Position numbers and translations under genes: made by a program | Shown here: positions 1 to 58,070 of the stretch, one piece after another | Layout of the letters: each line of letters starts with the position of its first letter | Position numbering within the stretch: position 1 is the stretch's first letter | Notes under the pieces: generated by a model | Database searches by the model: none | The model's input: only the letters and a program-made list of their open reading frames with translations | What the model was told of the DNA's origin: nothing | Virus record (IMG/VR): IMGVR_UViG_3300037508_001223 | Location: 1 to 58,070 of that record | From: a virus | Taxonomy: Duplodnaviria; Caudoviricetes | Direction: 5' to 3' (one strand) | Length of the DNA stretch: 58,070 nucleotides

Positions 1-983
1 CGTTTTCGTTCACTGTGTCGGCTAACGTGACGCAATGGAACGGAGGGGCGTTGCCGACGATTGGCACAAGCACTCTCACCGCTCAACAAGTCTGGGAGTA
101 TGCCACACGCACCCTATCGGCGTTTGGTTTTACGGTTAGCGCGAACGTGACGCAATGGAATGGCGGATCGCTGCCAACCATCGGAACGTCGACACTGACG
201 GCCCAGCAAGTCTGGGAATATGCGACGCGTACGCTGTCCGCGTTTGGCTTTACCGTCGCGGCAAATGTCACGCAATGGAACGGCGGAAGCTTGCCGACAA
301 TTGGCACCAGCACGCTGACAGCGCAACAGGTATGGGAGTACTCGACAAGAACGCTTTCGGCGTTCTCGTTTACCGTGGCCGCGAATGTCACGCAATGGGC
401 AGGCGGATCGCTGCCCACAATCCCGACCGCTGGCGAGAACGCGGATGCTGTGTGGGACGAGGCAATGTCTGGACACACGACGGCCGGTACGTATGGCGGA
501 CGCATCCCGCGAAGCGATAGCAGCAACGTGCAAATAAAGTTGACTGGCTCGAAGCACATTGCGTGCGATGTCCATGAGCTTCAACCGGCGGTGATTGAGG
601 CGCAGCATTTCGCGGCCGGGGCCATCGACGCCAACGCGTTGGCCGCTGATGCGGCGAGCGAAATCGCGACCGCTGTGCGAACCAATTTGGCGACGGAGCT
701 TGCTCGAATCGACGTGACGGTGGGCAGTCGGTTGGCGGATGCGTCCTACACTGCTCCGCCCTCGGCGACGACGGTGGCAGATGCTGTACTTACTAGAAAT
801 GTTTCTAATGTCGAAAGCGTAGCTGGAACAACTACGCTATGCACCTTAGTACTTGCTGGTGTTGGAAAAGCCTTAACAGTAGGTGGTGTGCTAAACATCT
901 ATCGAACCAATGGTACTACTGTTCACGCTACGAAGACATTAACAACTGATCCAAATGCCGATCCTGTAACGGGAATCTCGTAA
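1..983 (+). CDS. Virion structural/fibre-like protein with 39-aa tandem repeats, 5'-truncated
   Basis: About 3.5 copies of ANVTQWNGGxLPTIGTSTLTAQQVWEYATRTLSAFxFTV (117-bp period); the repeat continues to the window edge; lies upstream of neck genes. Confidence 0.7.
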   Translation, partial: FSFTVSANVTQWNGGALPTIGTSTLTAQQVWEYATRTLSAFGFTVSANVTQWNGGSLPTIGTSTLTAQQVWEYATRTLSAFGFTVAANVTQWNGGSLPTIGTSTLTAQQVWEYSTRTLSAFSFTVAANVTQWAGGSLPTIPTAGENADAVWDEAMSGHTTAGTYGGRIPRSDSSNVQIKLTGSKHIACDVHELQPAVIEAQHFAAGAIDANALAADAASEIATAVRTNLATELARIDVTVGSRLADASYTAPPSATTVADAVLTRNVSNVESVAGTTTLCTLVLAGVGKALTVGGVLNIYRTNGTTVHATKTLTTDPNADPVTGIS

Positions 984-1168
984 TGTCTGCTGGATTTTTT
1001 GACTTTTTCCGAAAATTGTGGGGATGGTATTCTACAAACACAGAACTAGGCTCTCCGGTAATTACCGATACCGGAGACTTGAATTTCATTCAGGAACTTG
1101 GTAGACCTTGTGGTTTCTACGAGACTTCCGCTAGCGACTGCAATTTCATTCAAGAGATCACCAAATGA
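983..1168 (+). CDS. Small hypothetical protein
   Basis: TAATG coupling to the previous gene, ATGA overlap with the next. Confidence 0.6.
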   Translation: MSAGFFDFFRKLWGWYSTNTELGSPVITDTGDLNFIQELGRPCGFYETSASDCNFIQEITK

Positions 1169-1491
1169 GCTGCGAAGTCAAATTGAGAAAAGGGGCCTAC
1201 CCGGTTGCGGTGGAGAGGACTCTTCGCGATCAGAATGGCGAACCTGTCAACATCTCAGGATCTTCCAACAATAAAATCCGACTTGTATCTCCTAGTGGCG
1301 TGAAGAAGGAGTTCAATGCTATTTTCACAAACAGCGGAGCAGATGGAAAAATCCGATTTGTGACTTCCGCATCCACCGACTTGGATGAAGTTGGAACATG
1401 GCGTGCTCAATTTCGACTTGGGATTAGCGGTGGGGCGATCCCCAGTGACGACTTTACTTTTCAAGTTGGCATTTCCTTGGAGGCTCCGTAA
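1165..1491 (+). CDS. BppU N-terminal-like beta-sandwich structural protein
   Basis: Pattern GxPVNIS..P.G..K....DG.I.F....DLDEVGTW..Q typical of BppU-N-like phage proteins. Confidence 0.55.
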   Translation: MSCEVKLRKGAYPVAVERTLRDQNGEPVNISGSSNNKIRLVSPSGVKKEFNAIFTNSGADGKIRFVTSASTDLDEVGTWRAQFRLGISGGAIPSDDFTFQVGISLEAP

Positions 1492-1973
1492 TGGCTCAGT
1501 ACACGACCAAAGCGGAAATGTCCAAGTTGTTTTCCGCGTGCGGTGTGGATTACCGAATCGAGGATGAGTCAGACCCGGAAAACTCGTTGGAGTTTTTCAT
1601 TGACGACGCATCTGTAATGATTGATATGTACGCTGGGCAGATTTACAATTCTTCGGATATGGCGAATTCGAAGTGGGTTCGCATTCGAGCGACTTGGATG
1701 GCCTGCTATTTTCTATCCCAGAAAAATGGCAATGCTTCCTTGTTCTTCAATAGGTACGATCAAATCCTTCAAGAGTTGCAAAAAGTCCAACAACAGCAGT
1801 TGCCTATACCTGGGCTTGCGACTTCTGTGGACATGGTTCCTACGTTGTCCAATATTGAACACGATCCTCGATACCGAGAAGCGACATTGCGGGTAGAGCC
1901 TCAAGTATCTACAGGTGCTAGCTCGTCAAAGCAAGATCTATCAAACCAGATCCTGCCAGAATGGCTATGGTAA
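1491..1973 (+). CDS. Head-tail adaptor (Mu gp36/DUF1320-like)
   Basis: N-terminal YTTKAEM, IDDASVMIDMY helix, ~160 aa, neck position. Confidence 0.6.
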   Translation: MAQYTTKAEMSKLFSACGVDYRIEDESDPENSLEFFIDDASVMIDMYAGQIYNSSDMANSKWVRIRATWMACYFLSQKNGNASLFFNRYDQILQELQKVQQQQLPIPGLATSVDMVPTLSNIEHDPRYREATLRVEPQVSTGASSSKQDLSNQILPEWLW

Positions 1974-1974
1974 C

Positions 1975-2508
1975 ATGGATTATCAATCCGCAAAAAAGCT
2001 ACTAGATGAGCTTCCTAAAATTTTAGGAGGACAGCCTACGGGCAGGTATACATACATTCTAAATGTATACCGAGCACATTTCTTGCATGAAATGTTCCGT
2101 TTGATACACTACTCCTTCATTGTTCGATCGGAGAGGGTGCCGGACCAGTTTGGGAACGAGTGGCAGCCTTTGAGTCCAAGGACGATCGCCAAGAAAAAGA
2201 AGCCCCATAAACGCGGTATGCTGCGTCTTCCGGCTTCCTCGACTCCTGAGTCAATCAACAGGGACACAGGCCGTCTGGCGAGGTCCTACGAGCCAGGAAC
2301 CCTTGCTGGGGCTGCTTACGTGCCGGTGAACATGGATCAGAAGGTGTCTTGGGTTGGGAGGAAGTTGGATGTTGGCACCCGAGTTCCTTACGCCAAAGAG
2401 GTGTCAAAGCTAAGACAGCTACTACCAAAAGACACACAAATCAAAATTACTAGGCTAGCAATTATTGCTGGCGTAAAGGCAATAAAGCCTATAATTGAGA
2501 AATTGTAA
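1975..2508 (+). CDS. Virion morphogenesis / tail completion protein (Mu gpG-like)
   Basis: G..WQPLSPRTIAKK, DTGRLARS and VGTRVPYA motifs; ATG at 1975 chosen as start. Confidence 0.7.
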   Translation: MDYQSAKKLLDELPKILGGQPTGRYTYILNVYRAHFLHEMFRLIHYSFIVRSERVPDQFGNEWQPLSPRTIAKKKKPHKRGMLRLPASSTPESINRDTGRLARSYEPGTLAGAAYVPVNMDQKVSWVGRKLDVGTRVPYAKEVSKLRQLLPKDTQIKITRLAIIAGVKAIKPIIEKL

Positions 2509-3095
2509 TGCACATTGGATACTTGGTACTAGCAGTTCGGGACGTGCTTAGGGAACGGCTTAGCCGCGATGGCTTGCCTTTCAAGCCGTTCGACCGTGAA
2601 GAGATTGAAGTATCGCCGGATGGAAGACCTCCAGCGTACATGGGATCGCGATTCATTGGAGTGTACGGTTCCCAGTGGTCTCCAGCGGTCGAAGACTCGA
2701 ACGTGGGATTGGATGCGTTGATGGGCGTCTCCTGCACGTACACGGTGCGAAGCCCTGTTTTCCCCCAGAAAAAAACCGGACCTGTCATGTATGCGGAAGT
2801 GTTGTCCGGTATGTGCTCGGTCTGCTGGGAGGTAGCCAAAGCGGTGTCAATGACCGGGGATAGCCTCACCGAAATTCCGCTTTACGAGGCTCTGGCAAAG
2901 TACCCTGATTATATTCCGTATAGCATTTTTGAGTATCTTAGGTGGCAGGGATGTGATCCTTCCCCTTCTCCGGTAACGGACGAGTGGTTCACTGCCCGAA
3001 ACGAGCATTTGATGGACGAGAACGGGCTTTCTATTGTAGGATACACCATGACGGTTCGTTTTGGCGGTGCTCGCGGAGGTTACGCTTACCGATGA
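2508..3095 (+). CDS. Putative tail terminator / neck protein
   Basis: Position and size only; TAATG coupled. Confidence 0.45.
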   Translation: MHIGYLVLAVRDVLRERLSRDGLPFKPFDREEIEVSPDGRPPAYMGSRFIGVYGSQWSPAVEDSNVGLDALMGVSCTYTVRSPVFPQKKTGPVMYAEVLSGMCSVCWEVAKAVSMTGDSLTEIPLYEALAKYPDYIPYSIFEYLRWQGCDPSPSPVTDEWFTARNEHLMDENGLSIVGYTMTVRFGGARGGYAYR

Positions 3096-3451
3096 TTCCT
3101 GTAAAGTGCGAAAGTCGTGAATGCAAGCTTGTTCTGGAGAATTATCGTAGGACTTACTACGTTGATTCTTTAGAGGCTCCTTGTCCAACTTGCGGCTTAA
3201 AGGGTGGCTTGGTTCCGTGTGAACTTATCCATCTAGTCGTAGAAAGCAAGTATGGACTTATGGAGTCCAAGCTAAACGGAAAAAGGTATAAATTTGCTTG
3301 TAATACAGCAAATAATATGTACCGTAGACCCATCAACACGCCAGGATTTCCAAGATACTATACATCAGAAGTAATTGGCTGTACTTGCCCTGAGTGCTTA
3401 CTCGAATACGGGGCAAAAGAAACCAATGGAGAATTGCTGATTAACAGCTAA
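3092..3451 (+). CDS. Cys-rich putative Zn-binding protein
   Basis: CxxxxC, CPTC and CTCPEC motifs; ATGA overlap start at 3092. Confidence 0.6.
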   Translation: MIPVKCESRECKLVLENYRRTYYVDSLEAPCPTCGLKGGLVPCELIHLVVESKYGLMESKLNGKRYKFACNTANNMYRRPINTPGFPRYYTSEVIGCTCPECLLEYGAKETNGELLINS

Positions 3452-3461
3452 GGAGCTAGCC

Positions 3462-3977
3462 ATGTCTCGTGGATGGGTTGCTGGTCCATACTTGTGGACG
3501 TTCAATGGACGCAATGTTGGAATCACCGAAAACGGTTTCCGATTGTCAATGACTTCTTACGGTGATCCGATCAAAGGAGATAATCTTGGTGATTCTATCC
3601 AAGATTTTGTCTACCGAGGCGGTGACGTTACCGTGGAAGGTACGTTCCAGGAATTCGACGCCGCATTGAACGGGGACGGTCAGGCGGTAAAAGCCAACCC
3701 TAATGTGGGTTCGGTATTTTGGCCTTATGCCTCGCTAGGCGATACAGGGCAAGTAGGACGTTTGGCTAGCTCTGTTTCGGCAGTGCTAACAGGAACGGCT
3801 ATTCCTGGTGTCAATCCTCTTTTGAAGAACATCACCATTACCGCAGCCGTAATCCCCCCAGGCTTTGATGTTGGCTTCCTGTTTGCCGCTCGTTTGAGAA
3901 ACGTGCCAATTAGGCTTCAATCACTGCCGTGGCCTGGACTTGTGCAAGTCGGAAGCAGTAACTGGTTTACTTTGTAA
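3462..3977 (+). CDS. Putative tail tube protein
   Basis: AGGAG RBS; NVGITENGFRL, GD...D...RG beta-strand pattern; 171 aa after neck genes. Confidence 0.6.
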   Translation: MSRGWVAGPYLWTFNGRNVGITENGFRLSMTSYGDPIKGDNLGDSIQDFVYRGGDVTVEGTFQEFDAALNGDGQAVKANPNVGSVFWPYASLGDTGQVGRLASSVSAVLTGTAIPGVNPLLKNITITAAVIPPGFDVGFLFAARLRNVPIRLQSLPWPGLVQVGSSNWFTL

Positions 3978-4918
3978 TGTCAAGCATTAGCATAGATGTT
4001 AATGTCAATCAACCTCCCGGAGGTAGCTCTTCGGGAGGTGTTCCGCCATCTCCCGGAGGAACTGCTTCTCCACCGGGCGGGAGTCCTACGCCTCCTGGTC
4101 CTGGTGGCGGTTCTTCATCACCAAGTCTGCCTTCGACTCCAATACCGCCAAAGCCGCCTGGACCTTCTCCAGGGGCTGGGGCAGGTGCTGGCGGTTCGGC
4201 AGGGGCTGGTGGATCTGCTAGTGCGGCTGGAGGAGCGGCTTCTACCGCAGGTGGAACAGCAGCAGGTGGAGGAGGGGCTGCCGCCGCTGCTGGCGGAGCT
4301 GCGGCTATCTTAGGGCCATTAGCTATTGCTGGTGGGGCTGTTATCGCGGCTTTTGCGGGTACTGTTATTGCGGCAAAAGCGGTAGATGATGCTCTTACAG
4401 ACATTGCTAGAACCGCAAGAAAATACAATCCAGAAGTGGCTGTAGCTACTGCGATGGCTAATGTTCAAGCCATGTTTGCGGATATGGAGCAGGCTAATCG
4501 ACTAGGCCCCGAATTGGCTAGCTACGTGACTGAGAGAGCTGAAATAGCAACAATTCTCAAGAAAATAGAGACAGACATTGCGGAAGATATACTTCCTTTA
4601 GCTATCGACTTAGCAAGAGGCGTATCCGCAATTCTGACCTGGATGAAGGAAGTCTACAAGCAATTTATCTCTCCTGTCATTCAATTGTTCAACAAGCAAG
4701 GTGGTTGGAATCAAGCTTTAATTTTGAATATGTTTGGACTTCCAGGGCAGTTAGCTGCTATATTGAAAGCGGCTAACCTGATAGCCGGGAATACAGCCCC
4801 GAAAACTCCAGGAGCCGCCTTCTTTAAGGATTACGAAAAGTTCATTGATCCTTTGCAGCAAGCTTCTCCTCTTGTTCCACAAGGCGCTCCTGGTATACCT
4901 CCGATTGGAAAACCGTAA
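3977..4918 (+). CDS. Short tape-measure-like protein with Pro/Gly/Ala-rich N-terminus
   Basis: Low-complexity P/G/A stretch, hydrophobic helix, amphipathic helical remainder; follows the tail tube. Confidence 0.5.
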   Translation: MSSISIDVNVNQPPGGSSSGGVPPSPGGTASPPGGSPTPPGPGGGSSSPSLPSTPIPPKPPGPSPGAGAGAGGSAGAGGSASAAGGAASTAGGTAAGGGGAAAAAGGAAAILGPLAIAGGAVIAAFAGTVIAAKAVDDALTDIARTARKYNPEVAVATAMANVQAMFADMEQANRLGPELASYVTERAEIATILKKIETDIAEDILPLAIDLARGVSAILTWMKEVYKQFISPVIQLFNKQGGWNQALILNMFGLPGQLAAILKAANLIAGNTAPKTPGAAFFKDYEKFIDPLQQASPLVPQGAPGIPPIGKP

Positions 4919-7077
4919 TGGCTTTTGGCAGTCCCCTTCCAGTACCGGTGCCTTGGCTTCTTAACGAAGCTTTCGATATGTCCGCTTCCGTAAATGGAAA
5001 CGTGACATCTGTGGACACGTTCATTACATACGGAAGCTACGTTTTCAATTCCGCGATAAGTTTCAAATTTCAAGTCGAGCCTGTGTACGGGGACGACAGG
5101 ATCATCCCCAAGTATTACAAGCATACTTTCACGGTCGAGACGGTTCTTACGCCGCATACCAATCCGCAGTATGACGCTACAGGCACTCAGCCTTTGGACT
5201 TGAACGAATCACAAGCCCGTAGGGATTTGTCGATTCCCGGCCTACCTTTTTACATCTGTGCAAAAGGTGTTGGACAGAATCAAAGAATTGATCCCCAGTC
5301 TAAAACTGGGCCAGTATTTGCTGCTCCTGGTAACAATAAAAACCAAGATCCTGTTATTGATGGCGTCTTCGGAACGGCTGATCCGGTAGACGTAGGAACT
5401 CTAGTATTTCGCGTTGAACCAGGAATGGATTTGAATTATGGTCCTCGACCCGTAGTTCAAATTCTTGAGCCAATTGGTGCTTCAAGGGTTTACCGACTTG
5501 TCTGGAGCGTTGAAGTATGCTTGCCGATTTGCTGCGTTAGCTACCAGAACAACGCAGGCCAACCTGTTTACTGCCTCACTCCGTACAACCTTGAAACCCA
5601 AGCCAAGTATGACAACCCCATTACGGAGTTTGTCTACGACATCTCTTGGTCGATTGATGAGCTAGGCTACTCGAACCGAACTATTTCAGGATCTGCTGAG
5701 ATAGCCGGTCGTTTACTGCAAGACATGCAGTACACCAGTCCTACGGTGCAAGCGGTTGGTCCAGTATATCAGGTGAAGGTGGTCAATGACACGTTCGTAA
5801 AAAACATGATAACCACCATGTTTCCTTACCTGAAAGGTTTTAAGAGGACAATTTCTTACGACGTGGGAAGAGACGCCAAGCGGCTTGATTGGCGTATTGT
5901 GGACACGGAATTGAAATCGGAAACTCCGTACTACAAGAACGTCATAGATTGCAATGCCACAGTATCTTTAAGAAGCCAAGGAGATGAACCAGCTTTTACG
6001 GTATGGGACTACGAAATCAAAGGTAGTTTTACGGTAGTGCCGGGAGCTTCCAAATACCAAGCTTACTTGGCGTTCTTGACTATCGTTAAGTCAAAATTAA
6101 CTACAGCCATCAATGTTCAAAATGGTATTCCCATAATGAACAATAAAGGCGTGCTGCTGCCAAAAAGCTCTTCGTATCTTCCGGTAAGCCATTCTTACGA
6201 GGAAGATGTATTTGGAAGAAGCATGTCGTTTGATTTTAGGTACAGACTTGTTTCTAGCTTGGAAAATCATCTAGTATATAGTGAGTTGTTCGTCCCTGTA
6301 CGCCAAGGTAACAATACTTGGGATGCTTGGCTTAGCGGTATTCCCAACAACTTGAAAACGGGACAAGGGGCTGTAAACTTCAATTTGCAAGGCACTAGAA
6401 ATCTAGTCAACACCTGCAACTTTGGTCCGATGGAGCCTAGTTACGGACAGAAGTCTCCAGCAGTGCCTCCCGAAGGCTTCATTAACATCTTCACCCTGAA
6501 CTGTCCTCCTCCAGAAAAAAGCTGGTTGGAGTACAAGAATTGGTACGAGATTATCGACTACAAACCAACAATCCAACACGTTCCTTCTTACAATTACCCA
6601 AATCAGTATTACCAAGACAGTCAATACTACGGCGGGTATCCTAACCATAATTTGGAGTTCCCAACGGGCGGTACTTCGTCACAAGCAAGTGCGGCTTATG
6701 CTATGGGAGCGTCTGACGAGTCAGGCCAACCTACTGTCCAGAAAATGGGTGCGGGTAAAACCTACATTGTAATGAAGGGCTATGCGCTTCGATACTGCTA
6801 TCAAATAAAGCCGCCAATGCTATACGCGGTAAAGATAGCAGGTGTCAATCAAGTAATGCAGCCTATCCAAGTGTCTAGCCGAACTGTACTAGATAAAGTA
6901 GTAGGTCAATCTGGTAAAGTACGTTTGATTTTTTCCTCTTGGGAAATTGTATACACAATTCCTAGACCTCTTAATCCTTCGGTTAATTTCATCAAAGAGC
7001 TATTGACCGATGCCGAAGGTGAGCAGTATATTTCTCAAGCGGACTTCAAGAACATTTACCAACCTCCTGCACTGTAA
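4918..7077 (+). CDS. Large tail/baseplate protein
   Basis: 719-aa beta-rich ORF coupled to the TMP-like gene. Confidence 0.55.
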   Translation: MAFGSPLPVPVPWLLNEAFDMSASVNGNVTSVDTFITYGSYVFNSAISFKFQVEPVYGDDRIIPKYYKHTFTVETVLTPHTNPQYDATGTQPLDLNESQARRDLSIPGLPFYICAKGVGQNQRIDPQSKTGPVFAAPGNNKNQDPVIDGVFGTADPVDVGTLVFRVEPGMDLNYGPRPVVQILEPIGASRVYRLVWSVEVCLPICCVSYQNNAGQPVYCLTPYNLETQAKYDNPITEFVYDISWSIDELGYSNRTISGSAEIAGRLLQDMQYTSPTVQAVGPVYQVKVVNDTFVKNMITTMFPYLKGFKRTISYDVGRDAKRLDWRIVDTELKSETPYYKNVIDCNATVSLRSQGDEPAFTVWDYEIKGSFTVVPGASKYQAYLAFLTIVKSKLTTAINVQNGIPIMNNKGVLLPKSSSYLPVSHSYEEDVFGRSMSFDFRYRLVSSLENHLVYSELFVPVRQGNNTWDAWLSGIPNNLKTGQGAVNFNLQGTRNLVNTCNFGPMEPSYGQKSPAVPPEGFINIFTLNCPPPEKSWLEYKNWYEIIDYKPTIQHVPSYNYPNQYYQDSQYYGGYPNHNLEFPTGGTSSQASAAYAMGASDESGQPTVQKMGAGKTYIVMKGYALRYCYQIKPPMLYAVKIAGVNQVMQPIQVSSRTVLDKVVGQSGKVRLIFSSWEIVYTIPRPLNPSVNFIKELLTDAEGEQYISQADFKNIYQPPAL

Positions 7078-7082
7078 AGGCT

Positions 7083-7594
7083 ATGGACACAAAATTCACG
7101 TACGTTCGAGATGGCAAGACGATTTTGTCCGAAGAGCTTGTTGTACTTCACTCTTGGATTGCCCAAAGTCAAAGTGGAGTCGATCTAAGCACGGAGGAGA
7201 AACGTGGTTTAGGGCAAGGCGTTTGGCCTAATCGGTTTGCGGAAAGCCTGAAAGAACGGCTTGGTCAAGAGTTCACAGCAACTGAGGCTTACCTCTTGGC
7301 GTGTGCTATCGTCAAAAAGATGGAGAGCCTTACCCAGGGTTTTATGGCCGGGCTTCAGTAGCGGAGTTTTATGGCTTCGACACTTCTAAGCTTTCAGATT
7401 TGGAAGTTGAGTTGTATCGAAGAAATATGCCGCAATTAGAAGCCCATAGAGAACTCCGGGGCCGCCTACAAAATCGGGATCTTGATCCCAAGGGTTGGTA
7501 TACTCTGTACTTGTTGGCGACCAAAGACAAGAAGATCGCCGAAGAAGCAGAGGCTTACGCCATCCTTGCTCAGGAACCGAGAACCAATGGCTAA
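7083..7594 (+). CDS. Tail assembly chaperone-like pair (7083-7361 plus -1 frameshift extension to 7594)
   Basis: Slippery heptamer G GGT TTT at 7337-7343 in the correct phase; overlapping -1 ORF lacks a convincing start of its own. Confidence 0.65.
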
Positions 7595-9098
7595 GAAGAA
7601 AAAGTTCGACACGACTAACGCTCCTTCCGAAGACACGATGGCTTACGAGCCATCAGGTTTTGAAGGAGGGGTTGACCCATCGGCAAATTCCAATATGCTG
7701 ATGGACGCCGCACCGCCGAGCGAGCTGGACTACACTCCCCCTAAAGACGCTCCACGCTTTCCGGGTGCGGCCAATCCCGACGTTAAAGTTGATGCGGACG
7801 CCCTTCTTCATTCTACGCCGATCAGCGAAGATTATGTCCCGTGGGGAACCTACGGGATGTGGGGCTACTACGGATTCCTAAATCGTAATAGGCCCCCTTT
7901 CACGTACTACACTGTGCGTGAGATGCTTTGCGACCCTCGGGTGATCTTTGGTCTTTGGCTAATCAAAGGGCCGATCATCTCGAAGAGCAAATTCGAGGTG
8001 GAATGTAGTCGTAGCGACGTTACCGATTACATCAATAAAAACCTGAAAAGGTTCATGCAAGTCGCGGCTGGCCGGGTTCTCAAGGCCCTTGAATGGGGTT
8101 ACTCGGCCTCGGAAGTGGAGTATCGGTACAACTCGGAAGACCATCGAATCTACTTCGATAACGTCCGGGATTTGGAATCTCTCGACTGCCGTCCTGTAAC
8201 CAAGCAGGGATCTATCTGCGGCTTCCTCGTGCGGAACATCAAGCCAGTGCGGACAGCCGATCAGTTTGCGGAATCTCTCGATTACTCGGGCGATTACTTC
8301 AAGCCGAACAAGGGGACTCCACCAGCAAATGATGGACGAAGGTACATCGGCTTCCCGAAGGGGTTGTACCACATCCATCAACGCGACCGGAATCCTTGGT
8401 TTGGGCTTTCCCGATTGTTCGGTGCTCACGTTCCCTGGTGGGAGCAGTGGAGCGAGGATGGCTACCGAGCCATTCGACGGCTTTGGTATCTGAAGAACAG
8501 CTTTGACGGCGGCACCCTTTACCATCCGCCTGGGCAGATCGCCACAACCACGGGTCCGAAGGCTACTCGGGACTACGCCCGCGAGATGCTCGAAAAAAGG
8601 CGTGCTGGAGGCGTCCTGACGCTTCCTAACACGACGGGACCGGATGGTACGGGTAAAGCTTGGGAATACGTCCCACCCTCGGGAAACCCTGTCCCAGCGG
8701 GTTTATTGGAGTACGGCAATCTTCTCAAGGACGAGGTGCTGGAAGCTTTGGGCATTCCTCCAGAGATTATTTCTTCTGGAGGAGAAACGGGATTCGGCTC
8801 TTCTTCGGGTCGGCAAGTTCCTCAGATGGCGTTCTACTCAGTGTTGCTGGAATTGATCCAGTGGCTGGTACTTGACTTTGACAAGCAGGTCATGCGATAT
8901 TTGGTAGGTCTCAACTTTGGAGCAGATGTCCAATATGAGATTACAGCCCAACCGCTCGAAGACGGGTCGAGTGTCCAATCGGACCCCAACGACCCGAACG
9001 CTCCCAACAACCCGCTTGACCCCAACAACCAGTTGGCAGGTCAAGAGATCCCGCCAGACCAAGCAGCGGATCAAAACCAGCCGCCTCCCAACGCCTAG
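7587..9098 (+). CDS. Portal protein (Mu gp29/DUF935-like)
   Basis: EMLCDPRV, ALEWGYSASEVEY and NPWFGLSRL motifs; acidic Pro-rich tail; ATG at 7587. Confidence 0.8.
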   Translation: MAKKKKFDTTNAPSEDTMAYEPSGFEGGVDPSANSNMLMDAAPPSELDYTPPKDAPRFPGAANPDVKVDADALLHSTPISEDYVPWGTYGMWGYYGFLNRNRPPFTYYTVREMLCDPRVIFGLWLIKGPIISKSKFEVECSRSDVTDYINKNLKRFMQVAAGRVLKALEWGYSASEVEYRYNSEDHRIYFDNVRDLESLDCRPVTKQGSICGFLVRNIKPVRTADQFAESLDYSGDYFKPNKGTPPANDGRRYIGFPKGLYHIHQRDRNPWFGLSRLFGAHVPWWEQWSEDGYRAIRRLWYLKNSFDGGTLYHPPGQIATTTGPKATRDYAREMLEKRRAGGVLTLPNTTGPDGTGKAWEYVPPSGNPVPAGLLEYGNLLKDEVLEALGIPPEIISSGGETGFGSSSGRQVPQMAFYSVLLELIQWLVLDFDKQVMRYLVGLNFGADVQYEITAQPLEDGSSVQSDPNDPNAPNNPLDPNNQLAGQEIPPDQAADQNQPPPNA

Positions 9099-9119
9099 TT
9101 CTCTCCCAGAAAATAACCA

Positions 9120-11693
9120 ATGCCAGCTCCACTGTTCGTCGATCACGCTATTAGACTAGGTAAGTCTTTTGGCTCGGAAAAACACGCCTGTGATCCTGCC
9201 CAGTTGGCTATGGGCATGACGCAGGCGGAGCTTTCTCCGTACAAGTTCTGGGAAAAAGCCAATAGTTTCACGATGCCTCGGGGCAAGCATCCTAGTGTTG
9301 GCTATCTGCTGATGTTACATCGTGACATTGAAGAGTTGAAGGTAGGGTTGAATGAGTTTGACTACTACATTCAGTTTTACGACAGTTACAAAGGCGGCGT
9401 AACCATAAACAATCTAGCCATAGCTAGAATGGACGCGGTTACAGGGATGAATGTCAAGAACGTCGCGGAAGTGATGTATCTTGTACAGTTGGTGGACGCA
9501 CGAGCCATTGCCCACTATTCAGCAGTGGACAAAGTTTATAATGTCCGTTCCTATCAGTACCTGAATACTTCAGATCAGCCAGATTACTACGGATTCTCTC
9601 TTAACGGAGGTTCCGTTTGGACTTGGCAGCAGATTGTGGAGGATCTTTGGAACGAACTGCCGTCTCCCATGGGTTCTCCAATCTTCGATGTCAGTTGGCC
9701 TACGCACACCCCAGAAAACTACCAGTTTAGGGGTATGAATGCTTGGGACGCTATTAACTACATTTTGGATACAACCGGGCATACGGTTTATCCAAATCTT
9801 TTGGGTCAATACACAATTGCTCCCAAAGGAAAAAACCAAAACATCCAACAGTTTGAGCAAGTTCTTCGTAATGAAGGTTACACGAAGGACATGTCTTGGG
9901 ATTATCCAGACCGTAAGATGGCTTTGGGTATTCCTGAAAAAGTCACTGTGTATTTCCACACTGCGTACCATGCTTTTCAAAACGTAGTTGGAACAGACCC
10001 TAATTTTCGAGTTTTGACCGGAAAAGATGCTTGGCTTAGCAAACCTCTGTACAAAGAAGAATATACTTCGTCTACCTTGTTTACCGATTTGCAGCCGATA
10101 CAAGGTACTAACGTAGCATTACATGATTCCCTTTGTGCTTACTACGATGAGCAGGGTAGCCTTCTAAATGCCGCTGACCTGACACAGCGAGCCACAGACG
10201 TGGCGGAAGGCTACTTGATGAGTAAGAGCTACCGAAACAATCCTGTTCTGCATGGGGTGTACCTAGGCTATCATCCCGAGATACTTCCTGGCCCTGAAGT
10301 CGAGTGTGTTCGTTGGTTTGAGATCGGCAGAGGATCAAGAACGGAGATCCTTTTGTCGCCTCTACATTACACTCCAGAAGACCAGATAATGGGCCTTGGG
10401 CAGCATTACGTCAATTCAATGCTGGCTTGGGAGTCTGTGGCTCCGCCTGATGTTGCCCGTGCCCATGAGCCTACGGACAGGATGATACTTTGCAAGGTGT
10501 ACGGGGGAGACATCCCAAAAGAAGATGTTGGCCAAGCAAAAGTATTGTACGGAACCCATACGGGAAATAGTAAGATTACTTGGGCTGAAACTTCCAAGCT
10601 CATCAATCTTCACAACCCCTGGCCGCAGAAGATTGCCGAAGACACTCGGGTAATGGCTTTTTGGCATTTGCAAACCCGTCGTTGGGTAGTGGCTTACGTT
10701 CCTCGTTCTTTCACGCTGTACACCGGTGAACTACAAGCCGCGATGTGCCCAGCCGACAAGGGGATTCCAAAAAGCTACAAGCTCAAAGATATCACTGCTT
10801 GCAAGGACGTAACTCCCGTTTATGAAGTAGAAAACCCGCTAAAGCTAGCCGCAAAAGCCAACAAAAAATTTGTCGCTTTTCACAATTGCGAATTGAACGA
10901 AGGAAATGGCGGATACCAAATTCTTCAAGTAGAGCATGATGAGTTTCAGATTGTCATAGACCAATTTACTAATGTTCCAGGCTGCGTACCTGAACTTGAC
11001 ACATACGGAAATCCTACAGGACGCAATACGCTAAGCTACGAGTGCAAGGTTAAGTACCGAGCACAGAAGTTTTCATTACAAACCTGTGCCGACTCCCTTG
11101 GCGATTTTACTTTGGTCAATGCGGAAGCTCGTCAGATATTGACCGACTGGTGGGTGGACGGCTTGTACATTAAAGGCCGATACGAGCCTGCTTACGTGCT
11201 TTGCCCGTGCGATCCTTACGATGAGGTTCTTCACATCGGAGCGGACTGCGCAACTGGAAGTGGATCAGGAAGCGGCAGTGGCAGCGGAGAAGACGTTACG
11301 CCTCCGGTTCCTTGCTGTGATCCTATGCCTGAAGGAAATCTTACCGCTACAGTACAAGGTTTTCCAGGCTGTGAGTGCATGAATGGGTTTTTCACATTAG
11401 CAAAGTCAACTGCCCAGGCTCCTGGAGGTTTTACACAGTTCCATCTTTGGTCAGGGACTATGAATGCTTGCGGATTCAATATTTATTTTGAATTTTTGTG
11501 CAAGCAACTTACCACTGAATCCACGTCTACGTTGACTTTTTCATATAGAATCACTGGCACTAGTACAATTGTGGCAGGTGTTTTGGCAAAACGACAATGT
11601 GCAGATACGGGATTTGCTGGAAATCCTGTATGGGTTTATGAATTTGATGATCCAGCACTTTGCGTTGGTGGGTTCAAAATTACTATAACTTAA
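9120..11693 (+). CDS. Tail hub/tip protein with GS linker and Cys-rich C-terminal domain
   Basis: 857 aa; hub-like N-terminus; GSGSGSGSGSG linker; many Cys in the C-terminal third. Confidence 0.6.
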   Translation: MPAPLFVDHAIRLGKSFGSEKHACDPAQLAMGMTQAELSPYKFWEKANSFTMPRGKHPSVGYLLMLHRDIEELKVGLNEFDYYIQFYDSYKGGVTINNLAIARMDAVTGMNVKNVAEVMYLVQLVDARAIAHYSAVDKVYNVRSYQYLNTSDQPDYYGFSLNGGSVWTWQQIVEDLWNELPSPMGSPIFDVSWPTHTPENYQFRGMNAWDAINYILDTTGHTVYPNLLGQYTIAPKGKNQNIQQFEQVLRNEGYTKDMSWDYPDRKMALGIPEKVTVYFHTAYHAFQNVVGTDPNFRVLTGKDAWLSKPLYKEEYTSSTLFTDLQPIQGTNVALHDSLCAYYDEQGSLLNAADLTQRATDVAEGYLMSKSYRNNPVLHGVYLGYHPEILPGPEVECVRWFEIGRGSRTEILLSPLHYTPEDQIMGLGQHYVNSMLAWESVAPPDVARAHEPTDRMILCKVYGGDIPKEDVGQAKVLYGTHTGNSKITWAETSKLINLHNPWPQKIAEDTRVMAFWHLQTRRWVVAYVPRSFTLYTGELQAAMCPADKGIPKSYKLKDITACKDVTPVYEVENPLKLAAKANKKFVAFHNCELNEGNGGYQILQVEHDEFQIVIDQFTNVPGCVPELDTYGNPTGRNTLSYECKVKYRAQKFSLQTCADSLGDFTLVNAEARQILTDWWVDGLYIKGRYEPAYVLCPCDPYDEVLHIGADCATGSGSGSGSGSGEDVTPPVPCCDPMPEGNLTATVQGFPGCECMNGFFTLAKSTAQAPGGFTQFHLWSGTMNACGFNIYFEFLCKQLTTESTSTLTFSYRITGTSTIVAGVLAKRQCADTGFAGNPVWVYEFDDPALCVGGFKITIT

Positions 11694-11702
11694 AGTAGCA
11701 TT

Positions 11703-12185
11703 ATGCCGATAATGTTCAACAACGGGGTTCTTCTAATAAAGCCTGCTGGTGTGGCTATGGACCCTGCTTGTTGTTGCGGTGCTAAATGCTATTGTATTCA
11801 ACAACTTCCAAATACCCTGTATCTTACCGTTGACTTTTGTGGAACTAACGTAATAGAATTAACGCTCTACGATGAGTTCATAAGCAACGATAAAGGAAGC
11901 TGTATAAAATACTACAGCGGTAGCGGAACATTTGGAGCAGGTCCAGGTATTGGGTTCTTTCGCGTGGCTATAGGTGCAGATTCCGATCCAGCTTCGTTTT
12001 TCTTGAAATATTGTTTTGACGGATGTACTACGGGTGAGTGCGTAGATCCGACCAATACCAGTTTGTGGCCACCTTTCAATAGCATAGATTGCGAACCTTT
12101 GTACGGCGAGATTACATCAGCAGCTCCTCCTAGCGCTTGCGGTGGTAGTTGCATAGATCCTTGGACTTTGGTTATAACAGAATGA
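11703..12185 (+). CDS. Cys-rich putative tail-associated protein
   Basis: DPACCCGAKCYC, PNTLYLT; resembles the C-terminal domain of the preceding protein. Confidence 0.6.
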   Translation: MPIMFNNGVLLIKPAGVAMDPACCCGAKCYCIQQLPNTLYLTVDFCGTNVIELTLYDEFISNDKGSCIKYYSGSGTFGAGPGIGFFRVAIGADSDPASFFLKYCFDGCTTGECVDPTNTSLWPPFNSIDCEPLYGEITSAAPPSACGGSCIDPWTLVITE

Positions 12186-13834
12186 ACACTATATCATTCA
12201 AAGATAAGATCCCTGGACATCCTCGTGAGTGTAAAGGAGTTAAAAGCTCGACTTATACACCCGACCAATGTCGGATGTGTTGGCTTGCGACTTATAACCT
12301 ACACTATCGTAGACTTTGGAAAATTAGCCTTCCCAAAGAAATAGAATACTCTGTAGGGCCAGAGGAATACTATGGCTGTATCCATAGGAACCCTGAAAAG
12401 GTGGTGCAACCTGGATGCAGCTCTTGCTCTGGAATTTCTTACGTACACAAGTGTTCTAGTGAAAAAGCAGGACCAGGGTGGTGCTTTGTCGAGCTACTAG
12501 GCAAAGGTAGCTCACTATCCAGAAACAACGGCTACCGGGCTTGTGCCGAGTGTGGGTTTCGAGAGCCTGAGGCCGACTTGGAGATGCCTGTAGTTCAGTT
12601 CATGGAACTGCTCAACAAAGATCCTTCGGTTCTCCCTGATGGCTGGAGAAACTGGAAGGTTACTACCCAAGCTTACAAGACAGCTCTCCTGGAACAATCC
12701 AACGCCTCCTATTCCTATCCCAGAAAAAAATACAACGGCCGAGGGATCGTCATTGGGGCAGGAGGGGAGATCTACTTCAAGTGCGCCTTAGCCTCTGTAG
12801 CGGCCCTACGAGCCTCTGGGTGCTTCTTGCCGGTCCAATTCTGGTATTTGGGCCGGGAAGAGATGGACGCCCGTATGGTCAACTACGCTCGCTCTATTGG
12901 GGTCGAGTGCGTTGACGCCTCATCAGTAGTTCGCACCTTGGAGAAAAAGCCAAGGATTCTGTACGGTTGGGAGTTGAAAGCGTTTGCGATGATACATTGC
13001 CCTTTTGAAGAGGTGATGTATTTAGATGCCGATTGTATTGTAGCTAGAGACCCTAGTTATTTATTTTCAACAGAACAATACTTAGAGCATGGATCTATTT
13101 TTTGGCCGGATCTTTCCAACACGCCCGCTCCAGCTCCGTCAAAGCAGTTTTGGGAATCCCATGGAATGTTTGCCGATCCTGGTCCTGATTTTGAATCAGG
13201 GCAAATGGTTATAAACAAGGGCCGATGCTGGCGTGAGCTTCAAGTATCACAGTGGATTAACGAACACAGTGATTGGTTCTATCAACACATGTACGGTGAC
13301 AAAAGCACCTTTCGCGTAGCTTGGAGAGCTTGTGGTACTTCGTATGCGATGCCTCAAATGCCGGATTGGCGATGGCCTTCTATCGAGCAGTACGACTTTG
13401 AAGGCAATCTTGTGTTTCAACATTGCTGCCAAGGAAAGCCTCATCTTGTAGAAGGTCACGAGCTTTCTGTGTTGAAATACAGTCAAGTCGTATTAGAGGC
13501 CAAAAATGCTTGGTCAAAAAGCTGGCCTGGATCTTTGTACTATCCTAACTACAAAGCAATTGAAGGTTTGTACAAGATAGAGTCTACAGGCGAAGTTTTA
13601 GACTTCAAACCTTGTGGTAAAGTAGAAGTCACTATTACAGGATCTATCTTAGTAGACTCTCTTAGAGCCGACAAATACAGATGGGGCGTAAACGCCGATG
13701 AGCTAGTCTTGATTGGATTAGGAAAACGCTATCCTGGTGAAGGGCGATCTTGGCGAAAAGGGGTGATTGACTTCTTAAAGCGTACGGACAATGGCTGGAA
13801 AGGTTCAAAAATCACTTTAGTTCCAGCGTCTTGA
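12182..13834 (+). CDS. GT71/Mnn2-like alpha-mannosyltransferase with Cys-rich N-terminus
   Basis: GRGIVIGAGG, FEEVMYLDAD (DxD), IFWPD, FESGQMVINK and YGDKSTF motifs of the Mnn2/Mannosyl_trans3 family. Confidence 0.8.
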   Translation: MNTISFKDKIPGHPRECKGVKSSTYTPDQCRMCWLATYNLHYRRLWKISLPKEIEYSVGPEEYYGCIHRNPEKVVQPGCSSCSGISYVHKCSSEKAGPGWCFVELLGKGSSLSRNNGYRACAECGFREPEADLEMPVVQFMELLNKDPSVLPDGWRNWKVTTQAYKTALLEQSNASYSYPRKKYNGRGIVIGAGGEIYFKCALASVAALRASGCFLPVQFWYLGREEMDARMVNYARSIGVECVDASSVVRTLEKKPRILYGWELKAFAMIHCPFEEVMYLDADCIVARDPSYLFSTEQYLEHGSIFWPDLSNTPAPAPSKQFWESHGMFADPGPDFESGQMVINKGRCWRELQVSQWINEHSDWFYQHMYGDKSTFRVAWRACGTSYAMPQMPDWRWPSIEQYDFEGNLVFQHCCQGKPHLVEGHELSVLKYSQVVLEAKNAWSKSWPGSLYYPNYKAIEGLYKIESTGEVLDFKPCGKVEVTITGSILVDSLRADKYRWGVNADELVLIGLGKRYPGEGRSWRKGVIDFLKRTDNGWKGSKITLVPAS

Positions 13835-13864
13835 CTTAGGCTATCCTCCACGCTAAGGTAGCGA

Positions 13865-14392
13865 ATGGAGGAAACTATGGACGAAGAAATCAAGAATCCG
13901 TTCGAGATCTATGCTGGAATTGAGCAGTGTCCCGACAACTACCGTAGGCTTTCCAGGGTAGCGGGCAACAAGACGCACGCTGGATTCAATGTTTTCGTTA
14001 GCCAGCTATTCCGTCTCAACGAGCATTCTGATAATCGTTGGAATGACAAAACTCTCCTTCAAGTTCTGAAGAAGGAGTTCAGCCATGAGCCTCGAACCAT
14101 TTCCAGTATCGAGGCGGGCAACACCACCATCGCCAAGCTTCGCAACGAGTACAACCATGCGAAGCTTCAGCCCAAGGGGTATCCGCCAGAGCATCCTGGA
14201 CGGGTTCCTCAAATCTCTTTGCGATACGACGCTCGAAAGCGGCCAGTAGTCTACCAGAGACCCACGCATCTGGCGGACGCTATCTACTTGCAACGTGTAT
14301 TCCTTCAATTCCATGAAACTGTGCATGAGTCTGTGGATCAGTTGATTGTTCGAGCACTAGCCCCAAAAATGCAGCTATCGGAGAACGCATAA
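13865..14392 (+). CDS. Hypothetical protein
   Basis: 175-aa ORF with GGAGG RBS (possible start 13877) after a TTGACT promoter-like site. Confidence 0.65.
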   Translation: MEETMDEEIKNPFEIYAGIEQCPDNYRRLSRVAGNKTHAGFNVFVSQLFRLNEHSDNRWNDKTLLQVLKKEFSHEPRTISSIEAGNTTIAKLRNEYNHAKLQPKGYPPEHPGRVPQISLRYDARKRPVVYQRPTHLADAIYLQRVFLQFHETVHESVDQLIVRALAPKMQLSENA

Positions 14393-14856
14393 TGCACAGT
14401 TCCACTTGGAAAGCTTTTGAGCGTCGAGTTGCCGTGGATTTTGGGTCTACCAGGAACGCCTTGTCGGGCGGCAACTCCAAGGTAACTCGATCCGATTCCT
14501 TGCATCCACGACTGTTTATCAGTTGCAAGCATGGTCTTCGCAGCGCCTTCTGGAGTCTCTACCTGGAGGAGTTGCCGAAAGCCAAAAAGGAGGACAAGAC
14601 TGTAGTGCTCTGTCTTGGAAATAAAAACCATGAAGGGTACTTGGTCGCCTGTCACAGCAATGATCTCCAAAGCCTAGTCTGCGAGTATCTAATCTCTAAA
14701 GGCTGTACAGATCTAGCTTTAGAGCTAGCACAACGCGCCGCCTCTTCTCTCCCAGAAAAAATAGTTAGGGGAGTTGACTCAAAGCCTTCCTTGGTCTACT
14801 ATTCAAACTACCAAGGAGGTGGCGGATGTCTAAAAGAAAAGCGTACAAGCCATTGA
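14392..14856 (+). CDS. Hjc-like Holliday junction resolvase / PD-(D/E)xK nuclease
   Basis: WKAFERRVA..G..R..LSG....SD...xCK pattern. Confidence 0.55.
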   Translation: MHSSTWKAFERRVAVDFGSTRNALSGGNSKVTRSDSLHPRLFISCKHGLRSAFWSLYLEELPKAKKEDKTVVLCLGNKNHEGYLVACHSNDLQSLVCEYLISKGCTDLALELAQRAASSLPEKIVRGVDSKPSLVYYSNYQGGGGCLKEKRTSH

Positions 14857-15902
14857 AGCCGGTTAAGAAAAAACCGGCACGGTCATTAGATCCTATGTGG
14901 GATCTGTATCGAGATGGACTGACTTACAGTTTGTTGGCAAAGTTTGTAGTCTGTCCCGAGCGGTTTCGTTTGGCGACGGTGGAAGGCTGGTCCGAGTCGG
15001 GTTTACGGACCTCGATGGAATTCGGCAACGCTTTTCACTACGCCCTGGAGAAGTATCCAGATCCTTACGAGAAATCGCTACGGGATTTTCAGCGTTCAAA
15101 GTTGGAAGGCACGTCGATTCTTCCTAATCAGCGTGAGGATCTGGAAATCCTCATGGCGATGGTGGAAGGCATTCTCCACGGCTACGACAAGGTTTGGCGG
15201 GCTGACGACGCCTCCATGAGGTTCTTGGCCAAGGAGCAAGTGTTCGACATCCTGTACCCTCTGGATATGAAGGATGGAACACTCCGCAATATTCGTCTTC
15301 GAGGGAAGTGGGATGGTGTTTTTCGGGAATCCAAGGACAACGACTCCATCTGGCTTTTTGAGACCAAGACGAAGGATGACATTGACTCTGATGGTCTTCG
15401 GTACACTCTTCCACAAGATCTTCAGACGATGCTGTACTGCTTGTCGATCACCAAGACGTTTAATGAACCGGTCAAAGGTGTTGTTTACAACGTGATTCGC
15501 CGTCCAGCCATTCGACCTCGCAAGGGTGGAAAGACGGGGATGTGCGAGTCGATTCGAGACTTTGGACTACGGCTGAAAGAAGACGTAGTGGTTCGGCCGG
15601 ACTTCTATTATCACAGGTTCATCGTTCGGTTGGAGGCGGACAGTCTCAATAAGTGGCTCGATCAACAATTTGACCCATTGCTTCGACACGTGGTTCTTTG
15701 GTGGGACTCCATCAAGAAGAACCCTTTCGAGCCGTGGGCGAGTCCATACCACTACCGCCGCCCTTTCGGTATCTACGACGGACTGGCTTCTGGCCGACGG
15801 GGTGACTACTTCGACTTGTTGACTACCGGAACATACTCTGGTTTACGCAAGAAAACGTCCATTTTTCCTGAGTTGGAAACTGTTGAGGAGTTGTCTGAAT
15901 GA
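14826..15902 (+). CDS. PD-(D/E)xK exonuclease (RecB/Cas4-like phage nuclease)
   Basis: TYS.L..F..CP, FGNAFH..LE, LRGKWDGV, ETKT, Q...Y motifs. Confidence 0.8.
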   Translation: MSKRKAYKPLKPVKKKPARSLDPMWDLYRDGLTYSLLAKFVVCPERFRLATVEGWSESGLRTSMEFGNAFHYALEKYPDPYEKSLRDFQRSKLEGTSILPNQREDLEILMAMVEGILHGYDKVWRADDASMRFLAKEQVFDILYPLDMKDGTLRNIRLRGKWDGVFRESKDNDSIWLFETKTKDDIDSDGLRYTLPQDLQTMLYCLSITKTFNEPVKGVVYNVIRRPAIRPRKGGKTGMCESIRDFGLRLKEDVVVRPDFYYHRFIVRLEADSLNKWLDQQFDPLLRHVVLWWDSIKKNPFEPWASPYHYRRPFGIYDGLASGRRGDYFDLLTTGTYSGLRKKTSIFPELETVEELSE

Positions 15903-16762
15903 AAAAGAAAATGAGAATTCCTGGTCCTGAAGAGCTGAATGAGCCGCCCGAGAAGCTGCTGAGCTATTTCATCTTCATCTTTGGCGAGAAAGGTATCGGC
16001 AAGACCAGTTTGATTTCCCAGTTTCCTGGAGCCGTTGTGGGGATGCTGGAACCGGGACGAAGAAACCTTCGTATTCGGCAGGTTGACATCACTGCTGGCT
16101 GGGAGACTGTGGAAGCGTTTGTCGATGCGGCGATCGAAGATGACACGGTTCAGACGATTGGCCTCGACACGGCCGACCGGTTGTACGAATCGGCTTTGGA
16201 CTACGTGTGCGAATCCAAGGGCATTGACCATCCTGGAACTATCAAGGATTTTGGAGCTACGTGGCGAGAGATCAAGGACACCTTTGAAGGACTTCTAACG
16301 AAGATCCATCACAGTGGAAAAGGACTTGTCCTAACGTCCCATGCCAAGTGGCGTGACCTGGAGCTTCGCAATGGAGCGGTGCAGCCTATCTTAAGCCCCA
16401 CATTGTCAGACTCACCTTTGACAACGATTAAGGCTATGGCGGACTACGCTTTTTATTATGGATACTATGGAGGTGGTCGCCGGGCATTGTTCCTGCGAGG
16501 GCATGAAGACCTCTGGTGTGCTTGCGGCAGCGCTGATCGGTTCTTGGACCCGGAAGGGCACCCGATCAAGACAATGCTGCTGGGTGAGTCGCCAGCGGAA
16601 GCTTTTGAGAGTCTGGACAAGGGGTTCGGCAATCAAATGCTGGATGCGGACGATGCCCTTCGCCAGGAGCTTGGAGACGACGTTGACACCGATGATCTCT
16701 CCCAGAAAAAAACCACGATTCCTTATCGAAAGAAAAAGAAGAAAGATAAGGACGGGAGTTGA
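15899..16762 (+). CDS. Sak4-like AAA ATPase (single-strand annealing recombinase)
   Basis: Walker A GEKGIGKT, TIGLDT, LTSH; between exonuclease and SSB. Confidence 0.75.
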   Translation: MKKKMRIPGPEELNEPPEKLLSYFIFIFGEKGIGKTSLISQFPGAVVGMLEPGRRNLRIRQVDITAGWETVEAFVDAAIEDDTVQTIGLDTADRLYESALDYVCESKGIDHPGTIKDFGATWREIKDTFEGLLTKIHHSGKGLVLTSHAKWRDLELRNGAVQPILSPTLSDSPLTTIKAMADYAFYYGYYGGGRRALFLRGHEDLWCACGSADRFLDPEGHPIKTMLLGESPAEAFESLDKGFGNQMLDADDALRQELGDDVDTDDLSQKKTTIPYRKKKKKDKDGS

Positions 16763-16822
16763 CACGGGCGGTGTAGTAGGTTAGTATTCTGTATCTTCTG
16801 TTTTTGTTTACTTGGAGTAGTC

Positions 16823-17563
16823 ATGGCTGAGCAATCGAAGAATGGCAAGAGCGAGTTTTTGGCAGCCTTCAAGAAGTCGCCTAACTTGGCGAAAGGACTG
16901 AAGCAACTTGCTAATGCCAAAGATCCTAATGCGGTTCCTGACATCCCGGATGGGGTGTACGTAGCACGCATTAACGGTATCAAGTTTGGAGCCTACAATA
17001 GCGTGCCTAACGCTCGTATCGGCTTCAAGATTGACAAGGGTCCACAAAAGGACGTAGTGGTTACAAAGCGGTACGACTTTGGAAAGACTCGTCCTGACTC
17101 CCCGTTGTCTGAGGAAGAGATCTTCAATCAGATTGGTATTGATCTTCAGCGAATGGGGCTTAACAAGGTCAAGCCGGAACCCGAATCCTTGGCTATGGCT
17201 TTTGAGGATCTGGCCTCGAACTCTCCGCTTATTCAGATCAATGTTTCCTCGAAAAAAGCCGGAAATGGGAAGACATACCTCAATGTTTACCCAAACAAGG
17301 TTGTGGAAGCGGCGACCGCTGAAAAGACGGAAGAAGTCGAGTCGAAGGAACCGGAAGAAGAGGTCGATACCGAGGAGGTGCCTGTGGAGAAGGGCGACTG
17401 TGTCCTGTACCAGCCGCCGGGCGGATCTGAGGAATCGTATCAAGTCGTTTTGTCGAACCCGCAAAAACGGGTTTGTAGTATTCGGTTAGCTAGCGACCCC
17501 AAGGCAGGAACCATTGCAAACGTGTCTTGGGATGAAGTTGAAATTGAGATGGAGGAAGAGTAA
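16823..17563 (+). CDS. ssDNA-binding protein (DUF669-like)
   Basis: IPDGVYVARI, GKTYLNVY, acidic segments; Exo-Sak4-SSB synteny. Confidence 0.7.
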   Translation: MAEQSKNGKSEFLAAFKKSPNLAKGLKQLANAKDPNAVPDIPDGVYVARINGIKFGAYNSVPNARIGFKIDKGPQKDVVVTKRYDFGKTRPDSPLSEEEIFNQIGIDLQRMGLNKVKPEPESLAMAFEDLASNSPLIQINVSSKKAGNGKTYLNVYPNKVVEAATAEKTEEVESKEPEEEVDTEEVPVEKGDCVLYQPPGGSEESYQVVLSNPQKRVCSIRLASDPKAGTIANVSWDEVEIEMEEE

Positions 17564-17817
17564 TGGCTGAAGTTTTGGATCAATTGCCGTCCGCGTCCAC
17601 TGGTCGTTCGGTCTCGTATCCGTGGGGCGAATGGATGGACGGCAAGGCCCGAAAGCTGGTTCGGGGCGAGGATTTTGATTGCAGTCCGAAGTCGATGCGG
17701 TGTATGGCTTACGCCAAGTCGAAGAAGGCTGGGAAGCATCTGAAGACGCGAACTAGTCCCGAGGAGCCTACCGCTCTGTGGATTCAGTTTGTGAACAAGG
17801 AGGAGGTTTCGGAATAA
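17563..17817 (+). CDS. Small putative DNA-binding protein
   Basis: YPWGEWMDG..L.RGEDF motif; TAATG coupled. Confidence 0.6.
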   Translation: MAEVLDQLPSASTGRSVSYPWGEWMDGKARKLVRGEDFDCSPKSMRCMAYAKSKKAGKHLKTRTSPEEPTALWIQFVNKEEVSE

Positions 17818-17874
17818 CTCGTCCGTCATGCGTGGAATGAAATCAGTCGCCGTCCATCTGGGCGGCGATTGCAT

Positions 17875-17982
17875 GATGCGGCGGTGTGGACAGGGACACA
17901 CGTTACCACGGTTGAAATGGCCTGGGTTACGCGAATAACCGATAGCAGTAACTTATCGCAGGTGCAATTCCTGCCCGCATCT
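17875..17982 (+). ncRNA. tRNA-like RNA A (no anticodon loop)
   Basis: Acceptor GATGCGG/CCGCATC, D-stem GTGT/ACAC, T-arm GCAGG-TGCAATT-CCTGC; GTTAC/GTAAC stem closes a 41-nt two-hairpin insert. Confidence 0.7.
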
Positions 17983-17994
17983 CTTTTGAAGTAA

Positions 17995-18298
17995 GTAGCG
18001 TGCCGAGCTACGGCGAAGGCCAGTGATCGGCCCCTGCGACTTGGGTGAAAGCGGAGCAAAGCATGACGCGAATTCCGACATGCGGCGGATTGCTACCCGC
18101 CTAGACAACGCACGTGACACGCCGGAGAGACGGCGACAACACAAGAGCGAGTTCCGCACTAGACCGACCGGATGGCCGGTTAGGCAAGCGGATACGTGCA
18201 GGAGGCTAGTGACTGATGCACGTCTGGACCGTGACAGCAACGAGCAGAACCGTACATGCTTAGCACGGAGTCGGTGACACGCCGGAGAGACGGCGACT
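17995..18298 (+). ncRNA. Two tandem multi-hairpin RNA units, each ending in GTGACACGCCGGAGAGACGGCGAC
   Basis: Identical 24-nt repeat at ~18114 and ~18274; dense hairpins; no credible ORF. Confidence 0.55.
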
Positions 18299-18300
18299 GA

Positions 18301-18374
18301 TGCGGGGTGGAGCAGTTGGACAGCTCGCCGGGCTCATAACCCGGAGGTCGCCGGTTCGAATCCGGCTCCCGCTA
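18301..18374 (+). tRNA. tRNA-Met(CAT), initiator type
   Basis: Full cloverleaf, CAT anticodon, three G-C pairs at the end of the anticodon stem, 1:72 mismatch, TTCGAAT loop; CCA not encoded. Confidence 0.95.
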
Positions 18375-18385
18375 CTTTGGAAGTG

Positions 18386-18486
18386 AATGGTCTGGGCAGC
18401 GGTAAAAACACACGTCCCAGCGTTGCGGAAACGCTTCGCTCGAAACTGCCGACGGCTCTTTTTAGAGCGGGTGTGAGAAGACCATT
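18386..18486 (+). ncRNA. Pseudoknotted structured RNA, unassigned
   Basis: AATGGTCT/AGACCATT closing stem, GGCAG/CTGCC, AGCG/CGCT, GCTCT/AGAGC, cross pairing CACAC/GTGTG and GTC/GAC. Confidence 0.55.
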
Positions 18487-18490
18487 TTTT

Positions 18491-18607
18491 GATGCGGCGG
18501 CGTGGTGGGAACACGCTAGCGAGACGACCGTGGGGCGAGGCAGATGTGCATGACTCCACGTGGGTAGCCAGTCGACTGCCAAGCAGGTTCGAATCCTGCC
18601 CGCATCA
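18491..18607 (+). ncRNA. tRNA-like RNA B (no anticodon loop)
   Basis: Acceptor GATGCGG/CCGCATC, D-stem GCGTG/CACGC, canonical T-arm GCAGG-TTCGAAT-CCTGC; central CGTGGGG/CTCCACG and GGTAG/CTGCC hairpins. Confidence 0.75.
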
Positions 18608-18646
18608 CTGATAATCAATAACCAATAACCGTTGGAGGAGTAGCTA

Positions 18647-20539
18647 ATGGTTGCTGGATGTGCTATCGCTATCGACACAGAATGTACTGGTGTCGATTTT
18701 CACAGGGGAGATCTCCCCTACTGCGTATCTGCCTGTGATTCAAACGGCAATACGTTTGTCTGGAATTTTGAAGTAGACCCGTTTACTCGAAATGTCGAGC
18801 ATTCGGCTACTACGGTTCAAGAGATCCAAGACAAAATAAACTCTTACGACTGGGTTGTGTTTCACAATTCCAAGTTCGACATACACGCCTTGAACGCGAT
18901 TGGCGTCTTTGTTCCTCCAGAAAAAATCCAAGATACACTACTGCTTTCCCATCTTTTCAATAACCGGGAAAGTCACAAGCTTAAAGACTTAGCTTACAAG
19001 TATCTGGACTTCTCAAAAGAAGACGAGGAAGCTCTTCTTGCGTGCATAGCTTCCGCTCGACGGGTAGCCAAGAAACACAACTGGAAAATCATCAAAGCCG
19101 AGAACAAAGACTTGGAAGGCGAGTCTTGGATGAAGGCGGATGGTTGGGTTCCCGCACAGCTTATCAAAGCAGGTTTGGCTGATGACGAGGAATGGGGACA
19201 CGCTCTGTCCCGTTACGCCCTTTGCGACGTTGAACGAACCATGGGGTTGTGGTTTGCATTTTGCCAGGAAGACGATCTGCTGGAGCATTATGGTAGACAG
19301 TTAAAATTGATACCTGTCTTAGTAGGCATGGAAGATCGAGGGGTTTCTCTTAGACTGAAAGTATTGAACGATAGAGTAAACCACTATAAAGAACGAAGTG
19401 ATGAGCTGCTTGGCGTAATGAGAGATATGGTAGCCAACCCGGAGTTCAATCCAGGCTCGCCTAAGCAGCTTCAAGAAGTGTTGTTTAACACGCTAGGTTT
19501 TCCGGTAATAAAAACCGGAAAGACTGGACCTAGTACCGACAAGCATGTTCTTAAACATCTTTACCAAACACGTAAGCATCCATTTTTGGACAAATTGTTG
19601 GCTTTTAGAAAGTGCATGACGACAGCGAACTATCTCGTGTCGTACCAAGAAAAGCAGCACAATGGTCGTCTGCATTCCAGCTTCAACCCAATTGGAACCG
19701 ACACAACCAGACTATCATCTTCAAACCCAAACTTACAAAACGCGGCAAAAGCCGTAGACGTTGATCCTTCCAAGCAAGACATGGAAGTCTCGAAGGACAC
19801 TTACAACATTCGAGAAGTCTTTGGACCTGCGGAAGGTCGGGTGTGGCTTGACGCGGATTACAGTCAGTTACAACTTCGAATATTCGCTTTCGTGTCTGGA
19901 GAGACTAAGCTCATTGATGCTTTCGAGGAAGGCTGGGACGCACACGACTTCGTAGCTTGCCAAGTCTACAAAACAGACAATCCCACAAAGCAGCAAAGAA
20001 CAGTAGCCAAAGGTATCAACTTTGGGTTCATCTTTGGGGCGGGCGAAAACAAGCTTACCGCTCTGTCAGGCGACCCAAGTATCTGGCAAACGGTAAATAG
20101 GCTCTTTCCCAACGCCGTAAACTACTTGGAAAGAACAAGCAAGCAAGTATCACGAGATGGTTATGTAGACGTGGCAGGATACCGACTGCATGTTCCTATT
20201 GACCCAAGAAACGGTATGCCTAAAGGCTACACTGGTGTTTGTTACAAGGTGCAAGGTTTAGAGGGCTTGATAGTTAAACGAGCTATGGTATACTGGGACG
20301 AGTACCTACAAAATCTGTGTAGGCTTACAAAGTCCCACAATCACGCTTTTTTGACTTTGCAGGTACATGATGAGTTGATCGCCGACTTCATATCTCTTCC
20401 CAGAAAAAATTTAGTTCAGCATGGAAACAACTTGAAGCGGTTGATGGAGAGGGCTGGCCGGGATTATGGTGTCGCAACACCGGCCGAGATGTCGTTAGTA
20501 ACCAAGTCTTGGGATTGCTCGGAAGAATTGAGGGAGTAG
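18647..20539 (+). CDS. polA: DNA polymerase, family A, with 3'-5' exonuclease
   Basis: Exo DTE, HNSKFD, YALCD; TTRLSSSNPNLQN; motif A DYSQLQLR, motif B R..AKGINFG, motif C QVHDEL. Confidence 0.95.
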   Translation: MVAGCAIAIDTECTGVDFHRGDLPYCVSACDSNGNTFVWNFEVDPFTRNVEHSATTVQEIQDKINSYDWVVFHNSKFDIHALNAIGVFVPPEKIQDTLLLSHLFNNRESHKLKDLAYKYLDFSKEDEEALLACIASARRVAKKHNWKIIKAENKDLEGESWMKADGWVPAQLIKAGLADDEEWGHALSRYALCDVERTMGLWFAFCQEDDLLEHYGRQLKLIPVLVGMEDRGVSLRLKVLNDRVNHYKERSDELLGVMRDMVANPEFNPGSPKQLQEVLFNTLGFPVIKTGKTGPSTDKHVLKHLYQTRKHPFLDKLLAFRKCMTTANYLVSYQEKQHNGRLHSSFNPIGTDTTRLSSSNPNLQNAAKAVDVDPSKQDMEVSKDTYNIREVFGPAEGRVWLDADYSQLQLRIFAFVSGETKLIDAFEEGWDAHDFVACQVYKTDNPTKQQRTVAKGINFGFIFGAGENKLTALSGDPSIWQTVNRLFPNAVNYLERTSKQVSRDGYVDVAGYRLHVPIDPRNGMPKGYTGVCYKVQGLEGLIVKRAMVYWDEYLQNLCRLTKSHNHAFLTLQVHDELIADFISLPRKNLVQHGNNLKRLMERAGRDYGVATPAEMSLVTKSWDCSEELRE

Positions 20540-22642
20540 ATGAGCACTCGGAACTTTGCTAATTCATTCGCATTTCATGGAGTAAACTTAGAGGTAAACA
20601 ATGAAGGAAACTTAGTAGCTGATTGCCCATTCTGTGGATCGGAGTATCACTTTTCAGTAAAAGCGGAGACTGGCCAGTGGAGGTGTTTCAAGTGCGAAGA
20701 TCTAGGCAATCGAGGAAACCTCTACACGTTCCTTAGAAGGATCTGGGAAAAATGCAGAGCCAGTACAAGTCCTGATTTGTTGCAGCATCTTTCATACTCG
20801 CGAGGAATCTCCGTAAAGACGCTTACCCGTAATGGGGTCTGCAAATCTCCTCATCTAAACAAATGGTTGATACCTGTATGGAAACTGGATACAAGCTCTG
20901 GTAATCCCTCGTTGGTCAACCTCAAGGTATGGGGCAAATGGGATGATGGAAAAAAGCCATTTATCAAGGGAACGCCTAACTGTGCTCAGCACTTATACGG
21001 TAGGTTAGTTCCAGACGATTACGACCCAAGAGTCTTACTAGCCGAAGGAGAATGGGATGCTCTTGTATTGATGGAACAGTTCCCTGAAAGAACTGTTTTA
21101 GGGGTTCCTGGAAGTGCTTCATTCAAGCCTGAATGGGCTAATTACTTTTCAGGAAAAGATGTTATCTTGTTGTACGACAATGATGAGGCCGGTCGAAATG
21201 GAACTAGGCTAGCCACTAACACACTGTACAGCTCACGTGTTCCTCCAAAGCGGATACGAGCTTTGGCATGGCCCGAAGGAACACCAGAGAAGTGGGACAT
21301 TCGAGACCAGTACAAGAAAGATTCAGAAGGATTGGAATCGTTTATCATGGAGAATTTGGTGGAAGTTATCGCCGATGACATCAACGTGGATCGAAACAGT
21401 TGGGATGAGGTTTTGGAAGACTTCCGAAACGTCTACCATGTCGATCGAACCTTTGCGGACGTTTGCACTCTAGTCGCAGCTTCCTGCGTGGCTGCCAGGG
21501 TTCCTGGAGACCCTCTGTGGATGTTTTTGGTAGGTCCGCCTTCCACAAGCAAGACAGCGATCGTAGACGCCTTCTCGTTCGACAAGGAGCACTGCGAGAC
21601 GATCAGCAAGATCACCGCCACGCAGTTAGTCTCTGGGTGGAAAGTACCCGGCTCCGACGAGGATGTCTCGATCTTCCCGCTGCTTCGTTCCCGAACGCTG
21701 CTCATCCAGGATTACACGACGATCATCGCGATGCCTTCGGCCCAGCAGGAAGACCTTTACGGAATGCTTCGGGAGGCTTATGGCGGTCGTGTACGCATCC
21801 GCTACGGCAACGGAAAGATTGTGGACCAGGAGGACGTGTACTTTTCCATGGTTGCCGCTGTTACCGATGTCATTCGCCGGGACAACAAAGCGGACCTAGG
21901 CGAGCGGTTTCTCAAGATCGAAGTTTTGGGCGACGACTACGATCCTATGGCGGTGACGCTTGCGGCCATGAACGGGGTGGTGAAGGACGCCAGCCGCACT
22001 CGTAAACTCCAGATCCTTGGGGAGTCGATCAAGAAGTTTCTGTCCTCGATCCGTGTGGACTACAACAACCTGCCCGAGATCACGGACGAGTACCGGACCC
22101 AGATCGGCAACCTCTCCTTGGTGGTGGGCTACCTGCGTGCTATCGTCCACAAAGACGGCGACGACATCTCGGTGCGTCCCCGCGCGGAGGGCGGTCCTCG
22201 TGTGGCCAAGCAGCTTGTAAAGCTGGCCATTTGCCTGCTTCTACTCCAGAAAAAAACCCGCATGGACGACGAGGTGATGCGTCTCGTCCGCAAAGCCGCA
22301 GTGGATACGGTCTGGGGCTTCTCCATGGAAGTTTGCCAGTTGATTGCCAAGTGCCAGGAGTCTGGCGGACTGACAACTGACGAGATCGCCGCCCGTCTCC
22401 AGGTCCCCAAGACCTCGCTCCGAAGAATCGTGGACGATCTGCAAAAGCTGGGAGTTCTTCATCGAGCCAAAGTGGGCAATGGGCAAGGAGCGGGTCGAGA
22501 CTCCAACCTGTGGCAGTTTAGCCCGACCTTCGGCTCCATCTGGAACTTGGCGGGGTTGACCTCTTCAGACAGGGGAAAGACTCCTCCGGCCCAGATCAAG
22601 AAACTGAAGAAGAAGGCGATCCTTGTGGAGAACGACGAATGA
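20540..22642 (+). CDS. Primase-helicase: Zn finger + TOPRIM + AAA+ (MCM-like) + winged HTH
   Basis: CPFC..CFKC, AEGEWD, YDNDEAG, Walker A GPPSTSKT, GERF, C-terminal HTH. Confidence 0.85.
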   Translation: MSTRNFANSFAFHGVNLEVNNEGNLVADCPFCGSEYHFSVKAETGQWRCFKCEDLGNRGNLYTFLRRIWEKCRASTSPDLLQHLSYSRGISVKTLTRNGVCKSPHLNKWLIPVWKLDTSSGNPSLVNLKVWGKWDDGKKPFIKGTPNCAQHLYGRLVPDDYDPRVLLAEGEWDALVLMEQFPERTVLGVPGSASFKPEWANYFSGKDVILLYDNDEAGRNGTRLATNTLYSSRVPPKRIRALAWPEGTPEKWDIRDQYKKDSEGLESFIMENLVEVIADDINVDRNSWDEVLEDFRNVYHVDRTFADVCTLVAASCVAARVPGDPLWMFLVGPPSTSKTAIVDAFSFDKEHCETISKITATQLVSGWKVPGSDEDVSIFPLLRSRTLLIQDYTTIIAMPSAQQEDLYGMLREAYGGRVRIRYGNGKIVDQEDVYFSMVAAVTDVIRRDNKADLGERFLKIEVLGDDYDPMAVTLAAMNGVVKDASRTRKLQILGESIKKFLSSIRVDYNNLPEITDEYRTQIGNLSLVVGYLRAIVHKDGDDISVRPRAEGGPRVAKQLVKLAICLLLLQKKTRMDDEVMRLVRKAAVDTVWGFSMEVCQLIAKCQESGGLTTDEIAARLQVPKTSLRRIVDDLQKLGVLHRAKVGNGQGAGRDSNLWQFSPTFGSIWNLAGLTSSDRGKTPPAQIKKLKKKAILVENDE

Positions 22643-23961
22643 GCAAGAAACGAAAAGTGGCCTCCGATGCTCCACCCCAAGGCATCCAGGAACTGGTATG
22701 GGTAGACCCTCGTACTTTGGCGGATAATCCACTCAACTGGAAGATCCATCCTGAAAGCCAACGTAAGGGACTTCGGGCAGCCATCAAGACCGATGGGTGG
22801 GCGGATGCGTTGGTCTATAACCGAGCGACCGGTCGTTTGATTGACGGGCATGGTCGTAAGGAAGAAGCCATCAACGCCGGGTGGGAGACTGTTCCCGTCT
22901 TAGTGGGCGAGTGGTCAGAGGAGGCCGAGCGCCGACTTTTGCACTCCAAAGACGTGCTTGGCTCCATGTACTCCACCCATAGCGAGAAATTCGCCAACCT
23001 GACCACGCTGGTGGCCCAAGGAAGGGACTTCCTCGACAAGGTGGACCATGAGACCAAGAAGACGCTGGAATCGTTTATGGAGCGAACTGCGGCCATTCCT
23101 GACGCCATCGACAGTGGCGACATGTCGGCCAGTCCGCTACCGCTGACCAGTCTTTCTCCCAGAAAAAAACCAGTAACAGCCCAGGATCGTCAGGAGGAAT
23201 TGGACGCCGCTGTTGAAAGATCCGAAGGGGTGGAGCAGACGGTCTTACGGGAAGACATCTTCTTCCCGGCGATCAATCCTTATGGAATTCCCGATCTGCT
23301 TTTTGATATGCTTGCTACTGTGGAAGACGTTCCTGACAGGACGTACTCCAGGACCGAGGAGTCCAGTAGCTCCACTTCCTACTACTGCCATTCGTCCCGT
23401 CCTTTCGATCGGGAGGAGCGTGGCATTACTGGAGGAGTGCTGGGCTTCTACTGTGAAGACTATCGGTTCGAGCAAGCCTATGATTCCATAGGCGACTTCG
23501 CCTTGGCTTTGCGGGATGAGAACTGGAACGCCATTGTGGCTCCAGACTTTTCGATGTACGAGGAGTGGCCTTACGCTGTGCGGCTATGGAATCTTTACCG
23601 TAGTCGTCACGTGGCAAGGTACTGGCAGGAAGTAGGAATCAAGGTAATTCCAAGCCTTTCAAGGCTGATTAGTCTGTCTCCATACACTGAAAGAAAGGCA
23701 GACTTGGGAATTGACACCATTCCCGAGTTGACGCCCGTGGTAGCTACGCAGTGTAGGACTATCCTTCAGAACGGCGGAGACTTCAAAGCTTTTGCCAATT
23801 GGTTGTCGGCCGCTATCGAGAAGATCAAACCCCAGAGAGTTATCATTTATGGCGGAAACGAGCATCAATCGCGGTTTCTCGGGTATTTGCCCAAGCAGCA
23901 TGATGGACTTCGATACATCCTGCTCAACAGCTTTATGGCCGAACGACGAAAGGGCATGTAA
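22639..23961 (+). CDS. ParB/Srx-like N-domain fused to a DUF4417-like domain
   Basis: NPLNWKIH, LIDGHGR; C-half FYCEDYRFE, APDFSMY, NLYRSR...YWQ..GIKVIP. Confidence 0.75.
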   Translation: MSKKRKVASDAPPQGIQELVWVDPRTLADNPLNWKIHPESQRKGLRAAIKTDGWADALVYNRATGRLIDGHGRKEEAINAGWETVPVLVGEWSEEAERRLLHSKDVLGSMYSTHSEKFANLTTLVAQGRDFLDKVDHETKKTLESFMERTAAIPDAIDSGDMSASPLPLTSLSPRKKPVTAQDRQEELDAAVERSEGVEQTVLREDIFFPAINPYGIPDLLFDMLATVEDVPDRTYSRTEESSSSTSYYCHSSRPFDREERGITGGVLGFYCEDYRFEQAYDSIGDFALALRDENWNAIVAPDFSMYEEWPYAVRLWNLYRSRHVARYWQEVGIKVIPSLSRLISLSPYTERKADLGIDTIPELTPVVATQCRTILQNGGDFKAFANWLSAAIEKIKPQRVIIYGGNEHQSRFLGYLPKQHDGLRYILLNSFMAERRKGM

Positions 23962-24338
23962 TGGCGAGAATGAGCAAGAAGTTCAAGAACAACGCCCAGT
24001 CGCAAACGCCTGCCAATCCACAGGAGCAGTCGGATGCGGAGCGTGTCCGAAAGTCGGGACCAAAGACCAGGAGCACTTCTGCCTCAAGTCCTCCAGGGCT
24101 TCCCGTGAGTCCGACGAACCGAACGCCAAGGAACGTGCCCAAAGAGCCTCTCCAACCACAGAGGCCCGTTCAGCCCCAGCAACCGACACAGAGGCCCAAC
24201 ATTCTTGATGCCTCTTCCAGAAAAAAACCATCTTTTGCTAGGTCAGCTAAGAAACTGGTAGTAAAGGCTGCTAACAAGGCTAAGAAGATCTTTGGCATAC
24301 TGACTGGACGCTCCAAAAAGAAGCGTGCTGGGATTTAG
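23961..24338 (+). CDS. Basic Pro/Gln/Lys-rich protein
   Basis: TAATG coupled; low-complexity basic sequence. Confidence 0.6.
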   Translation: MARMSKKFKNNAQSQTPANPQEQSDAERVRKSGPKTRSTSASSPPGLPVSPTNRTPRNVPKEPLQPQRPVQPQQPTQRPNILDASSRKKPSFARSAKKLVVKAANKAKKIFGILTGRSKKKRAGI

Positions 24339-24355
24339 TCAAAAATCCGCTTTCA

Positions 24356-24466
24356 ACTCTCCCGTCTATGCGTTATGTTGTTGCCAGCCGTCGGTCAACC
24401 CGACTCCGAGAGTACCTCGGTTCCCTCCAGATGGCGACTGGTAACACAAGCATAGAACGGGAGAGT
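24356..24466 (+). promoter_or_regulatory. Long branched RNA hairpin covering the RBS of the 24472 gene
   Basis: ACTCTCCCG/CGGGAGAGT, TCTATGC/GCATAGA, TGTTGCCAG/CTGGTAACA and CCGAG/CTCGG pairings. Confidence 0.6.
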
Positions 24467-24471
24467 GCGTA

Positions 24472-25101
24472 ATGGACGCTCGTATCTACAAGGGCAGTTT
24501 TGGCGTTGGTTCGGTTACGGCTACGGCGGGGACCGCTTTCACGGCTGTGATCCCTCCGGGTGGTTCTCGGGAGAAGACGCGGATCACCAAGCTGGCTTAC
24601 AATTCCGGCGGTACTGCCCACGCCTTGAACATCTTGAAGTGCCAGCATAAAACTGCGGCTACTTCGAATGCTGCCGCTTCCCAAGCGGACATCGTTCTTG
24701 ACGATGTGGCAACCGTGAACGAGATGGACGGTGGGGCGACCACGGAGACGTTGGCCGGTAGCGATTGGCTTGTCATCAAGCACGCCGATGGCAGCTTTGG
24801 TGCCTACTCCGTCTCTTCGATCTCCGGTTCCACGGTGACGTTGGCCTCGAACTTGGTCAAAGCGGTCGAGGCGGGCGCTCCGGTCTACAAGATGTACGAA
24901 ACGTCCCGTCCGGCTTCGGGCAAGGGTTTCGCGGCCCAGGTGCTTCGTCCCACGGTTTCCGTGACGACCACGTTTGGCTCGGAGAACGTGGAAGCGGCGG
25001 TGGCTGTGAGCAACTTCGGGGAGCCTTTGCTCCTCCACAGCGACAATGCCACGGCTGCTGGTACTTTGCTCTACGCCCAAGGCGTCTACTCGACCATCTA
25101 A
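24472..25101 (+). CDS. Ala/Thr/Gly-rich probable virion protein
   Basis: 209 aa; composition and codon bias like the head genes. Confidence 0.6.
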   Translation: MDARIYKGSFGVGSVTATAGTAFTAVIPPGGSREKTRITKLAYNSGGTAHALNILKCQHKTAATSNAAASQADIVLDDVATVNEMDGGATTETLAGSDWLVIKHADGSFGAYSVSSISGSTVTLASNLVKAVEAGAPVYKMYETSRPASGKGFAAQVLRPTVSVTTTFGSENVEAAVAVSNFGEPLLLHSDNATAAGTLLYAQGVYSTI

Positions 25102-25111
25102 GGAACTGGGT

Positions 25112-25276
25112 ATGCACTGTCGTAAAAGCAAAGCGGGTCGTCGTCAGCTCATCAAGCATGAAGAGACCCGCTACAACGCGGGGCAAGCCAAGAAGCATCT
25201 GAAGCATCACAAGGGAACCAAGATGCTGAAGAAGCAAATCGAAGCTCAAAAAGAGCGTACCGAAAAGGAAGACTAA
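25112..25276 (+). CDS. Small Lys/His-rich protein
   Basis: AGGA RBS, ATG at 25112, packed in the basic cluster. Confidence 0.55.
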   Translation: MHCRKSKAGRRQLIKHEETRYNAGQAKKHLKHHKGTKMLKKQIEAQKERTEKED

Positions 25277-25277
25277 T

Positions 25278-25826
25278 ATGGCTTCTCGAAAAGTACAGGC
25301 AAAGATAGTTAGGATGCTACAAGGAAAAGTCGCTGGTTACTACGATCGAAAAAAATATCCTGCTTTACGGTCTGCACACAACAAACAGGCTAAAGACTAT
25401 CTGCAAACTACGAAAAGCAGAGTTCCCAAAACTAAGTCATTAGCACGACGATTGCTAGACAAAGGTCGAAAAATAATCGGTCTGCCCGATAAAGACACTG
25501 TAATTAAGGAAAATCGTAGCGATACTGCCAGACATATAAAATCGTCTAAAAATTTAGCAAAGTCGGAGGCTAAGTTTAAGAAAACCATGGCTAGGGTGTC
25601 CGCCTGGGAAGCTAGGATAGCTCGACATTCTGAAAAAAGAAATGAAATTTCTTCACAACGGTCAGCTAGAATTGCTAAAGGTTTTGAACCCAGTAAGGCT
25701 TACAAAAGAAAAATGGCAAAAATACTAGGTCGAAAACCTACTGAACCTAGTTCTAAGCCCCTTGAAAGAAAAACTGCGGTAAAAGCTAAGCCTTCTCAAA
25801 AGGCTAAGCGAATGGGTATGAAATAG
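25278..25826 (+). CDS. Highly basic Lys/Arg-rich protein
   Basis: 182 aa; N-terminus paralogous to the next gene. Confidence 0.75.
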   Translation: MASRKVQAKIVRMLQGKVAGYYDRKKYPALRSAHNKQAKDYLQTTKSRVPKTKSLARRLLDKGRKIIGLPDKDTVIKENRSDTARHIKSSKNLAKSEAKFKKTMARVSAWEARIARHSEKRNEISSQRSARIAKGFEPSKAYKRKMAKILGRKPTEPSSKPLERKTAVKAKPSQKAKRMGMK

Positions 25827-25843
25827 CAAAAAAGAAGGCTAAT

Positions 25844-26146
25844 ATGGCTTCTCGAAAAGTACAGGCAAAGATTGCCAGACTCTTGCAAGACAAGACTCTA
25901 GGCGCTCGTTATCGAAAGACTAACGAGATGGGTTATCGAACCCGTCAAAATAAAGCCGCCAAGAACTACTTGAAGGCTACCAAGACCAGTCCTGTAATGG
26001 CGGCTACTGAAAAAGGCGGTAACATCCGCAAAAAAGCCGCCCAAGACATTAAGAGTATGCGATACGCCCACGCTAGGAACCGTGCGCATCAAAAGGCTGG
26101 TGTTGGCTTTGGGGCTGGCGAATACAAGTCTCCCATGCGAGGGTAG
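25844..26146 (+). CDS. Highly basic protein, paralog of 25278
   Basis: Shares CTAATATGGCTTCTCGAAAAGTACAGGCAAAGAT and MASRKVQAKI. Confidence 0.75.
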   Translation: MASRKVQAKIARLLQDKTLGARYRKTNEMGYRTRQNKAAKNYLKATKTSPVMAATEKGGNIRKKAAQDIKSMRYAHARNRAHQKAGVGFGAGEYKSPMRG

Positions 26147-26150
26147 TTAA

Positions 26151-26789
26151 ATGGATCGAAAAGTAGCCCTAAACGCTCATCTTGATAGGTTGAATCGAGG
26201 TGAAGCTCGGAAAGTTCAAGCTGCTAAAAAAGCAGGCGGAAGCTACACCCCAAAGAAGTTCAAAATCACCTCCGCCAAAGAAGCCAAAAAGAACCCGGAA
26301 CATGTTGTTCTAAACTTAGGGTCTAAAACCAAGACAGGTTACAAAACCCAGTTAGGTAAAGGCGCTAAGCTACTGCGAGGGCAAAAAGTAGCTCCAAATA
26401 TCAAAACTTCTGGTCAAACACAAAGAAAAATCAAAGCCATTCAGAAGCACAAAGAAAAAGGGCTTACTTACACTTCTCGGGACAGTGGCCATGCCCATAT
26501 TGATAGACATCTTACCTTAAAAAATATGGGTAAGAAAGTATCGTACAAAAAAACACTTCACGAAGCTACTAGGCACTTGAAAAGCGGATTAAAGTATAAC
26601 TATCGAGGCAAAGATAGCTTGAAGAGCACTCAAAAAGCTAGACTTCGCAGAAAAAACTTCGTCGCCAAAGCTGCTGGAAAAGCGAAAAAAATACCTAATA
26701 GTATTTTTGGGGACATTAAACGATTTACCAATAATCTTAGACGCGATGTAGGGCTTGATAGCTATGACCCAAAAAGATACTATGAATGA
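26151..26789 (+). CDS. Highly basic Lys-rich protein
   Basis: 212 aa, very K/R rich. Confidence 0.75.
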   Translation: MDRKVALNAHLDRLNRGEARKVQAAKKAGGSYTPKKFKITSAKEAKKNPEHVVLNLGSKTKTGYKTQLGKGAKLLRGQKVAPNIKTSGQTQRKIKAIQKHKEKGLTYTSRDSGHAHIDRHLTLKNMGKKVSYKKTLHEATRHLKSGLKYNYRGKDSLKSTQKARLRRKNFVAKAAGKAKKIPNSIFGDIKRFTNNLRRDVGLDSYDPKRYYE

Positions 26790-26835
26790 CGCTATCCTCC
26801 AGGGTATTAATAATAAACTTAAATAGGTACAAGCC

Positions 26836-27108
26836 ATGAGTAGAGGATCTTCCTATCTTCGCCGTCTCAACGCCCAAGCAAAGAAGTCCAAGGGCGGTGC
26901 GGGCAAGAACCCACATGCTGTGGCTTTAGGCAGCAAGGGTGGTCGCCTTGGCGGACCTGCCCGTGCCAGAGCCTTGTCCAAGAAGCGACGTACCGAGATT
27001 GCGGTAATGGGCGGCAAGGCACGGCAAGGGGCTTACGAAGGCAACGTCCGAGGCTCCTCGGAGCGTAAAGCCGCCCGCAAACGATTCAAGCAGACAGGGA
27101 AGCAGTAG
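26836..27108 (+). CDS. Small basic Gly/Lys/Arg-rich (KGG-type) protein
   Basis: KNPHAVALGSKGG..GGPARARALS..RRTEIA motif. Confidence 0.75.
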   Translation: MSRGSSYLRRLNAQAKKSKGGAGKNPHAVALGSKGGRLGGPARARALSKKRRTEIAVMGGKARQGAYEGNVRGSSERKAARKRFKQTGKQ

Positions 27109-27110
27109 CC

Positions 27111-27392
27111 ATGGACCGCAAGCCTTACAAGGGATTCAACCCACGCAAGAATCATCCTGAAGGCGGGCTAAAGCCTAGCTACGCCAAGAAGCTTGGAATT
27201 CATGCGGGAGTTGAAACCAAAAGGGAAGCGGAGCGTAAGGGAGGAGTCAAGAATCTCTCCCCCAAGACAGCGGCCAGGAGGAAGTCATTCTGTGCTCGTA
27301 TGAAGGGGATGAAAGCCAAGAACACCTCGGCCAAGACAGCCAACGACCCCAACAGCAAGATCAACGCATCCTTACGGGTGTGGAAGTGCTAG
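27111..27392 (+). CDS. Small basic conserved phage protein
   Basis: RRKSFCARMKGM...DPNSKINASLRVWKC, a motif I recognise from other phages. Confidence 0.75.
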   Translation: MDRKPYKGFNPRKNHPEGGLKPSYAKKLGIHAGVETKREAERKGGVKNLSPKTAARRKSFCARMKGMKAKNTSAKTANDPNSKINASLRVWKC

Positions 27393-27435
27393 CTTGAGCG
27401 GTCAAGCTCGGATCACCTTGAGCGGTCAAGCTCGG
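27391..27435. repeat. Tandem near-palindromes CTTGAGCGGTCAAG(CTCGG)
   Basis: Two copies here; a perfect version is at 37666-37685. Confidence 0.8.
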
Positions 27436-27457
27436 TAGCCATCCCGCCCGCCCTCAT

Positions 27458-27490
27458 ACAGCCTTGGACTTTCCAGGGCTGTTTCTATTT
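27458..27490 (+). terminator. Rho-independent terminator
   Basis: ACAGCCTTGG/CCAGGGCTGT stem followed by TTCTATTT. Confidence 0.75.
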
Positions 27491-27645
27491 GCATAGGTAT
27501 GCGTATTCCCATACATACCTATTCCAGTATGTTCTCTCTTTCTTCTTCCTTTTCCCTCGTCATACACACAATTATACAGATCCGATTTTCGAGGTCAAGG
27601 CCACGTCGCCTTTTTCTCCCAGAAAATAATTTTCTTAGTCTATAG

Positions 27646-27673
27646 TTGACAGCAACAAGACTCCGAATAGAAT
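27646..27673 (+). promoter_or_regulatory. Sigma70-type promoter, first of a series (also 29262, 30484, 31499, 32631, 33390, 33930, 35011, 36696)
   Basis: TTGACA-16-TAGAAT; the others are T(T/A)GAC-16/18-TAnnnT, each just upstream of a gene start. Confidence 0.7.
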
Positions 27674-27709
27674 TTGGACATCGCAACCAATTCTACCTAG
27701 GAGCTTAAC

Positions 27710-29230
27710 ATGCCACACTTGTCCATTCGAGCCGCTGCCGGTACTGGGAAGACCACGACGATCGTGGAAGGAAGTAAAGTAGCTTTGGGTCTTGGATCGT
27801 CCTTGGTCCCGAGCACGCAGCAGGCGGCTGTCTGGGACGCTATGCGAGAGATTATCCGCCCTGGCAGCAGCGTTCGGTTCATGGCCTTCAACGCCTCAAT
27901 CGCCAAAGAACTGGGACATCGTCTTCCTTCGGGAATGCAGTCTTCCACGTTCCATTCGTTTGGCTTTTCGGTACTCCGCCAAGCTAAGCGTAGCGTGAAA
28001 CTGCAAGAGGATCGTGTTGGTATCCTGCTCAATAAGGTATTCCGCATCGACTTCGTGAAACAACCCGAGTTGTTCTACGGTCTCCGGGATCTGGTGTCCT
28101 TGGTAAAGGTCAGCCTAGCCGACTGGCATGACACGGAAACCTTGCTCGACCTAATCGAGTGGCATTCCATCGCCCTTAATGGTAGCACCCAGACAGCTCT
28201 CAAACTTCTGCCCGAAGTGATGGAGCATTGCTACGATTGCCCGGACAATCTCATCGACTTCGATGATATGGTCTGGCTACCGGTGGTTCGGCAGATGACG
28301 ATTCCTCAAACGGACGTTCTCCTGGTGGACGAACGCCAAGACTTGAACCGAGTACAGCAGGAATTGTGCTTCCGTGCGGGCGGAACATTGATCGGTGTGG
28401 GCGATCCACGCCAAGCGATTTACGGATTTGCTGGTGCGGACGCGGGAGCCTTCCAGAACTTGTCCGATCGTCTCGCCGCCACTTCCCAAGGGTTGGTCGA
28501 ACTCCCCCTTATGCAAACTCGTCGTTGTCCCAAGAAGGTAGTCGCCAGCGTGAAGCATATCGTGCCCGACTTCGAGGCCCTTCCCGAAGCCCCGGAAGGG
28601 GTGTACGAATCTGGAATCTCCCACAACACCCTTCTGGGAGACAAGCCGCATCCAACGCTCGGCTCTCCACAAGCTGGGGACATGATCCTGTGCCGAACCA
28701 ACGCTCCACTAATCTCGCTGTGCTACGGACTGCTGGCACGCGACATTCCAGCCGCGATCCAAGGACGTAAGATCGGCACTGGCCTACAAGCCCTAGTGAA
28801 GAAAAGCAAAGCCACAACGATTCCCGAATTCGTCACTTGGATCGACCGGTACGAGCAAACCGAGATGGACCGTCTACTGGCCCGCAAGAACCCCAGCGCT
28901 TCGAGCCAGCAAGCCTTGGAAGACAAGGTTGCCTGTCTCCACGCTATGACCAGCGGACAGCGTTCCATCAGTGAACTAATGGCCCGAATCGACCGTCTGT
29001 TCTCCGACAACGCCAAGTCCAACCAGATCCGCCTGTCGAGCGTCCACAAAGCGAAGGGGCTGGAGGCTGACCGAGTGTGGATTGCCTGTAGCGACAAAGT
29101 ACCCACTTGGGCTAAGCAGTCCTGGGAAAAGGAGCAGGAAGCCAACCTAATCTACGTTGCCCGCACTCGTGCCAAGCAGCAACTGGCCCTCTGCCTCAGT
29201 CCCGCCGAAAAGGGGCTAGAAACCGCCTAG
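27710..29230 (+). CDS. SF1 UvrD/Rep-like helicase
   Basis: AAAGTGKTT, STFHS, LVDERQD, VGDPRQAIYGF, ILCRTN, SVHKAKGLE, YVARTRA. Confidence 0.92.
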   Translation: MPHLSIRAAAGTGKTTTIVEGSKVALGLGSSLVPSTQQAAVWDAMREIIRPGSSVRFMAFNASIAKELGHRLPSGMQSSTFHSFGFSVLRQAKRSVKLQEDRVGILLNKVFRIDFVKQPELFYGLRDLVSLVKVSLADWHDTETLLDLIEWHSIALNGSTQTALKLLPEVMEHCYDCPDNLIDFDDMVWLPVVRQMTIPQTDVLLVDERQDLNRVQQELCFRAGGTLIGVGDPRQAIYGFAGADAGAFQNLSDRLAATSQGLVELPLMQTRRCPKKVVASVKHIVPDFEALPEAPEGVYESGISHNTLLGDKPHPTLGSPQAGDMILCRTNAPLISLCYGLLARDIPAAIQGRKIGTGLQALVKKSKATTIPEFVTWIDRYEQTEMDRLLARKNPSASSQQALEDKVACLHAMTSGQRSISELMARIDRLFSDNAKSNQIRLSSVHKAKGLEADRVWIACSDKVPTWAKQSWEKEQEANLIYVARTRAKQQLALCLSPAEKGLETA

Positions 29231-29339
29231 TCTCTCCCAGAAAAAAATTCACTATCGGGGCTAGACAGTCCCGATAGTCCTTGGTAGATTTCTTCCATCG
29301 TCAGTGTGACTTCCACTTTTACTGTTAGGAGCATTTTCC

Positions 29340-30497
29340 ATGTCAAATTCAGGTATTATCTTTGTTGACATTCCAGGCTCGAAGAGTCCTCGGCTGTCGG
29401 CGGCTATTGTCCACTTCGACGCGGAGCTGGCCCATGAGTGGCTTTCGTCGAAGAACAAGCGAAATCGGCCATTGTCCCGTGCCCAAGCGAAGAAGTACGC
29501 TGTGGCCATGCTAGGCGAAGAGTGGCAACTTAACGGGGAAGCGATCATCCTCGATGAGAACGAAAATCTGGTCAATGGCCAGCATCGACTCGATGCGGTC
29601 ATTCAAGCCGCCGCTGCTTTGGAACTCGATGGAGGCTCTGGAGACGCTATTAGCGTGCCGATGCTGGTGATCCGAGGTGTGAAGCCAACAGCCTTCGACA
29701 CGTTCGACCAGGGCCGTCCTAGGACGCTTGCTGACGTGTTGGCTGTCAACGAGGAAGATCTGGCTGTGGATCTTGCCGGTGCCTTGCGACTCCTGTGGCT
29801 GCGTCTCCAGGGTGGGAAGATCGCGGGCGGAAAAGCGTTTCGTCACCTGCCCGCCGTCAAGCTTCTTGATGAGCATCCTGGCTTGTCGGAATCGGTGGGA
29901 TTCTTCCGTGGCAACGGCAAGGACCGGCAGGGGCTGGAGAAGGAAACCCGTGAGAATCCCGACTGTGACGCTCGTCTGAGTCGTATTGTGGGGTCTTTGG
30001 CCCATGCCGCCTGTCTCCACTATCTGATGTCGAACGCCAGTCCCGAGGATACGGAATTGCCTACCAAGGTGACTTCGTTCTGGTACGGTCTGGCCTTCGG
30101 CGTGGACGACGATGGAAAGACTCCCCTGCCTGCGGACGATCCCCGTAAGCGGTGCCGTACGGTGCTGCTCAAGAGCGCCAACAGCGAATCGAAGCTGACT
30201 CGGGACGCCAAGATCGGTGTCATTGTGAAAGCATGGAACGCCTTCTACGCCGAGGAAACGCTGAGCCGTTTGTCGGTAGCCAAGGGCGAGTATCCGCGAA
30301 TTGGAGGCATCGACACGAGCGTGGAAGAGGATGCTGCGACCGAGGTCGAGCCGGTTGCACCACCCGCCCCGAAGAAGAAAGCGACCAAACCCCGCAAGTC
30401 CAAAAAAGCCGCCCCTGCCAAAGAAGAGGAAGTGGGAGACGCTTTCGAGAATGAAGACATGGAAGAAAACATGGAAGAAGAACTTGACGTAGTCTAA
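29340..30497 (+). CDS. ParB-like (NGQHRL) protein with basic then acidic tail
   Basis: RNRPLS...YA..M...W.LNGE.I....LVNGQHRL.AV; D.GRPRT. Confidence 0.75.
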   Translation: MSNSGIIFVDIPGSKSPRLSAAIVHFDAELAHEWLSSKNKRNRPLSRAQAKKYAVAMLGEEWQLNGEAIILDENENLVNGQHRLDAVIQAAAALELDGGSGDAISVPMLVIRGVKPTAFDTFDQGRPRTLADVLAVNEEDLAVDLAGALRLLWLRLQGGKIAGGKAFRHLPAVKLLDEHPGLSESVGFFRGNGKDRQGLEKETRENPDCDARLSRIVGSLAHAACLHYLMSNASPEDTELPTKVTSFWYGLAFGVDDDGKTPLPADDPRKRCRTVLLKSANSESKLTRDAKIGVIVKAWNAFYAEETLSRLSVAKGEYPRIGGIDTSVEEDAATEVEPVAPPAPKKKATKPRKSKKAAPAKEEEVGDAFENEDMEENMEEELDVV

Positions 30498-30565
30498 AAC
30501 TATGTCATACTATAGTACAAGCCTACCACACTTCGTGGTAGGCACATCAACCAGGAACCCCTCCC

Positions 30566-31063
30566 GTGAAAGAAGATCTTATGTGGCTGCTTGAAAACTC
30601 GGAAATCATCTTGGGCGTCTTTGGCTTTACGATCGTAGCCCAGTTCATCCTGCACATCCTGCTCAAGAATCTTGTGGCATGGTTTCGAAAGGCGGCGGAA
30701 CCCGATCCCGTTCCCGACCAGGAGGAAGATCCTTGGGGAGACGCCAAGGAACCGGAAGAACCCTCAGACGACCAGGACTTCCCGCCTCTGACCGAGGAGG
30801 ACTTCCCGCCCGAGGATGTCATCGCTCTCCAGGACAAGCCTACTTCAGAAGAAGGTCCACGATTCGTCCCAGTCCTTAACATGGTATGGGACAAACAGAC
30901 AAACATGTACGCGGGCTTTCCTTCTGATGAGTACGTAAAAAAAGCCTGTGACGCACTGAACCAAGATAGAAATTATGCAGAAGACTTTTATTGGAGACCG
31001 GCTACTGACAACTACGTGGTTACTCAACTGAAAGACCAAGTACGCTTGGAAGTTACCAAGTAA
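30566..31063 (+). CDS. Membrane-anchored acidic protein
   Basis: N-terminal TM helix followed by a D/E/P-rich region. Confidence 0.65.
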   Translation: MKEDLMWLLENSEIILGVFGFTIVAQFILHILLKNLVAWFRKAAEPDPVPDQEEDPWGDAKEPEEPSDDQDFPPLTEEDFPPEDVIALQDKPTSEEGPRFVPVLNMVWDKQTNMYAGFPSDEYVKKACDALNQDRNYAEDFYWRPATDNYVVTQLKDQVRLEVTK

Positions 31064-31076
31064 CCGTATCTACACT

Positions 31077-31164
31077 GCGGTGGGAGGTGGGCAGGGCTTA
31101 ACCTCCCCGTAAGACCGATCGGGCAAGTTGTCATCGTTCTTGCCTGAGCCTCCCGCCGCTTTTC
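31077..31164 (+). ncRNA. Branched hairpin / terminator-like structured element
   Basis: GCGGTGGGAGG/CCTCCCGCCGC enclosing TCGGGCAAG/CTTGCCTGA, followed by a T run. Confidence 0.5.
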
Positions 31165-31179
31165 CTTTGGAGCCACATC

Positions 31180-31479
31180 ATGCCTATTGACGTTATGCGT
31201 AACTACGACCGCCTGTTCGTTCACGGGCGGTTGAAACCCGAATCCACAGAGTTACTGCAACTCATCGAGTCTATGCCGTACGACCGGTGCTGGTCGGCTA
31301 GGGAGTTCGTCCAATACGTCCAAGACTCTCGCACTGGCGAGAATCCGGCCCTATGGAACTTTGTCTGCGTGTTGGAGCACGCCTGGATGACGGGCATGAT
31401 CTGGTCGGTATCCTCGGACGATTGTCCAGCGATGAACCGGCTGTGGTCGAGAAACCCGGATCTAAAAATTGAAGACTAG
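31180..31479 (+). CDS. Hypothetical protein
   Basis: GGAG RBS. Confidence 0.6.
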   Translation: MPIDVMRNYDRLFVHGRLKPESTELLQLIESMPYDRCWSAREFVQYVQDSRTGENPALWNFVCVLEHAWMTGMIWSVSSDDCPAMNRLWSRNPDLKIED

Positions 31480-31567
31480 AAAATTCTAGTAGTAGCTGTT
31501 GACAACCGATACTACTCCCTGTAAGATACCTCCATCGCAACCAACTACCGCTTACCAGGAGCCAGCC

Positions 31568-31759
31568 ATGTCGAACGGCAAAATTGTCAAAGTCGAAGTC
31601 AAGACCCCTGACTTGATGGTGCGTGAGATCCAGAGTTTCATCGACAATACCCGCAAGCTGTATCGGGGCAAAGCGGAGAGTGCTTACATGGCTGGCTATG
31701 AGTACGCCGCGAACAGCATCAGCGACTTGATGGAAGAGATCATTGCCCGCCACACGTAA
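31568..31759 (+). CDS. Hypothetical protein
   Basis: Promoter at 31499, AGGAG RBS, ATG at 31568. Confidence 0.65.
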   Translation: MSNGKIVKVEVKTPDLMVREIQSFIDNTRKLYRGKAESAYMAGYEYAANSISDLMEEIIARHT

Positions 31760-31937
31760 TTTTTTTCTGGGAGAGAACCGTGAGCCAAAAGCCGTACTAC
31801 TACAAGATCATCCTCAAGGATGGTACTTATGAGACAGTAGAACACGCTTGGGAAATTGACCTATACATTGGCCCTTGTCCTGATTTAATTGACCGCATCG
31901 AAGTCGTAACCCGTTGATCCTTATATGGAGCCTTGCC

Positions 31938-32288
31938 ATGTCAGAAACTCAATTTGTGCCTTACCCCACTTCAAAGATTGTACAGTTTAACGTCGCTCCT
32001 TTTTGTACTGCCCATGTTTTGTGTGAAGACGGCAGTATATGGGAATTCCACAATGGTAAGGGTTATTGGCTATTGTCCGCACCTTCAAGCCAGCCTACCG
32101 AATACGACTTGGATCAAGCTTTGGCAGACTTTATTAACGTAGATGTCTTAAAAAAGAACATTGCGGAACTGGTGGTTGCTCTTTACGGATTATACGAAAG
32201 TCATAAATCAATAGCTAAGCCAAGTGAAATACAAGAGCGTTTGATCTACGCTATCAAGATTCTGAAGAAACACGGGAGAATTAAATAG
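31938..32288 (+). CDS. Hypothetical protein
   Basis: GGAG RBS, ATG at 31938. Confidence 0.6.
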   Translation: MSETQFVPYPTSKIVQFNVAPFCTAHVLCEDGSIWEFHNGKGYWLLSAPSSQPTEYDLDQALADFINVDVLKKNIAELVVALYGLYESHKSIAKPSEIQERLIYAIKILKKHGRIK

Positions 32289-32290
32289 CC

Positions 32291-32644
32291 ATGCCCAAAT
32301 ACACCAAATTCCAAGAAGCATTGGGTTTGATCGCGAGTCTTGCTGGCCGATTAGACCCTGTAACAGAGTCGGATTACGAAGAATTGAAAGCAGCCGAAAA
32401 ATTCCTTTCCAAACACGACCCCACTATGAACATCGACAAAGCCGTCAGACTTCTCGACAAAGCTAGGAACGACCAGGATTCCACCTTTTTTCTTCGTATC
32501 ACCATCGTGGATCATGTAGGCACCTGGGCCGCCGGTCAGAAGTCTTCCCCACAGATTTCCAAGCTACTGTCCGATTGCCACCATCTCCACCAGCGGTTTT
32601 CTTCTCTCCCAGAAAAAATCCACTTCGTAGTTGACAAGCAGTAG
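32291..32644 (+). CDS. Hypothetical protein
   Basis: Packed ORF. Confidence 0.55.
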   Translation: MPKYTKFQEALGLIASLAGRLDPVTESDYEELKAAEKFLSKHDPTMNIDKAVRLLDKARNDQDSTFFLRITIVDHVGTWAAGQKSSPQISKLLSDCHHLHQRFSSLPEKIHFVVDKQ

Positions 32645-32701
32645 AGCCCAGTATACACTTCTCTAGTCGTCAGTCGCAGTACCAATCACAAGGAGCCTAG
32701 A

Positions 32702-33145
32702 ATGTCCACTATCCAAGCTGTTTCCCATTCCGAGTTGGTTGCCGCCGCTTTGATTGCCGCCGCTAAGAGCGCTGAGCAGCGGTTCATCCGGTCGGATCTT
32801 CCTGCTGGATCAAAGCATCGTGTCAAGGTTCTCATCAACGCGGACGTGGATGGCCACCCGTTCTCCGACTTGTGGGAGACGCAGCTTGAAGTGGGCCACG
32901 ACAGTGTGCGTGCCCATTCGGTCGGTGTCACTCCTGGCGAGTTGCTCGCTTACCTCTTGTCCAAGGTCAACGAGACGACCCGCCAAGCCACCCTGCGTGA
33001 CTTGTCCGAGGTCTTCGCCAAGCATGGCAAGCTTCCGGTCGATGACCTCGAAGTGGAAGCGGCAGATGCGGCCCTACAGCGTCTCCGCCAGAAAAAAGAC
33101 CAGAAGGTCAAGGGCACTGTCCGGGTGACTCCAATCACCGGTTAG
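32702..33145 (+). CDS. Hypothetical protein
   Basis: Promoter at 32631, AAGGAG RBS. Confidence 0.7.
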   Translation: MSTIQAVSHSELVAAALIAAAKSAEQRFIRSDLPAGSKHRVKVLINADVDGHPFSDLWETQLEVGHDSVRAHSVGVTPGELLAYLLSKVNETTRQATLRDLSEVFAKHGKLPVDDLEVEAADAALQRLRQKKDQKVKGTVRVTPITG

Positions 33146-33205
33146 GCCATACCCATCTACCATCTTTCCCCGGTTTTCTAACGAAAGCCGGGCACTGGAG
33201 GGAAC

Positions 33206-33403
33206 ATGATCGTGCGTGAAGTGATTAAACGACCGGACTTGATCGACAAGCTCGACTATTTCAACGACGGCAAGGATACGCTGGAATGGCTCAAGGATCT
33301 TGGGCAATTCGACCTAGCCGATCGGCTTCAACAGCAATTCGATCTATGGGCACGTAGAAAATTTTCCCATACTTCTAACGAAAGCCGGGTTGACAGTCGA
33401 TAG
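33206..33403 (+). CDS. Small hypothetical protein flanked by 17-bp direct repeats
   Basis: GGAGG RBS; TTCTAACGAAAGCCGGG at 33176 and 33373. Confidence 0.55.
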   Translation: MIVREVIKRPDLIDKLDYFNDGKDTLEWLKDLGQFDLADRLQQQFDLWARRKFSHTSNESRVDSR

Positions 33404-33450
33404 AACTCTGGTATGATACTTACAGACAGCCTGGAAAGACAGGCACTTAC

Positions 33451-33555
33451 GGTGCGGCGGCGTGGTTGGGGTTAGCGACCCGGAAAACTGATCGAGCGCA
33501 CTCGATTGGATGCCACGTGTTTGGACGGTTGGAGGTTCGAATCCTCCCCGCATCT
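33451..33555 (+). ncRNA. tRNA-like RNA C (insert in the D-arm, no anticodon arm)
   Basis: Acceptor GGTGCGG/CCGCATC, T-arm GGAGG-TTCGAAT-CCTCC, GCGTGG/CCACGT enclosing two hairpins; own promoter at 33390. Confidence 0.75.
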
Positions 33556-33598
33556 CTGCTACCTTCATCAGACACTTTACTACTACAAGGGGTTAGCC

Positions 33599-33922
33599 AT
33601 GAAACGTCAGTTTGAAATCGAGTCGGTACTGCTGTCGCATGGTCCGATGTTTTACGGGAGCCGGGAAGAGGCTTATTACGTCGCAAAATCTTGGGCTGAA
33701 CTAGGGTTTAATGCCGAGAGTGTGGATGCTTGGTGCAAGGTGGGATGCTGGAACCCTCGGATCGCCAAGAAGTTTCGCACGTCATACATGGGTGCGGATC
33801 AAGCCAAGCGAGCCTGTGACGATTACGGTGTGGATTACGGCGGAGACGTGATGTACGTGCTCTGCGCCGGTGCGGAGAGTTTTACGATCAACGACGTGAT
33901 TGAAGCCTACAAAAACAGCTAA
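33599..33922 (+). CDS. Hypothetical protein
   Basis: AAGGGG RBS, ATG at 33599. Confidence 0.6.
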   Translation: MKRQFEIESVLLSHGPMFYGSREEAYYVAKSWAELGFNAESVDAWCKVGCWNPRIAKKFRTSYMGADQAKRACDDYGVDYGGDVMYVLCAGAESFTINDVIEAYKNS

Positions 33923-34003
33923 GCCAGTATTGACTCTAAACTAGAACCAGGTATACTACCGATATCTGGTTCAGCCGTACTTTTTCCTTCTAGGAGCCTT
34001 ACG

Positions 34004-34225
34004 ATGAATTTACCAGCAATGCCGGGCCGCTCGATGACCTGGCGCGAGTGGCTCGACGAATACGATCCATTTGAACTTAACGTGGGCCGTGCTTATGAAA
34101 AAAACAAGACGCAGATTTTGGTTTATTTGAGTCGCAGGTGCAATCAAGTCGGAATCTCAATCGGCGACGAATGGCGAGCGGACGACGGATGGTGGTCGAT
34201 GCGTGGAAAGGCGGTGCAACGATGA
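34004..34225 (+). CDS. MTWxEW/YDP family paralog 1
   Basis: Similar to the 34222 and 41485 proteins. Confidence 0.7.
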   Translation: MNLPAMPGRSMTWREWLDEYDPFELNVGRAYEKNKTQILVYLSRRCNQVGISIGDEWRADDGWWSMRGKAVQR

Positions 34226-34476
34226 ATTCCCCCGATATGCCTTCCCTTCCAGGAACCCGAATGACTTGGCAAGAGTACCTCGAAACGTATGATCCAGAAG
34301 TCTACTGGTTCTACACTCCATTGGGCACCTATTGCGAGCAAAAGAACGAGGACATGTTCTGGAGCCTTCGTCACACCGACAACTGTGATGGGGTGATGGA
34401 CGACGATACGCTCGACTGGTCTTCCTTGGATGGCCGCTGGGGCATCAAGGGGTATCTCAAGGAAGAATTCACGTGA
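34222..34476 (+). CDS. MTWxEW/YDP family paralog 2
   Basis: ATGA overlap; shared motifs. Confidence 0.7.
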   Translation: MNSPDMPSLPGTRMTWQEYLETYDPEVYWFYTPLGTYCEQKNEDMFWSLRHTDNCDGVMDDDTLDWSSLDGRWGIKGYLKEEFT

Positions 34477-34658
34477 CTCTCAACGAGCTAATCGAGTCTC
34501 TGGAGAGTCTACGCCGGTCCAATCCAGCCCTCGGGGAGGCCCCTGTGCTAGTCCCCGAAGGCTATCGTCACCAAACCTTGGTCTTGCCTGACATCGCCAC
34601 GGAGGCGGTCAGGATTCGCGTCTACGGCGACCAGGACGCAGTTCTCATCCACTCCTAG
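34473..34658 (+). CDS. Small hypothetical protein
   Basis: GTGA overlap; MTLNELIE start typical of phage small ORFs. Confidence 0.6.
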   Translation: MTLNELIESLESLRRSNPALGEAPVLVPEGYRHQTLVLPDIATEAVRIRVYGDQDAVLIHS

Positions 34659-34661
34659 CCT

Positions 34662-35024
34662 ATGTTGGGTAGTCCCATGAAATCCAAATTAGATTTACGT
34701 CCCTTTAATCCAATTTGGGAACTGGCGGTTATTTTAGTTGTAATGACCTTAATGTTTATATGCGTCTACTACGGAAAAAAGCCTATGTCCAAACCCACAA
34801 GTTATCCCACGTTTTGGGTAGCCGAATTGAGTCCCGATCAAGGACAGCATCCTGGGACTGCTGTAGTCCCTAAGATCACCCACGTGGTTAAGGTCACTCA
34901 TCGGGAAGGCAAGAGCCACTTCCTGGCTGCTTGTGAGAACATTGTGGATGCTTACAAGATCCGTGATGCTCTTTCCGCTACGTACTCCACAGAAGAATCC
35001 GACAAGCCACTAGACAGCCAGTAA
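34662..35024 (+). CDS. Putative membrane protein
   Basis: One hydrophobic helix. Confidence 0.5.
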   Translation: MLGSPMKSKLDLRPFNPIWELAVILVVMTLMFICVYYGKKPMSKPTSYPTFWVAELSPDQGQHPGTAVVPKITHVVKVTHREGKSHFLAACENIVDAYKIRDALSATYSTEESDKPLDSQ

Positions 35025-35142
35025 CACTTCTGATACACTTCAACTACAGGTGAACGATGACATTCACCCAAATATTAGTGATCGTAAGCGTAATCCTGTC
35101 GATCTACGCTGTGGCAATTAACTCAAAGCAATAGAGGGTCAA

Positions 35143-35451
35143 ATGAGCACAATTGAAAAATGGAAAACCGCTAAGCTAGAACATGAACAACTCGTAAAAA
35201 ACATAAGGAATTGGCTGAGAGACCCATACGATACCGGTCCTTATTTCGCATCAACCGGAAGTTCGCAATATGCTCTCTGGTGCGCGATGACGGTCCTCAA
35301 AGCCAGTCGACAGCATTTGTTTGAGTGCATGCTTGAAGTATCGCGTGAGCGTGTTGTGAATGCCGCACGCGAAGCGTTGGCCGATGCGGAGCAGCTTAAA
35401 GCTGACGCTACCATGGATATCGAGTCGATAGAGAATTCTGACCAAAACTGA
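35143..35451 (+). CDS. Hypothetical protein
   Basis: GAGGG RBS. Confidence 0.6.
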   Translation: MSTIEKWKTAKLEHEQLVKNIRNWLRDPYDTGPYFASTGSSQYALWCAMTVLKASRQHLFECMLEVSRERVVNAAREALADAEQLKADATMDIESIENSDQN

Positions 35452-35496
35452 TACACTTCCACCTAGTCCACTATCCAATCCATTCCAGGAGCTACC

Positions 35497-36597
35497 ATGA
35501 CCACCATCAACACAGATCTGGCTCGTAAGTTTTCGAAGCTACTCAAGGATTTTCAACAGCGAAATGGTCTTTCGTTCTCCGACTTGGCTTTTGGCCTTCT
35601 AGTGAAAGAAGAGGATCTTCGCAAGTGGATGGGAACCGATAAGGAGGTTCCTGTCGAGCCACCGGTTAGGGAGTACGACAGGCTTTTATCGCTCTTGACA
35701 TCTTTCAATCTTATGTTCTCTTCCAGAAAAAAACCCGAACCCAAGGTATGGCTGGACTTCGTAGAGATTCCTGGCTATGCGAAGGAAGGCTCGGAGCTAG
35801 TCATTGAGCCTTTCCTCATGTCCACTACGCCGATCACCAACGAAGTCTACGGGGTGTTCCTGGAAGCTACCAATCACCGTAAGCCTACATACTGGCACAA
35901 AGCTGAGTACAATCGCCCCAAGCAGCCTGTGGTAGGCGTTAGCTGGGACGACGCTATGGCCTTCTGTGATTGGGCGGGTGTTTCGCTACCCTCTGAGGCT
36001 CAGTGGGAGTACGCCTGTCGAGCCGGTTCCACTACCAAGTACCACTTTGGGGACGATCAAAAGCAGCTTGGCGAGTATGCTTGGTACTATGATAACTCGA
36101 AGGGCAAGCTACAGGATGTTGCCCAGAAAAAGCCGAATGCCTGGGGTCTCTACGACATGCACGGCAATGTCTGGGAATGGACTGCGAATCATTGCGATAT
36201 TCAAGGCCGGGTACTAAGTAAGGTAAGTGGCGGAGGCTGGGACTTCTCCGCCGGGTTCTGCCGGTCGTCGTACCGCCTCTGGTACGATACGTCAAAACAG
36301 CTCGATGACCTAGGCTTCCGAGTCCTCAAGGGTGGTAGTTGGACAGATTTCTACAATGGTGTCAATTCCCAAGAGCGTGCCCCTATTTGGTCCGACCACC
36401 AGAGCGGAATTGTAGGATTCCGAGTCCTCAAGGGTGGTAGTTGGTGCGGCGACGGGGACAACTGCCGGTCGGCGGCCCGCGACAGTCTCGATCCGTCGAG
36501 ACGGAACAATGGTCTAAGTTTCCGTGTCGCCCAGCAGATCGACCAACGAATCTCCTACGTTGCCTGCCAGTCGGTAGACCCACAGAATCCCCAATAG
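35497..36597 (+). CDS. HTH + formylglycine-generating-enzyme (FGE/C-lectin fold) protein with triplicated C-terminal module
   Basis: [44 protein letters not shown], three GGxW...FRV modules. Confidence 0.9.
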
Positions 36598-36624
36598 GCT
36601 CACCAGGGCCTTATTAGACGCATC

Positions 36625-36666
36625 CAAGGCGTGCCTTTGGCTCTTCAGTCAGGGGACACGCCTTGG
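36625..36666. terminator. Long GC-rich hairpin after the FGE gene
   Basis: CCAAGGCGTG/CACGCCTTGG arms. Confidence 0.55.
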
Positions 36667-36744
36667 AGCGTTTACGGGCCAATCTGGAGCGTTCCTTGAC
36701 TTATCCTTCCCTTGCCCACTATGCTCGTGTCAAAGGAGACTTGT

Positions 36745-37563
36745 ATGGACGAATCATTGCCCGATAACATCTTCATGGACGCCGTTCACCCGGACGGTAG
36801 CCGCTTGCCCAAGGACCGGATGACGATTACCCGCCTTCGGGAGTTGGAGAAGATCTCTCCCCAGAGAATATCCCAGTTCCTGGGCGCTCTTCGTGCGGGT
36901 GCCAGTTTCAAGACTGCTGCTGGCATTCTCAACATCAGCCCGATCACAGTAAGCCGCTGGATGGAGCGTGGCAGGGCCTCGAAGAGCGGTCCTTACAAGC
37001 AGTTCCACGATCGTGTCATTGGGGCGATCCAGGTGGCCGCCACAGTCGCCGAGGCCGAGGTAAAGGCCAAGAACCCCTTGGCATGGCTCAAGAATGGACC
37101 AGGACGCCACGTAACGGATGATTGGCAAGACTCGCCTAAGGAAGTGGATGTCGATGTCAATGTCCAGGTCGATGGACAGATCACCACTAACGGGCGTGTG
37201 CAGATCGAACACGTGGATGTGGTCGAAGCATTGAAGCATCTAAAGAACGCTGGTGTATCGCTCGACAGTCTCACCCTTGAAGCGGTGAAGATCAACGCCA
37301 AGACCGAGTTGGACGAGGATGACGAGAACGAAAGCCTAGACGACGAGGCTACCAAGCAAGGCACGAACTACATTGGGCATGGCAAGCACTTCAGCCACAA
37401 TCCGAGCCTTCCAGTGGCCATGCGGGAGCGTGTCCAAGCCATCGAACACAACCCAAAAGCTGCCTCTGCGGCGAATAAAATCCAGGATTCTCTGGAGGCT
37501 GTGGACATCGTTGTTCCCCAGAGAACAATCCTTGAAAGGCTGAAAGCTATCGGCAATAGATAG
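36745..37563 (+). CDS. Putative terminase small subunit (HTH)
   Basis: FLGALRAGASFKTAAGILNISPITVSRW...F...V..A...AE pattern; AAGGAG RBS, ATG at 36745. Confidence 0.65.
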   Translation: MDESLPDNIFMDAVHPDGSRLPKDRMTITRLRELEKISPQRISQFLGALRAGASFKTAAGILNISPITVSRWMERGRASKSGPYKQFHDRVIGAIQVAATVAEAEVKAKNPLAWLKNGPGRHVTDDWQDSPKEVDVDVNVQVDGQITTNGRVQIEHVDVVEALKHLKNAGVSLDSLTLEAVKINAKTELDEDDENESLDDEATKQGTNYIGHGKHFSHNPSLPVAMRERVQAIEHNPKAASAANKIQDSLEAVDIVVPQRTILERLKAIGNR

Positions 37564-37975
37564 TGCAAATATCCTGCTAAGACATAGCTTACCGCTAATT
37601 ACGATAGCTTTGGATATAGCTAACATATTGCCTACCTAAGCCTAAGTCTTAGTGTAGCACCCCCTGAGCTTGAGCGCTCAAGCTCGGGTGGGCGTGTAGC
37701 TATTAATCGGGGGATATGAGGGCGGCTAATTTTTTTGGGGCTTCGTCCTCCCCCCCGGTTCCGGGGAGCCCAAGGGACCCCTAGTAGGGGGGTATATTCT
37801 CTACATTTCCCATATCCCATATAGGCTATTCCCTACGTAGCCTATAATTCCCATTCCCTACGTAGCCTATAGTTCGCATAGGCTACATTTTCCATCAGCT
37901 AACTAGGTTATATCTCCACTTGTGGGGGGATAGCATATCCCTAGAAAGATACCTAGAAAATCTAGGATTCCCTAC
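37564..37975. other. Non-coding repeat-rich region, candidate packaging/terminus site
   Basis: 20-bp perfect palindrome at 37666-37685, tandem ATTCCCTACGTAGCCTATA, G/C runs; directly after TerS. Confidence 0.45.
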
Positions 37976-38063
37976 TGTTCGACACTAGCCAAGTCGATAG
38001 AATTCTTCGTGCGGGGCGAGTGACCCCGCGATGAAATCCAGTTTCAACCAGAGGGGAAAGATA

Positions 38064-38420
38064 ATGAATGATCCGATCAAAGAAACCGTTGATATCGTTG
38101 ATAGTTGGGAAGTGGCTGGATTCACTCCGCAAGAGTCTCGATACTATCGACGCAACGGAATAGGTATTCAAACCGCGTTGAGAATAAAAGCTTTGCCTAC
38201 CGATAAGGCTGACCTATTCCTAACCGTTGTCGGCGCTAAGCTTTCGCCTAGTTGGGAAACCGTCGAAAACCTTATCGAGCAGGTTATCGACGATACTGGC
38301 AAGCTTACACGCATCTCGCGTCTTGACAACGGCGTAGACTATCGTTCAACCGGTGTTTACGATCTCACTTTCCTATCGTCAGAGGGTGTTTTCTACCGCG
38401 TTTCCTTAACCGTTCTCTAG
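38064..38420 (+). CDS. Hypothetical early protein
   Basis: TAGAAT promoter-like site near 38000, GAGGGG RBS. Confidence 0.6.
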   Translation: MNDPIKETVDIVDSWEVAGFTPQESRYYRRNGIGIQTALRIKALPTDKADLFLTVVGAKLSPSWETVENLIEQVIDDTGKLTRISRLDNGVDYRSTGVYDLTFLSSEGVFYRVSLTVL

Positions 38421-38474
38421 TCTCAATTCAGCCTGTTTCCCGTTCTCTAATTCTCTCAATTCAAGGTTTCCATT

Positions 38475-38942
38475 ATGTCGATGAAAATTACCGAAAACTA
38501 TCGTTCTCTCTCGCCTGCCTATGGGCGTGATTTCAAATCGGCAAAAGACGCAAAAGATTCGTTTTTGTCTGGAAAAGATTGGATAGACTCCGCTAGCGGT
38601 TCTTATTGTTCCGTTTCCGACTTCGCAGCTGGTGTAACGGTTAACTTGCGATACAAAAAGCTACACTCGGTTGCTGTGGTCAAGGTGCCGAAAGCATCTT
38701 CAATTCAGTCGGTGAAAGCGATGTTTCGTGAAGTGATACGTGAGGAAAAACCTAAGTTTTTCCGTGTTGTCGCAATTCAACCGGTTACATTTTTCCACTC
38801 AGTGCCCAAGGTTATGGAAACCCTAGGAATCGACGAATCAAAACGCATTACGCTTGCGGTAGGGGAATCGTTTGATTGCCGATATCATTCCGAACAAGAA
38901 CAGTTGCTTGAAATGTTTCCCGAACAACTAGTAAAGGGTTGA
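38475..38942 (+). CDS. Conserved phage early protein (PAYGRD motif)
   Basis: PAYGRDFKSAK...GKDW motif. Confidence 0.65.
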   Translation: MSMKITENYRSLSPAYGRDFKSAKDAKDSFLSGKDWIDSASGSYCSVSDFAAGVTVNLRYKKLHSVAVVKVPKASSIQSVKAMFREVIREEKPKFFRVVAIQPVTFFHSVPKVMETLGIDESKRITLAVGESFDCRYHSEQEQLLEMFPEQLVKG

Positions 38943-38946
38943 AACC

Positions 38947-39177
38947 ATGAACGGGTGGAAAAACTTCCAAACATGGAATGTAAGCTTGTGGATAGATAAC
39001 GATGAAGGTTTGAATCAACTAGCTACGGAAACGAAAAGTTACGCTGAATTCATTCAACGGATTCGCGAATCAAACCCGGATTCTGCTATCGGCTATGAAA
39101 CACCCGATGGGGTGTCATGGAATGATTCCGGAATCGACATTGAAACGATTAACCGAACTATTTTTCAAGGGGAATAA
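38947..39177 (+). CDS. Conserved small phage protein (NGWxNxxTW motif)
   Basis: MNGWKNFQTWNVSLWIDNDE. Confidence 0.7.
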   Translation: MNGWKNFQTWNVSLWIDNDEGLNQLATETKSYAEFIQRIRESNPDSAIGYETPDGVSWNDSGIDIETINRTIFQGE

Positions 39178-39178
39178 C

Positions 39179-39934
39179 ATGACGACTAAGACGGTTGAGA
39201 AGTATTCGCGAACTGACAAGCGGTTACTGGCAACAGTGCCGGGTTTTAGTGGGGGGGAAGTATATTGTTTATTGACCACTAATTCCTATAACCGGAAGTT
39301 GGGGGATATGTTTCAGGTATGGATAATCCCAACAACAGGCCCTTTTCCGGAAAATCAAATCGCTAATTGTTGGGATTGCCCGCTAACCCCTAAAGCTAGT
39401 GGGGGTAATGGGGGATGTTACGTCCCGCGAATTCCATTATATGGATTGTGGAGACAGCTAGAAAACAAGGAAATTCCTAGTTGGCAAGGGGATACCGAAT
39501 TGTTTAGGGGTCGCAAGGTACGTTTTGGGGCATGGGGTGACCCGGTTCTGGTGCCGCTTGCGATAGTTGAACGAATCGTTGGGGCATCTAGTGGCCACAC
39601 TGGCTATACGCATTTCTGGAGATTGCCACAATTCCAGCCTTATCGCAAGTATTTCATGGCGAGCGTGCATTCCGCCCAAGAGGCGCAATTAGCGCATTCT
39701 ATGGGATGGCGATTCTATCTTGTCTCTCGCAAACCAGTTCTACAGGCTGAATTGCCCATGAAAACCATCACGTGCCCAAACGAAAAGACCGGCGTAACTT
39801 GCGAGCGATGCCCCGTCCCTTGCGATGGCGCGGGGGGGAAAATGCGTCTCGTTTCAATCTCCGCAAGTCCCCATGGGAACACTGCCGTTACTAGGTCAAA
39901 AGCTTGGCAAGGGGGGGAACACGATGCCCGCTAG
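39179..39934 (+). CDS. Cys-rich putative Fe-S (gp88/radical-SAM-like) protein
   Basis: NRKLG, CxxCP...GCY, VRFGAWGD, GYTH, CP...CxxC..C motifs. Confidence 0.65.
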   Translation: MTTKTVEKYSRTDKRLLATVPGFSGGEVYCLLTTNSYNRKLGDMFQVWIIPTTGPFPENQIANCWDCPLTPKASGGNGGCYVPRIPLYGLWRQLENKEIPSWQGDTELFRGRKVRFGAWGDPVLVPLAIVERIVGASSGHTGYTHFWRLPQFQPYRKYFMASVHSAQEAQLAHSMGWRFYLVSRKPVLQAELPMKTITCPNEKTGVTCERCPVPCDGAGGKMRLVSISASPHGNTAVTRSKAWQGGEHDAR

Positions 39935-40181
39935 ACCAGAGTATTCCCCCGAATTCGTGCGCCACCATCTACGGCAGAGACTAGGCTACAGGGGACGAGT
40001 GGTAATCGCGTTTAGGGCGTCTGGAAAGCTTACAGTGGGCCCCCCAGACGCTAAGACGGCCGTAAGTCTACCCGACGAACCACAATCGGAATGGCGATTG
40101 TGGAAACGATCCTTAGGGGTTGGCGCATTGTTGGCCATCGTTGGGGACTACCCACCTAGGGAGTGGTCGAAAAAATCCTAG
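39924..40181 (+). CDS. Hypothetical protein
   Basis: Overlapping ORF from ATG at 39924. Confidence 0.5.
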   Translation: MPARPEYSPEFVRHHLRQRLGYRGRVVIAFRASGKLTVGPPDAKTAVSLPDEPQSEWRLWKRSLGVGALLAIVGDYPPREWSKKS

Positions 40182-40297
40182 AAAAGTTTTCAGATAGTGG
40201 GCTTGTCAGTCCGATATCACTTGATAGAATCATGGCATGCGGGGGAAATTGTTTCCCCCGCGATAGTCCAAGAGTTAGCTTAACAGAGGGTCAAACG

Positions 40298-40504
40298 ATG
40301 GCATTAGGCAAGATTGTAACGGAATTGGAAAAGATGGAAGACCGGCTAGATAAGGTAGCAGATAACTATCTAAATCGAGGGGTAGAAGGGAAGGCGGATA
40401 GGTTGTATAACCTGTCAGAACGCATCCGCAAAGCTAGGCAGGAATTGGAATACGTAGTCGACACCTTGGAACGCCAGTTTCCCGGACATAATACATTAGG
40501 CTAG
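40298..40504 (+). CDS. Small coiled-coil protein
   Basis: TTGTCA..TAGAAT promoter near 40203, GAGGG RBS, ATG at 40298. Confidence 0.6.
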   Translation: MALGKIVTELEKMEDRLDKVADNYLNRGVEGKADRLYNLSERIRKARQELEYVVDTLERQFPGHNTLG

Positions 40505-40785
40505 TTCCCCACTAGGCTAGTCGACAACTAGGAATTCCCCCTTCCCCCTCTGTGGGAGGGGCGGGAGCTTCCCCCCAGCTTGAAGGGAGGCATCCCCCCC
40601 GCCTCGGAGGGGTTGAGTGCGGCCTGGACCCGGCGGCCTCTATACGCTATAAGGTGCTCCCCAAAAAGATCTCCCTCCAAAAATGACCTCTCTATACGCT
40701 ATAAGGTACTCCCCTTTCTTCTCTTCCCCCTCTCTCCCCTTACCGCTTAGGGTCCCATCTAAGCGGCTTTAGGTTTCTCTGTGGA
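40505..40785. repeat. Convergent non-coding region with 25-bp direct repeat and hairpins
   Basis: CTCTATACGCTATAAGGT(G/A)CTCCCC at 40638 and 40690; CCGCTTAG/CTAAGCGG hairpin. Confidence 0.7.
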
Positions 40786-41277
40786 TCAGCTAGGTTCTTG
40801 GATAGGAAGTACTTTACAGCCTCCTAGCGGAAAAATAGCCCCGTTTGGCTGCCACCTGCTACCGTCCCAATGAGAGCTTATGTTAGTGTCTTTAGCTAGC
40901 CACTTGCCATTAACTCCCCGATAGACCAACATAGGGTTTGGCTCTGTTTCAATTCCTGTTTTAACCCAGTACCACTTGGCGGACCCATCCTTGGGGTGGT
41001 TGGGCTCGTCTAGCCACTGTGGGTCCCCTTTGGGTCCCATCTGGGACTCCTCTGTAGGTTTCTCCGCCAGAGTCCTGGCTTCGTAGCCATGGACCAGGAG
41101 GTTCATCATCTCCGAGGTATGGACGATGGATTCGATGGAGTGCCTTTTGAGGTACTCCCCTATTTCCATGTTCCCTTTTCGCTCGTAGTTGTCATGGTAG
41201 TAGGCAGTGTATACCACCTTGGCTAGAGGACTGGACATGAACTCTTTCCACACTTTGGCTTTTTCTTCGGGTCCCAT
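40786..41277 (-). CDS. Hypothetical protein with a second in-frame RBS+ATG at 41040
   Basis: Repeated leader GAGAAACCTA..GGAG..CAGATGGGACCC. Confidence 0.55.
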   Translation of the reverse strand: MGPEEKAKVWKEFMSSPLAKVVYTAYYHDNYERKGNMEIGEYLKRHSIESIVHTSEMMNLLVHGYEARTLAEKPTEESQMGPKGDPQWLDEPNHPKDGSAKWYWVKTGIETEPNPMLVYRGVNGKWLAKDTNISSHWDGSRWQPNGAIFPLGGCKVLPIQEPS

Positions 41278-41484
41278 CTGTGACTCCCTTTTAGGTTTCT
41301 CTGTTAGTAGCCGTTGTCTTTGAGTAGGCAAAATTTTCTATACAAGTAATCAATTTCACCTTCCAACATTTGATCTTGTGCTTTTCGACACCAAACTTCC
41401 TCTTTCAGTTTTTCTTTTAGATCCCGTAGATCTGACTCCAAATCCTCAACCCTGTACTTCAAATTTCGGATCTGCGTTTCTTGC

Positions 41485-41703
41485 TCACTTTCCATTGATA
41501 GGTTCTCCCCGCATGTACCATCGACCGTCTTTGGATCTCCATTCATTGCCGCTAGCCACTCCAGTCATATTGGCAACAGGAGTTTTCCACTGAAGGACTA
41601 CGCTTTGAATACTTAGTGGGTTGTAGCCGCTAAATTCAATGACAATCTCAACAGGATCGTACTGGTTGATCCATTCCCTCCAGGTCATTGTTGTTTCTGT
41701 CAT
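41485..41703 (-). CDS. MTWxEW/YDP family paralog 3
   Basis: MTWREWINQYDP...WRSKDGRWYMRG. Confidence 0.7.
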   Translation of the reverse strand: MTETTMTWREWINQYDPVEIVIEFSGYNPLSIQSVVLQWKTPVANMTGVASGNEWRSKDGRWYMRGEPINGK

Positions 41704-42047
41704 TATGCAGATTCTCCTAGCACCTTTTCAATTTCAACATACAACTCTTGGACTTGTTTGCCATCCACGTGTTCCCTACCGGAAGATAAGTGGTACAGCT
41801 TTCTTAGAAGCCCTTTAAGCTCACTGATGTACCTGTCATCAGCATCCAGTATTCCTTGTAGGTACTTAAAGTTGTTCTCAAATCGGCCTACCTCCCTTTC
41901 GAGGTCTCTATACCGCTGTTTCTCAAAAGCCAAGACATCCTTGACGTACTGGAAGTTCCTCTCCAGAACTTCCACCTTGTCTTGGAGTTCTTGGACTTTA
42001 TCTACAGTACGCTCATCCATTCTTATCCCTTTCAGGTAGCTTGCCAA
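41703..42047 (-). CDS. Coiled-coil hypothetical protein
   Basis: Heptad pattern, packed operon. Confidence 0.6.
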   Translation of the reverse strand: MASYLKGIRMDERTVDKVQELQDKVEVLERNFQYVKDVLAFEKQRYRDLEREVGRFENNFKYLQGILDADDRYISELKGLLRKLYHLSSGREHVDGKQVQELYVEIEKVLGESA

Positions 42048-42458
42048 ACACAGATACGTAGTAGGCTTGGTCTAAGGAGTCCAATATCAACTCCAGTATT
42101 TTCATGCTCGGGTTCTGCATTTGTAGAAGCTCCGCAGAAGTTAAGACTTCGGCTATTTGCTTCCTCAAAGGCAGGATCTTGCTACGTTCTTCCTCGTTCA
42201 TAGTCTCTCCCAGAAAAAAACATCACTTCCCGTAGATCAAAGCTATTCAGCCTCCCACTTCGCGATCGTCTTAAGAATTACCTCAGCATCAAAAATTGTA
42301 AGATCCACGAATGACAAGCCTGTAACAAGAGGATCGCACTTTGAGCCTTCTCCTTGTTCTTGCCGAAGTTGTTTTAGGTTGATATCAAGTACCAACCTAG
42401 CACTTCCCACGATGCCTTGGAGCTTATAGACAAGTTGCCGTCTTTTTTCCGGTATCAT
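42013..42458 (-). CDS. Two small hypothetical proteins (42013-42201 and 42243-42458)
   Basis: Packed minus-strand ORFs. Confidence 0.5.
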
Positions 42459-42901
42459 TACGTTTCATGCTCCTGACTAATAGTCTTAATTGCACGTTCC
42501 AGATACCATACTGCTTTTTGTAGGTCTTGTACAGTGGTATCCTTACCTTTTAGGGACTTTTTCTTGGATCTCTTGCTGTTGCTCTTTCGACCAGCCCTGT
42601 AGATGTACTTCATAGCCGTACCTCGACAGTGGTCTATGAATCCATCAATTCCAAGGGCACCCTCAATAGCGTCAATACACTCCACCTTGCCTTGGTAATG
42701 GTCAGGATGATTGACCAGATCACTTTCCAGCTTGTCGTCATCCCATTCGTCAAGCGGCTTAAAATGCAATCCATGTTTTTCAAACTTCGATATAAAATCT
42801 CTAACTTGTGTTGCGTATTCTTCATGTGGAAGCAGCCTGCTGTACATATCCGTTTCGCTATCCCAAATTCGCCGTCCTTTAACCTGATACCTATCAATCA
42901 T
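42458..42901 (-). CDS. DUF3310-like protein
   Basis: VNHPDHY..VECIDAI...G..MKYIYRAG.K...QDLQKAVWYL. Confidence 0.8.
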   Translation of the reverse strand: MIDRYQVKGRRIWDSETDMYSRLLPHEEYATQVRDFISKFEKHGLHFKPLDEWDDDKLESDLVNHPDHYQGKVECIDAIEGALGIDGFIDHCRGTAMKYIYRAGRKSNSKRSKKKSLKGKDTTVQDLQKAVWYLERAIKTISQEHET

Positions 42902-42941
42902 TATATAGCTCCTATGGTTATTTTCTGGGAGAAGAAGAGTC

Positions 42942-44841
42942 CTAGCCTACCTTATCTACTTCACTTTCCCTCTTCGCTTTGATCTCCGCCCACCTGTCGA
43001 CAAGCGTAGTCAGTTCGTATTTAATCAATTCGACATGCTCTGGAACATGCTTCCAACTTGCGATTTCCAATCGAGTAGCCAGTTGGCTAGCCAATCCGCG
43101 AACATAATCCAATCGAGCTTCAAACGATTGTTCAAGGTTCACGTCTCACCTTCCTTCCCTTCCATGTCCTGAGTTGCTCTCAACATCACCTCTTCCATTG
43201 TCAAGGCCACGTAGGCCATCCCCAATTTGGCTAGATTTCCTATGACCTCGTTTGTTGAACCTTTATCATCCGTCATTTCTTTGATCTTACCTGTAGCGTT
43301 TGTCATGTGCTTCTCTTGCCATTCCTTATCGAAGAAGTTGTGCAGCATCTTCGATAGCATCTTCCTAAAATCTATCTCTATAATCACTCGGTCTTTCAAC
43401 AATTTGTCCATTGTCTACTCCTTAATCCTCTGATCCTTTTTCAACATCCCCGCCAGCTTCTTCCACACTGTTCAAATAGTCACTAAGGCACACAGGACAG
43501 CAGAAGTGCAAGTCGTACACTTTCTCCTCCCCATCCTTGACGCAAGTGGTTTTTACTAAGCTCCACCCCAGGTTCCTCCTAAGCACGTTCTCGGCTTCCT
43601 CTGGCCCAAGAGCAATGAACGTGGTCTTTTCCCCACACGCATCACACAAGGCTTGGTAGCATTCCCGCAAAGTCATAGGTATTCCTTTGAAATAAGAGCC
43701 GGAAGCACAGCTTGTGGAGGAGCCTCTATCCGCTTGTGATCTGACCAAAACCACCAGTTGTTCGGATCATGCAACGCTATCGGAGGAAATGTTTCGCTGC
43801 TTGTAACTTGCATCTTACCTTCAATCCAACGCATTTCTGGCTTAGATGTCCACCCATAGATATCACCATTTACCTCAAAATGAAGGTGTTTAATCTCTGG
43901 GCGAAGATTCTTAGGCCAGGAGTAAGAGAATCCTACGATCTCAGCAGGCTTCAATCTTTTCTCCAGATCAGCTACTTTCTCCTCCAGCTTTTCTACCCTG
44001 GCTAGGACTTTGCTGATATCTACACTGTATGACAAGTTAGGCTTCATGTCAATTGCTCCTAAAAAATTGTTCTAGCTTTGAGCGGTTTTCAGGCTTCCAC
44101 TTCCTGACGCTCTATACGCCTCGCTAACGCATCGACAGCGTTTTGGCCATAATCACCCAACCGAGCTTCCCCGACGCAATAGTGAGGGTCGTAGGTGCTT
44201 AGATTCTCATTTTTGAGCATTCGCACCGCCAAAGCCCGAATTCGGATCTGTTCCTGGCACCTTGGGCACCCTTCAAAGCCAAATTCTAGGTCTCGTTTAT
44301 CGCATTCCTTACACAAAAACTTACCTGGGATAGTCTTCACTGTTAGTCCTCCGACTGCCAGATAGCTAAGCGTACTACTGGGTAAATCATTTTTCCTGGA
44401 AAAGACCATCCGTGGCGTCTAATTGACTCTGCTTGAAGCCATCCTACAATAGTTTCTATGTTATCGCTGCACCATTTCTTGCCTTTTTGGTTCATTTCCT
44501 TGATATGAGCTAGACAAGGACATCCTTCTTCGATTTTTTGGCCTAATTTTGCTAGAATTTGGTGTAGTTTGTCTCCTGGTTTCATTCTAAGGCTCCTGGA
44601 TAGGTGAAGTGGGGTAGGGGCGAGCAGTATCCGCCTCTTCGGCAGTCAGCAGGTAGATCTGCTTGGTGTGCTGCTCCTGGAAAAGTGTGAAATGCCTGCC
44701 AAAAGGTGTAGGCAATTCCAGATCAGGGTTGGAAAACGCCTGTGAGAAGAGGTTTCCTAAGAGCCATTGAGGCCCCTGTCCAATGTCCGCTTGGATTTGG
44801 ACTGTATCGGAAACCAGTGTGTCGAAAATCTTACGTGCCAT
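42942..44841 (-). CDS. Run of small hypothetical genes (42942-43142, 43139-43411, 43422-43676, 43673-44047, 44089-44340, 44343-44585, 44587-44841), three Cys-containing
   Basis: Tightly packed minus-strand ORFs, most with GGAG RBS; starts approximate. Confidence 0.55.
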
Positions 44842-44881
44842 TGACTACTCCTAGGCTTGGTTACGTGATTCAGACTAGGGA

Positions 44882-45202
44882 ATCTTACCACAAGCCCTAA
44901 TAGAGTCAATGGGAGTGGGAAAATTTCTTGGGAAATCCCAAAAATGGTTTTTTTCTGGGAGAGAAGAGGTTTAGGTACTTGACTCCCCTTTCCCCTTAAG
45001 CTAGCCTAGGAGCGCAGCGACGACGGCTAGCGCTACTCTTCTCCTTCTCCCTATATATAGGGGGAAATCCCAATAGATTATCTCTCCCAGAAAATAACCT
45101 CTTTAGAGTAGATTATCCCATAGGGGATAAGCCCATCTTCTCTCCCAGAAAAAAACCATTTTTCAGTAAGGGGTAGACTTGAGCTTTCTCTTGGAGTAGA
45201 CT
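44882..45202. promoter_or_regulatory. Divergent promoter region with a perfect 28-bp inverted repeat
   Basis: IR at 44940-44967 and 45136-45163; leftward TTGACT-16-TAAGAT, rightward TAGACT-17-TAGACT. Confidence 0.75.
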
Positions 45203-45233
45203 CCTAGAGTCAACCACTATCCAGGAGAACCAA

Positions 45234-45692
45234 ATGCCAGTCGTCGAAGAAAAAATTCCGTCGCCCAAAGCTGTTCCTACCAAGGTTTCTACACAACCTT
45301 CTGAACCGGATCAGGACGAGGCTTTGTCGGTTGTTGTCGAAAAGCTAGAGCTTCACGATAAGCGATTGAATTCACTTCGAGAGCCTTTTGATGCTCTTCT
45401 CAATCGTTGCAACAACCTCGATGAGCGTCTTCACGAGGTTGAAGGCGTTGTCACCCAAATCGAGACTGGCAAGGCACCGGCGGTGACGGAAATCCACTAC
45501 GACGGTCTCATGCCGAAGGATATCTTCATCGCGGTGCTTGTTGGGGTTGTTCAAGGGTCTATTGCCCAGTACCCGCAGGTTATGAACTCCAAGCCTGCTT
45601 TGCGATCTGCTCACATTGCCAACGCTGTTGATATCGCCAGTGAGTGTGTTGCTGCTGCTGTTCAACGATTGCCAAAATTGAATAAGCGATAA
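45234..45692 (+). CDS. Hypothetical coiled-coil protein
   Basis: AGGAG RBS; directly before TerL. Confidence 0.7.
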   Translation: MPVVEEKIPSPKAVPTKVSTQPSEPDQDEALSVVVEKLELHDKRLNSLREPFDALLNRCNNLDERLHEVEGVVTQIETGKAPAVTEIHYDGLMPKDIFIAVLVGVVQGSIAQYPQVMNSKPALRSAHIANAVDIASECVAAAVQRLPKLNKR

Positions 45693-45694
45693 CC

Positions 45695-47269
45695 ATGTCG
45701 TTCGATCAATTTGAATCACTTGGTCTTAAGTGGTCCGAATACATTCCACAGTTGCCTACTCCAAAGCAACTGGCGTTTCTGCTACTGCCTCACCAAGAAG
45801 CGTTATTTGGTGGGGCTGCTGGTGGCGGTAAGAGTTCCGCTTTGCTGATGGGTGCTCTTCAGTGCGTAGACGTTCCAGGCTACGCCGCGTTGATTTTGCG
45901 TAAGACGCTTACGGATTTGAAGCAACCTGGGGCACTTCTTGATCGTGCCAATTCTTGGCTAAACGGGACTTCAGCTCGTTACGAAGGAGCTACGCATACT
46001 TGGTGGTTTCCGACGCAGTACGCTGATGGTACTCCAGGTCCACCTTCCAAGATAGCGTTTGGTTTCATTGGAGAATCTCAGGCTCACTTACGCTACCAAG
46101 GTATCGAGATTCAATACTGTGCTTTTGATGAAACTACCCAGCATCAAGAGGACGATTATCGGTATTTGTTTTCCCGTCTTCGTAAGCTAGCTTGCCCTAT
46201 CCATAAAACGATAAATGGCAAGCCTTATTACGTTGATGACTGTGAATTGTGTCAGCAGCAAAAAAGCCTACCGCTTCGGATGCGAGGGGCTACCAATCCA
46301 GGCGGTCCTGGTGGTGCTTGGGTTAAGAAGCGGTTCAAGATTGGTCCGCACATTGACCGGAAGGTAGCTGCTCTTACGGGTGAAAAAATCCGATACATCG
46401 GACACGATCCTCGTAGGCCGTTCATCCCGAGCTTCGCTACCGACAATCCGCATTTGGATCTGGAGAGTTATGCGAACTCGCTCGATGAACTCGATCCTGT
46501 AACCCGTGAACAGCTCAAAGAAGGCCGCTGGGACGTTTCCCAAGATGCTCGATTCAAGAGGCATTGGGCTAGGTACTACTCGCAAAGGAATGAATACTTC
46601 TGCTTGGGAATGGACGGTTCTGGCCCGATGCACCATGTCGATTCCCTAATTCGGGTATTTGTCACAGTCGATCCTGCGGCTAGCAGCAAGCATGGTCCTG
46701 GCGATACGCAGGTGTGGCGAAAAGAAGCCAGCTACACTGTGATCTCGGTTTGGGGTGTTACTCGGGATTACCACCTTTTGTGGTTAGACATGCTGCGATT
46801 CAGGAAAGAGATACCTGATGTCATCATGGCTATGAAACGTGTAAACCGCACATGGCGTCCCGAGTGCTTTTTCGTGGAAGCCAATGGTCTTGGGCAAGGC
46901 GTGTATCAAGGGGCTATTCGTGAGGGATTGTCGGTCAACCCAATACACACTAGGGTGGATAAGGTTGTAAACGCCGCCGAAGCCATGATCCGCATGTCGC
47001 AGGGTCGTATTTGGTTTCCACAGACGGCTTCCTGGCTCACCACTGCTGAAGATGAAATTTTCTTTTGGACTGGCGATCCTATCCGAACAGATGATATAGT
47101 GGATTCGTTGTCCAATGCCGCAAAGCAAGTGGCTTGGGACGACCCCATGGTGATACCGGACGATCCAGAACGTGGTACTTTCGATTTTGCGGTAACTGGG
47201 GATATGCCGGACATCCTGTACTCGGATGATTACTCCCGAGGAAATGACAATCCTTTTTTGGAGTCCTGA
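45695..47269 (+). CDS. terL: Terminase large subunit
   Basis: Walker A GAAGGGKS, Walker B CAFDE, GATNP, nuclease VDPA and DDIVDS. Confidence 0.92.
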   Translation: MSFDQFESLGLKWSEYIPQLPTPKQLAFLLLPHQEALFGGAAGGGKSSALLMGALQCVDVPGYAALILRKTLTDLKQPGALLDRANSWLNGTSARYEGATHTWWFPTQYADGTPGPPSKIAFGFIGESQAHLRYQGIEIQYCAFDETTQHQEDDYRYLFSRLRKLACPIHKTINGKPYYVDDCELCQQQKSLPLRMRGATNPGGPGGAWVKKRFKIGPHIDRKVAALTGEKIRYIGHDPRRPFIPSFATDNPHLDLESYANSLDELDPVTREQLKEGRWDVSQDARFKRHWARYYSQRNEYFCLGMDGSGPMHHVDSLIRVFVTVDPAASSKHGPGDTQVWRKEASYTVISVWGVTRDYHLLWLDMLRFRKEIPDVIMAMKRVNRTWRPECFFVEANGLGQGVYQGAIREGLSVNPIHTRVDKVVNAAEAMIRMSQGRIWFPQTASWLTTAEDEIFFWTGDPIRTDDIVDSLSNAAKQVAWDDPMVIPDDPERGTFDFAVTGDMPDILYSDDYSRGNDNPFLES

Positions 47270-47271
47270 AG

Positions 47272-47901
47272 ATGGATCGTATCATCTGCGGCTACAAGCC
47301 AGCACCCCTCGGCGCGAATCCAGCCCGCTGGCCGCGTGGGACCACGATACGCTATCGCGTGGCTTTGACGGGATTGCCTGGGATTGATCGTGATTTGTTC
47401 CGCCGCGTGTTCCGGGCCGCGTGCGACTCATGGCAATCCGTCTGCGGTATCGAGTTCGCGGAGGTTGAATCCCGCGAATCGCTGACGGTTACGACGATGA
47501 GCCAGCAACCGGGCGGCGTCTTGGCGGATGCCGAGTTGCCGTATTTGCAAGGCAGGACGACACCGCTGCAAATGCGATTTGATGCCCGCGAACCGTGGGC
47601 CGTTGGCAGTCCAATACCCGCCAATCGTATCGGGCTGCAAGTTGTCGCGGAACATGAGCTAGGGCATGTGCTTGGTCTCGACCATGGCGGAACCGACCTG
47701 ATGAAACCGGTTTACGATCCGCGCATGACCATCGGGCCATGGGAACGCGGGCTGACGGTTGAGGCATACGGGCTGCCAAAACCCAAGACGCCATCGCCGG
47801 TTGATCCTGTGGCGGATGCGGAGTTGTTCCGGCTGGTCACACGGGCTGGCGGGTTGGTGTTGTTGGTGCGTGAGGGGCTTAGCGTGGAGCGGATGAAATG
47901 A
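47272..47901 (+). CDS. Matrixin (M10) zinc metallopeptidase
   Basis: HELGHVLGLDH zinc motif, GGVLA, Met-turn LMKP. Confidence 0.9.
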   Translation: MDRIICGYKPAPLGANPARWPRGTTIRYRVALTGLPGIDRDLFRRVFRAACDSWQSVCGIEFAEVESRESLTVTTMSQQPGGVLADAELPYLQGRTTPLQMRFDAREPWAVGSPIPANRIGLQVVAEHELGHVLGLDHGGTDLMKPVYDPRMTIGPWERGLTVEAYGLPKPKTPSPVDPVADAELFRLVTRAGGLVLLVREGLSVERMK

Positions 47902-48080
47902 TTGACAGGCTGGCGGTGTTTAGTTTTTGGCTCGCGTCGATGGCCGTCGTCGTCGGCATTGTCGCAACGCATGCCCAGTGCGACGAGGTAGCTGTGCGAT
48001 GCGCGTATATAGGCGGCGTGGGCTACACGCTCGCAGCAGCGTGCGTCTGGCGCGTCGTCGTGCGAGACAGGAGCAGTTAG
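47898..48080 (+). CDS. Small two-TM membrane protein
   Basis: Two hydrophobic segments; ATGA overlap. Confidence 0.55.
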   Translation: MIDRLAVFSFWLASMAVVVGIVATHAQCDEVAVRCAYIGGVGYTLAAACVWRVVVRDRSS

Positions 48081-48288
48081 CGTTACGCATCACAGACCAG
48101 CGCTATGGGCGCTGTTCGGCTCGTGCGTGAAGGATTAAGCGTGGAGAGGATGAAATGAGCGTTGAAACCCGTGAATGGTTGTATTGGATTGAGGATTGGT
48201 CGATCACGATGGCTGGGGTCCTTGGTGTCTTGTCGGCGCTGTCGTTTGGCGTGCATCTGCTGGCGTGTGCATCGTGGCGGTATATACG

Positions 48289-49785
48289 ATGATCGCCGCA
48301 TTGTTGGCCGTTGTGCTCTGTGCCGATCCACCAGCACGGCAACCAATTCCGCCCGATTGGGTCGGCTGGGCGCTTACAGATCTTGTCCAGCAACCGGAAG
48401 TTGATCGGCCGTTTCTTCGCTACTTGGCCATTCCGCCATGGGGCGACGAAAAGTGGGTGCCGCTGGTCAATTTCGCGTTGAATAGCTCGGTGTCGCAAGC
48501 CAGCACAATTCAGCGGGCAGACGTGATCGCGAACGGCTGGATGATGCGGATTGACCTGCGGAGATTCAGTCCGCGAAAGAACACGATTGCCAAGACGCTG
48601 GCGACTTGGGATTCACTGGCCAAGCTAGACCCGTATTTACACGTCCCGAAAACCAATAGCGGAGTCGATATCGCTGTCATCGCACCGACGGTGCCGCAAG
48701 ATCAGGCCGTCCTGCTGGCGCAGCTAACGCTGTCGGCTGGGGCTGTTTACAGAGCGGATTGGTGGCTAAGCAAGGCGCTCGATACGCTGGATGGCGGTGT
48801 GTACTACGAGTTCCGCCAACTTCCGACCGACACCGACGCGGACTCAAAAGGGTTAACCGAATTCGATCGCTACTTGCGGGGCCGTGGCGTTTTCCTTCGA
48901 GCTACCCAAGACGCGGGCGGCGAACGTCGAGCCGCACTAACTGCGAGCGATGTCACCGCCAAGCCAAGACGGGCGGACTTCGGACTAGGTTTGAGCGGTG
49001 GGCTGTGGAGCGTTACGCGCGACATCGCCGACGGCGGGCAGAAGGCTGAACGGCATCCGCTCCGCAATCTGTTGGACTTCCGGGATCAAGGCCGCGAAGT
49101 GTTCGTTACGCTGCCCAACGGCATGATCGAATACACGCTGTTCGACGGCAACGGAAAGCTGGTGCGTGAAGCACCGCCGGAATTGGTAAGAGACCATAAC
49201 GTACCTCCGCCGAACACGGCACGATTGCGGCCTGCAAGGTCGTGCATCATCTGCCACAACATACCCTCGGCGGATGGATGGCGAGAGTTTCCGAATGACG
49301 TGCGGACAGTGTTGGATTCGGGCCGCTTCGATGTCGTGTCTGATCTTGCAAATCTAGGCATTACCCGCGAAGAAGCGATCAACAAACTGGCCGAACTGTA
49401 CGCGCTCGAAGTTGATTCGGCCGACGGCTTGTTGAGCCGCGCACGTCGAGATTACTCGGCGTCAATTGCTCGATGCGTTCCTACTGGGATAAATTTTGAG
49501 CCTGACAAATCGCTTGTCGCTCAAATTGGTCAGTTGACTCGGGATGTTATTTACCGCTATGATTACGAGCGAATTGACGCAAAACAGGCGGCTTTGGAAT
49601 TGGGATACGTTGTCCCCAAAGACTTCAAAGGGAATCCTCTCGATTTTGCTTTAAAACCAGATAATCCGATACGCGAGATTGATGGTGTGGCTGCGTATCT
49701 AAGAGCTGGTTTGAAAATCAATAGAGCAGACTTTGAAGTTATCTATCAAGATTTGCTACAACAAAGCTTAGAGGTGGCGAAGTGA
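48289..49785 (+). CDS. Secreted protein with a CxxCH heme-binding motif
   Basis: Signal-like MIAALLAVVLCADPP; SCIICHN; start uncertain (ORF open from 48196). Confidence 0.65.
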   Translation: MIAALLAVVLCADPPARQPIPPDWVGWALTDLVQQPEVDRPFLRYLAIPPWGDEKWVPLVNFALNSSVSQASTIQRADVIANGWMMRIDLRRFSPRKNTIAKTLATWDSLAKLDPYLHVPKTNSGVDIAVIAPTVPQDQAVLLAQLTLSAGAVYRADWWLSKALDTLDGGVYYEFRQLPTDTDADSKGLTEFDRYLRGRGVFLRATQDAGGERRAALTASDVTAKPRRADFGLGLSGGLWSVTRDIADGGQKAERHPLRNLLDFRDQGREVFVTLPNGMIEYTLFDGNGKLVREAPPELVRDHNVPPPNTARLRPARSCIICHNIPSADGWREFPNDVRTVLDSGRFDVVSDLANLGITREEAINKLAELYALEVDSADGLLSRARRDYSASIARCVPTGINFEPDKSLVAQIGQLTRDVIYRYDYERIDAKQAALELGYVVPKDFKGNPLDFALKPDNPIREIDGVAAYLRAGLKINRADFEVIYQDLLQQSLEVAK

Positions 49786-50555
49786 TTCGAGCAATAGTTT
49801 TCAGCTTGGTGGTGATAGTCGCTAGTGACTGTTGGGCGTGTTCGCGTTGTGGCTTGTTCGGCAACCGATGCCGATTCGTGAGCCAGCATCACGAGGTAGC
49901 GGCCGCTGTCGTGGCTGCGCCTATCATCCAGCAACCGCCTATCTCGATCATCAACAACTACGCACCCGGAAACGGGGCCGCAGCTACGCTGATTGCTCCG
50001 CAGGGCGGGAGTGTCTACGGGCTAGCCACTGCTGTTCAAGCGTATTCGCTCGATCCGGCGGCCGTTCTTCGGCAGGCTGCCGAGCTAACGAAGGGAGCCC
50101 AACAACTAGCCGACCAAGGACTCAAGGGATACGGCCAAACTGCCGCGTTAGCGTTGACTCTGCAAGCATCGCAGCCAGCCATTCAAGCGGCCGTAGTACA
50201 GCCGATCGCCAGCCCGCCGCAGACGCTCCAGATCGAGCTACGCGACGGCAAATGGCAAGTCGTTCAGCCGCAAGCATCCACGCCCCCCGCGCCGGCAGCA
50301 GATCCTCCGCAACGTCCCGCCAGCGTTGCGTCGCCGGCGCGGGGTTTTCCACTCGTCAACAAGCATTGCGGCAAGTGTCATGGTGTTGACATCGCAGCGC
50401 CCAAAGGCGGCGTGTATCTTGGCGGTGAGGAGGTCGATTGCAAGATCAACCTGTCGGCGATCGGTGCTGTGATTAGTGAGCGTATGCCGCCGGGTTCGCA
50501 GTTGTCGGCGGAAGATCGTCAGGGGATTGTGTTGGAACTGTCAGAGGCGAAATAA
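49782..50555 (+). CDS. Secreted protein with C-terminal Planctomycete-type cytochrome c domain
   Basis: Signal peptide; HCGKCHG...KGG...MPP...LS.EDR. Confidence 0.75.
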   Translation: MIRAIVFSLVVIVASDCWACSRCGLFGNRCRFVSQHHEVAAAVVAAPIIQQPPISIINNYAPGNGAAATLIAPQGGSVYGLATAVQAYSLDPAAVLRQAAELTKGAQQLADQGLKGYGQTAALALTLQASQPAIQAAVVQPIASPPQTLQIELRDGKWQVVQPQASTPPAPAADPPQRPASVASPARGFPLVNKHCGKCHGVDIAAPKGGVYLGGEEVDCKINLSAIGAVISERMPPGSQLSAEDRQGIVLELSEAK

Positions 50556-50566
50556 GGGGATCGAGC

Positions 50567-50788
50567 GTGGATAAAAAAACAGCTTCGGCGGTGTATACTG
50601 AGCGATTTCGACAACAAGCAGAAATGGAATCAGTCCATAGTTGGGTCAGAGCATCGTTGTTGCGTGCGGCAGATCAGATTGAGCGTTTGCAAGCTGTAAT
50701 CGAGCAAGTCCAAGGAGAAACAGCGTGTCTTGGATTGCCCGAATCGCTGCAAGAAGAGATTGATGATATCTGCAAAAAAGGAGCGTAG
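50567..50788 (+). CDS. Hypothetical protein
   Basis: Packed ORF with RBS. Confidence 0.55.
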   Translation: MDKKTASAVYTERFRQQAEMESVHSWVRASLLRAADQIERLQAVIEQVQGETACLGLPESLQEEIDDICKKGA

Positions 50789-50790
50789 GC

Positions 50791-51129
50791 ATGGCGAAAA
50801 AAGCAATGGCTGGTGAGCGTAGGCGTAGGCGTCGTGAGTGGGTGGCGGTTGCGGTTGACGCGGTTCAACAAGCTGGCGAAGAGGGTTTGTTGGACGATCA
50901 GCAAGCTCGACAAATTAGCCGTGGATTACGTAGGCCACGAATTAGCCAACAGATTCGTGCTGCGTTTACACAACACCTGGAATCGCAGCAGTTGGAATCG
51001 GCAATCAACGAAAATGGTCAAGTCGACTTTGATTCGATCATCGACTTGCTGATGATGTTTTTCCCGAAGTTGGCCAAACTGCGTAAGTTTGCAGCGTTGT
51101 GGGACGAATTGAAGGGTTTGCGTTTTTAA
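50791..51129 (+). CDS. Hypothetical protein with Arg-rich N-terminus
   Basis: AGGAG RBS; ERRRRRRE. Confidence 0.6.
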   Translation: MAKKAMAGERRRRRREWVAVAVDAVQQAGEEGLLDDQQARQISRGLRRPRISQQIRAAFTQHLESQQLESAINENGQVDFDSIIDLLMMFFPKLAKLRKFAALWDELKGLRF

Positions 51130-51149
51130 CCCAAGAAAGGCAGGTGATC

Positions 51150-51365
51150 GTGTCTAAGGTTTTCCTGATTGCGGCTATTCTTTTTGGTGCCGCAGTTGCT
51201 GATGCTGGTGAGGTGGTACGCAAGCAAGTTGTTCGTGGCCCGCTTGGGCGACGGCGACAAGTGACTGTTGAGCGGATTCAGGCTCCGCGTCGTGTGGAGT
51301 CGATTCAATTGCCTCGACAGTCGGCAATCTTTCTGCATCCACAACCACTCATTATTCTTCGTTAA
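51150..51365 (+). CDS. Small secreted basic protein
   Basis: Signal peptide MSKVFLIAAILFGAAVADA from GTG at 51150. Confidence 0.55.
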   Translation: MSKVFLIAAILFGAAVADAGEVVRKQVVRGPLGRRRQVTVERIQAPRRVESIQLPRQSAIFLHPQPLIILR

Positions 51366-51369
51366 TCGC

Positions 51370-51482
51370 TTGACTAGCTTCCGGTATCTGCTATGATACT
51401 GGAGCAAGGTTCCTGCGATTGGTTTGCGATGCGACGAGGGTGTGCCCCGGAGAACTACTCCTCTCCGGGGCAGCCCTTGTTT
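51370..51482 (+). ncRNA. Promoter + ~80-nt ORF-less transcript + terminator
   Basis: TTGACT..TATGAT at 51370-51397; hairpin TGCCCCGGAGA/TCTCCGGGGCA followed by TTGTTT. Confidence 0.45.
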
Positions 51483-51484
51483 CA

Positions 51485-52825
51485 TTAGGTAGCCAAGCTA
51501 TCTGCAATGCTTGGACTGTTGTTAGTAGGCATTTGATATCCGAATGCCTTTCGGAACCAAGTTTGAAACACACCAGCATCGTCATTGCTGATAGTGAACA
51601 CAAATTTATCTCCTGCAAGGAACTTGCTAGTTCCTGCCACGATGGCGACATTCACGCCATTCACGTAGGTTACTGGACCCATTACCAGTCCGTCGATATA
51701 AACCGACTTTCCTGAGGTAAGAGTTCCCGTAACCTTGATGACTAGTTTCAAGTCGTCAGGAATTTCAAGTGGCAAGTTCACGTAGAATTTCTTCAACGTG
51801 TAGCTAGTAGCCGCACTTAGGGCGGTAGCGTCCATCTCGATCTTCTCAGTCGCTCCTGCCGTGTAACCAGTTCCTTCAAACTGGATCGTCAAAGTGCCTG
51901 CCGAAGTAGCTGTAGTTCCACGAACCCAAACGGCTACCACGTAGCGTTTCAGTGCGGTTAGCCCAGATTGGTTTACAGCTTGGCTAATGCTGATGGTTCC
52001 TTGTGCTCCATCACCGGTGTAACGCAAAGCGGAGGAACCTCGTTTTACGACCGAGGTTTCTTTGACGATATGCGTTCCAGTAGTTCCAGAGACAATAGTC
52101 CAACTGGCTGGAGTATTTGTCGAGAACAGTTCAAATTCGCCGTTGGCGATAAAACTGTAGCTGTTCAACGGCTGAATAGTAGTGTTTGTTCCACTACCCG
52201 GAGACAAGTAATGGTACAACCCAGGACTTGTAGGTTTACCTAGCCATTGGAAGCTTTCTCGGCCTTCCTGGACTAGCCCATTCTCGCTGTCTGTAGAACA
52301 TACAACATTGATGCTGTCATCTTCAGCAAGTTGGCTAGTCAAACCATTGTAGCCTTTGTAGGCAGGCATACTAGTGCCTGGAGGGGTGACACCATCCAAA
52401 ACAGCATCCACTAAAAGCTCACCAACAGAAGCATTAGTGGAAGTCGTGGTTACAGATCCCAATGTCACCACGCTCTTGGTCACATGTTGGCTGTTTGCCA
52501 CCATGTCCGCGATCAGAAGAGGCATCACCTCGTTCAACGAACTTCCAGAGCCGATGGGAAGTTCCTTCAGGATCAACTCTCGATCGGTGAGCAACTTTGT
52601 AGCTACTTGGTTGTTGATTTGGCCAATCCAAGAGAACACGTTGTTCTTGAAACCAACCCAAGTATCGGGGATGGACTGTAGAAGGGCAAACTGGCTGTTA
52701 GAGCTGTAAACACTCTGAACTGCGGAAAGATCAGTATCCAATTCTCCGTAGTACGCTTTGACGTTATTCACACCTTTGACGAGCTTACCAAGCATCGTGA
52801 AAAGATTCGTATAATTGATTGCCAT
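51485..52825 (-). CDS. Probable virion protein with carbohydrate-binding-module-like domain
   Basis: GGAGGA RBS and ATG at 52825; NGEFE..PASW and VYIDG pattern; Thr/Ser rich. Confidence 0.65.
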   Translation of the reverse strand: MAINYTNLFTMLGKLVKGVNNVKAYYGELDTDLSAVQSVYSSNSQFALLQSIPDTWVGFKNNVFSWIGQINNQVATKLLTDRELILKELPIGSGSSLNEVMPLLIADMVANSQHVTKSVVTLGSVTTTSTNASVGELLVDAVLDGVTPPGTSMPAYKGYNGLTSQLAEDDSINVVCSTDSENGLVQEGRESFQWLGKPTSPGLYHYLSPGSGTNTTIQPLNSYSFIANGEFELFSTNTPASWTIVSGTTGTHIVKETSVVKRGSSALRYTGDGAQGTISISQAVNQSGLTALKRYVVAVWVRGTTATSAGTLTIQFEGTGYTAGATEKIEMDATALSAATSYTLKKFYVNLPLEIPDDLKLVIKVTGTLTSGKSVYIDGLVMGPVTYVNGVNVAIVAGTSKFLAGDKFVFTISNDDAGVFQTWFRKAFGYQMPTNNSPSIADSLAT

Positions 52826-52911
52826 ACTTGTCCTCCGGTTTTCGTTTGTGGAAAAAATCGATTTTTGATATCGTAGCCGAATCAGCGAAAAAACCAAACA
52901 AGAAAGCCGTC

Positions 52912-53577
52912 ATGGCTAAGCAAAATCCAAGAACTGGAAGCTCGTTGGTGCGATTGGCCCGCACCAATCCGCAGCAATTTGCTAAGCGAATGTCGGAGAT
53001 GCGTTCGGAAGCGATTCAAAAGGGAATTAGAACCCCGCAGTCCTATCAACCTAAAGCTCCGGGTCGCCAATTGGGGTTTGCCGCTGGTCCTAGAACCAAA
53101 AAGTTAGCTAAGTCAAAAAGACCGATAAAGATATTCAGATCCACAGTAGACGCTTCGGAACTGAAAAAAGCCAAAGTAAATCGGTTACTAGCAAAAGGAA
53201 TTCTTCGTAGGGCAAAAAAGCAAGGAAAACTCGATAAGTTTGCCACTATAACTAAACTGCCAAAAGACCAAGGTGGTGGAGTTGTAAAGAAGCTGAATCT
53301 TCAAGCTGTCAAAAACGAACAAGAACGCTTTAGAAGAATCGCAGCTAAGGGTAAGGAAAAGCTTACCAAAGTACATCAAAAAACGGCTGAAAAACAAGCA
53401 AAACAAGCTGAAAAGCAGGCGAAACAAGCTCAAAAACAAGCAAGTTCCAGTGCTCAAAAGTATGGAATGAAGACAGGTGCTCAAGTAGCTACAGGTGCGT
53501 ACATAGCAGGCAAGGCTATAAGAGCTTTGAGTTCTGTTCCAGGAATGCTTCGTAGAGGCGGGAACTACAGGTTCTAA
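52912..53577 (+). CDS. Highly basic Lys/Gln/Ala-rich protein
   Basis: KQA repeats; immediately before the head protease. Confidence 0.7.
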   Translation: MAKQNPRTGSSLVRLARTNPQQFAKRMSEMRSEAIQKGIRTPQSYQPKAPGRQLGFAAGPRTKKLAKSKRPIKIFRSTVDASELKKAKVNRLLAKGILRRAKKQGKLDKFATITKLPKDQGGGVVKKLNLQAVKNEQERFRRIAAKGKEKLTKVHQKTAEKQAKQAEKQAKQAQKQASSSAQKYGMKTGAQVATGAYIAGKAIRALSSVPGMLRRGGNYRF

Positions 53578-53578
53578 C

Positions 53579-54943
53579 ATGCCAAAATTCGTCAAAGACA
53601 TTGTAACCGCCGGAAAGTACGTCTTGCCTGATGGTAAAGGCGGATCTCGTGAAATCGCGATCACGACGGAGCGGTTGCAAAGATGGGCCGAAAACTTTGA
53701 AAAGCAGCGTAACAGCGGCTTGCATATTCCGGCTCCGGCTTTGCACGACTTTGAAAAGGGCATTCCTGTCCGAATGGGGCAGGACGGCACTCTGCGAAGC
53801 TCTGCGGACAACCTAGGCTTCTGGGACTACGTTTGGGTCGATCCCGAGACCAAGACGCTTAAAGGCGTTCTGGACGCTCCTGGGAGCTTTGACGACCCGA
53901 ATACGCCTGCTGGCAAGGTCGGCAAGACGATTCGGGAGACCTCGATCTACGTGGCTCCCAAGTGGAAGGACGGTTCTGGTACGGAGTGGGACGAGGCTGT
54001 GATGCACATTGCGTGCGTTACCCACCCTATTGAAAAGAGCCAAGCCAATTTCCAGCCTGCGGATGATGGGCTAGCGATTGCGATGTCCTTCAAACAAGCG
54101 GATTCTTCTAATGCTTCTTCGCCTTCTGGCGAACCTGTAGACCCCAACAAAGTCTTGGGGAGCAAAAGCACTGAATACGCCACTTCGGTGGATAACGGCC
54201 GAATTGCCGAGGTCATTACGCTACTTCGAGATGTGGCCAAGATTTCTCTCCCAGAGAATACCACTCAAGACAATATCGTCGAACGCCTTTTGATTGCTCT
54301 CTCCCAAAAGGCTATCGAGAACGAAGAAGAGGATGAGGGCGGAGTCAGTCAACCACCGGAGGGGGCGCAACTAAGAAATGCCCCGTTTGTGATGAGTTTT
54401 TCCCAAAAGCAAATCGAGGCGTTACTGAAGGTGCAGAACCCGGAGACCGGCAAGCCGTTTACTCCAGCCGAGCTTAAGGCTGTTGGTGAACCTGCCGCTG
54501 ACGTGGTGATGAGCCATCCGAAGGTCAAGGAACTGGAGAAGAGTTCGCTCATTCTCTTGAACACTGTGACCGAGCAGGCCAAGGCCAATTATCGCAGCCG
54601 TGCAGCCGCTCTTGTGGCTAGCGGACGAGCGAACAAAGCCTACGTGGACAGCAAGATCCTTCCCATGGTGGAAGCGGTTGTCATGTCGTTTGGCGAGGAC
54701 GGCAAGCCTGCTGTCCAACCGATCGACACGGTTCTGGACGCTCTGGAAGCCGCTCCGGCGATTGCCGCTCCTCCGAGCGTTCCGAACTACGCGGACTTCC
54801 TGGCGATGTCCCATGGAGGCTACCAAGTCCATGGATCGCTTCCGCACCCGGTTGAAGATCCTGGCAACGGCGAGGCTCCGATTACCGCTGATGCGGCGAC
54901 CGCTGTGTTTGGTCGGTTGAAGCAGGCAGGGCTTCTGGCCTAA
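53579..54943 (+). CDS. Capsid maturation protease/scaffold (Mu-like)
   Basis: G.Y...ITTERL..W..NF, H, ETSI and HIACVTHP protease pattern; helical C-terminus. Confidence 0.75.
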   Translation: MPKFVKDIVTAGKYVLPDGKGGSREIAITTERLQRWAENFEKQRNSGLHIPAPALHDFEKGIPVRMGQDGTLRSSADNLGFWDYVWVDPETKTLKGVLDAPGSFDDPNTPAGKVGKTIRETSIYVAPKWKDGSGTEWDEAVMHIACVTHPIEKSQANFQPADDGLAIAMSFKQADSSNASSPSGEPVDPNKVLGSKSTEYATSVDNGRIAEVITLLRDVAKISLPENTTQDNIVERLLIALSQKAIENEEEDEGGVSQPPEGAQLRNAPFVMSFSQKQIEALLKVQNPETGKPFTPAELKAVGEPAADVVMSHPKVKELEKSSLILLNTVTEQAKANYRSRAAALVASGRANKAYVDSKILPMVEAVVMSFGEDGKPAVQPIDTVLDALEAAPAIAAPPSVPNYADFLAMSHGGYQVHGSLPHPVEDPGNGEAPITADAATAVFGRLKQAGLLA

Positions 54944-54989
54944 GCCGTTTCTCTCCCAGAAAAAAACCATATTCCGATAGGAGACAATA

Positions 54990-55865
54990 ATGAGTTCGAT
55001 TTCTTACGAGCAATTTCAACGTGGCCCGTTCATTGGAAATCTCGTTGAGACTTCCGAGAACAGCTTTTACTTTGGCACGCATCCGCTGAACGTCTACGTT
55101 GGCGGTCGTGTTGATGGGGCTACCCGAGACGCTGGCAACACGGCGACGGATGTCATCCGGCCGGGTTTGCTGCTTGGCATGGTGGCCTCCACCAGCAAGT
55201 TGAAGCAGTGGAGTGCTACGGCTACCGATGGCAGCCAGTTCATCTTTGGCATCCTCGATAATCCGGGTGTCAAGATGCAAGCGGGCGGTGCCGACCAGGA
55301 TCGTTTCCGAGGCACGATTATGATTCGTGGCCTCATTCGTCCTGATCGCCTCTTGATCGGCGGTAATGCTTCTTATGGCATCTCCGGTAATGCTTACGAG
55401 TATATGATCCGTAAGCAGCTCAACGATCTGGGTTTCATGGTTCAGGAAGACTCGGCGATTACGGGTCTCTTGGGTTATGGAACGCCGTTTGGTGGTGGGT
55501 TCCGTTTGATGCAAGCCAAGACGGCGGATTACACCGTGAAGGCTTGGGAATCCGGGACTCTGTTCACCACGCGAGGTGCCGCAGGTGCTGTGAATTTCAC
55601 GCTGCCTGCAACTCCTTCGCAAGGTTTGTACTTCGGCTTCTACAGCGCTGCTAACCAAAACCTGAAGGTTACGGCGGGTACTGCGGATACTATGGTCGCT
55701 ATCAATGATCTTGCGGCGGATTCGATTAGTTTTGAAACCGCTTCGTTGAAGATTGGTGGAATGATCGAAGTTTACGGCGATGGTACCGGATGGTTGACCC
55801 GAGTCAGCCCTGGTCAGACATCGGACGGTACGGCTTCTGGCCAAATCGTGACGGTGGCATCGTAA
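54990..55865 (+). CDS. Head decoration protein
   Basis: IRPGLLLG..W...ATDGSQ...GIL; between scaffold and MCP. Confidence 0.7.
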   Translation: MSSISYEQFQRGPFIGNLVETSENSFYFGTHPLNVYVGGRVDGATRDAGNTATDVIRPGLLLGMVASTSKLKQWSATATDGSQFIFGILDNPGVKMQAGGADQDRFRGTIMIRGLIRPDRLLIGGNASYGISGNAYEYMIRKQLNDLGFMVQEDSAITGLLGYGTPFGGGFRLMQAKTADYTVKAWESGTLFTTRGAAGAVNFTLPATPSQGLYFGFYSAANQNLKVTAGTADTMVAINDLAADSISFETASLKIGGMIEVYGDGTGWLTRVSPGQTSDGTASGQIVTVAS

Positions 55866-55911
55866 TCTGTAGTGCTAACTAGAAGAAAACACACAACGAA
55901 AGGCAAGTATA

Positions 55912-57096
55912 ATGGCTGACACGAGTGCGATTACGATTCAGCAGGCTTTCCAAACTCCCTTTGTCAAGGGTGTGGTTAGCCAGTTTCCTACGCCGGACAA
56001 TGCGTTCCAACGGTTTTATGGGTCGATGACGAATCGTACCTTTACGCCGGTTCGCGTATTCGGTTGGGATCAGTTCAACAAAACCCGTACCATCGCTACG
56101 ATGGCGGCTCCGATGACGGATGCGAACGTCATTCGTCGTCAGAAAATCGGTACGAAGACTGGGGCTTTGCTCCGCATGGCGGAAAAGCTTCAGATCTTCG
56201 ACGAGGAGATCGCCAACCTTCGCCCGCCGGGTGCTCCTATTGGCACTTTGGATGCTCGTGGCGAACAATGGGCTGTTCGTCAGATTGATTTTATGACGCA
56301 ACGCCATCGTAACTTGATGGAGTTTGCGTTGGTAAAGACGTTCTTGGGTGGTTTTGGTTTGGCTCAAACGGGGCAGCAGTTCCGTATGACCGAGCTTAAC
56401 GCCTCGGGCAACTCTTTCGACATCGACCAGGGAATTCCCGCATCTCACAAGGATCAGTTGGCCTTGGACGATGATGGAAGCAACCTGATCGACAAGTCGT
56501 GGGAAGATCCTTCGGCGGATCTTGTCAGCTTCTTCTTCGGGTTGAAGCGGGCGGCCATTCGAGAGACGGGCTTTGATCCGAAGCACGTCTGGATCAGTGG
56601 AAAGACTGCTGGGTACTTGATGCAGAATATTGGCCTCCAGTCGATTGGGGGCTCGGCTAATCGAGTCTGGAACACGGTTACGGGTCAACCTGCCCAGGTC
56701 GATCCTGCGAGCCGTAATCTGGGCGGCTACAGCATCAAGTTCAACGCGGTGCCGTGGCTTGACTTCCACGTCAATGACGCGGTTGTTTCTCTGGGAGATG
56801 GCTCCGATCCGCAAGGAACGGATGCTACGACCGTTGCTGGAACGACTCGAATTCTTCCCATCAACCGAGCCATCATTACTCCTGATCCGAGTCCTGAATG
56901 GTTCACGGTCTACGAGGGGCAAGAACCGGTACAAGAGCAAGTCAATTCGAGTCCTACGGTGGCTCGTGGCTTCCATTCCTGGAGTCGTCGAATGCTGAAC
57001 GCCCTGGCTCCTAGCCGGGAAGCGTACATGCTCGACAACTTCCTGCCGGTGCTCGTGATTCCTAACGCGATCTACTGTCCTACAGTCGTGTTCTAG
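55912..57096 (+). CDS. Major capsid protein (HK97 fold, lambda E-like)
   Basis: 394 aa; W.DPSAD, LPVLVIPNAI C-terminus; synteny; followed by a terminator. Confidence 0.8.
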   Translation: MADTSAITIQQAFQTPFVKGVVSQFPTPDNAFQRFYGSMTNRTFTPVRVFGWDQFNKTRTIATMAAPMTDANVIRRQKIGTKTGALLRMAEKLQIFDEEIANLRPPGAPIGTLDARGEQWAVRQIDFMTQRHRNLMEFALVKTFLGGFGLAQTGQQFRMTELNASGNSFDIDQGIPASHKDQLALDDDGSNLIDKSWEDPSADLVSFFFGLKRAAIRETGFDPKHVWISGKTAGYLMQNIGLQSIGGSANRVWNTVTGQPAQVDPASRNLGGYSIKFNAVPWLDFHVNDAVVSLGDGSDPQGTDATTVAGTTRILPINRAIITPDPSPEWFTVYEGQEPVQEQVNSSPTVARGFHSWSRRMLNALAPSREAYMLDNFLPVLVIPNAIYCPTVVF

Positions 57097-57122
57097 GACG
57101 GGATTACGTGGATAACAAGACG

Positions 57123-57159
57123 CTCCCGTCGTTGACAACAGCGATGGGAGTTTCTGTTT
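57123..57159 (+). terminator. Rho-independent terminator
   Basis: CTCCCGTCGTTG/CAGCGATGGGAG followed by TTTCTGTTT. Confidence 0.85.
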
Positions 57160-57191
57160 CAGGCCCTAGAATAAGGTAAGGGGCGTGATGA

Positions 57192-57530
57192 GTGTCGGAC
57201 CAAGAAAAAACCTTGCTCCTTCTTCAGTCGGCGACAGTAGCGACAACATTCCTGGCGTCGGCTGTACTAGGGGGAATCGGATGGGTTCAGAGATCCAGCA
57301 ATCGGACAAAGCTTGGCTGCGTAGTGGCATCAGCGAACTGTGGTGCTGTAGGCTTTCTTTTTGCAGGAGTGCTCTTGGTGTACTCGCAAGAAGCTTACCT
57401 ACAAGCTTTTATGAGTGGTGCATCGACGGGGTGGATCACGGGAAGATATGGTCTGAAGAAACTACCCGAAATCCTGGGTCTCTTGATGCGTGTTCTAAAA
57501 GTGTTGAGAGACGAATCAATGAAGAGATAG
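57192..57530 (+). CDS. Holin-like membrane protein
   Basis: 112 aa, about three hydrophobic segments, basic C-terminus. Confidence 0.5.
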   Translation: MSDQEKTLLLLQSATVATTFLASAVLGGIGWVQRSSNRTKLGCVVASANCGAVGFLFAGVLLVYSQEAYLQAFMSGASTGWITGRYGLKKLPEILGLLMRVLKVLRDESMKR

Positions 57531-57931
57531 GCTTAAAGATTCTAGGAGCGATTGCTCCAATGGCCTTTGTGGTTATCTGTATGTTTGGGATGTTCTTCGG
57601 CCTGCTTAACCTCCAGAAAATAAACGCTTACGCCAATGTACCAAAGTCCATTGAAGTGGCTCCAAAGCCTGTCAACACTTCCACAAGCGGTGTTGGGTTG
57701 GTTTCGTTCGACTCCACCGCCCGAAACTGGTAGTCTATTGCCTCCTGGCCCCGAGGAATCGGCCACACCGCCTTGCGTGTCTTGCGGCCATTCTTCTCCA
57801 GAAACATGCCCTTTTTGCGGTGGTCTCAAAGGCTATGCGTCAGTGCCTCCATGTCGGGCTTGCATTAATCGTGGACCGGTTCCAGTATAAAAACCAAATT
57901 CGATAAGCAGCGGATATATGGGGAGCTAAAT

Positions 57932-58070
57932 ATGAATGTGATTGATCCGCTTGTTGCCGAGCTTGCTAGGCCCGAATACGCTGGCCTATCCGATGAGGAC
58001 TGCGCGACGATCATCAACGCCAAAACCGTAAGCTACCGCAAGCCGGTTGAGACAGCGGCGGTAAAAGCTT
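57932..58070 (+). CDS. Hypothetical protein, 3'-truncated
   Basis: GGGGAG RBS, ATG at 57932, open to the window end. Confidence 0.6.
   Translation, partial: MNVIDPLVAELARPEYAGLSDEDCATIINAKTVSYRKPVETAAVKA

Follow-up and report, generated by a model that had tools for sequence, protein, structure and literature searches.

An uncultured lake phage carries a one-directional word at about two dozen gene junctions, tentatively read as a docking site for a factor gating transcription

The complete 58-kb genome of an uncultured tailed phage of lake origin (58,070 nt, analysed in full and called the window here) carries a one-directional word of about 20 nt, in its fullest consensus T-TCTCTCCCAGAAAAWA-ACCA, which is real beyond chance, is under selection at the nucleic-acid level and is very probably a transcription signal. 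Tentatively, and at somewhat less than even confidence, we read it as an oriented docking site for a co-evolving putative phage factor that would gate transcription at gene junctions, stoperator-like although not a member of the stoperator family. A first-pass annotation had proposed a genome-wide binding code for a phage protein; the nucleic-acid rather than protein constraint, the genome-wide spread and the likeness to stoperators are borne out, while a role in DNA polarity, a fixed position before the -35 box and the proteins named as candidate readers are not.

With up to two mismatches the 16-mer TCTCTCCCAGAAAAWA occurs 21 times in the window against 0.12 expected, 18 times on the + and three times on the - strand, and 0/100 dinucleotide shuffles reached 21 matches. 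At one mismatch or fewer there are 13 forward and two reverse matches, and the pattern read backwards gives none in either direction. A 21-nt weight matrix with a cut-off score above 17 finds 22 sites in the window, 18 on the + and 4 on the - strand (the latter including the borderline site 38578- with a score of 17.2); in 200 third-order Markov simulations the best-scoring site averaged 13.1. Codon-preserving shuffling, proposed earlier as a check, leaves the excess in place: nine + strand coding copies score above 17, compared with a mean of 0.98 and a maximum of 5 in 300 shuffles, and six score above 24, compared with 0.17 and a maximum of 2. All three reading frames are represented among the coding copies, in line with the different frames noted earlier from their peptides. 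At all 26 positions named by the first-pass annotation the core is present, as CCAGAAAA at 24 of them and as the variant CCAGAGAA at 36861 and 54250; a weak copy at 33082 is absent from that list. Copies occur in all genome modules (Table 1) at irregular distances of 58 nt to 9.1 kb, and the spacing of 1-2 kb described between 12.7 and 24.2 kb is correct (~0.9-2.2 kb). An Rfam search of the window returned a tRNA only and no match for the motif, and 80-nt windows at the sites are less stable than random windows (-14.3 versus -19.1 kcal/mol, p = 0.001). The motif is predicted to be without RNA structure, which we count for a roadblock at the DNA level.

Table 1. Copies of the word in the window, with weight-matrix scores, and counterparts in relatives
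Position	Strand	Score	Location	Neighbouring feature or counterpart
1712..1731	+	16.1	weak copy, inside ORF 1491-1973	
2759..2778	+	24.4	inside ORF 2508-3095	
9100..9119	+	34.6	fills gap from stop of 7482-9098 to ATG at 9120	homologous G001 copy at 47524
12714..12733	+	21.9	glycosyltransferase gene, just 5' of catalytic domain	G001 copy at homologous place, other reading frame
14746..14765	+	26.2	3' end of ORF 14392-14856	ends 8 nt short of -35 of promoter-like site 14774-14802; homologous G001 copy at 53357
16696..16715	+			
18911..18930	+	17.9	weaker copy, DNA polymerase gene	G001 copy at aligned place, 58353
20394..20413	+			
22240..22259	+	20.7	primase gene	no conserved copy in G001
23153..23172	+	30.7	linker of ParB-like/DUF4417 gene	weak G001 copy at aligned place, 1220
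24211..24230	+	26.7	gap 5' of gene 24472-25101	homologous G001 copy at 2934
27613..27632	+	28.1	intergenic, upstream of helicase gene	13 nt before promoter-like site 27646 (11/12); G001 copy upstream of its helicase, 8405
29231..29250	+	28.6	intergenic, immediately 3' of helicase stop codon	11 nt before promoter-like site 29262
31757..31776	-	32.2	perfect copy facing against transcription	reverse complement GGGAGAGA at ribosome-binding-site position before GTG at 31780
32603..32622	+	33.2	3' end of ORF 32291-32644	8 nt before promoter-like site 32631
33082..33101	+	14.2	weak copy close to 3' end of ORF 32702-33145	
35717..35736	+	30.8	5' part of ORF 35497-36597, ahead of FGE-sulfatase domain	
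42204..42223	+	30.3	perfect copy facing against leftward gene block	reverse complement placed as ribosome-binding site for ATG of 42013-42201(-)
42915..42934	-	29.2	intergenic, oriented with leftward genes	15 nt before start of 42458-42901(-)
44945..44964	-	35.6	leftward-facing, divergent control region	35 nt before leftward promoter-like site 44909-44882
45081..45100	+	31.3	first rightward-facing copy, divergent control region	
45139..45158	+	35.6	second rightward-facing copy, head of packaging and structural genes; outward-facing counterparts in homologous region of G001 and L032	
54245..54264	+	24.5	variant AGAGAATA in portal-like gene 53579-54943	
54950..54969	+	35.6	intergenic, between portal-like and scaffold-like genes	heads scaffold-capsid unit, which ends at terminator-like hairpin 57122-57151; copy at same junction in L035 and L036

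The copies are enriched at gene junctions, agree with the direction of transcription and stand upstream of promoters. Coding sequence makes up 84% of the window, yet 12 of its 18 best sites fall at least partly outside ORFs (p = 2e-6); the same is true of 19 of 30 sites in G001, the complete 62-kb genome of a relative that is 86% coding (p = 1e-9). In G001, 10/30 sites share nucleotides with the stop codon of the ORF before them, and the window copies at 9100 and 29231 begin 1-2 nt after a TAG. The strand bias follows the genes: orientation is associated with gene direction in the window (two-by-two table 2, 1; 1, 17; p = 0.041), in G001 (2, 0; 3, 25; p = 0.023) and in both combined (p = 0.0076), and in both genomes it reverses in the block of leftward genes. 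A few perfect copies point the other way (2/21 in the window, 3/30 in G001), which a binding site on duplex DNA explains more easily than an RNA signal does.

The strong strand bias might suggest a signal of DNA polarity or architecture apart from transcription, be it packaging or ejection polarity, Chi- or KOPS-like words, strand-specific nick sites, recombination boundaries or a small mobile repeat. Copies in long genes lacking intergenic space suggest a need for genome coverage, and the copy in the G001 polymerase gene sits within an insertion relative to the window, both of which would suit such a signal. We nevertheless regard it as highly improbable, since orientation flips with the leftward block, the copies are concentrated at junctions, their spacing is irregular, and a change in concert of half the word at conserved positions (see below) contradicts a drifting mobile repeat. 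Chi or KOPS words are typically 5-8 nt, and the present word of ~20 nt is far longer.

On the same strand, nine sites precede a sigma-70-like site by 8-60 nt, and no case was found in which the motif lies downstream of such a site on the same strand within 150 nt. This order would be demanded by an insulator or end-of-unit signal, but not by an independent promoter. No motif site overlaps a promoter hexamer, the closest ending 8 nt before a -35. Five copies (14746, 32603, 29231, 27613 and 45139) do carry CCAG 22-29 nt ahead of a -35-like hexamer, confirming the five that the first-pass annotation had placed 23-30 bp upstream of a -35 box, the hexamers after 45139 reaching only 8/12 as judged by eye; a fixed position does not follow, the gap varying from 8 to 60 nt and the CCAG-to-(-35) distances being 22, 22, 25, 25, 27, 29, 31, 49 and 57. 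An upstream promoter element or activator site for sigma-70-like promoters, at which the A-tract or a bound factor would contact the polymerase alpha subunit, might be seen in seven cases in which the A-tract precedes the expected start by ~45-63 nt, the distance from which upstream elements act. However, the spacing is unphased, most copies have no promoter behind them (only 3/30 have one in G001), and the motif is missing at strong G001 promoters such as TTGACA-18-GATAAT, which makes this reading the least probable of those weighed here and hardly to be expected.

G001, the capsid protein of which is 54% identical to that of the window phage, has ~30 copies of AGCATTCGCCAGAAAAAACC, with the core as in the window and a different 5' half, and further variants are found on four shorter related contigs. 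The word is therefore described by a common half, CCAGAAAAAACC, which is kept across relatives with capsid proteins only 54-80% identical, and a lineage-private half, TCTCTCC in the window and GCATTCG in G001. About 10 junctions and three in-gene places carry a copy in both genomes, one of the three being read in different frames. Between the relatives the positions of the motif are conserved while the 5' half has been altered in concert at ~25-30 sites per genome. That relatives keep its places but differ in the 5' half makes the motif very probably a transcription signal, and the change of that half in concert speaks for a reader that co-evolves with it.

The main rival within transcription is a phage-specific promoter starting ~12 nt after the first C of CCAG and served by a host RNA polymerase redirected by a phage factor or by a phage polymerase, both putative, in which the private 5' half would determine specificity and the DNA would melt at the A-rich core. 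We consider it unlikely on balance, although the motif is co-oriented with and upstream of genes, its 5' half changed in concert, the genome looks virulent and the late region has hardly any sigma-70-like promoter candidates. The unit of motif, scaffold, capsid and terminator is kept in the window, L035 and L036, the motif immediately precedes the capsid gene in G001, and in L034 it follows the capsid terminator. In 4/30 G001 copies an ATG follows the first C of CCAG by exactly 12 nt, two of these being real gene starts (6573, 25358), and in 12 G001 copies followed by a ribosome-binding site a purine comes next after AACC; that preference is lost (10/16) in copies without such a site after them, both counts being made by eye. 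Further points weigh against a promoter: near sigma-70-like sites the motif is upstream in all nine cases, 5/51 copies face against genes, and the conserved copies in the polymerase, glycosyltransferase and ParB-like genes have no in-frame start behind them. G001 copy 28360 stands where genes converge and no rightward gene follows, a place marked in the window by a terminator-like hairpin; as a promoter it would drive transcription into the 3' end of the convergent gene. G001 copy 17437 is directly followed by a terminator-like hairpin. Six-frame searches found no sigma region 2 and no RNA polymerase matching PF00940, the latter a weak blank because the PF00940 control matched nowhere. Promoters of T7-like single-subunit RNA polymerases are contiguous words of ~20 nt, co-oriented with genes and often at gene ends, and their specificity part varies between related phages. 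The window word is similar in length, co-orientation and variable specificity part, but its copies stand upstream of host-type promoters and inside genes, and no single-subunit polymerase gene was found, with the same weak control.

An RNA-level junction signal in polycistronic mRNA, either a processing or 3'-end site or a re-initiation or enhancer element for translation, would resemble the start-associated sequences (SAS) of cluster K mycobacteriophages and is in our judgement distinctly improbable. Co-orientation with genes, a place between stop and start codons, the predicted lack of structure and the poverty in G would suit it, and a 3'-end element closing the upstream unit would sit, as the motif does, ahead of the next promoter; in 11/19 non-coding G001 copies a called start codon follows within 0-50 nt, and no ribosome-binding site separates motif and ATG at the real starts G001 6573 and 25358 and window 9120. 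It is opposed by the retention of perfect reversed copies, by the conserved in-gene copies without a start codon behind, by the missing Rfam match and by the window, where a start is nearby for just 3/12 non-coding copies and a promoter-like site intervenes before the gene in six, so that the motif would be missing from that gene's own transcript. The private 7-nt half, changing in concert, would still require a sequence-specific reader. In the sections of the SAS report drawn on here (PMC3203893), the SAS is likewise asymmetric, in one orientation with rare reversed copies, and adjoins start codons with the upstream stop sometimes inside, as the start-proximal G001 copies recall; its function is given as not known. 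It differs in being 13 bp long with a ribosome-binding core, AGGAG, which the window word lacks in sense orientation, in lying 3-7 bp from the start codon, whereas window copies are mostly parted from the gene by a promoter-like site, and in being confined to the non-structural genome half (PMC3203893).

No repressor-like protein is found among ~75 ORFs scanned against Pfam or PHROGs, and six-frame searches of both complete genomes gave no HTH_3, tyrosine recombinase or serine recombinase; on this evidence the phage looks virulent and offers no obvious place for a silencer of the lysogeny type. Integrase, partition system and sigma factor were likewise not found for the window phage. The proteins that had been suggested as readers gain no support from family matches: 36745 belongs to a small-terminase-like family (41/54 homologues), 35497 has an FGE-sulfatase domain, 22639 combines a ParB-like N-terminus with DUF4417, the sole match of 29340 is an unknown-function PHROG, and 17563 has no family match.

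The operators of the phage P1 C1 repressor sit at promoters. With 17 bp, asymmetry and 22 dispersed copies (PMC8546580) they resemble the window motif, but P1 is temperate with a known repressor. Closer in lifestyle is the T1-like phage TLS, which in the portion of its report used here is virulent, has no polymerase or sigma gene and few sigma-70 promoters, and carries ~20 copies of a ~21-nt intergenic direct repeat in the direction of transcription, of function not known, for which its authors discuss stoperator, enhancer and upstream-element readings (PMC11447400). The TLS repeat, aaATAGCACnnnTTGnTAAAA, is unrelated to the window word and lies, unlike it, ~76 nt upstream of start codons; conserved in-gene copies and private and conserved halves are not described for it in that portion (PMC11447400). 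According to the relevant passages on cluster A mycobacteriophages (L5, Bxb1, TipsytheTRex; PMC9283540, PMC6550527), stoperators are also asymmetric, in >20 copies genome-wide, mostly in short intergenic spaces and correlated in orientation with transcription, which makes the earlier comparison apt; their motifs differ between subclusters (PMC6550527), and such variation between related phages implies a co-evolving reader in cluster A and in the window lineage. Cluster A phages are without an RNA polymerase of their own, and none was found in the window phage either, but the stoperator is 13 nt long (PMC9283540, PMC6550527). The window motif further differs in lacking promoter overlap and in that half of it is conserved at a capsid identity of only 54-80%, and its phage in having no repressor, integrase or partition system found and in coming from a lake, not from actinobacterial culture. 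Binding and blocking of elongation are putative for the window word.

For an oriented roadblock speak the excess over chance, the junctions, the abutment on stop codons, the orientation, the order relative to promoters, the reversed copies, the concerted change and G001 copy 28360. Against it stand the missing repressor-like protein, the virulent look, the lack of overlap with promoter hexamers, the more promoter-like copy heading a terminated scaffold-capsid unit (window, L035, L036), the G001 ATGs at 12 nt and copies near starts, which fit a start signal, and the late region nearly devoid of sigma-70-like candidates. That a protein binds, that the phage encodes it and that it blocks or insulates rather than starts transcription are the three things we infer. 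The word would then be a cis-acting DNA signal active in one direction, at which a sequence-specific factor, most likely phage-encoded, would dock where genes or operons meet and gate RNA polymerase moving in gene direction, as an oriented roadblock or insulator like that of mycobacteriophage stoperators. One reader may have two surfaces, one for CCAGAAAAAACC and one for the private half, and the latter would co-evolve with the sites.

The word that recurs along this lake-phage genome is a real, selected signal that is conserved across the phage lineage. The 16-mer TCTCTCCCAGAAAAWA is matched 21 times in the window at up to two mismatches, where 0.12 matches are expected, and this count was reached by 0 of 100 shuffles; at up to one mismatch it has 13 forward and 2 reverse copies, and the backward control has 0. 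In an alignment of the 16 best copies, information extends one base upstream and four bases downstream of the 16-mer, for a consensus of T-TCTCTCCCAGAAAAWA-ACCA, and a weight matrix scores 22 sites above 17 (18 on the plus and 4 on the minus strand, one being borderline), compared with a mean top score of 13.1 in third-order Markov simulations. The motif is not palindromic and has 21-22 sites in the window. The first-pass annotation had attributed the copies inside genes to a constraint on the DNA, and this was borne out by 300 codon-preserving shuffles, in which every protein and each gene's codon usage were kept: nine plus-strand coding copies score above 17 against a mean of 0.98 (maximum 5), and six coding copies score above 24 against a mean of 0.17 (maximum 2). 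Coding copies also stand in differing frames, as had been claimed, with all three reading frames used; this and the excess over the shuffles together place the constraint on the nucleic acid. In IMG/VR the exact 16-mer has only single occurrences, in 18 other contigs, none of which carries many copies. Lake-metagenome contigs compared over 27001-47000 represent near-identical populations, and it is uninformative that, of the 196 differences, the 40 listed all fall outside motif copies. HIP1-type cyanobacterial palindromes are absent.

The protein collection contains 23 homologues of the capsid protein. Single-protein locus searches with the large terminase and the capsid protein found nothing, and related DNA was recovered by a search with an alignment of the capsid homologues. 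The only other complete genome, G001, has 62,452 bases and a capsid protein 54% identical to that of the window. Its commonest 10-12-mers revealed a word of its own, AGCATTCGCCAGAAAAAACC in the window's orientation, with 30 sites, 25 of them in one direction; the core CCAGAAAAAACC is common to both genomes and the preceding seven bases differ (TCTCTCC in the window, GCATTCG in G001). The window's exact 16-mer occurs once in G001 (24839-24854 in reversed coordinates, L027), 64 nt after the G001-type copy heading the late operon, and at the homologous place the window carries a tandem pair with a spacing of 58 nt. Shorter related contigs carry further versions (see the table), and in one of 18 kb with a capsid protein 69% identical (L037) a clear motif was not found. 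Homologous places of copies were assigned by blastp and tblastn synteny. Three in-gene copies lie at aligned places in the window and G001, each carrying the 5' half typical of the phage it belongs to: in a glycosyltransferase, where PRKK in the window corresponds to RQKN in G001 and the copy is therefore read in different frames, in the DNA polymerase, and in the ParB-like protein, whose G001 copy is weak. Five further in-gene copies are not common to the two genomes. This concerted change of one half at kept positions points to a trans-acting reader with shifted specificity and is evidence against a drifting repeat.

Genes of the window, versions of the word in related contigs, and homologous places of motif copies
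Feature	Window	Relatives	Remark
Large terminase	45695-47269		
Major capsid protein	55912-57096		lambda-E-type
DNA polymerase	18647-20539		family A
Primase	20540-22642		
Helicase	27710-29230		
ParB-like/DUF4417 protein	22639-23961		
Word GTTTCTCCCCAGAAAAAACC		L034 and L036	capsid protein 80% identical
Word AAACCCCAGAAAACCA		L035	capsid protein 70% identical
CCCCGGAAAATAAT-like words		L032	capsid protein 65% identical
Divergent control region	copies present	G001, L032	outward-facing copies in all three
Junction before 857-aa tail gene	9100	G001 47524	
3' end of small nuclease-like gene	14746	G001 53357	then promoter
Upstream of helicase	27613	G001 8405	
After helicase	29231	G001 10674	
Before 209-aa gene	24211	G001 2934	
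Portal-like/scaffold junction	copy present	L035, L036	G001 copy one junction later, before capsid gene

The window spans an entire IMG/VR virus record (58,070 bases, CheckV completeness 100) and encodes one tRNA-Met. Its genes form a rightward block at 1-40.5 kb, a leftward block at 40.8-44.9 kb and a second rightward block from 45.2 kb on. Tyrosine and serine recombinases (PF00589, PF00239), HTH_3 and sigma region 2 were absent from six frames of both complete genomes, with positive controls, and the phage therefore looks virulent. Lake and freshwater metagenomes hold DNA near-identical to the window. No close relative was found among GenBank phages, so that the host is not inferable, and the sole genome match for the capsid protein, a Pirellulaceae MAG, is at 27% identity too distant to name one. 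A search of RNA runs listed none containing this phage. Both genomes strongly avoid short palindromes: GCGC has 0.23 of its expected frequency in the window and 0.05 in G001, and each genome lacks at least 12 six-base palindromes altogether, which suggests a host rich in restriction systems.

Several loci of these genomes are distinctive in their own right. A stretch of about 4 kb after the large terminase, which includes 47272-47901 and 49782-50555, is absent from G001, and its genes encode, among others, a metallopeptidase domain of the matrixin type and a weak cytochrome-c-like one; the large terminase of G001 (25358-28192, reversed record) has a 420-aa N-terminal extension. In four lake metagenomes the contig depth over the FGE-sulfatase-domain part (35672-36338) of ORF 35497-36597 is about 7-40 times that over its neighbours, with many loose ends, and the domain is therefore common to many other organisms in those samples. 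Within the rightward packaging and structural block, a 446-aa gene lies on the opposite strand (51485-52825, minus); it is 42-55% identical in G001, L032, L035 and L037, has no family match, gave scores of at most 0.81 when it was put to an Atlas search as a reader candidate, and truly starts at the ATG at 52825, which is preceded by a GGAGG ribosome-binding site. The gap at the convergent gene junction (51370-51480) holds a strong sigma-70-like site, TTGACT-16-TATGAT with TG, followed after about 45 nt by an 11-pair GC-rich terminator-like hairpin (51443-51472); together these might make up a gene for a small RNA some 70-80 nt long. The divergent control region (44920-45125) contains, besides the motif, the palindromes TTGGGAAATCCCAA (44928), GGGGGAAATCCC (45060), CCCTATATATAGGG (45049) and TTATCCCATAGGGGATAA (45105), which may be operators for a dimeric regulator, an origin or a packaging site. 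The early region of G001 (L028-L030) has five near-identical promoter-like cassettes (11285, 12082, 13718, 15646 and 17116 in reversed coordinates) of the form TTGACA-18-GATAAT with TG, several immediately followed by a GC-rich hairpin; we take them to resemble the promoter-stem-loop cassettes of T4-type phages.

The copies of the motif gather at gene junctions. Twelve of the 18 best window sites and 19 of the 30 in G001 are not wholly inside an ORF, in genomes that are 84% and 86% coding, respectively (p = 2e-6 and p = 1e-9). Four window copies (9100, 29231, 54950 and 42934-, the sign denoting the minus strand) begin 1-7 nt past a stop codon, and 10 of the 30 G001 sites extend over the upstream ORF's stop codon, with TAG often within the word. 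Orientation is associated with gene direction (Fisher p = 0.041 in the window, 0.023 in G001 and 0.0076 combined); 5 of the 51 sites in both genomes are reversed relative to genes, and copies are found in the structural, replication and leftward blocks. Words of the Chi or KOPS type are 5-8 nt long and oriented by replication or DNA-end polarity, not by genes. The motif differs from them in being about 20 nt long, in flipping with the leftward genes and in its junction enrichment, and on these features the packaging, Chi or KOPS polarity entertained by the first-pass annotation fails, as does a role in nicking. Some other function in DNA polarity or architecture has a very slight probability.

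Near promoters the motif keeps strictly to one side. Six window copies (14746, 16696, 27613, 29231, 32603 and 44964-) are followed after 8-43 nt by a sigma-70-like site on the same strand, no copy stands in the 150 nt downstream of a scan-listed one, and in both genomes together nine copies are upstream of a nearby promoter and none downstream. All copies stay clear of the listed -35 and -10 hexamers, the closest ending 8 nt upstream of a -35. Such positions might suggest an upstream element or an activator site, a reading made highly improbable by the unphased spacing to the -35, by the lack of a promoter behind most copies, especially in G001, and by strong G001 promoters that lack the motif. 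We tentatively favour the motif as a putative oriented docking site at which a factor would gate the passing RNA polymerase at junctions, acting as a roadblock or insulator. This reading is preferred because of the strict upstream placement, because the motif abuts stop codons, because G001 has a copy at the convergent junction in place of the window's terminator-like hairpin, because perfect reversed copies are retained, and because conserved in-gene copies have no start codon behind them. The reversed copies 31776- and 42204+ are perfect and point against transcription, and in both cases the reverse complement GGGAGAGA stands at the ribosome-binding-site position of the next gene; GGAG is present only in the reverse complement and not in the sense word. 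The divergent control region is flanked by three copies, 44964- facing left and 45081 and 45139 facing right.

Start codons bear on two further explanations. Directly before one lie three of the 12 non-coding window copies (9100 at 2 nt, 42934- at 15 nt and 54950 at 22 nt), and 11 of the 19 non-coding G001 sites are 0-50 nt upstream of a called start. In four G001 copies an ATG follows exactly 12 nt after CCAG, which, along with a conserved motif-scaffold-capsid-terminator unit, a motif that follows the terminator in L034, late genes almost devoid of sigma-70-like candidates and the virulent lifestyle, speaks for a phage-specific promoter. T7-like phages encode the RNA polymerase cognate to such promoters, whereas here T7-type polymerase (PF00940) was not found in six frames of both genomes, a weak blank since the control was silent, and the large ORFs gave no polymerase match; we consider a promoter somewhat unlikely. 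An RNA-level signal for processing or re-initiation would fit the stop-motif-start layout, but it is at odds with the reversed copies, with those inside genes and with those preceding a promoter, and is quite unlikely. The 80-nt windows at the sites fold more weakly than random ones (-14.3 vs -19.1 kcal/mol, p = 0.001) and an Rfam search returned tRNA only, so that a hairpin or RNA family was rejected. The remaining probability falls to something not considered.

Genome-wide, one-directional junction words are known in a few cultured phage groups, and the motif belongs to this kind. To our knowledge, the mechanism has been proven for the cluster A stoperators only, the words of cluster K and T1-like phages being unexplained. 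By analogy, the closest known system is the operator/stoperator set of cluster A mycobacteriophages, whose monomeric repressors, in the cited passages, bind more than 20 asymmetric 13-bp sites in short intergenic spaces, in a single orientation relative to transcription and with motifs varying between subclusters (PMC9283540, PMC6550527). The likeness lies in the more than 20 asymmetric, mostly short-intergenic sites per genome with an orientation tied to transcription; the word here is longer, at about 20 instead of 13 nt. The likeness is thus one of layout, membership being defined by a temperate lifestyle, a repressor and sites within promoters. Some cluster A sites lie within promoters as operators, whereas here the listed -35 and -10 hexamers stay free. 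Cluster A phages are temperate with integration or partition functions, whereas the window and G001 lack PF00589, PF00239 and a parABS set; they encode a monomeric immunity repressor with an HTH and a stoperator domain, and once bound it blocks elongation in one orientation only, an effect that would here belong to the putative reader. The start-associated sequences of cluster K are described as having a ribosome-binding core and being confined to non-structural genes (PMC3203893). They share with the motif the nearness to start codons seen in G001, but they lie 3-7 bp from these (2-22 nt for the three window copies, 0-50 nt in G001), contain the core that the sense word lacks, and keep to the non-structural half, whereas copies here extend through all blocks. 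A close analogue in lifestyle and layout is provided by the 21-nt intergenic repeats of virulent T1-like phages, of unexplained function in the cited passage (PMC11447400), and a further one by the 22 dispersed asymmetric C1 operators that the cited text gives for P1 (PMC8546580).

No reader of the motif was found when about 75 ORFs were compared with Pfam or PHROGs. A repressor-like match was likewise lacking in these ORFs, many small ones of which have no family, in a search that covered Pfam or PHROGs families and, in six frames, HTH_3. The ParB-like proteins, which had been proposed as binders, do not form a parABS set. Helix-turn-helix character is clear in a single protein (36745-37563); of its 433 distant homologues, 54 were sampled and 41 of these match a small-terminase PHROG. 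The protein's AF2 model (pLDDT 75) has as best PDB match, a weak one (E = 0.58), the phage small-terminase-like nonamer 2ao9, and the protein was set aside as small-terminase-like. Its gene and the large terminase are 8 kb apart, on opposite sides of the leftward block. PDB sequence searches with 9120, 53579 and 36712 gave nothing useful, and none of the leftward-block proteins has a homologue in G001. Two small and very basic proteins (26836-27108, pI 12.0, and 25046-25276, pI 10.3) have no family match and are kept in G001, where the aligned parts are 66% and 63% identical; it is possible that they are nucleic-acid binders and hence readers of the motif. The outcome of the search implies a reader from an unrecognised family or from the host.

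What is new is the two-part structure, with one conserved and one private half, the keeping of positions inside genes, and the setting in an apparently virulent freshwater phage. Positions, in-gene places included, are kept between genomes whose proteins are just 40-55% identical, in a lineage with no recognisable repressor, sigma factor or polymerase. This makes the lineage a clean comparative system, in which the reader can be found by covariation and the start-versus-stop question can be tested. On a more novel reading, which we hold unlikely, this uncultured and apparently virulent freshwater lineage would punctuate its transcription by a two-part code, one half (CCAGAAAAAACC) lineage-wide and the other private to each phage, the latter read by a co-evolving factor of a yet-unrecognised family that would halt or insulate the host's RNA polymerase at junctions during lytic growth, with reversed copies re-used as ribosome-binding sites. 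If the reader is a new DNA-binding family, it would offer a compact, orthogonal and orientation-dependent regulatory part. If the punctuation code is true, stoperator-type control would extend beyond lysogeny and beyond actinobacterial phages.
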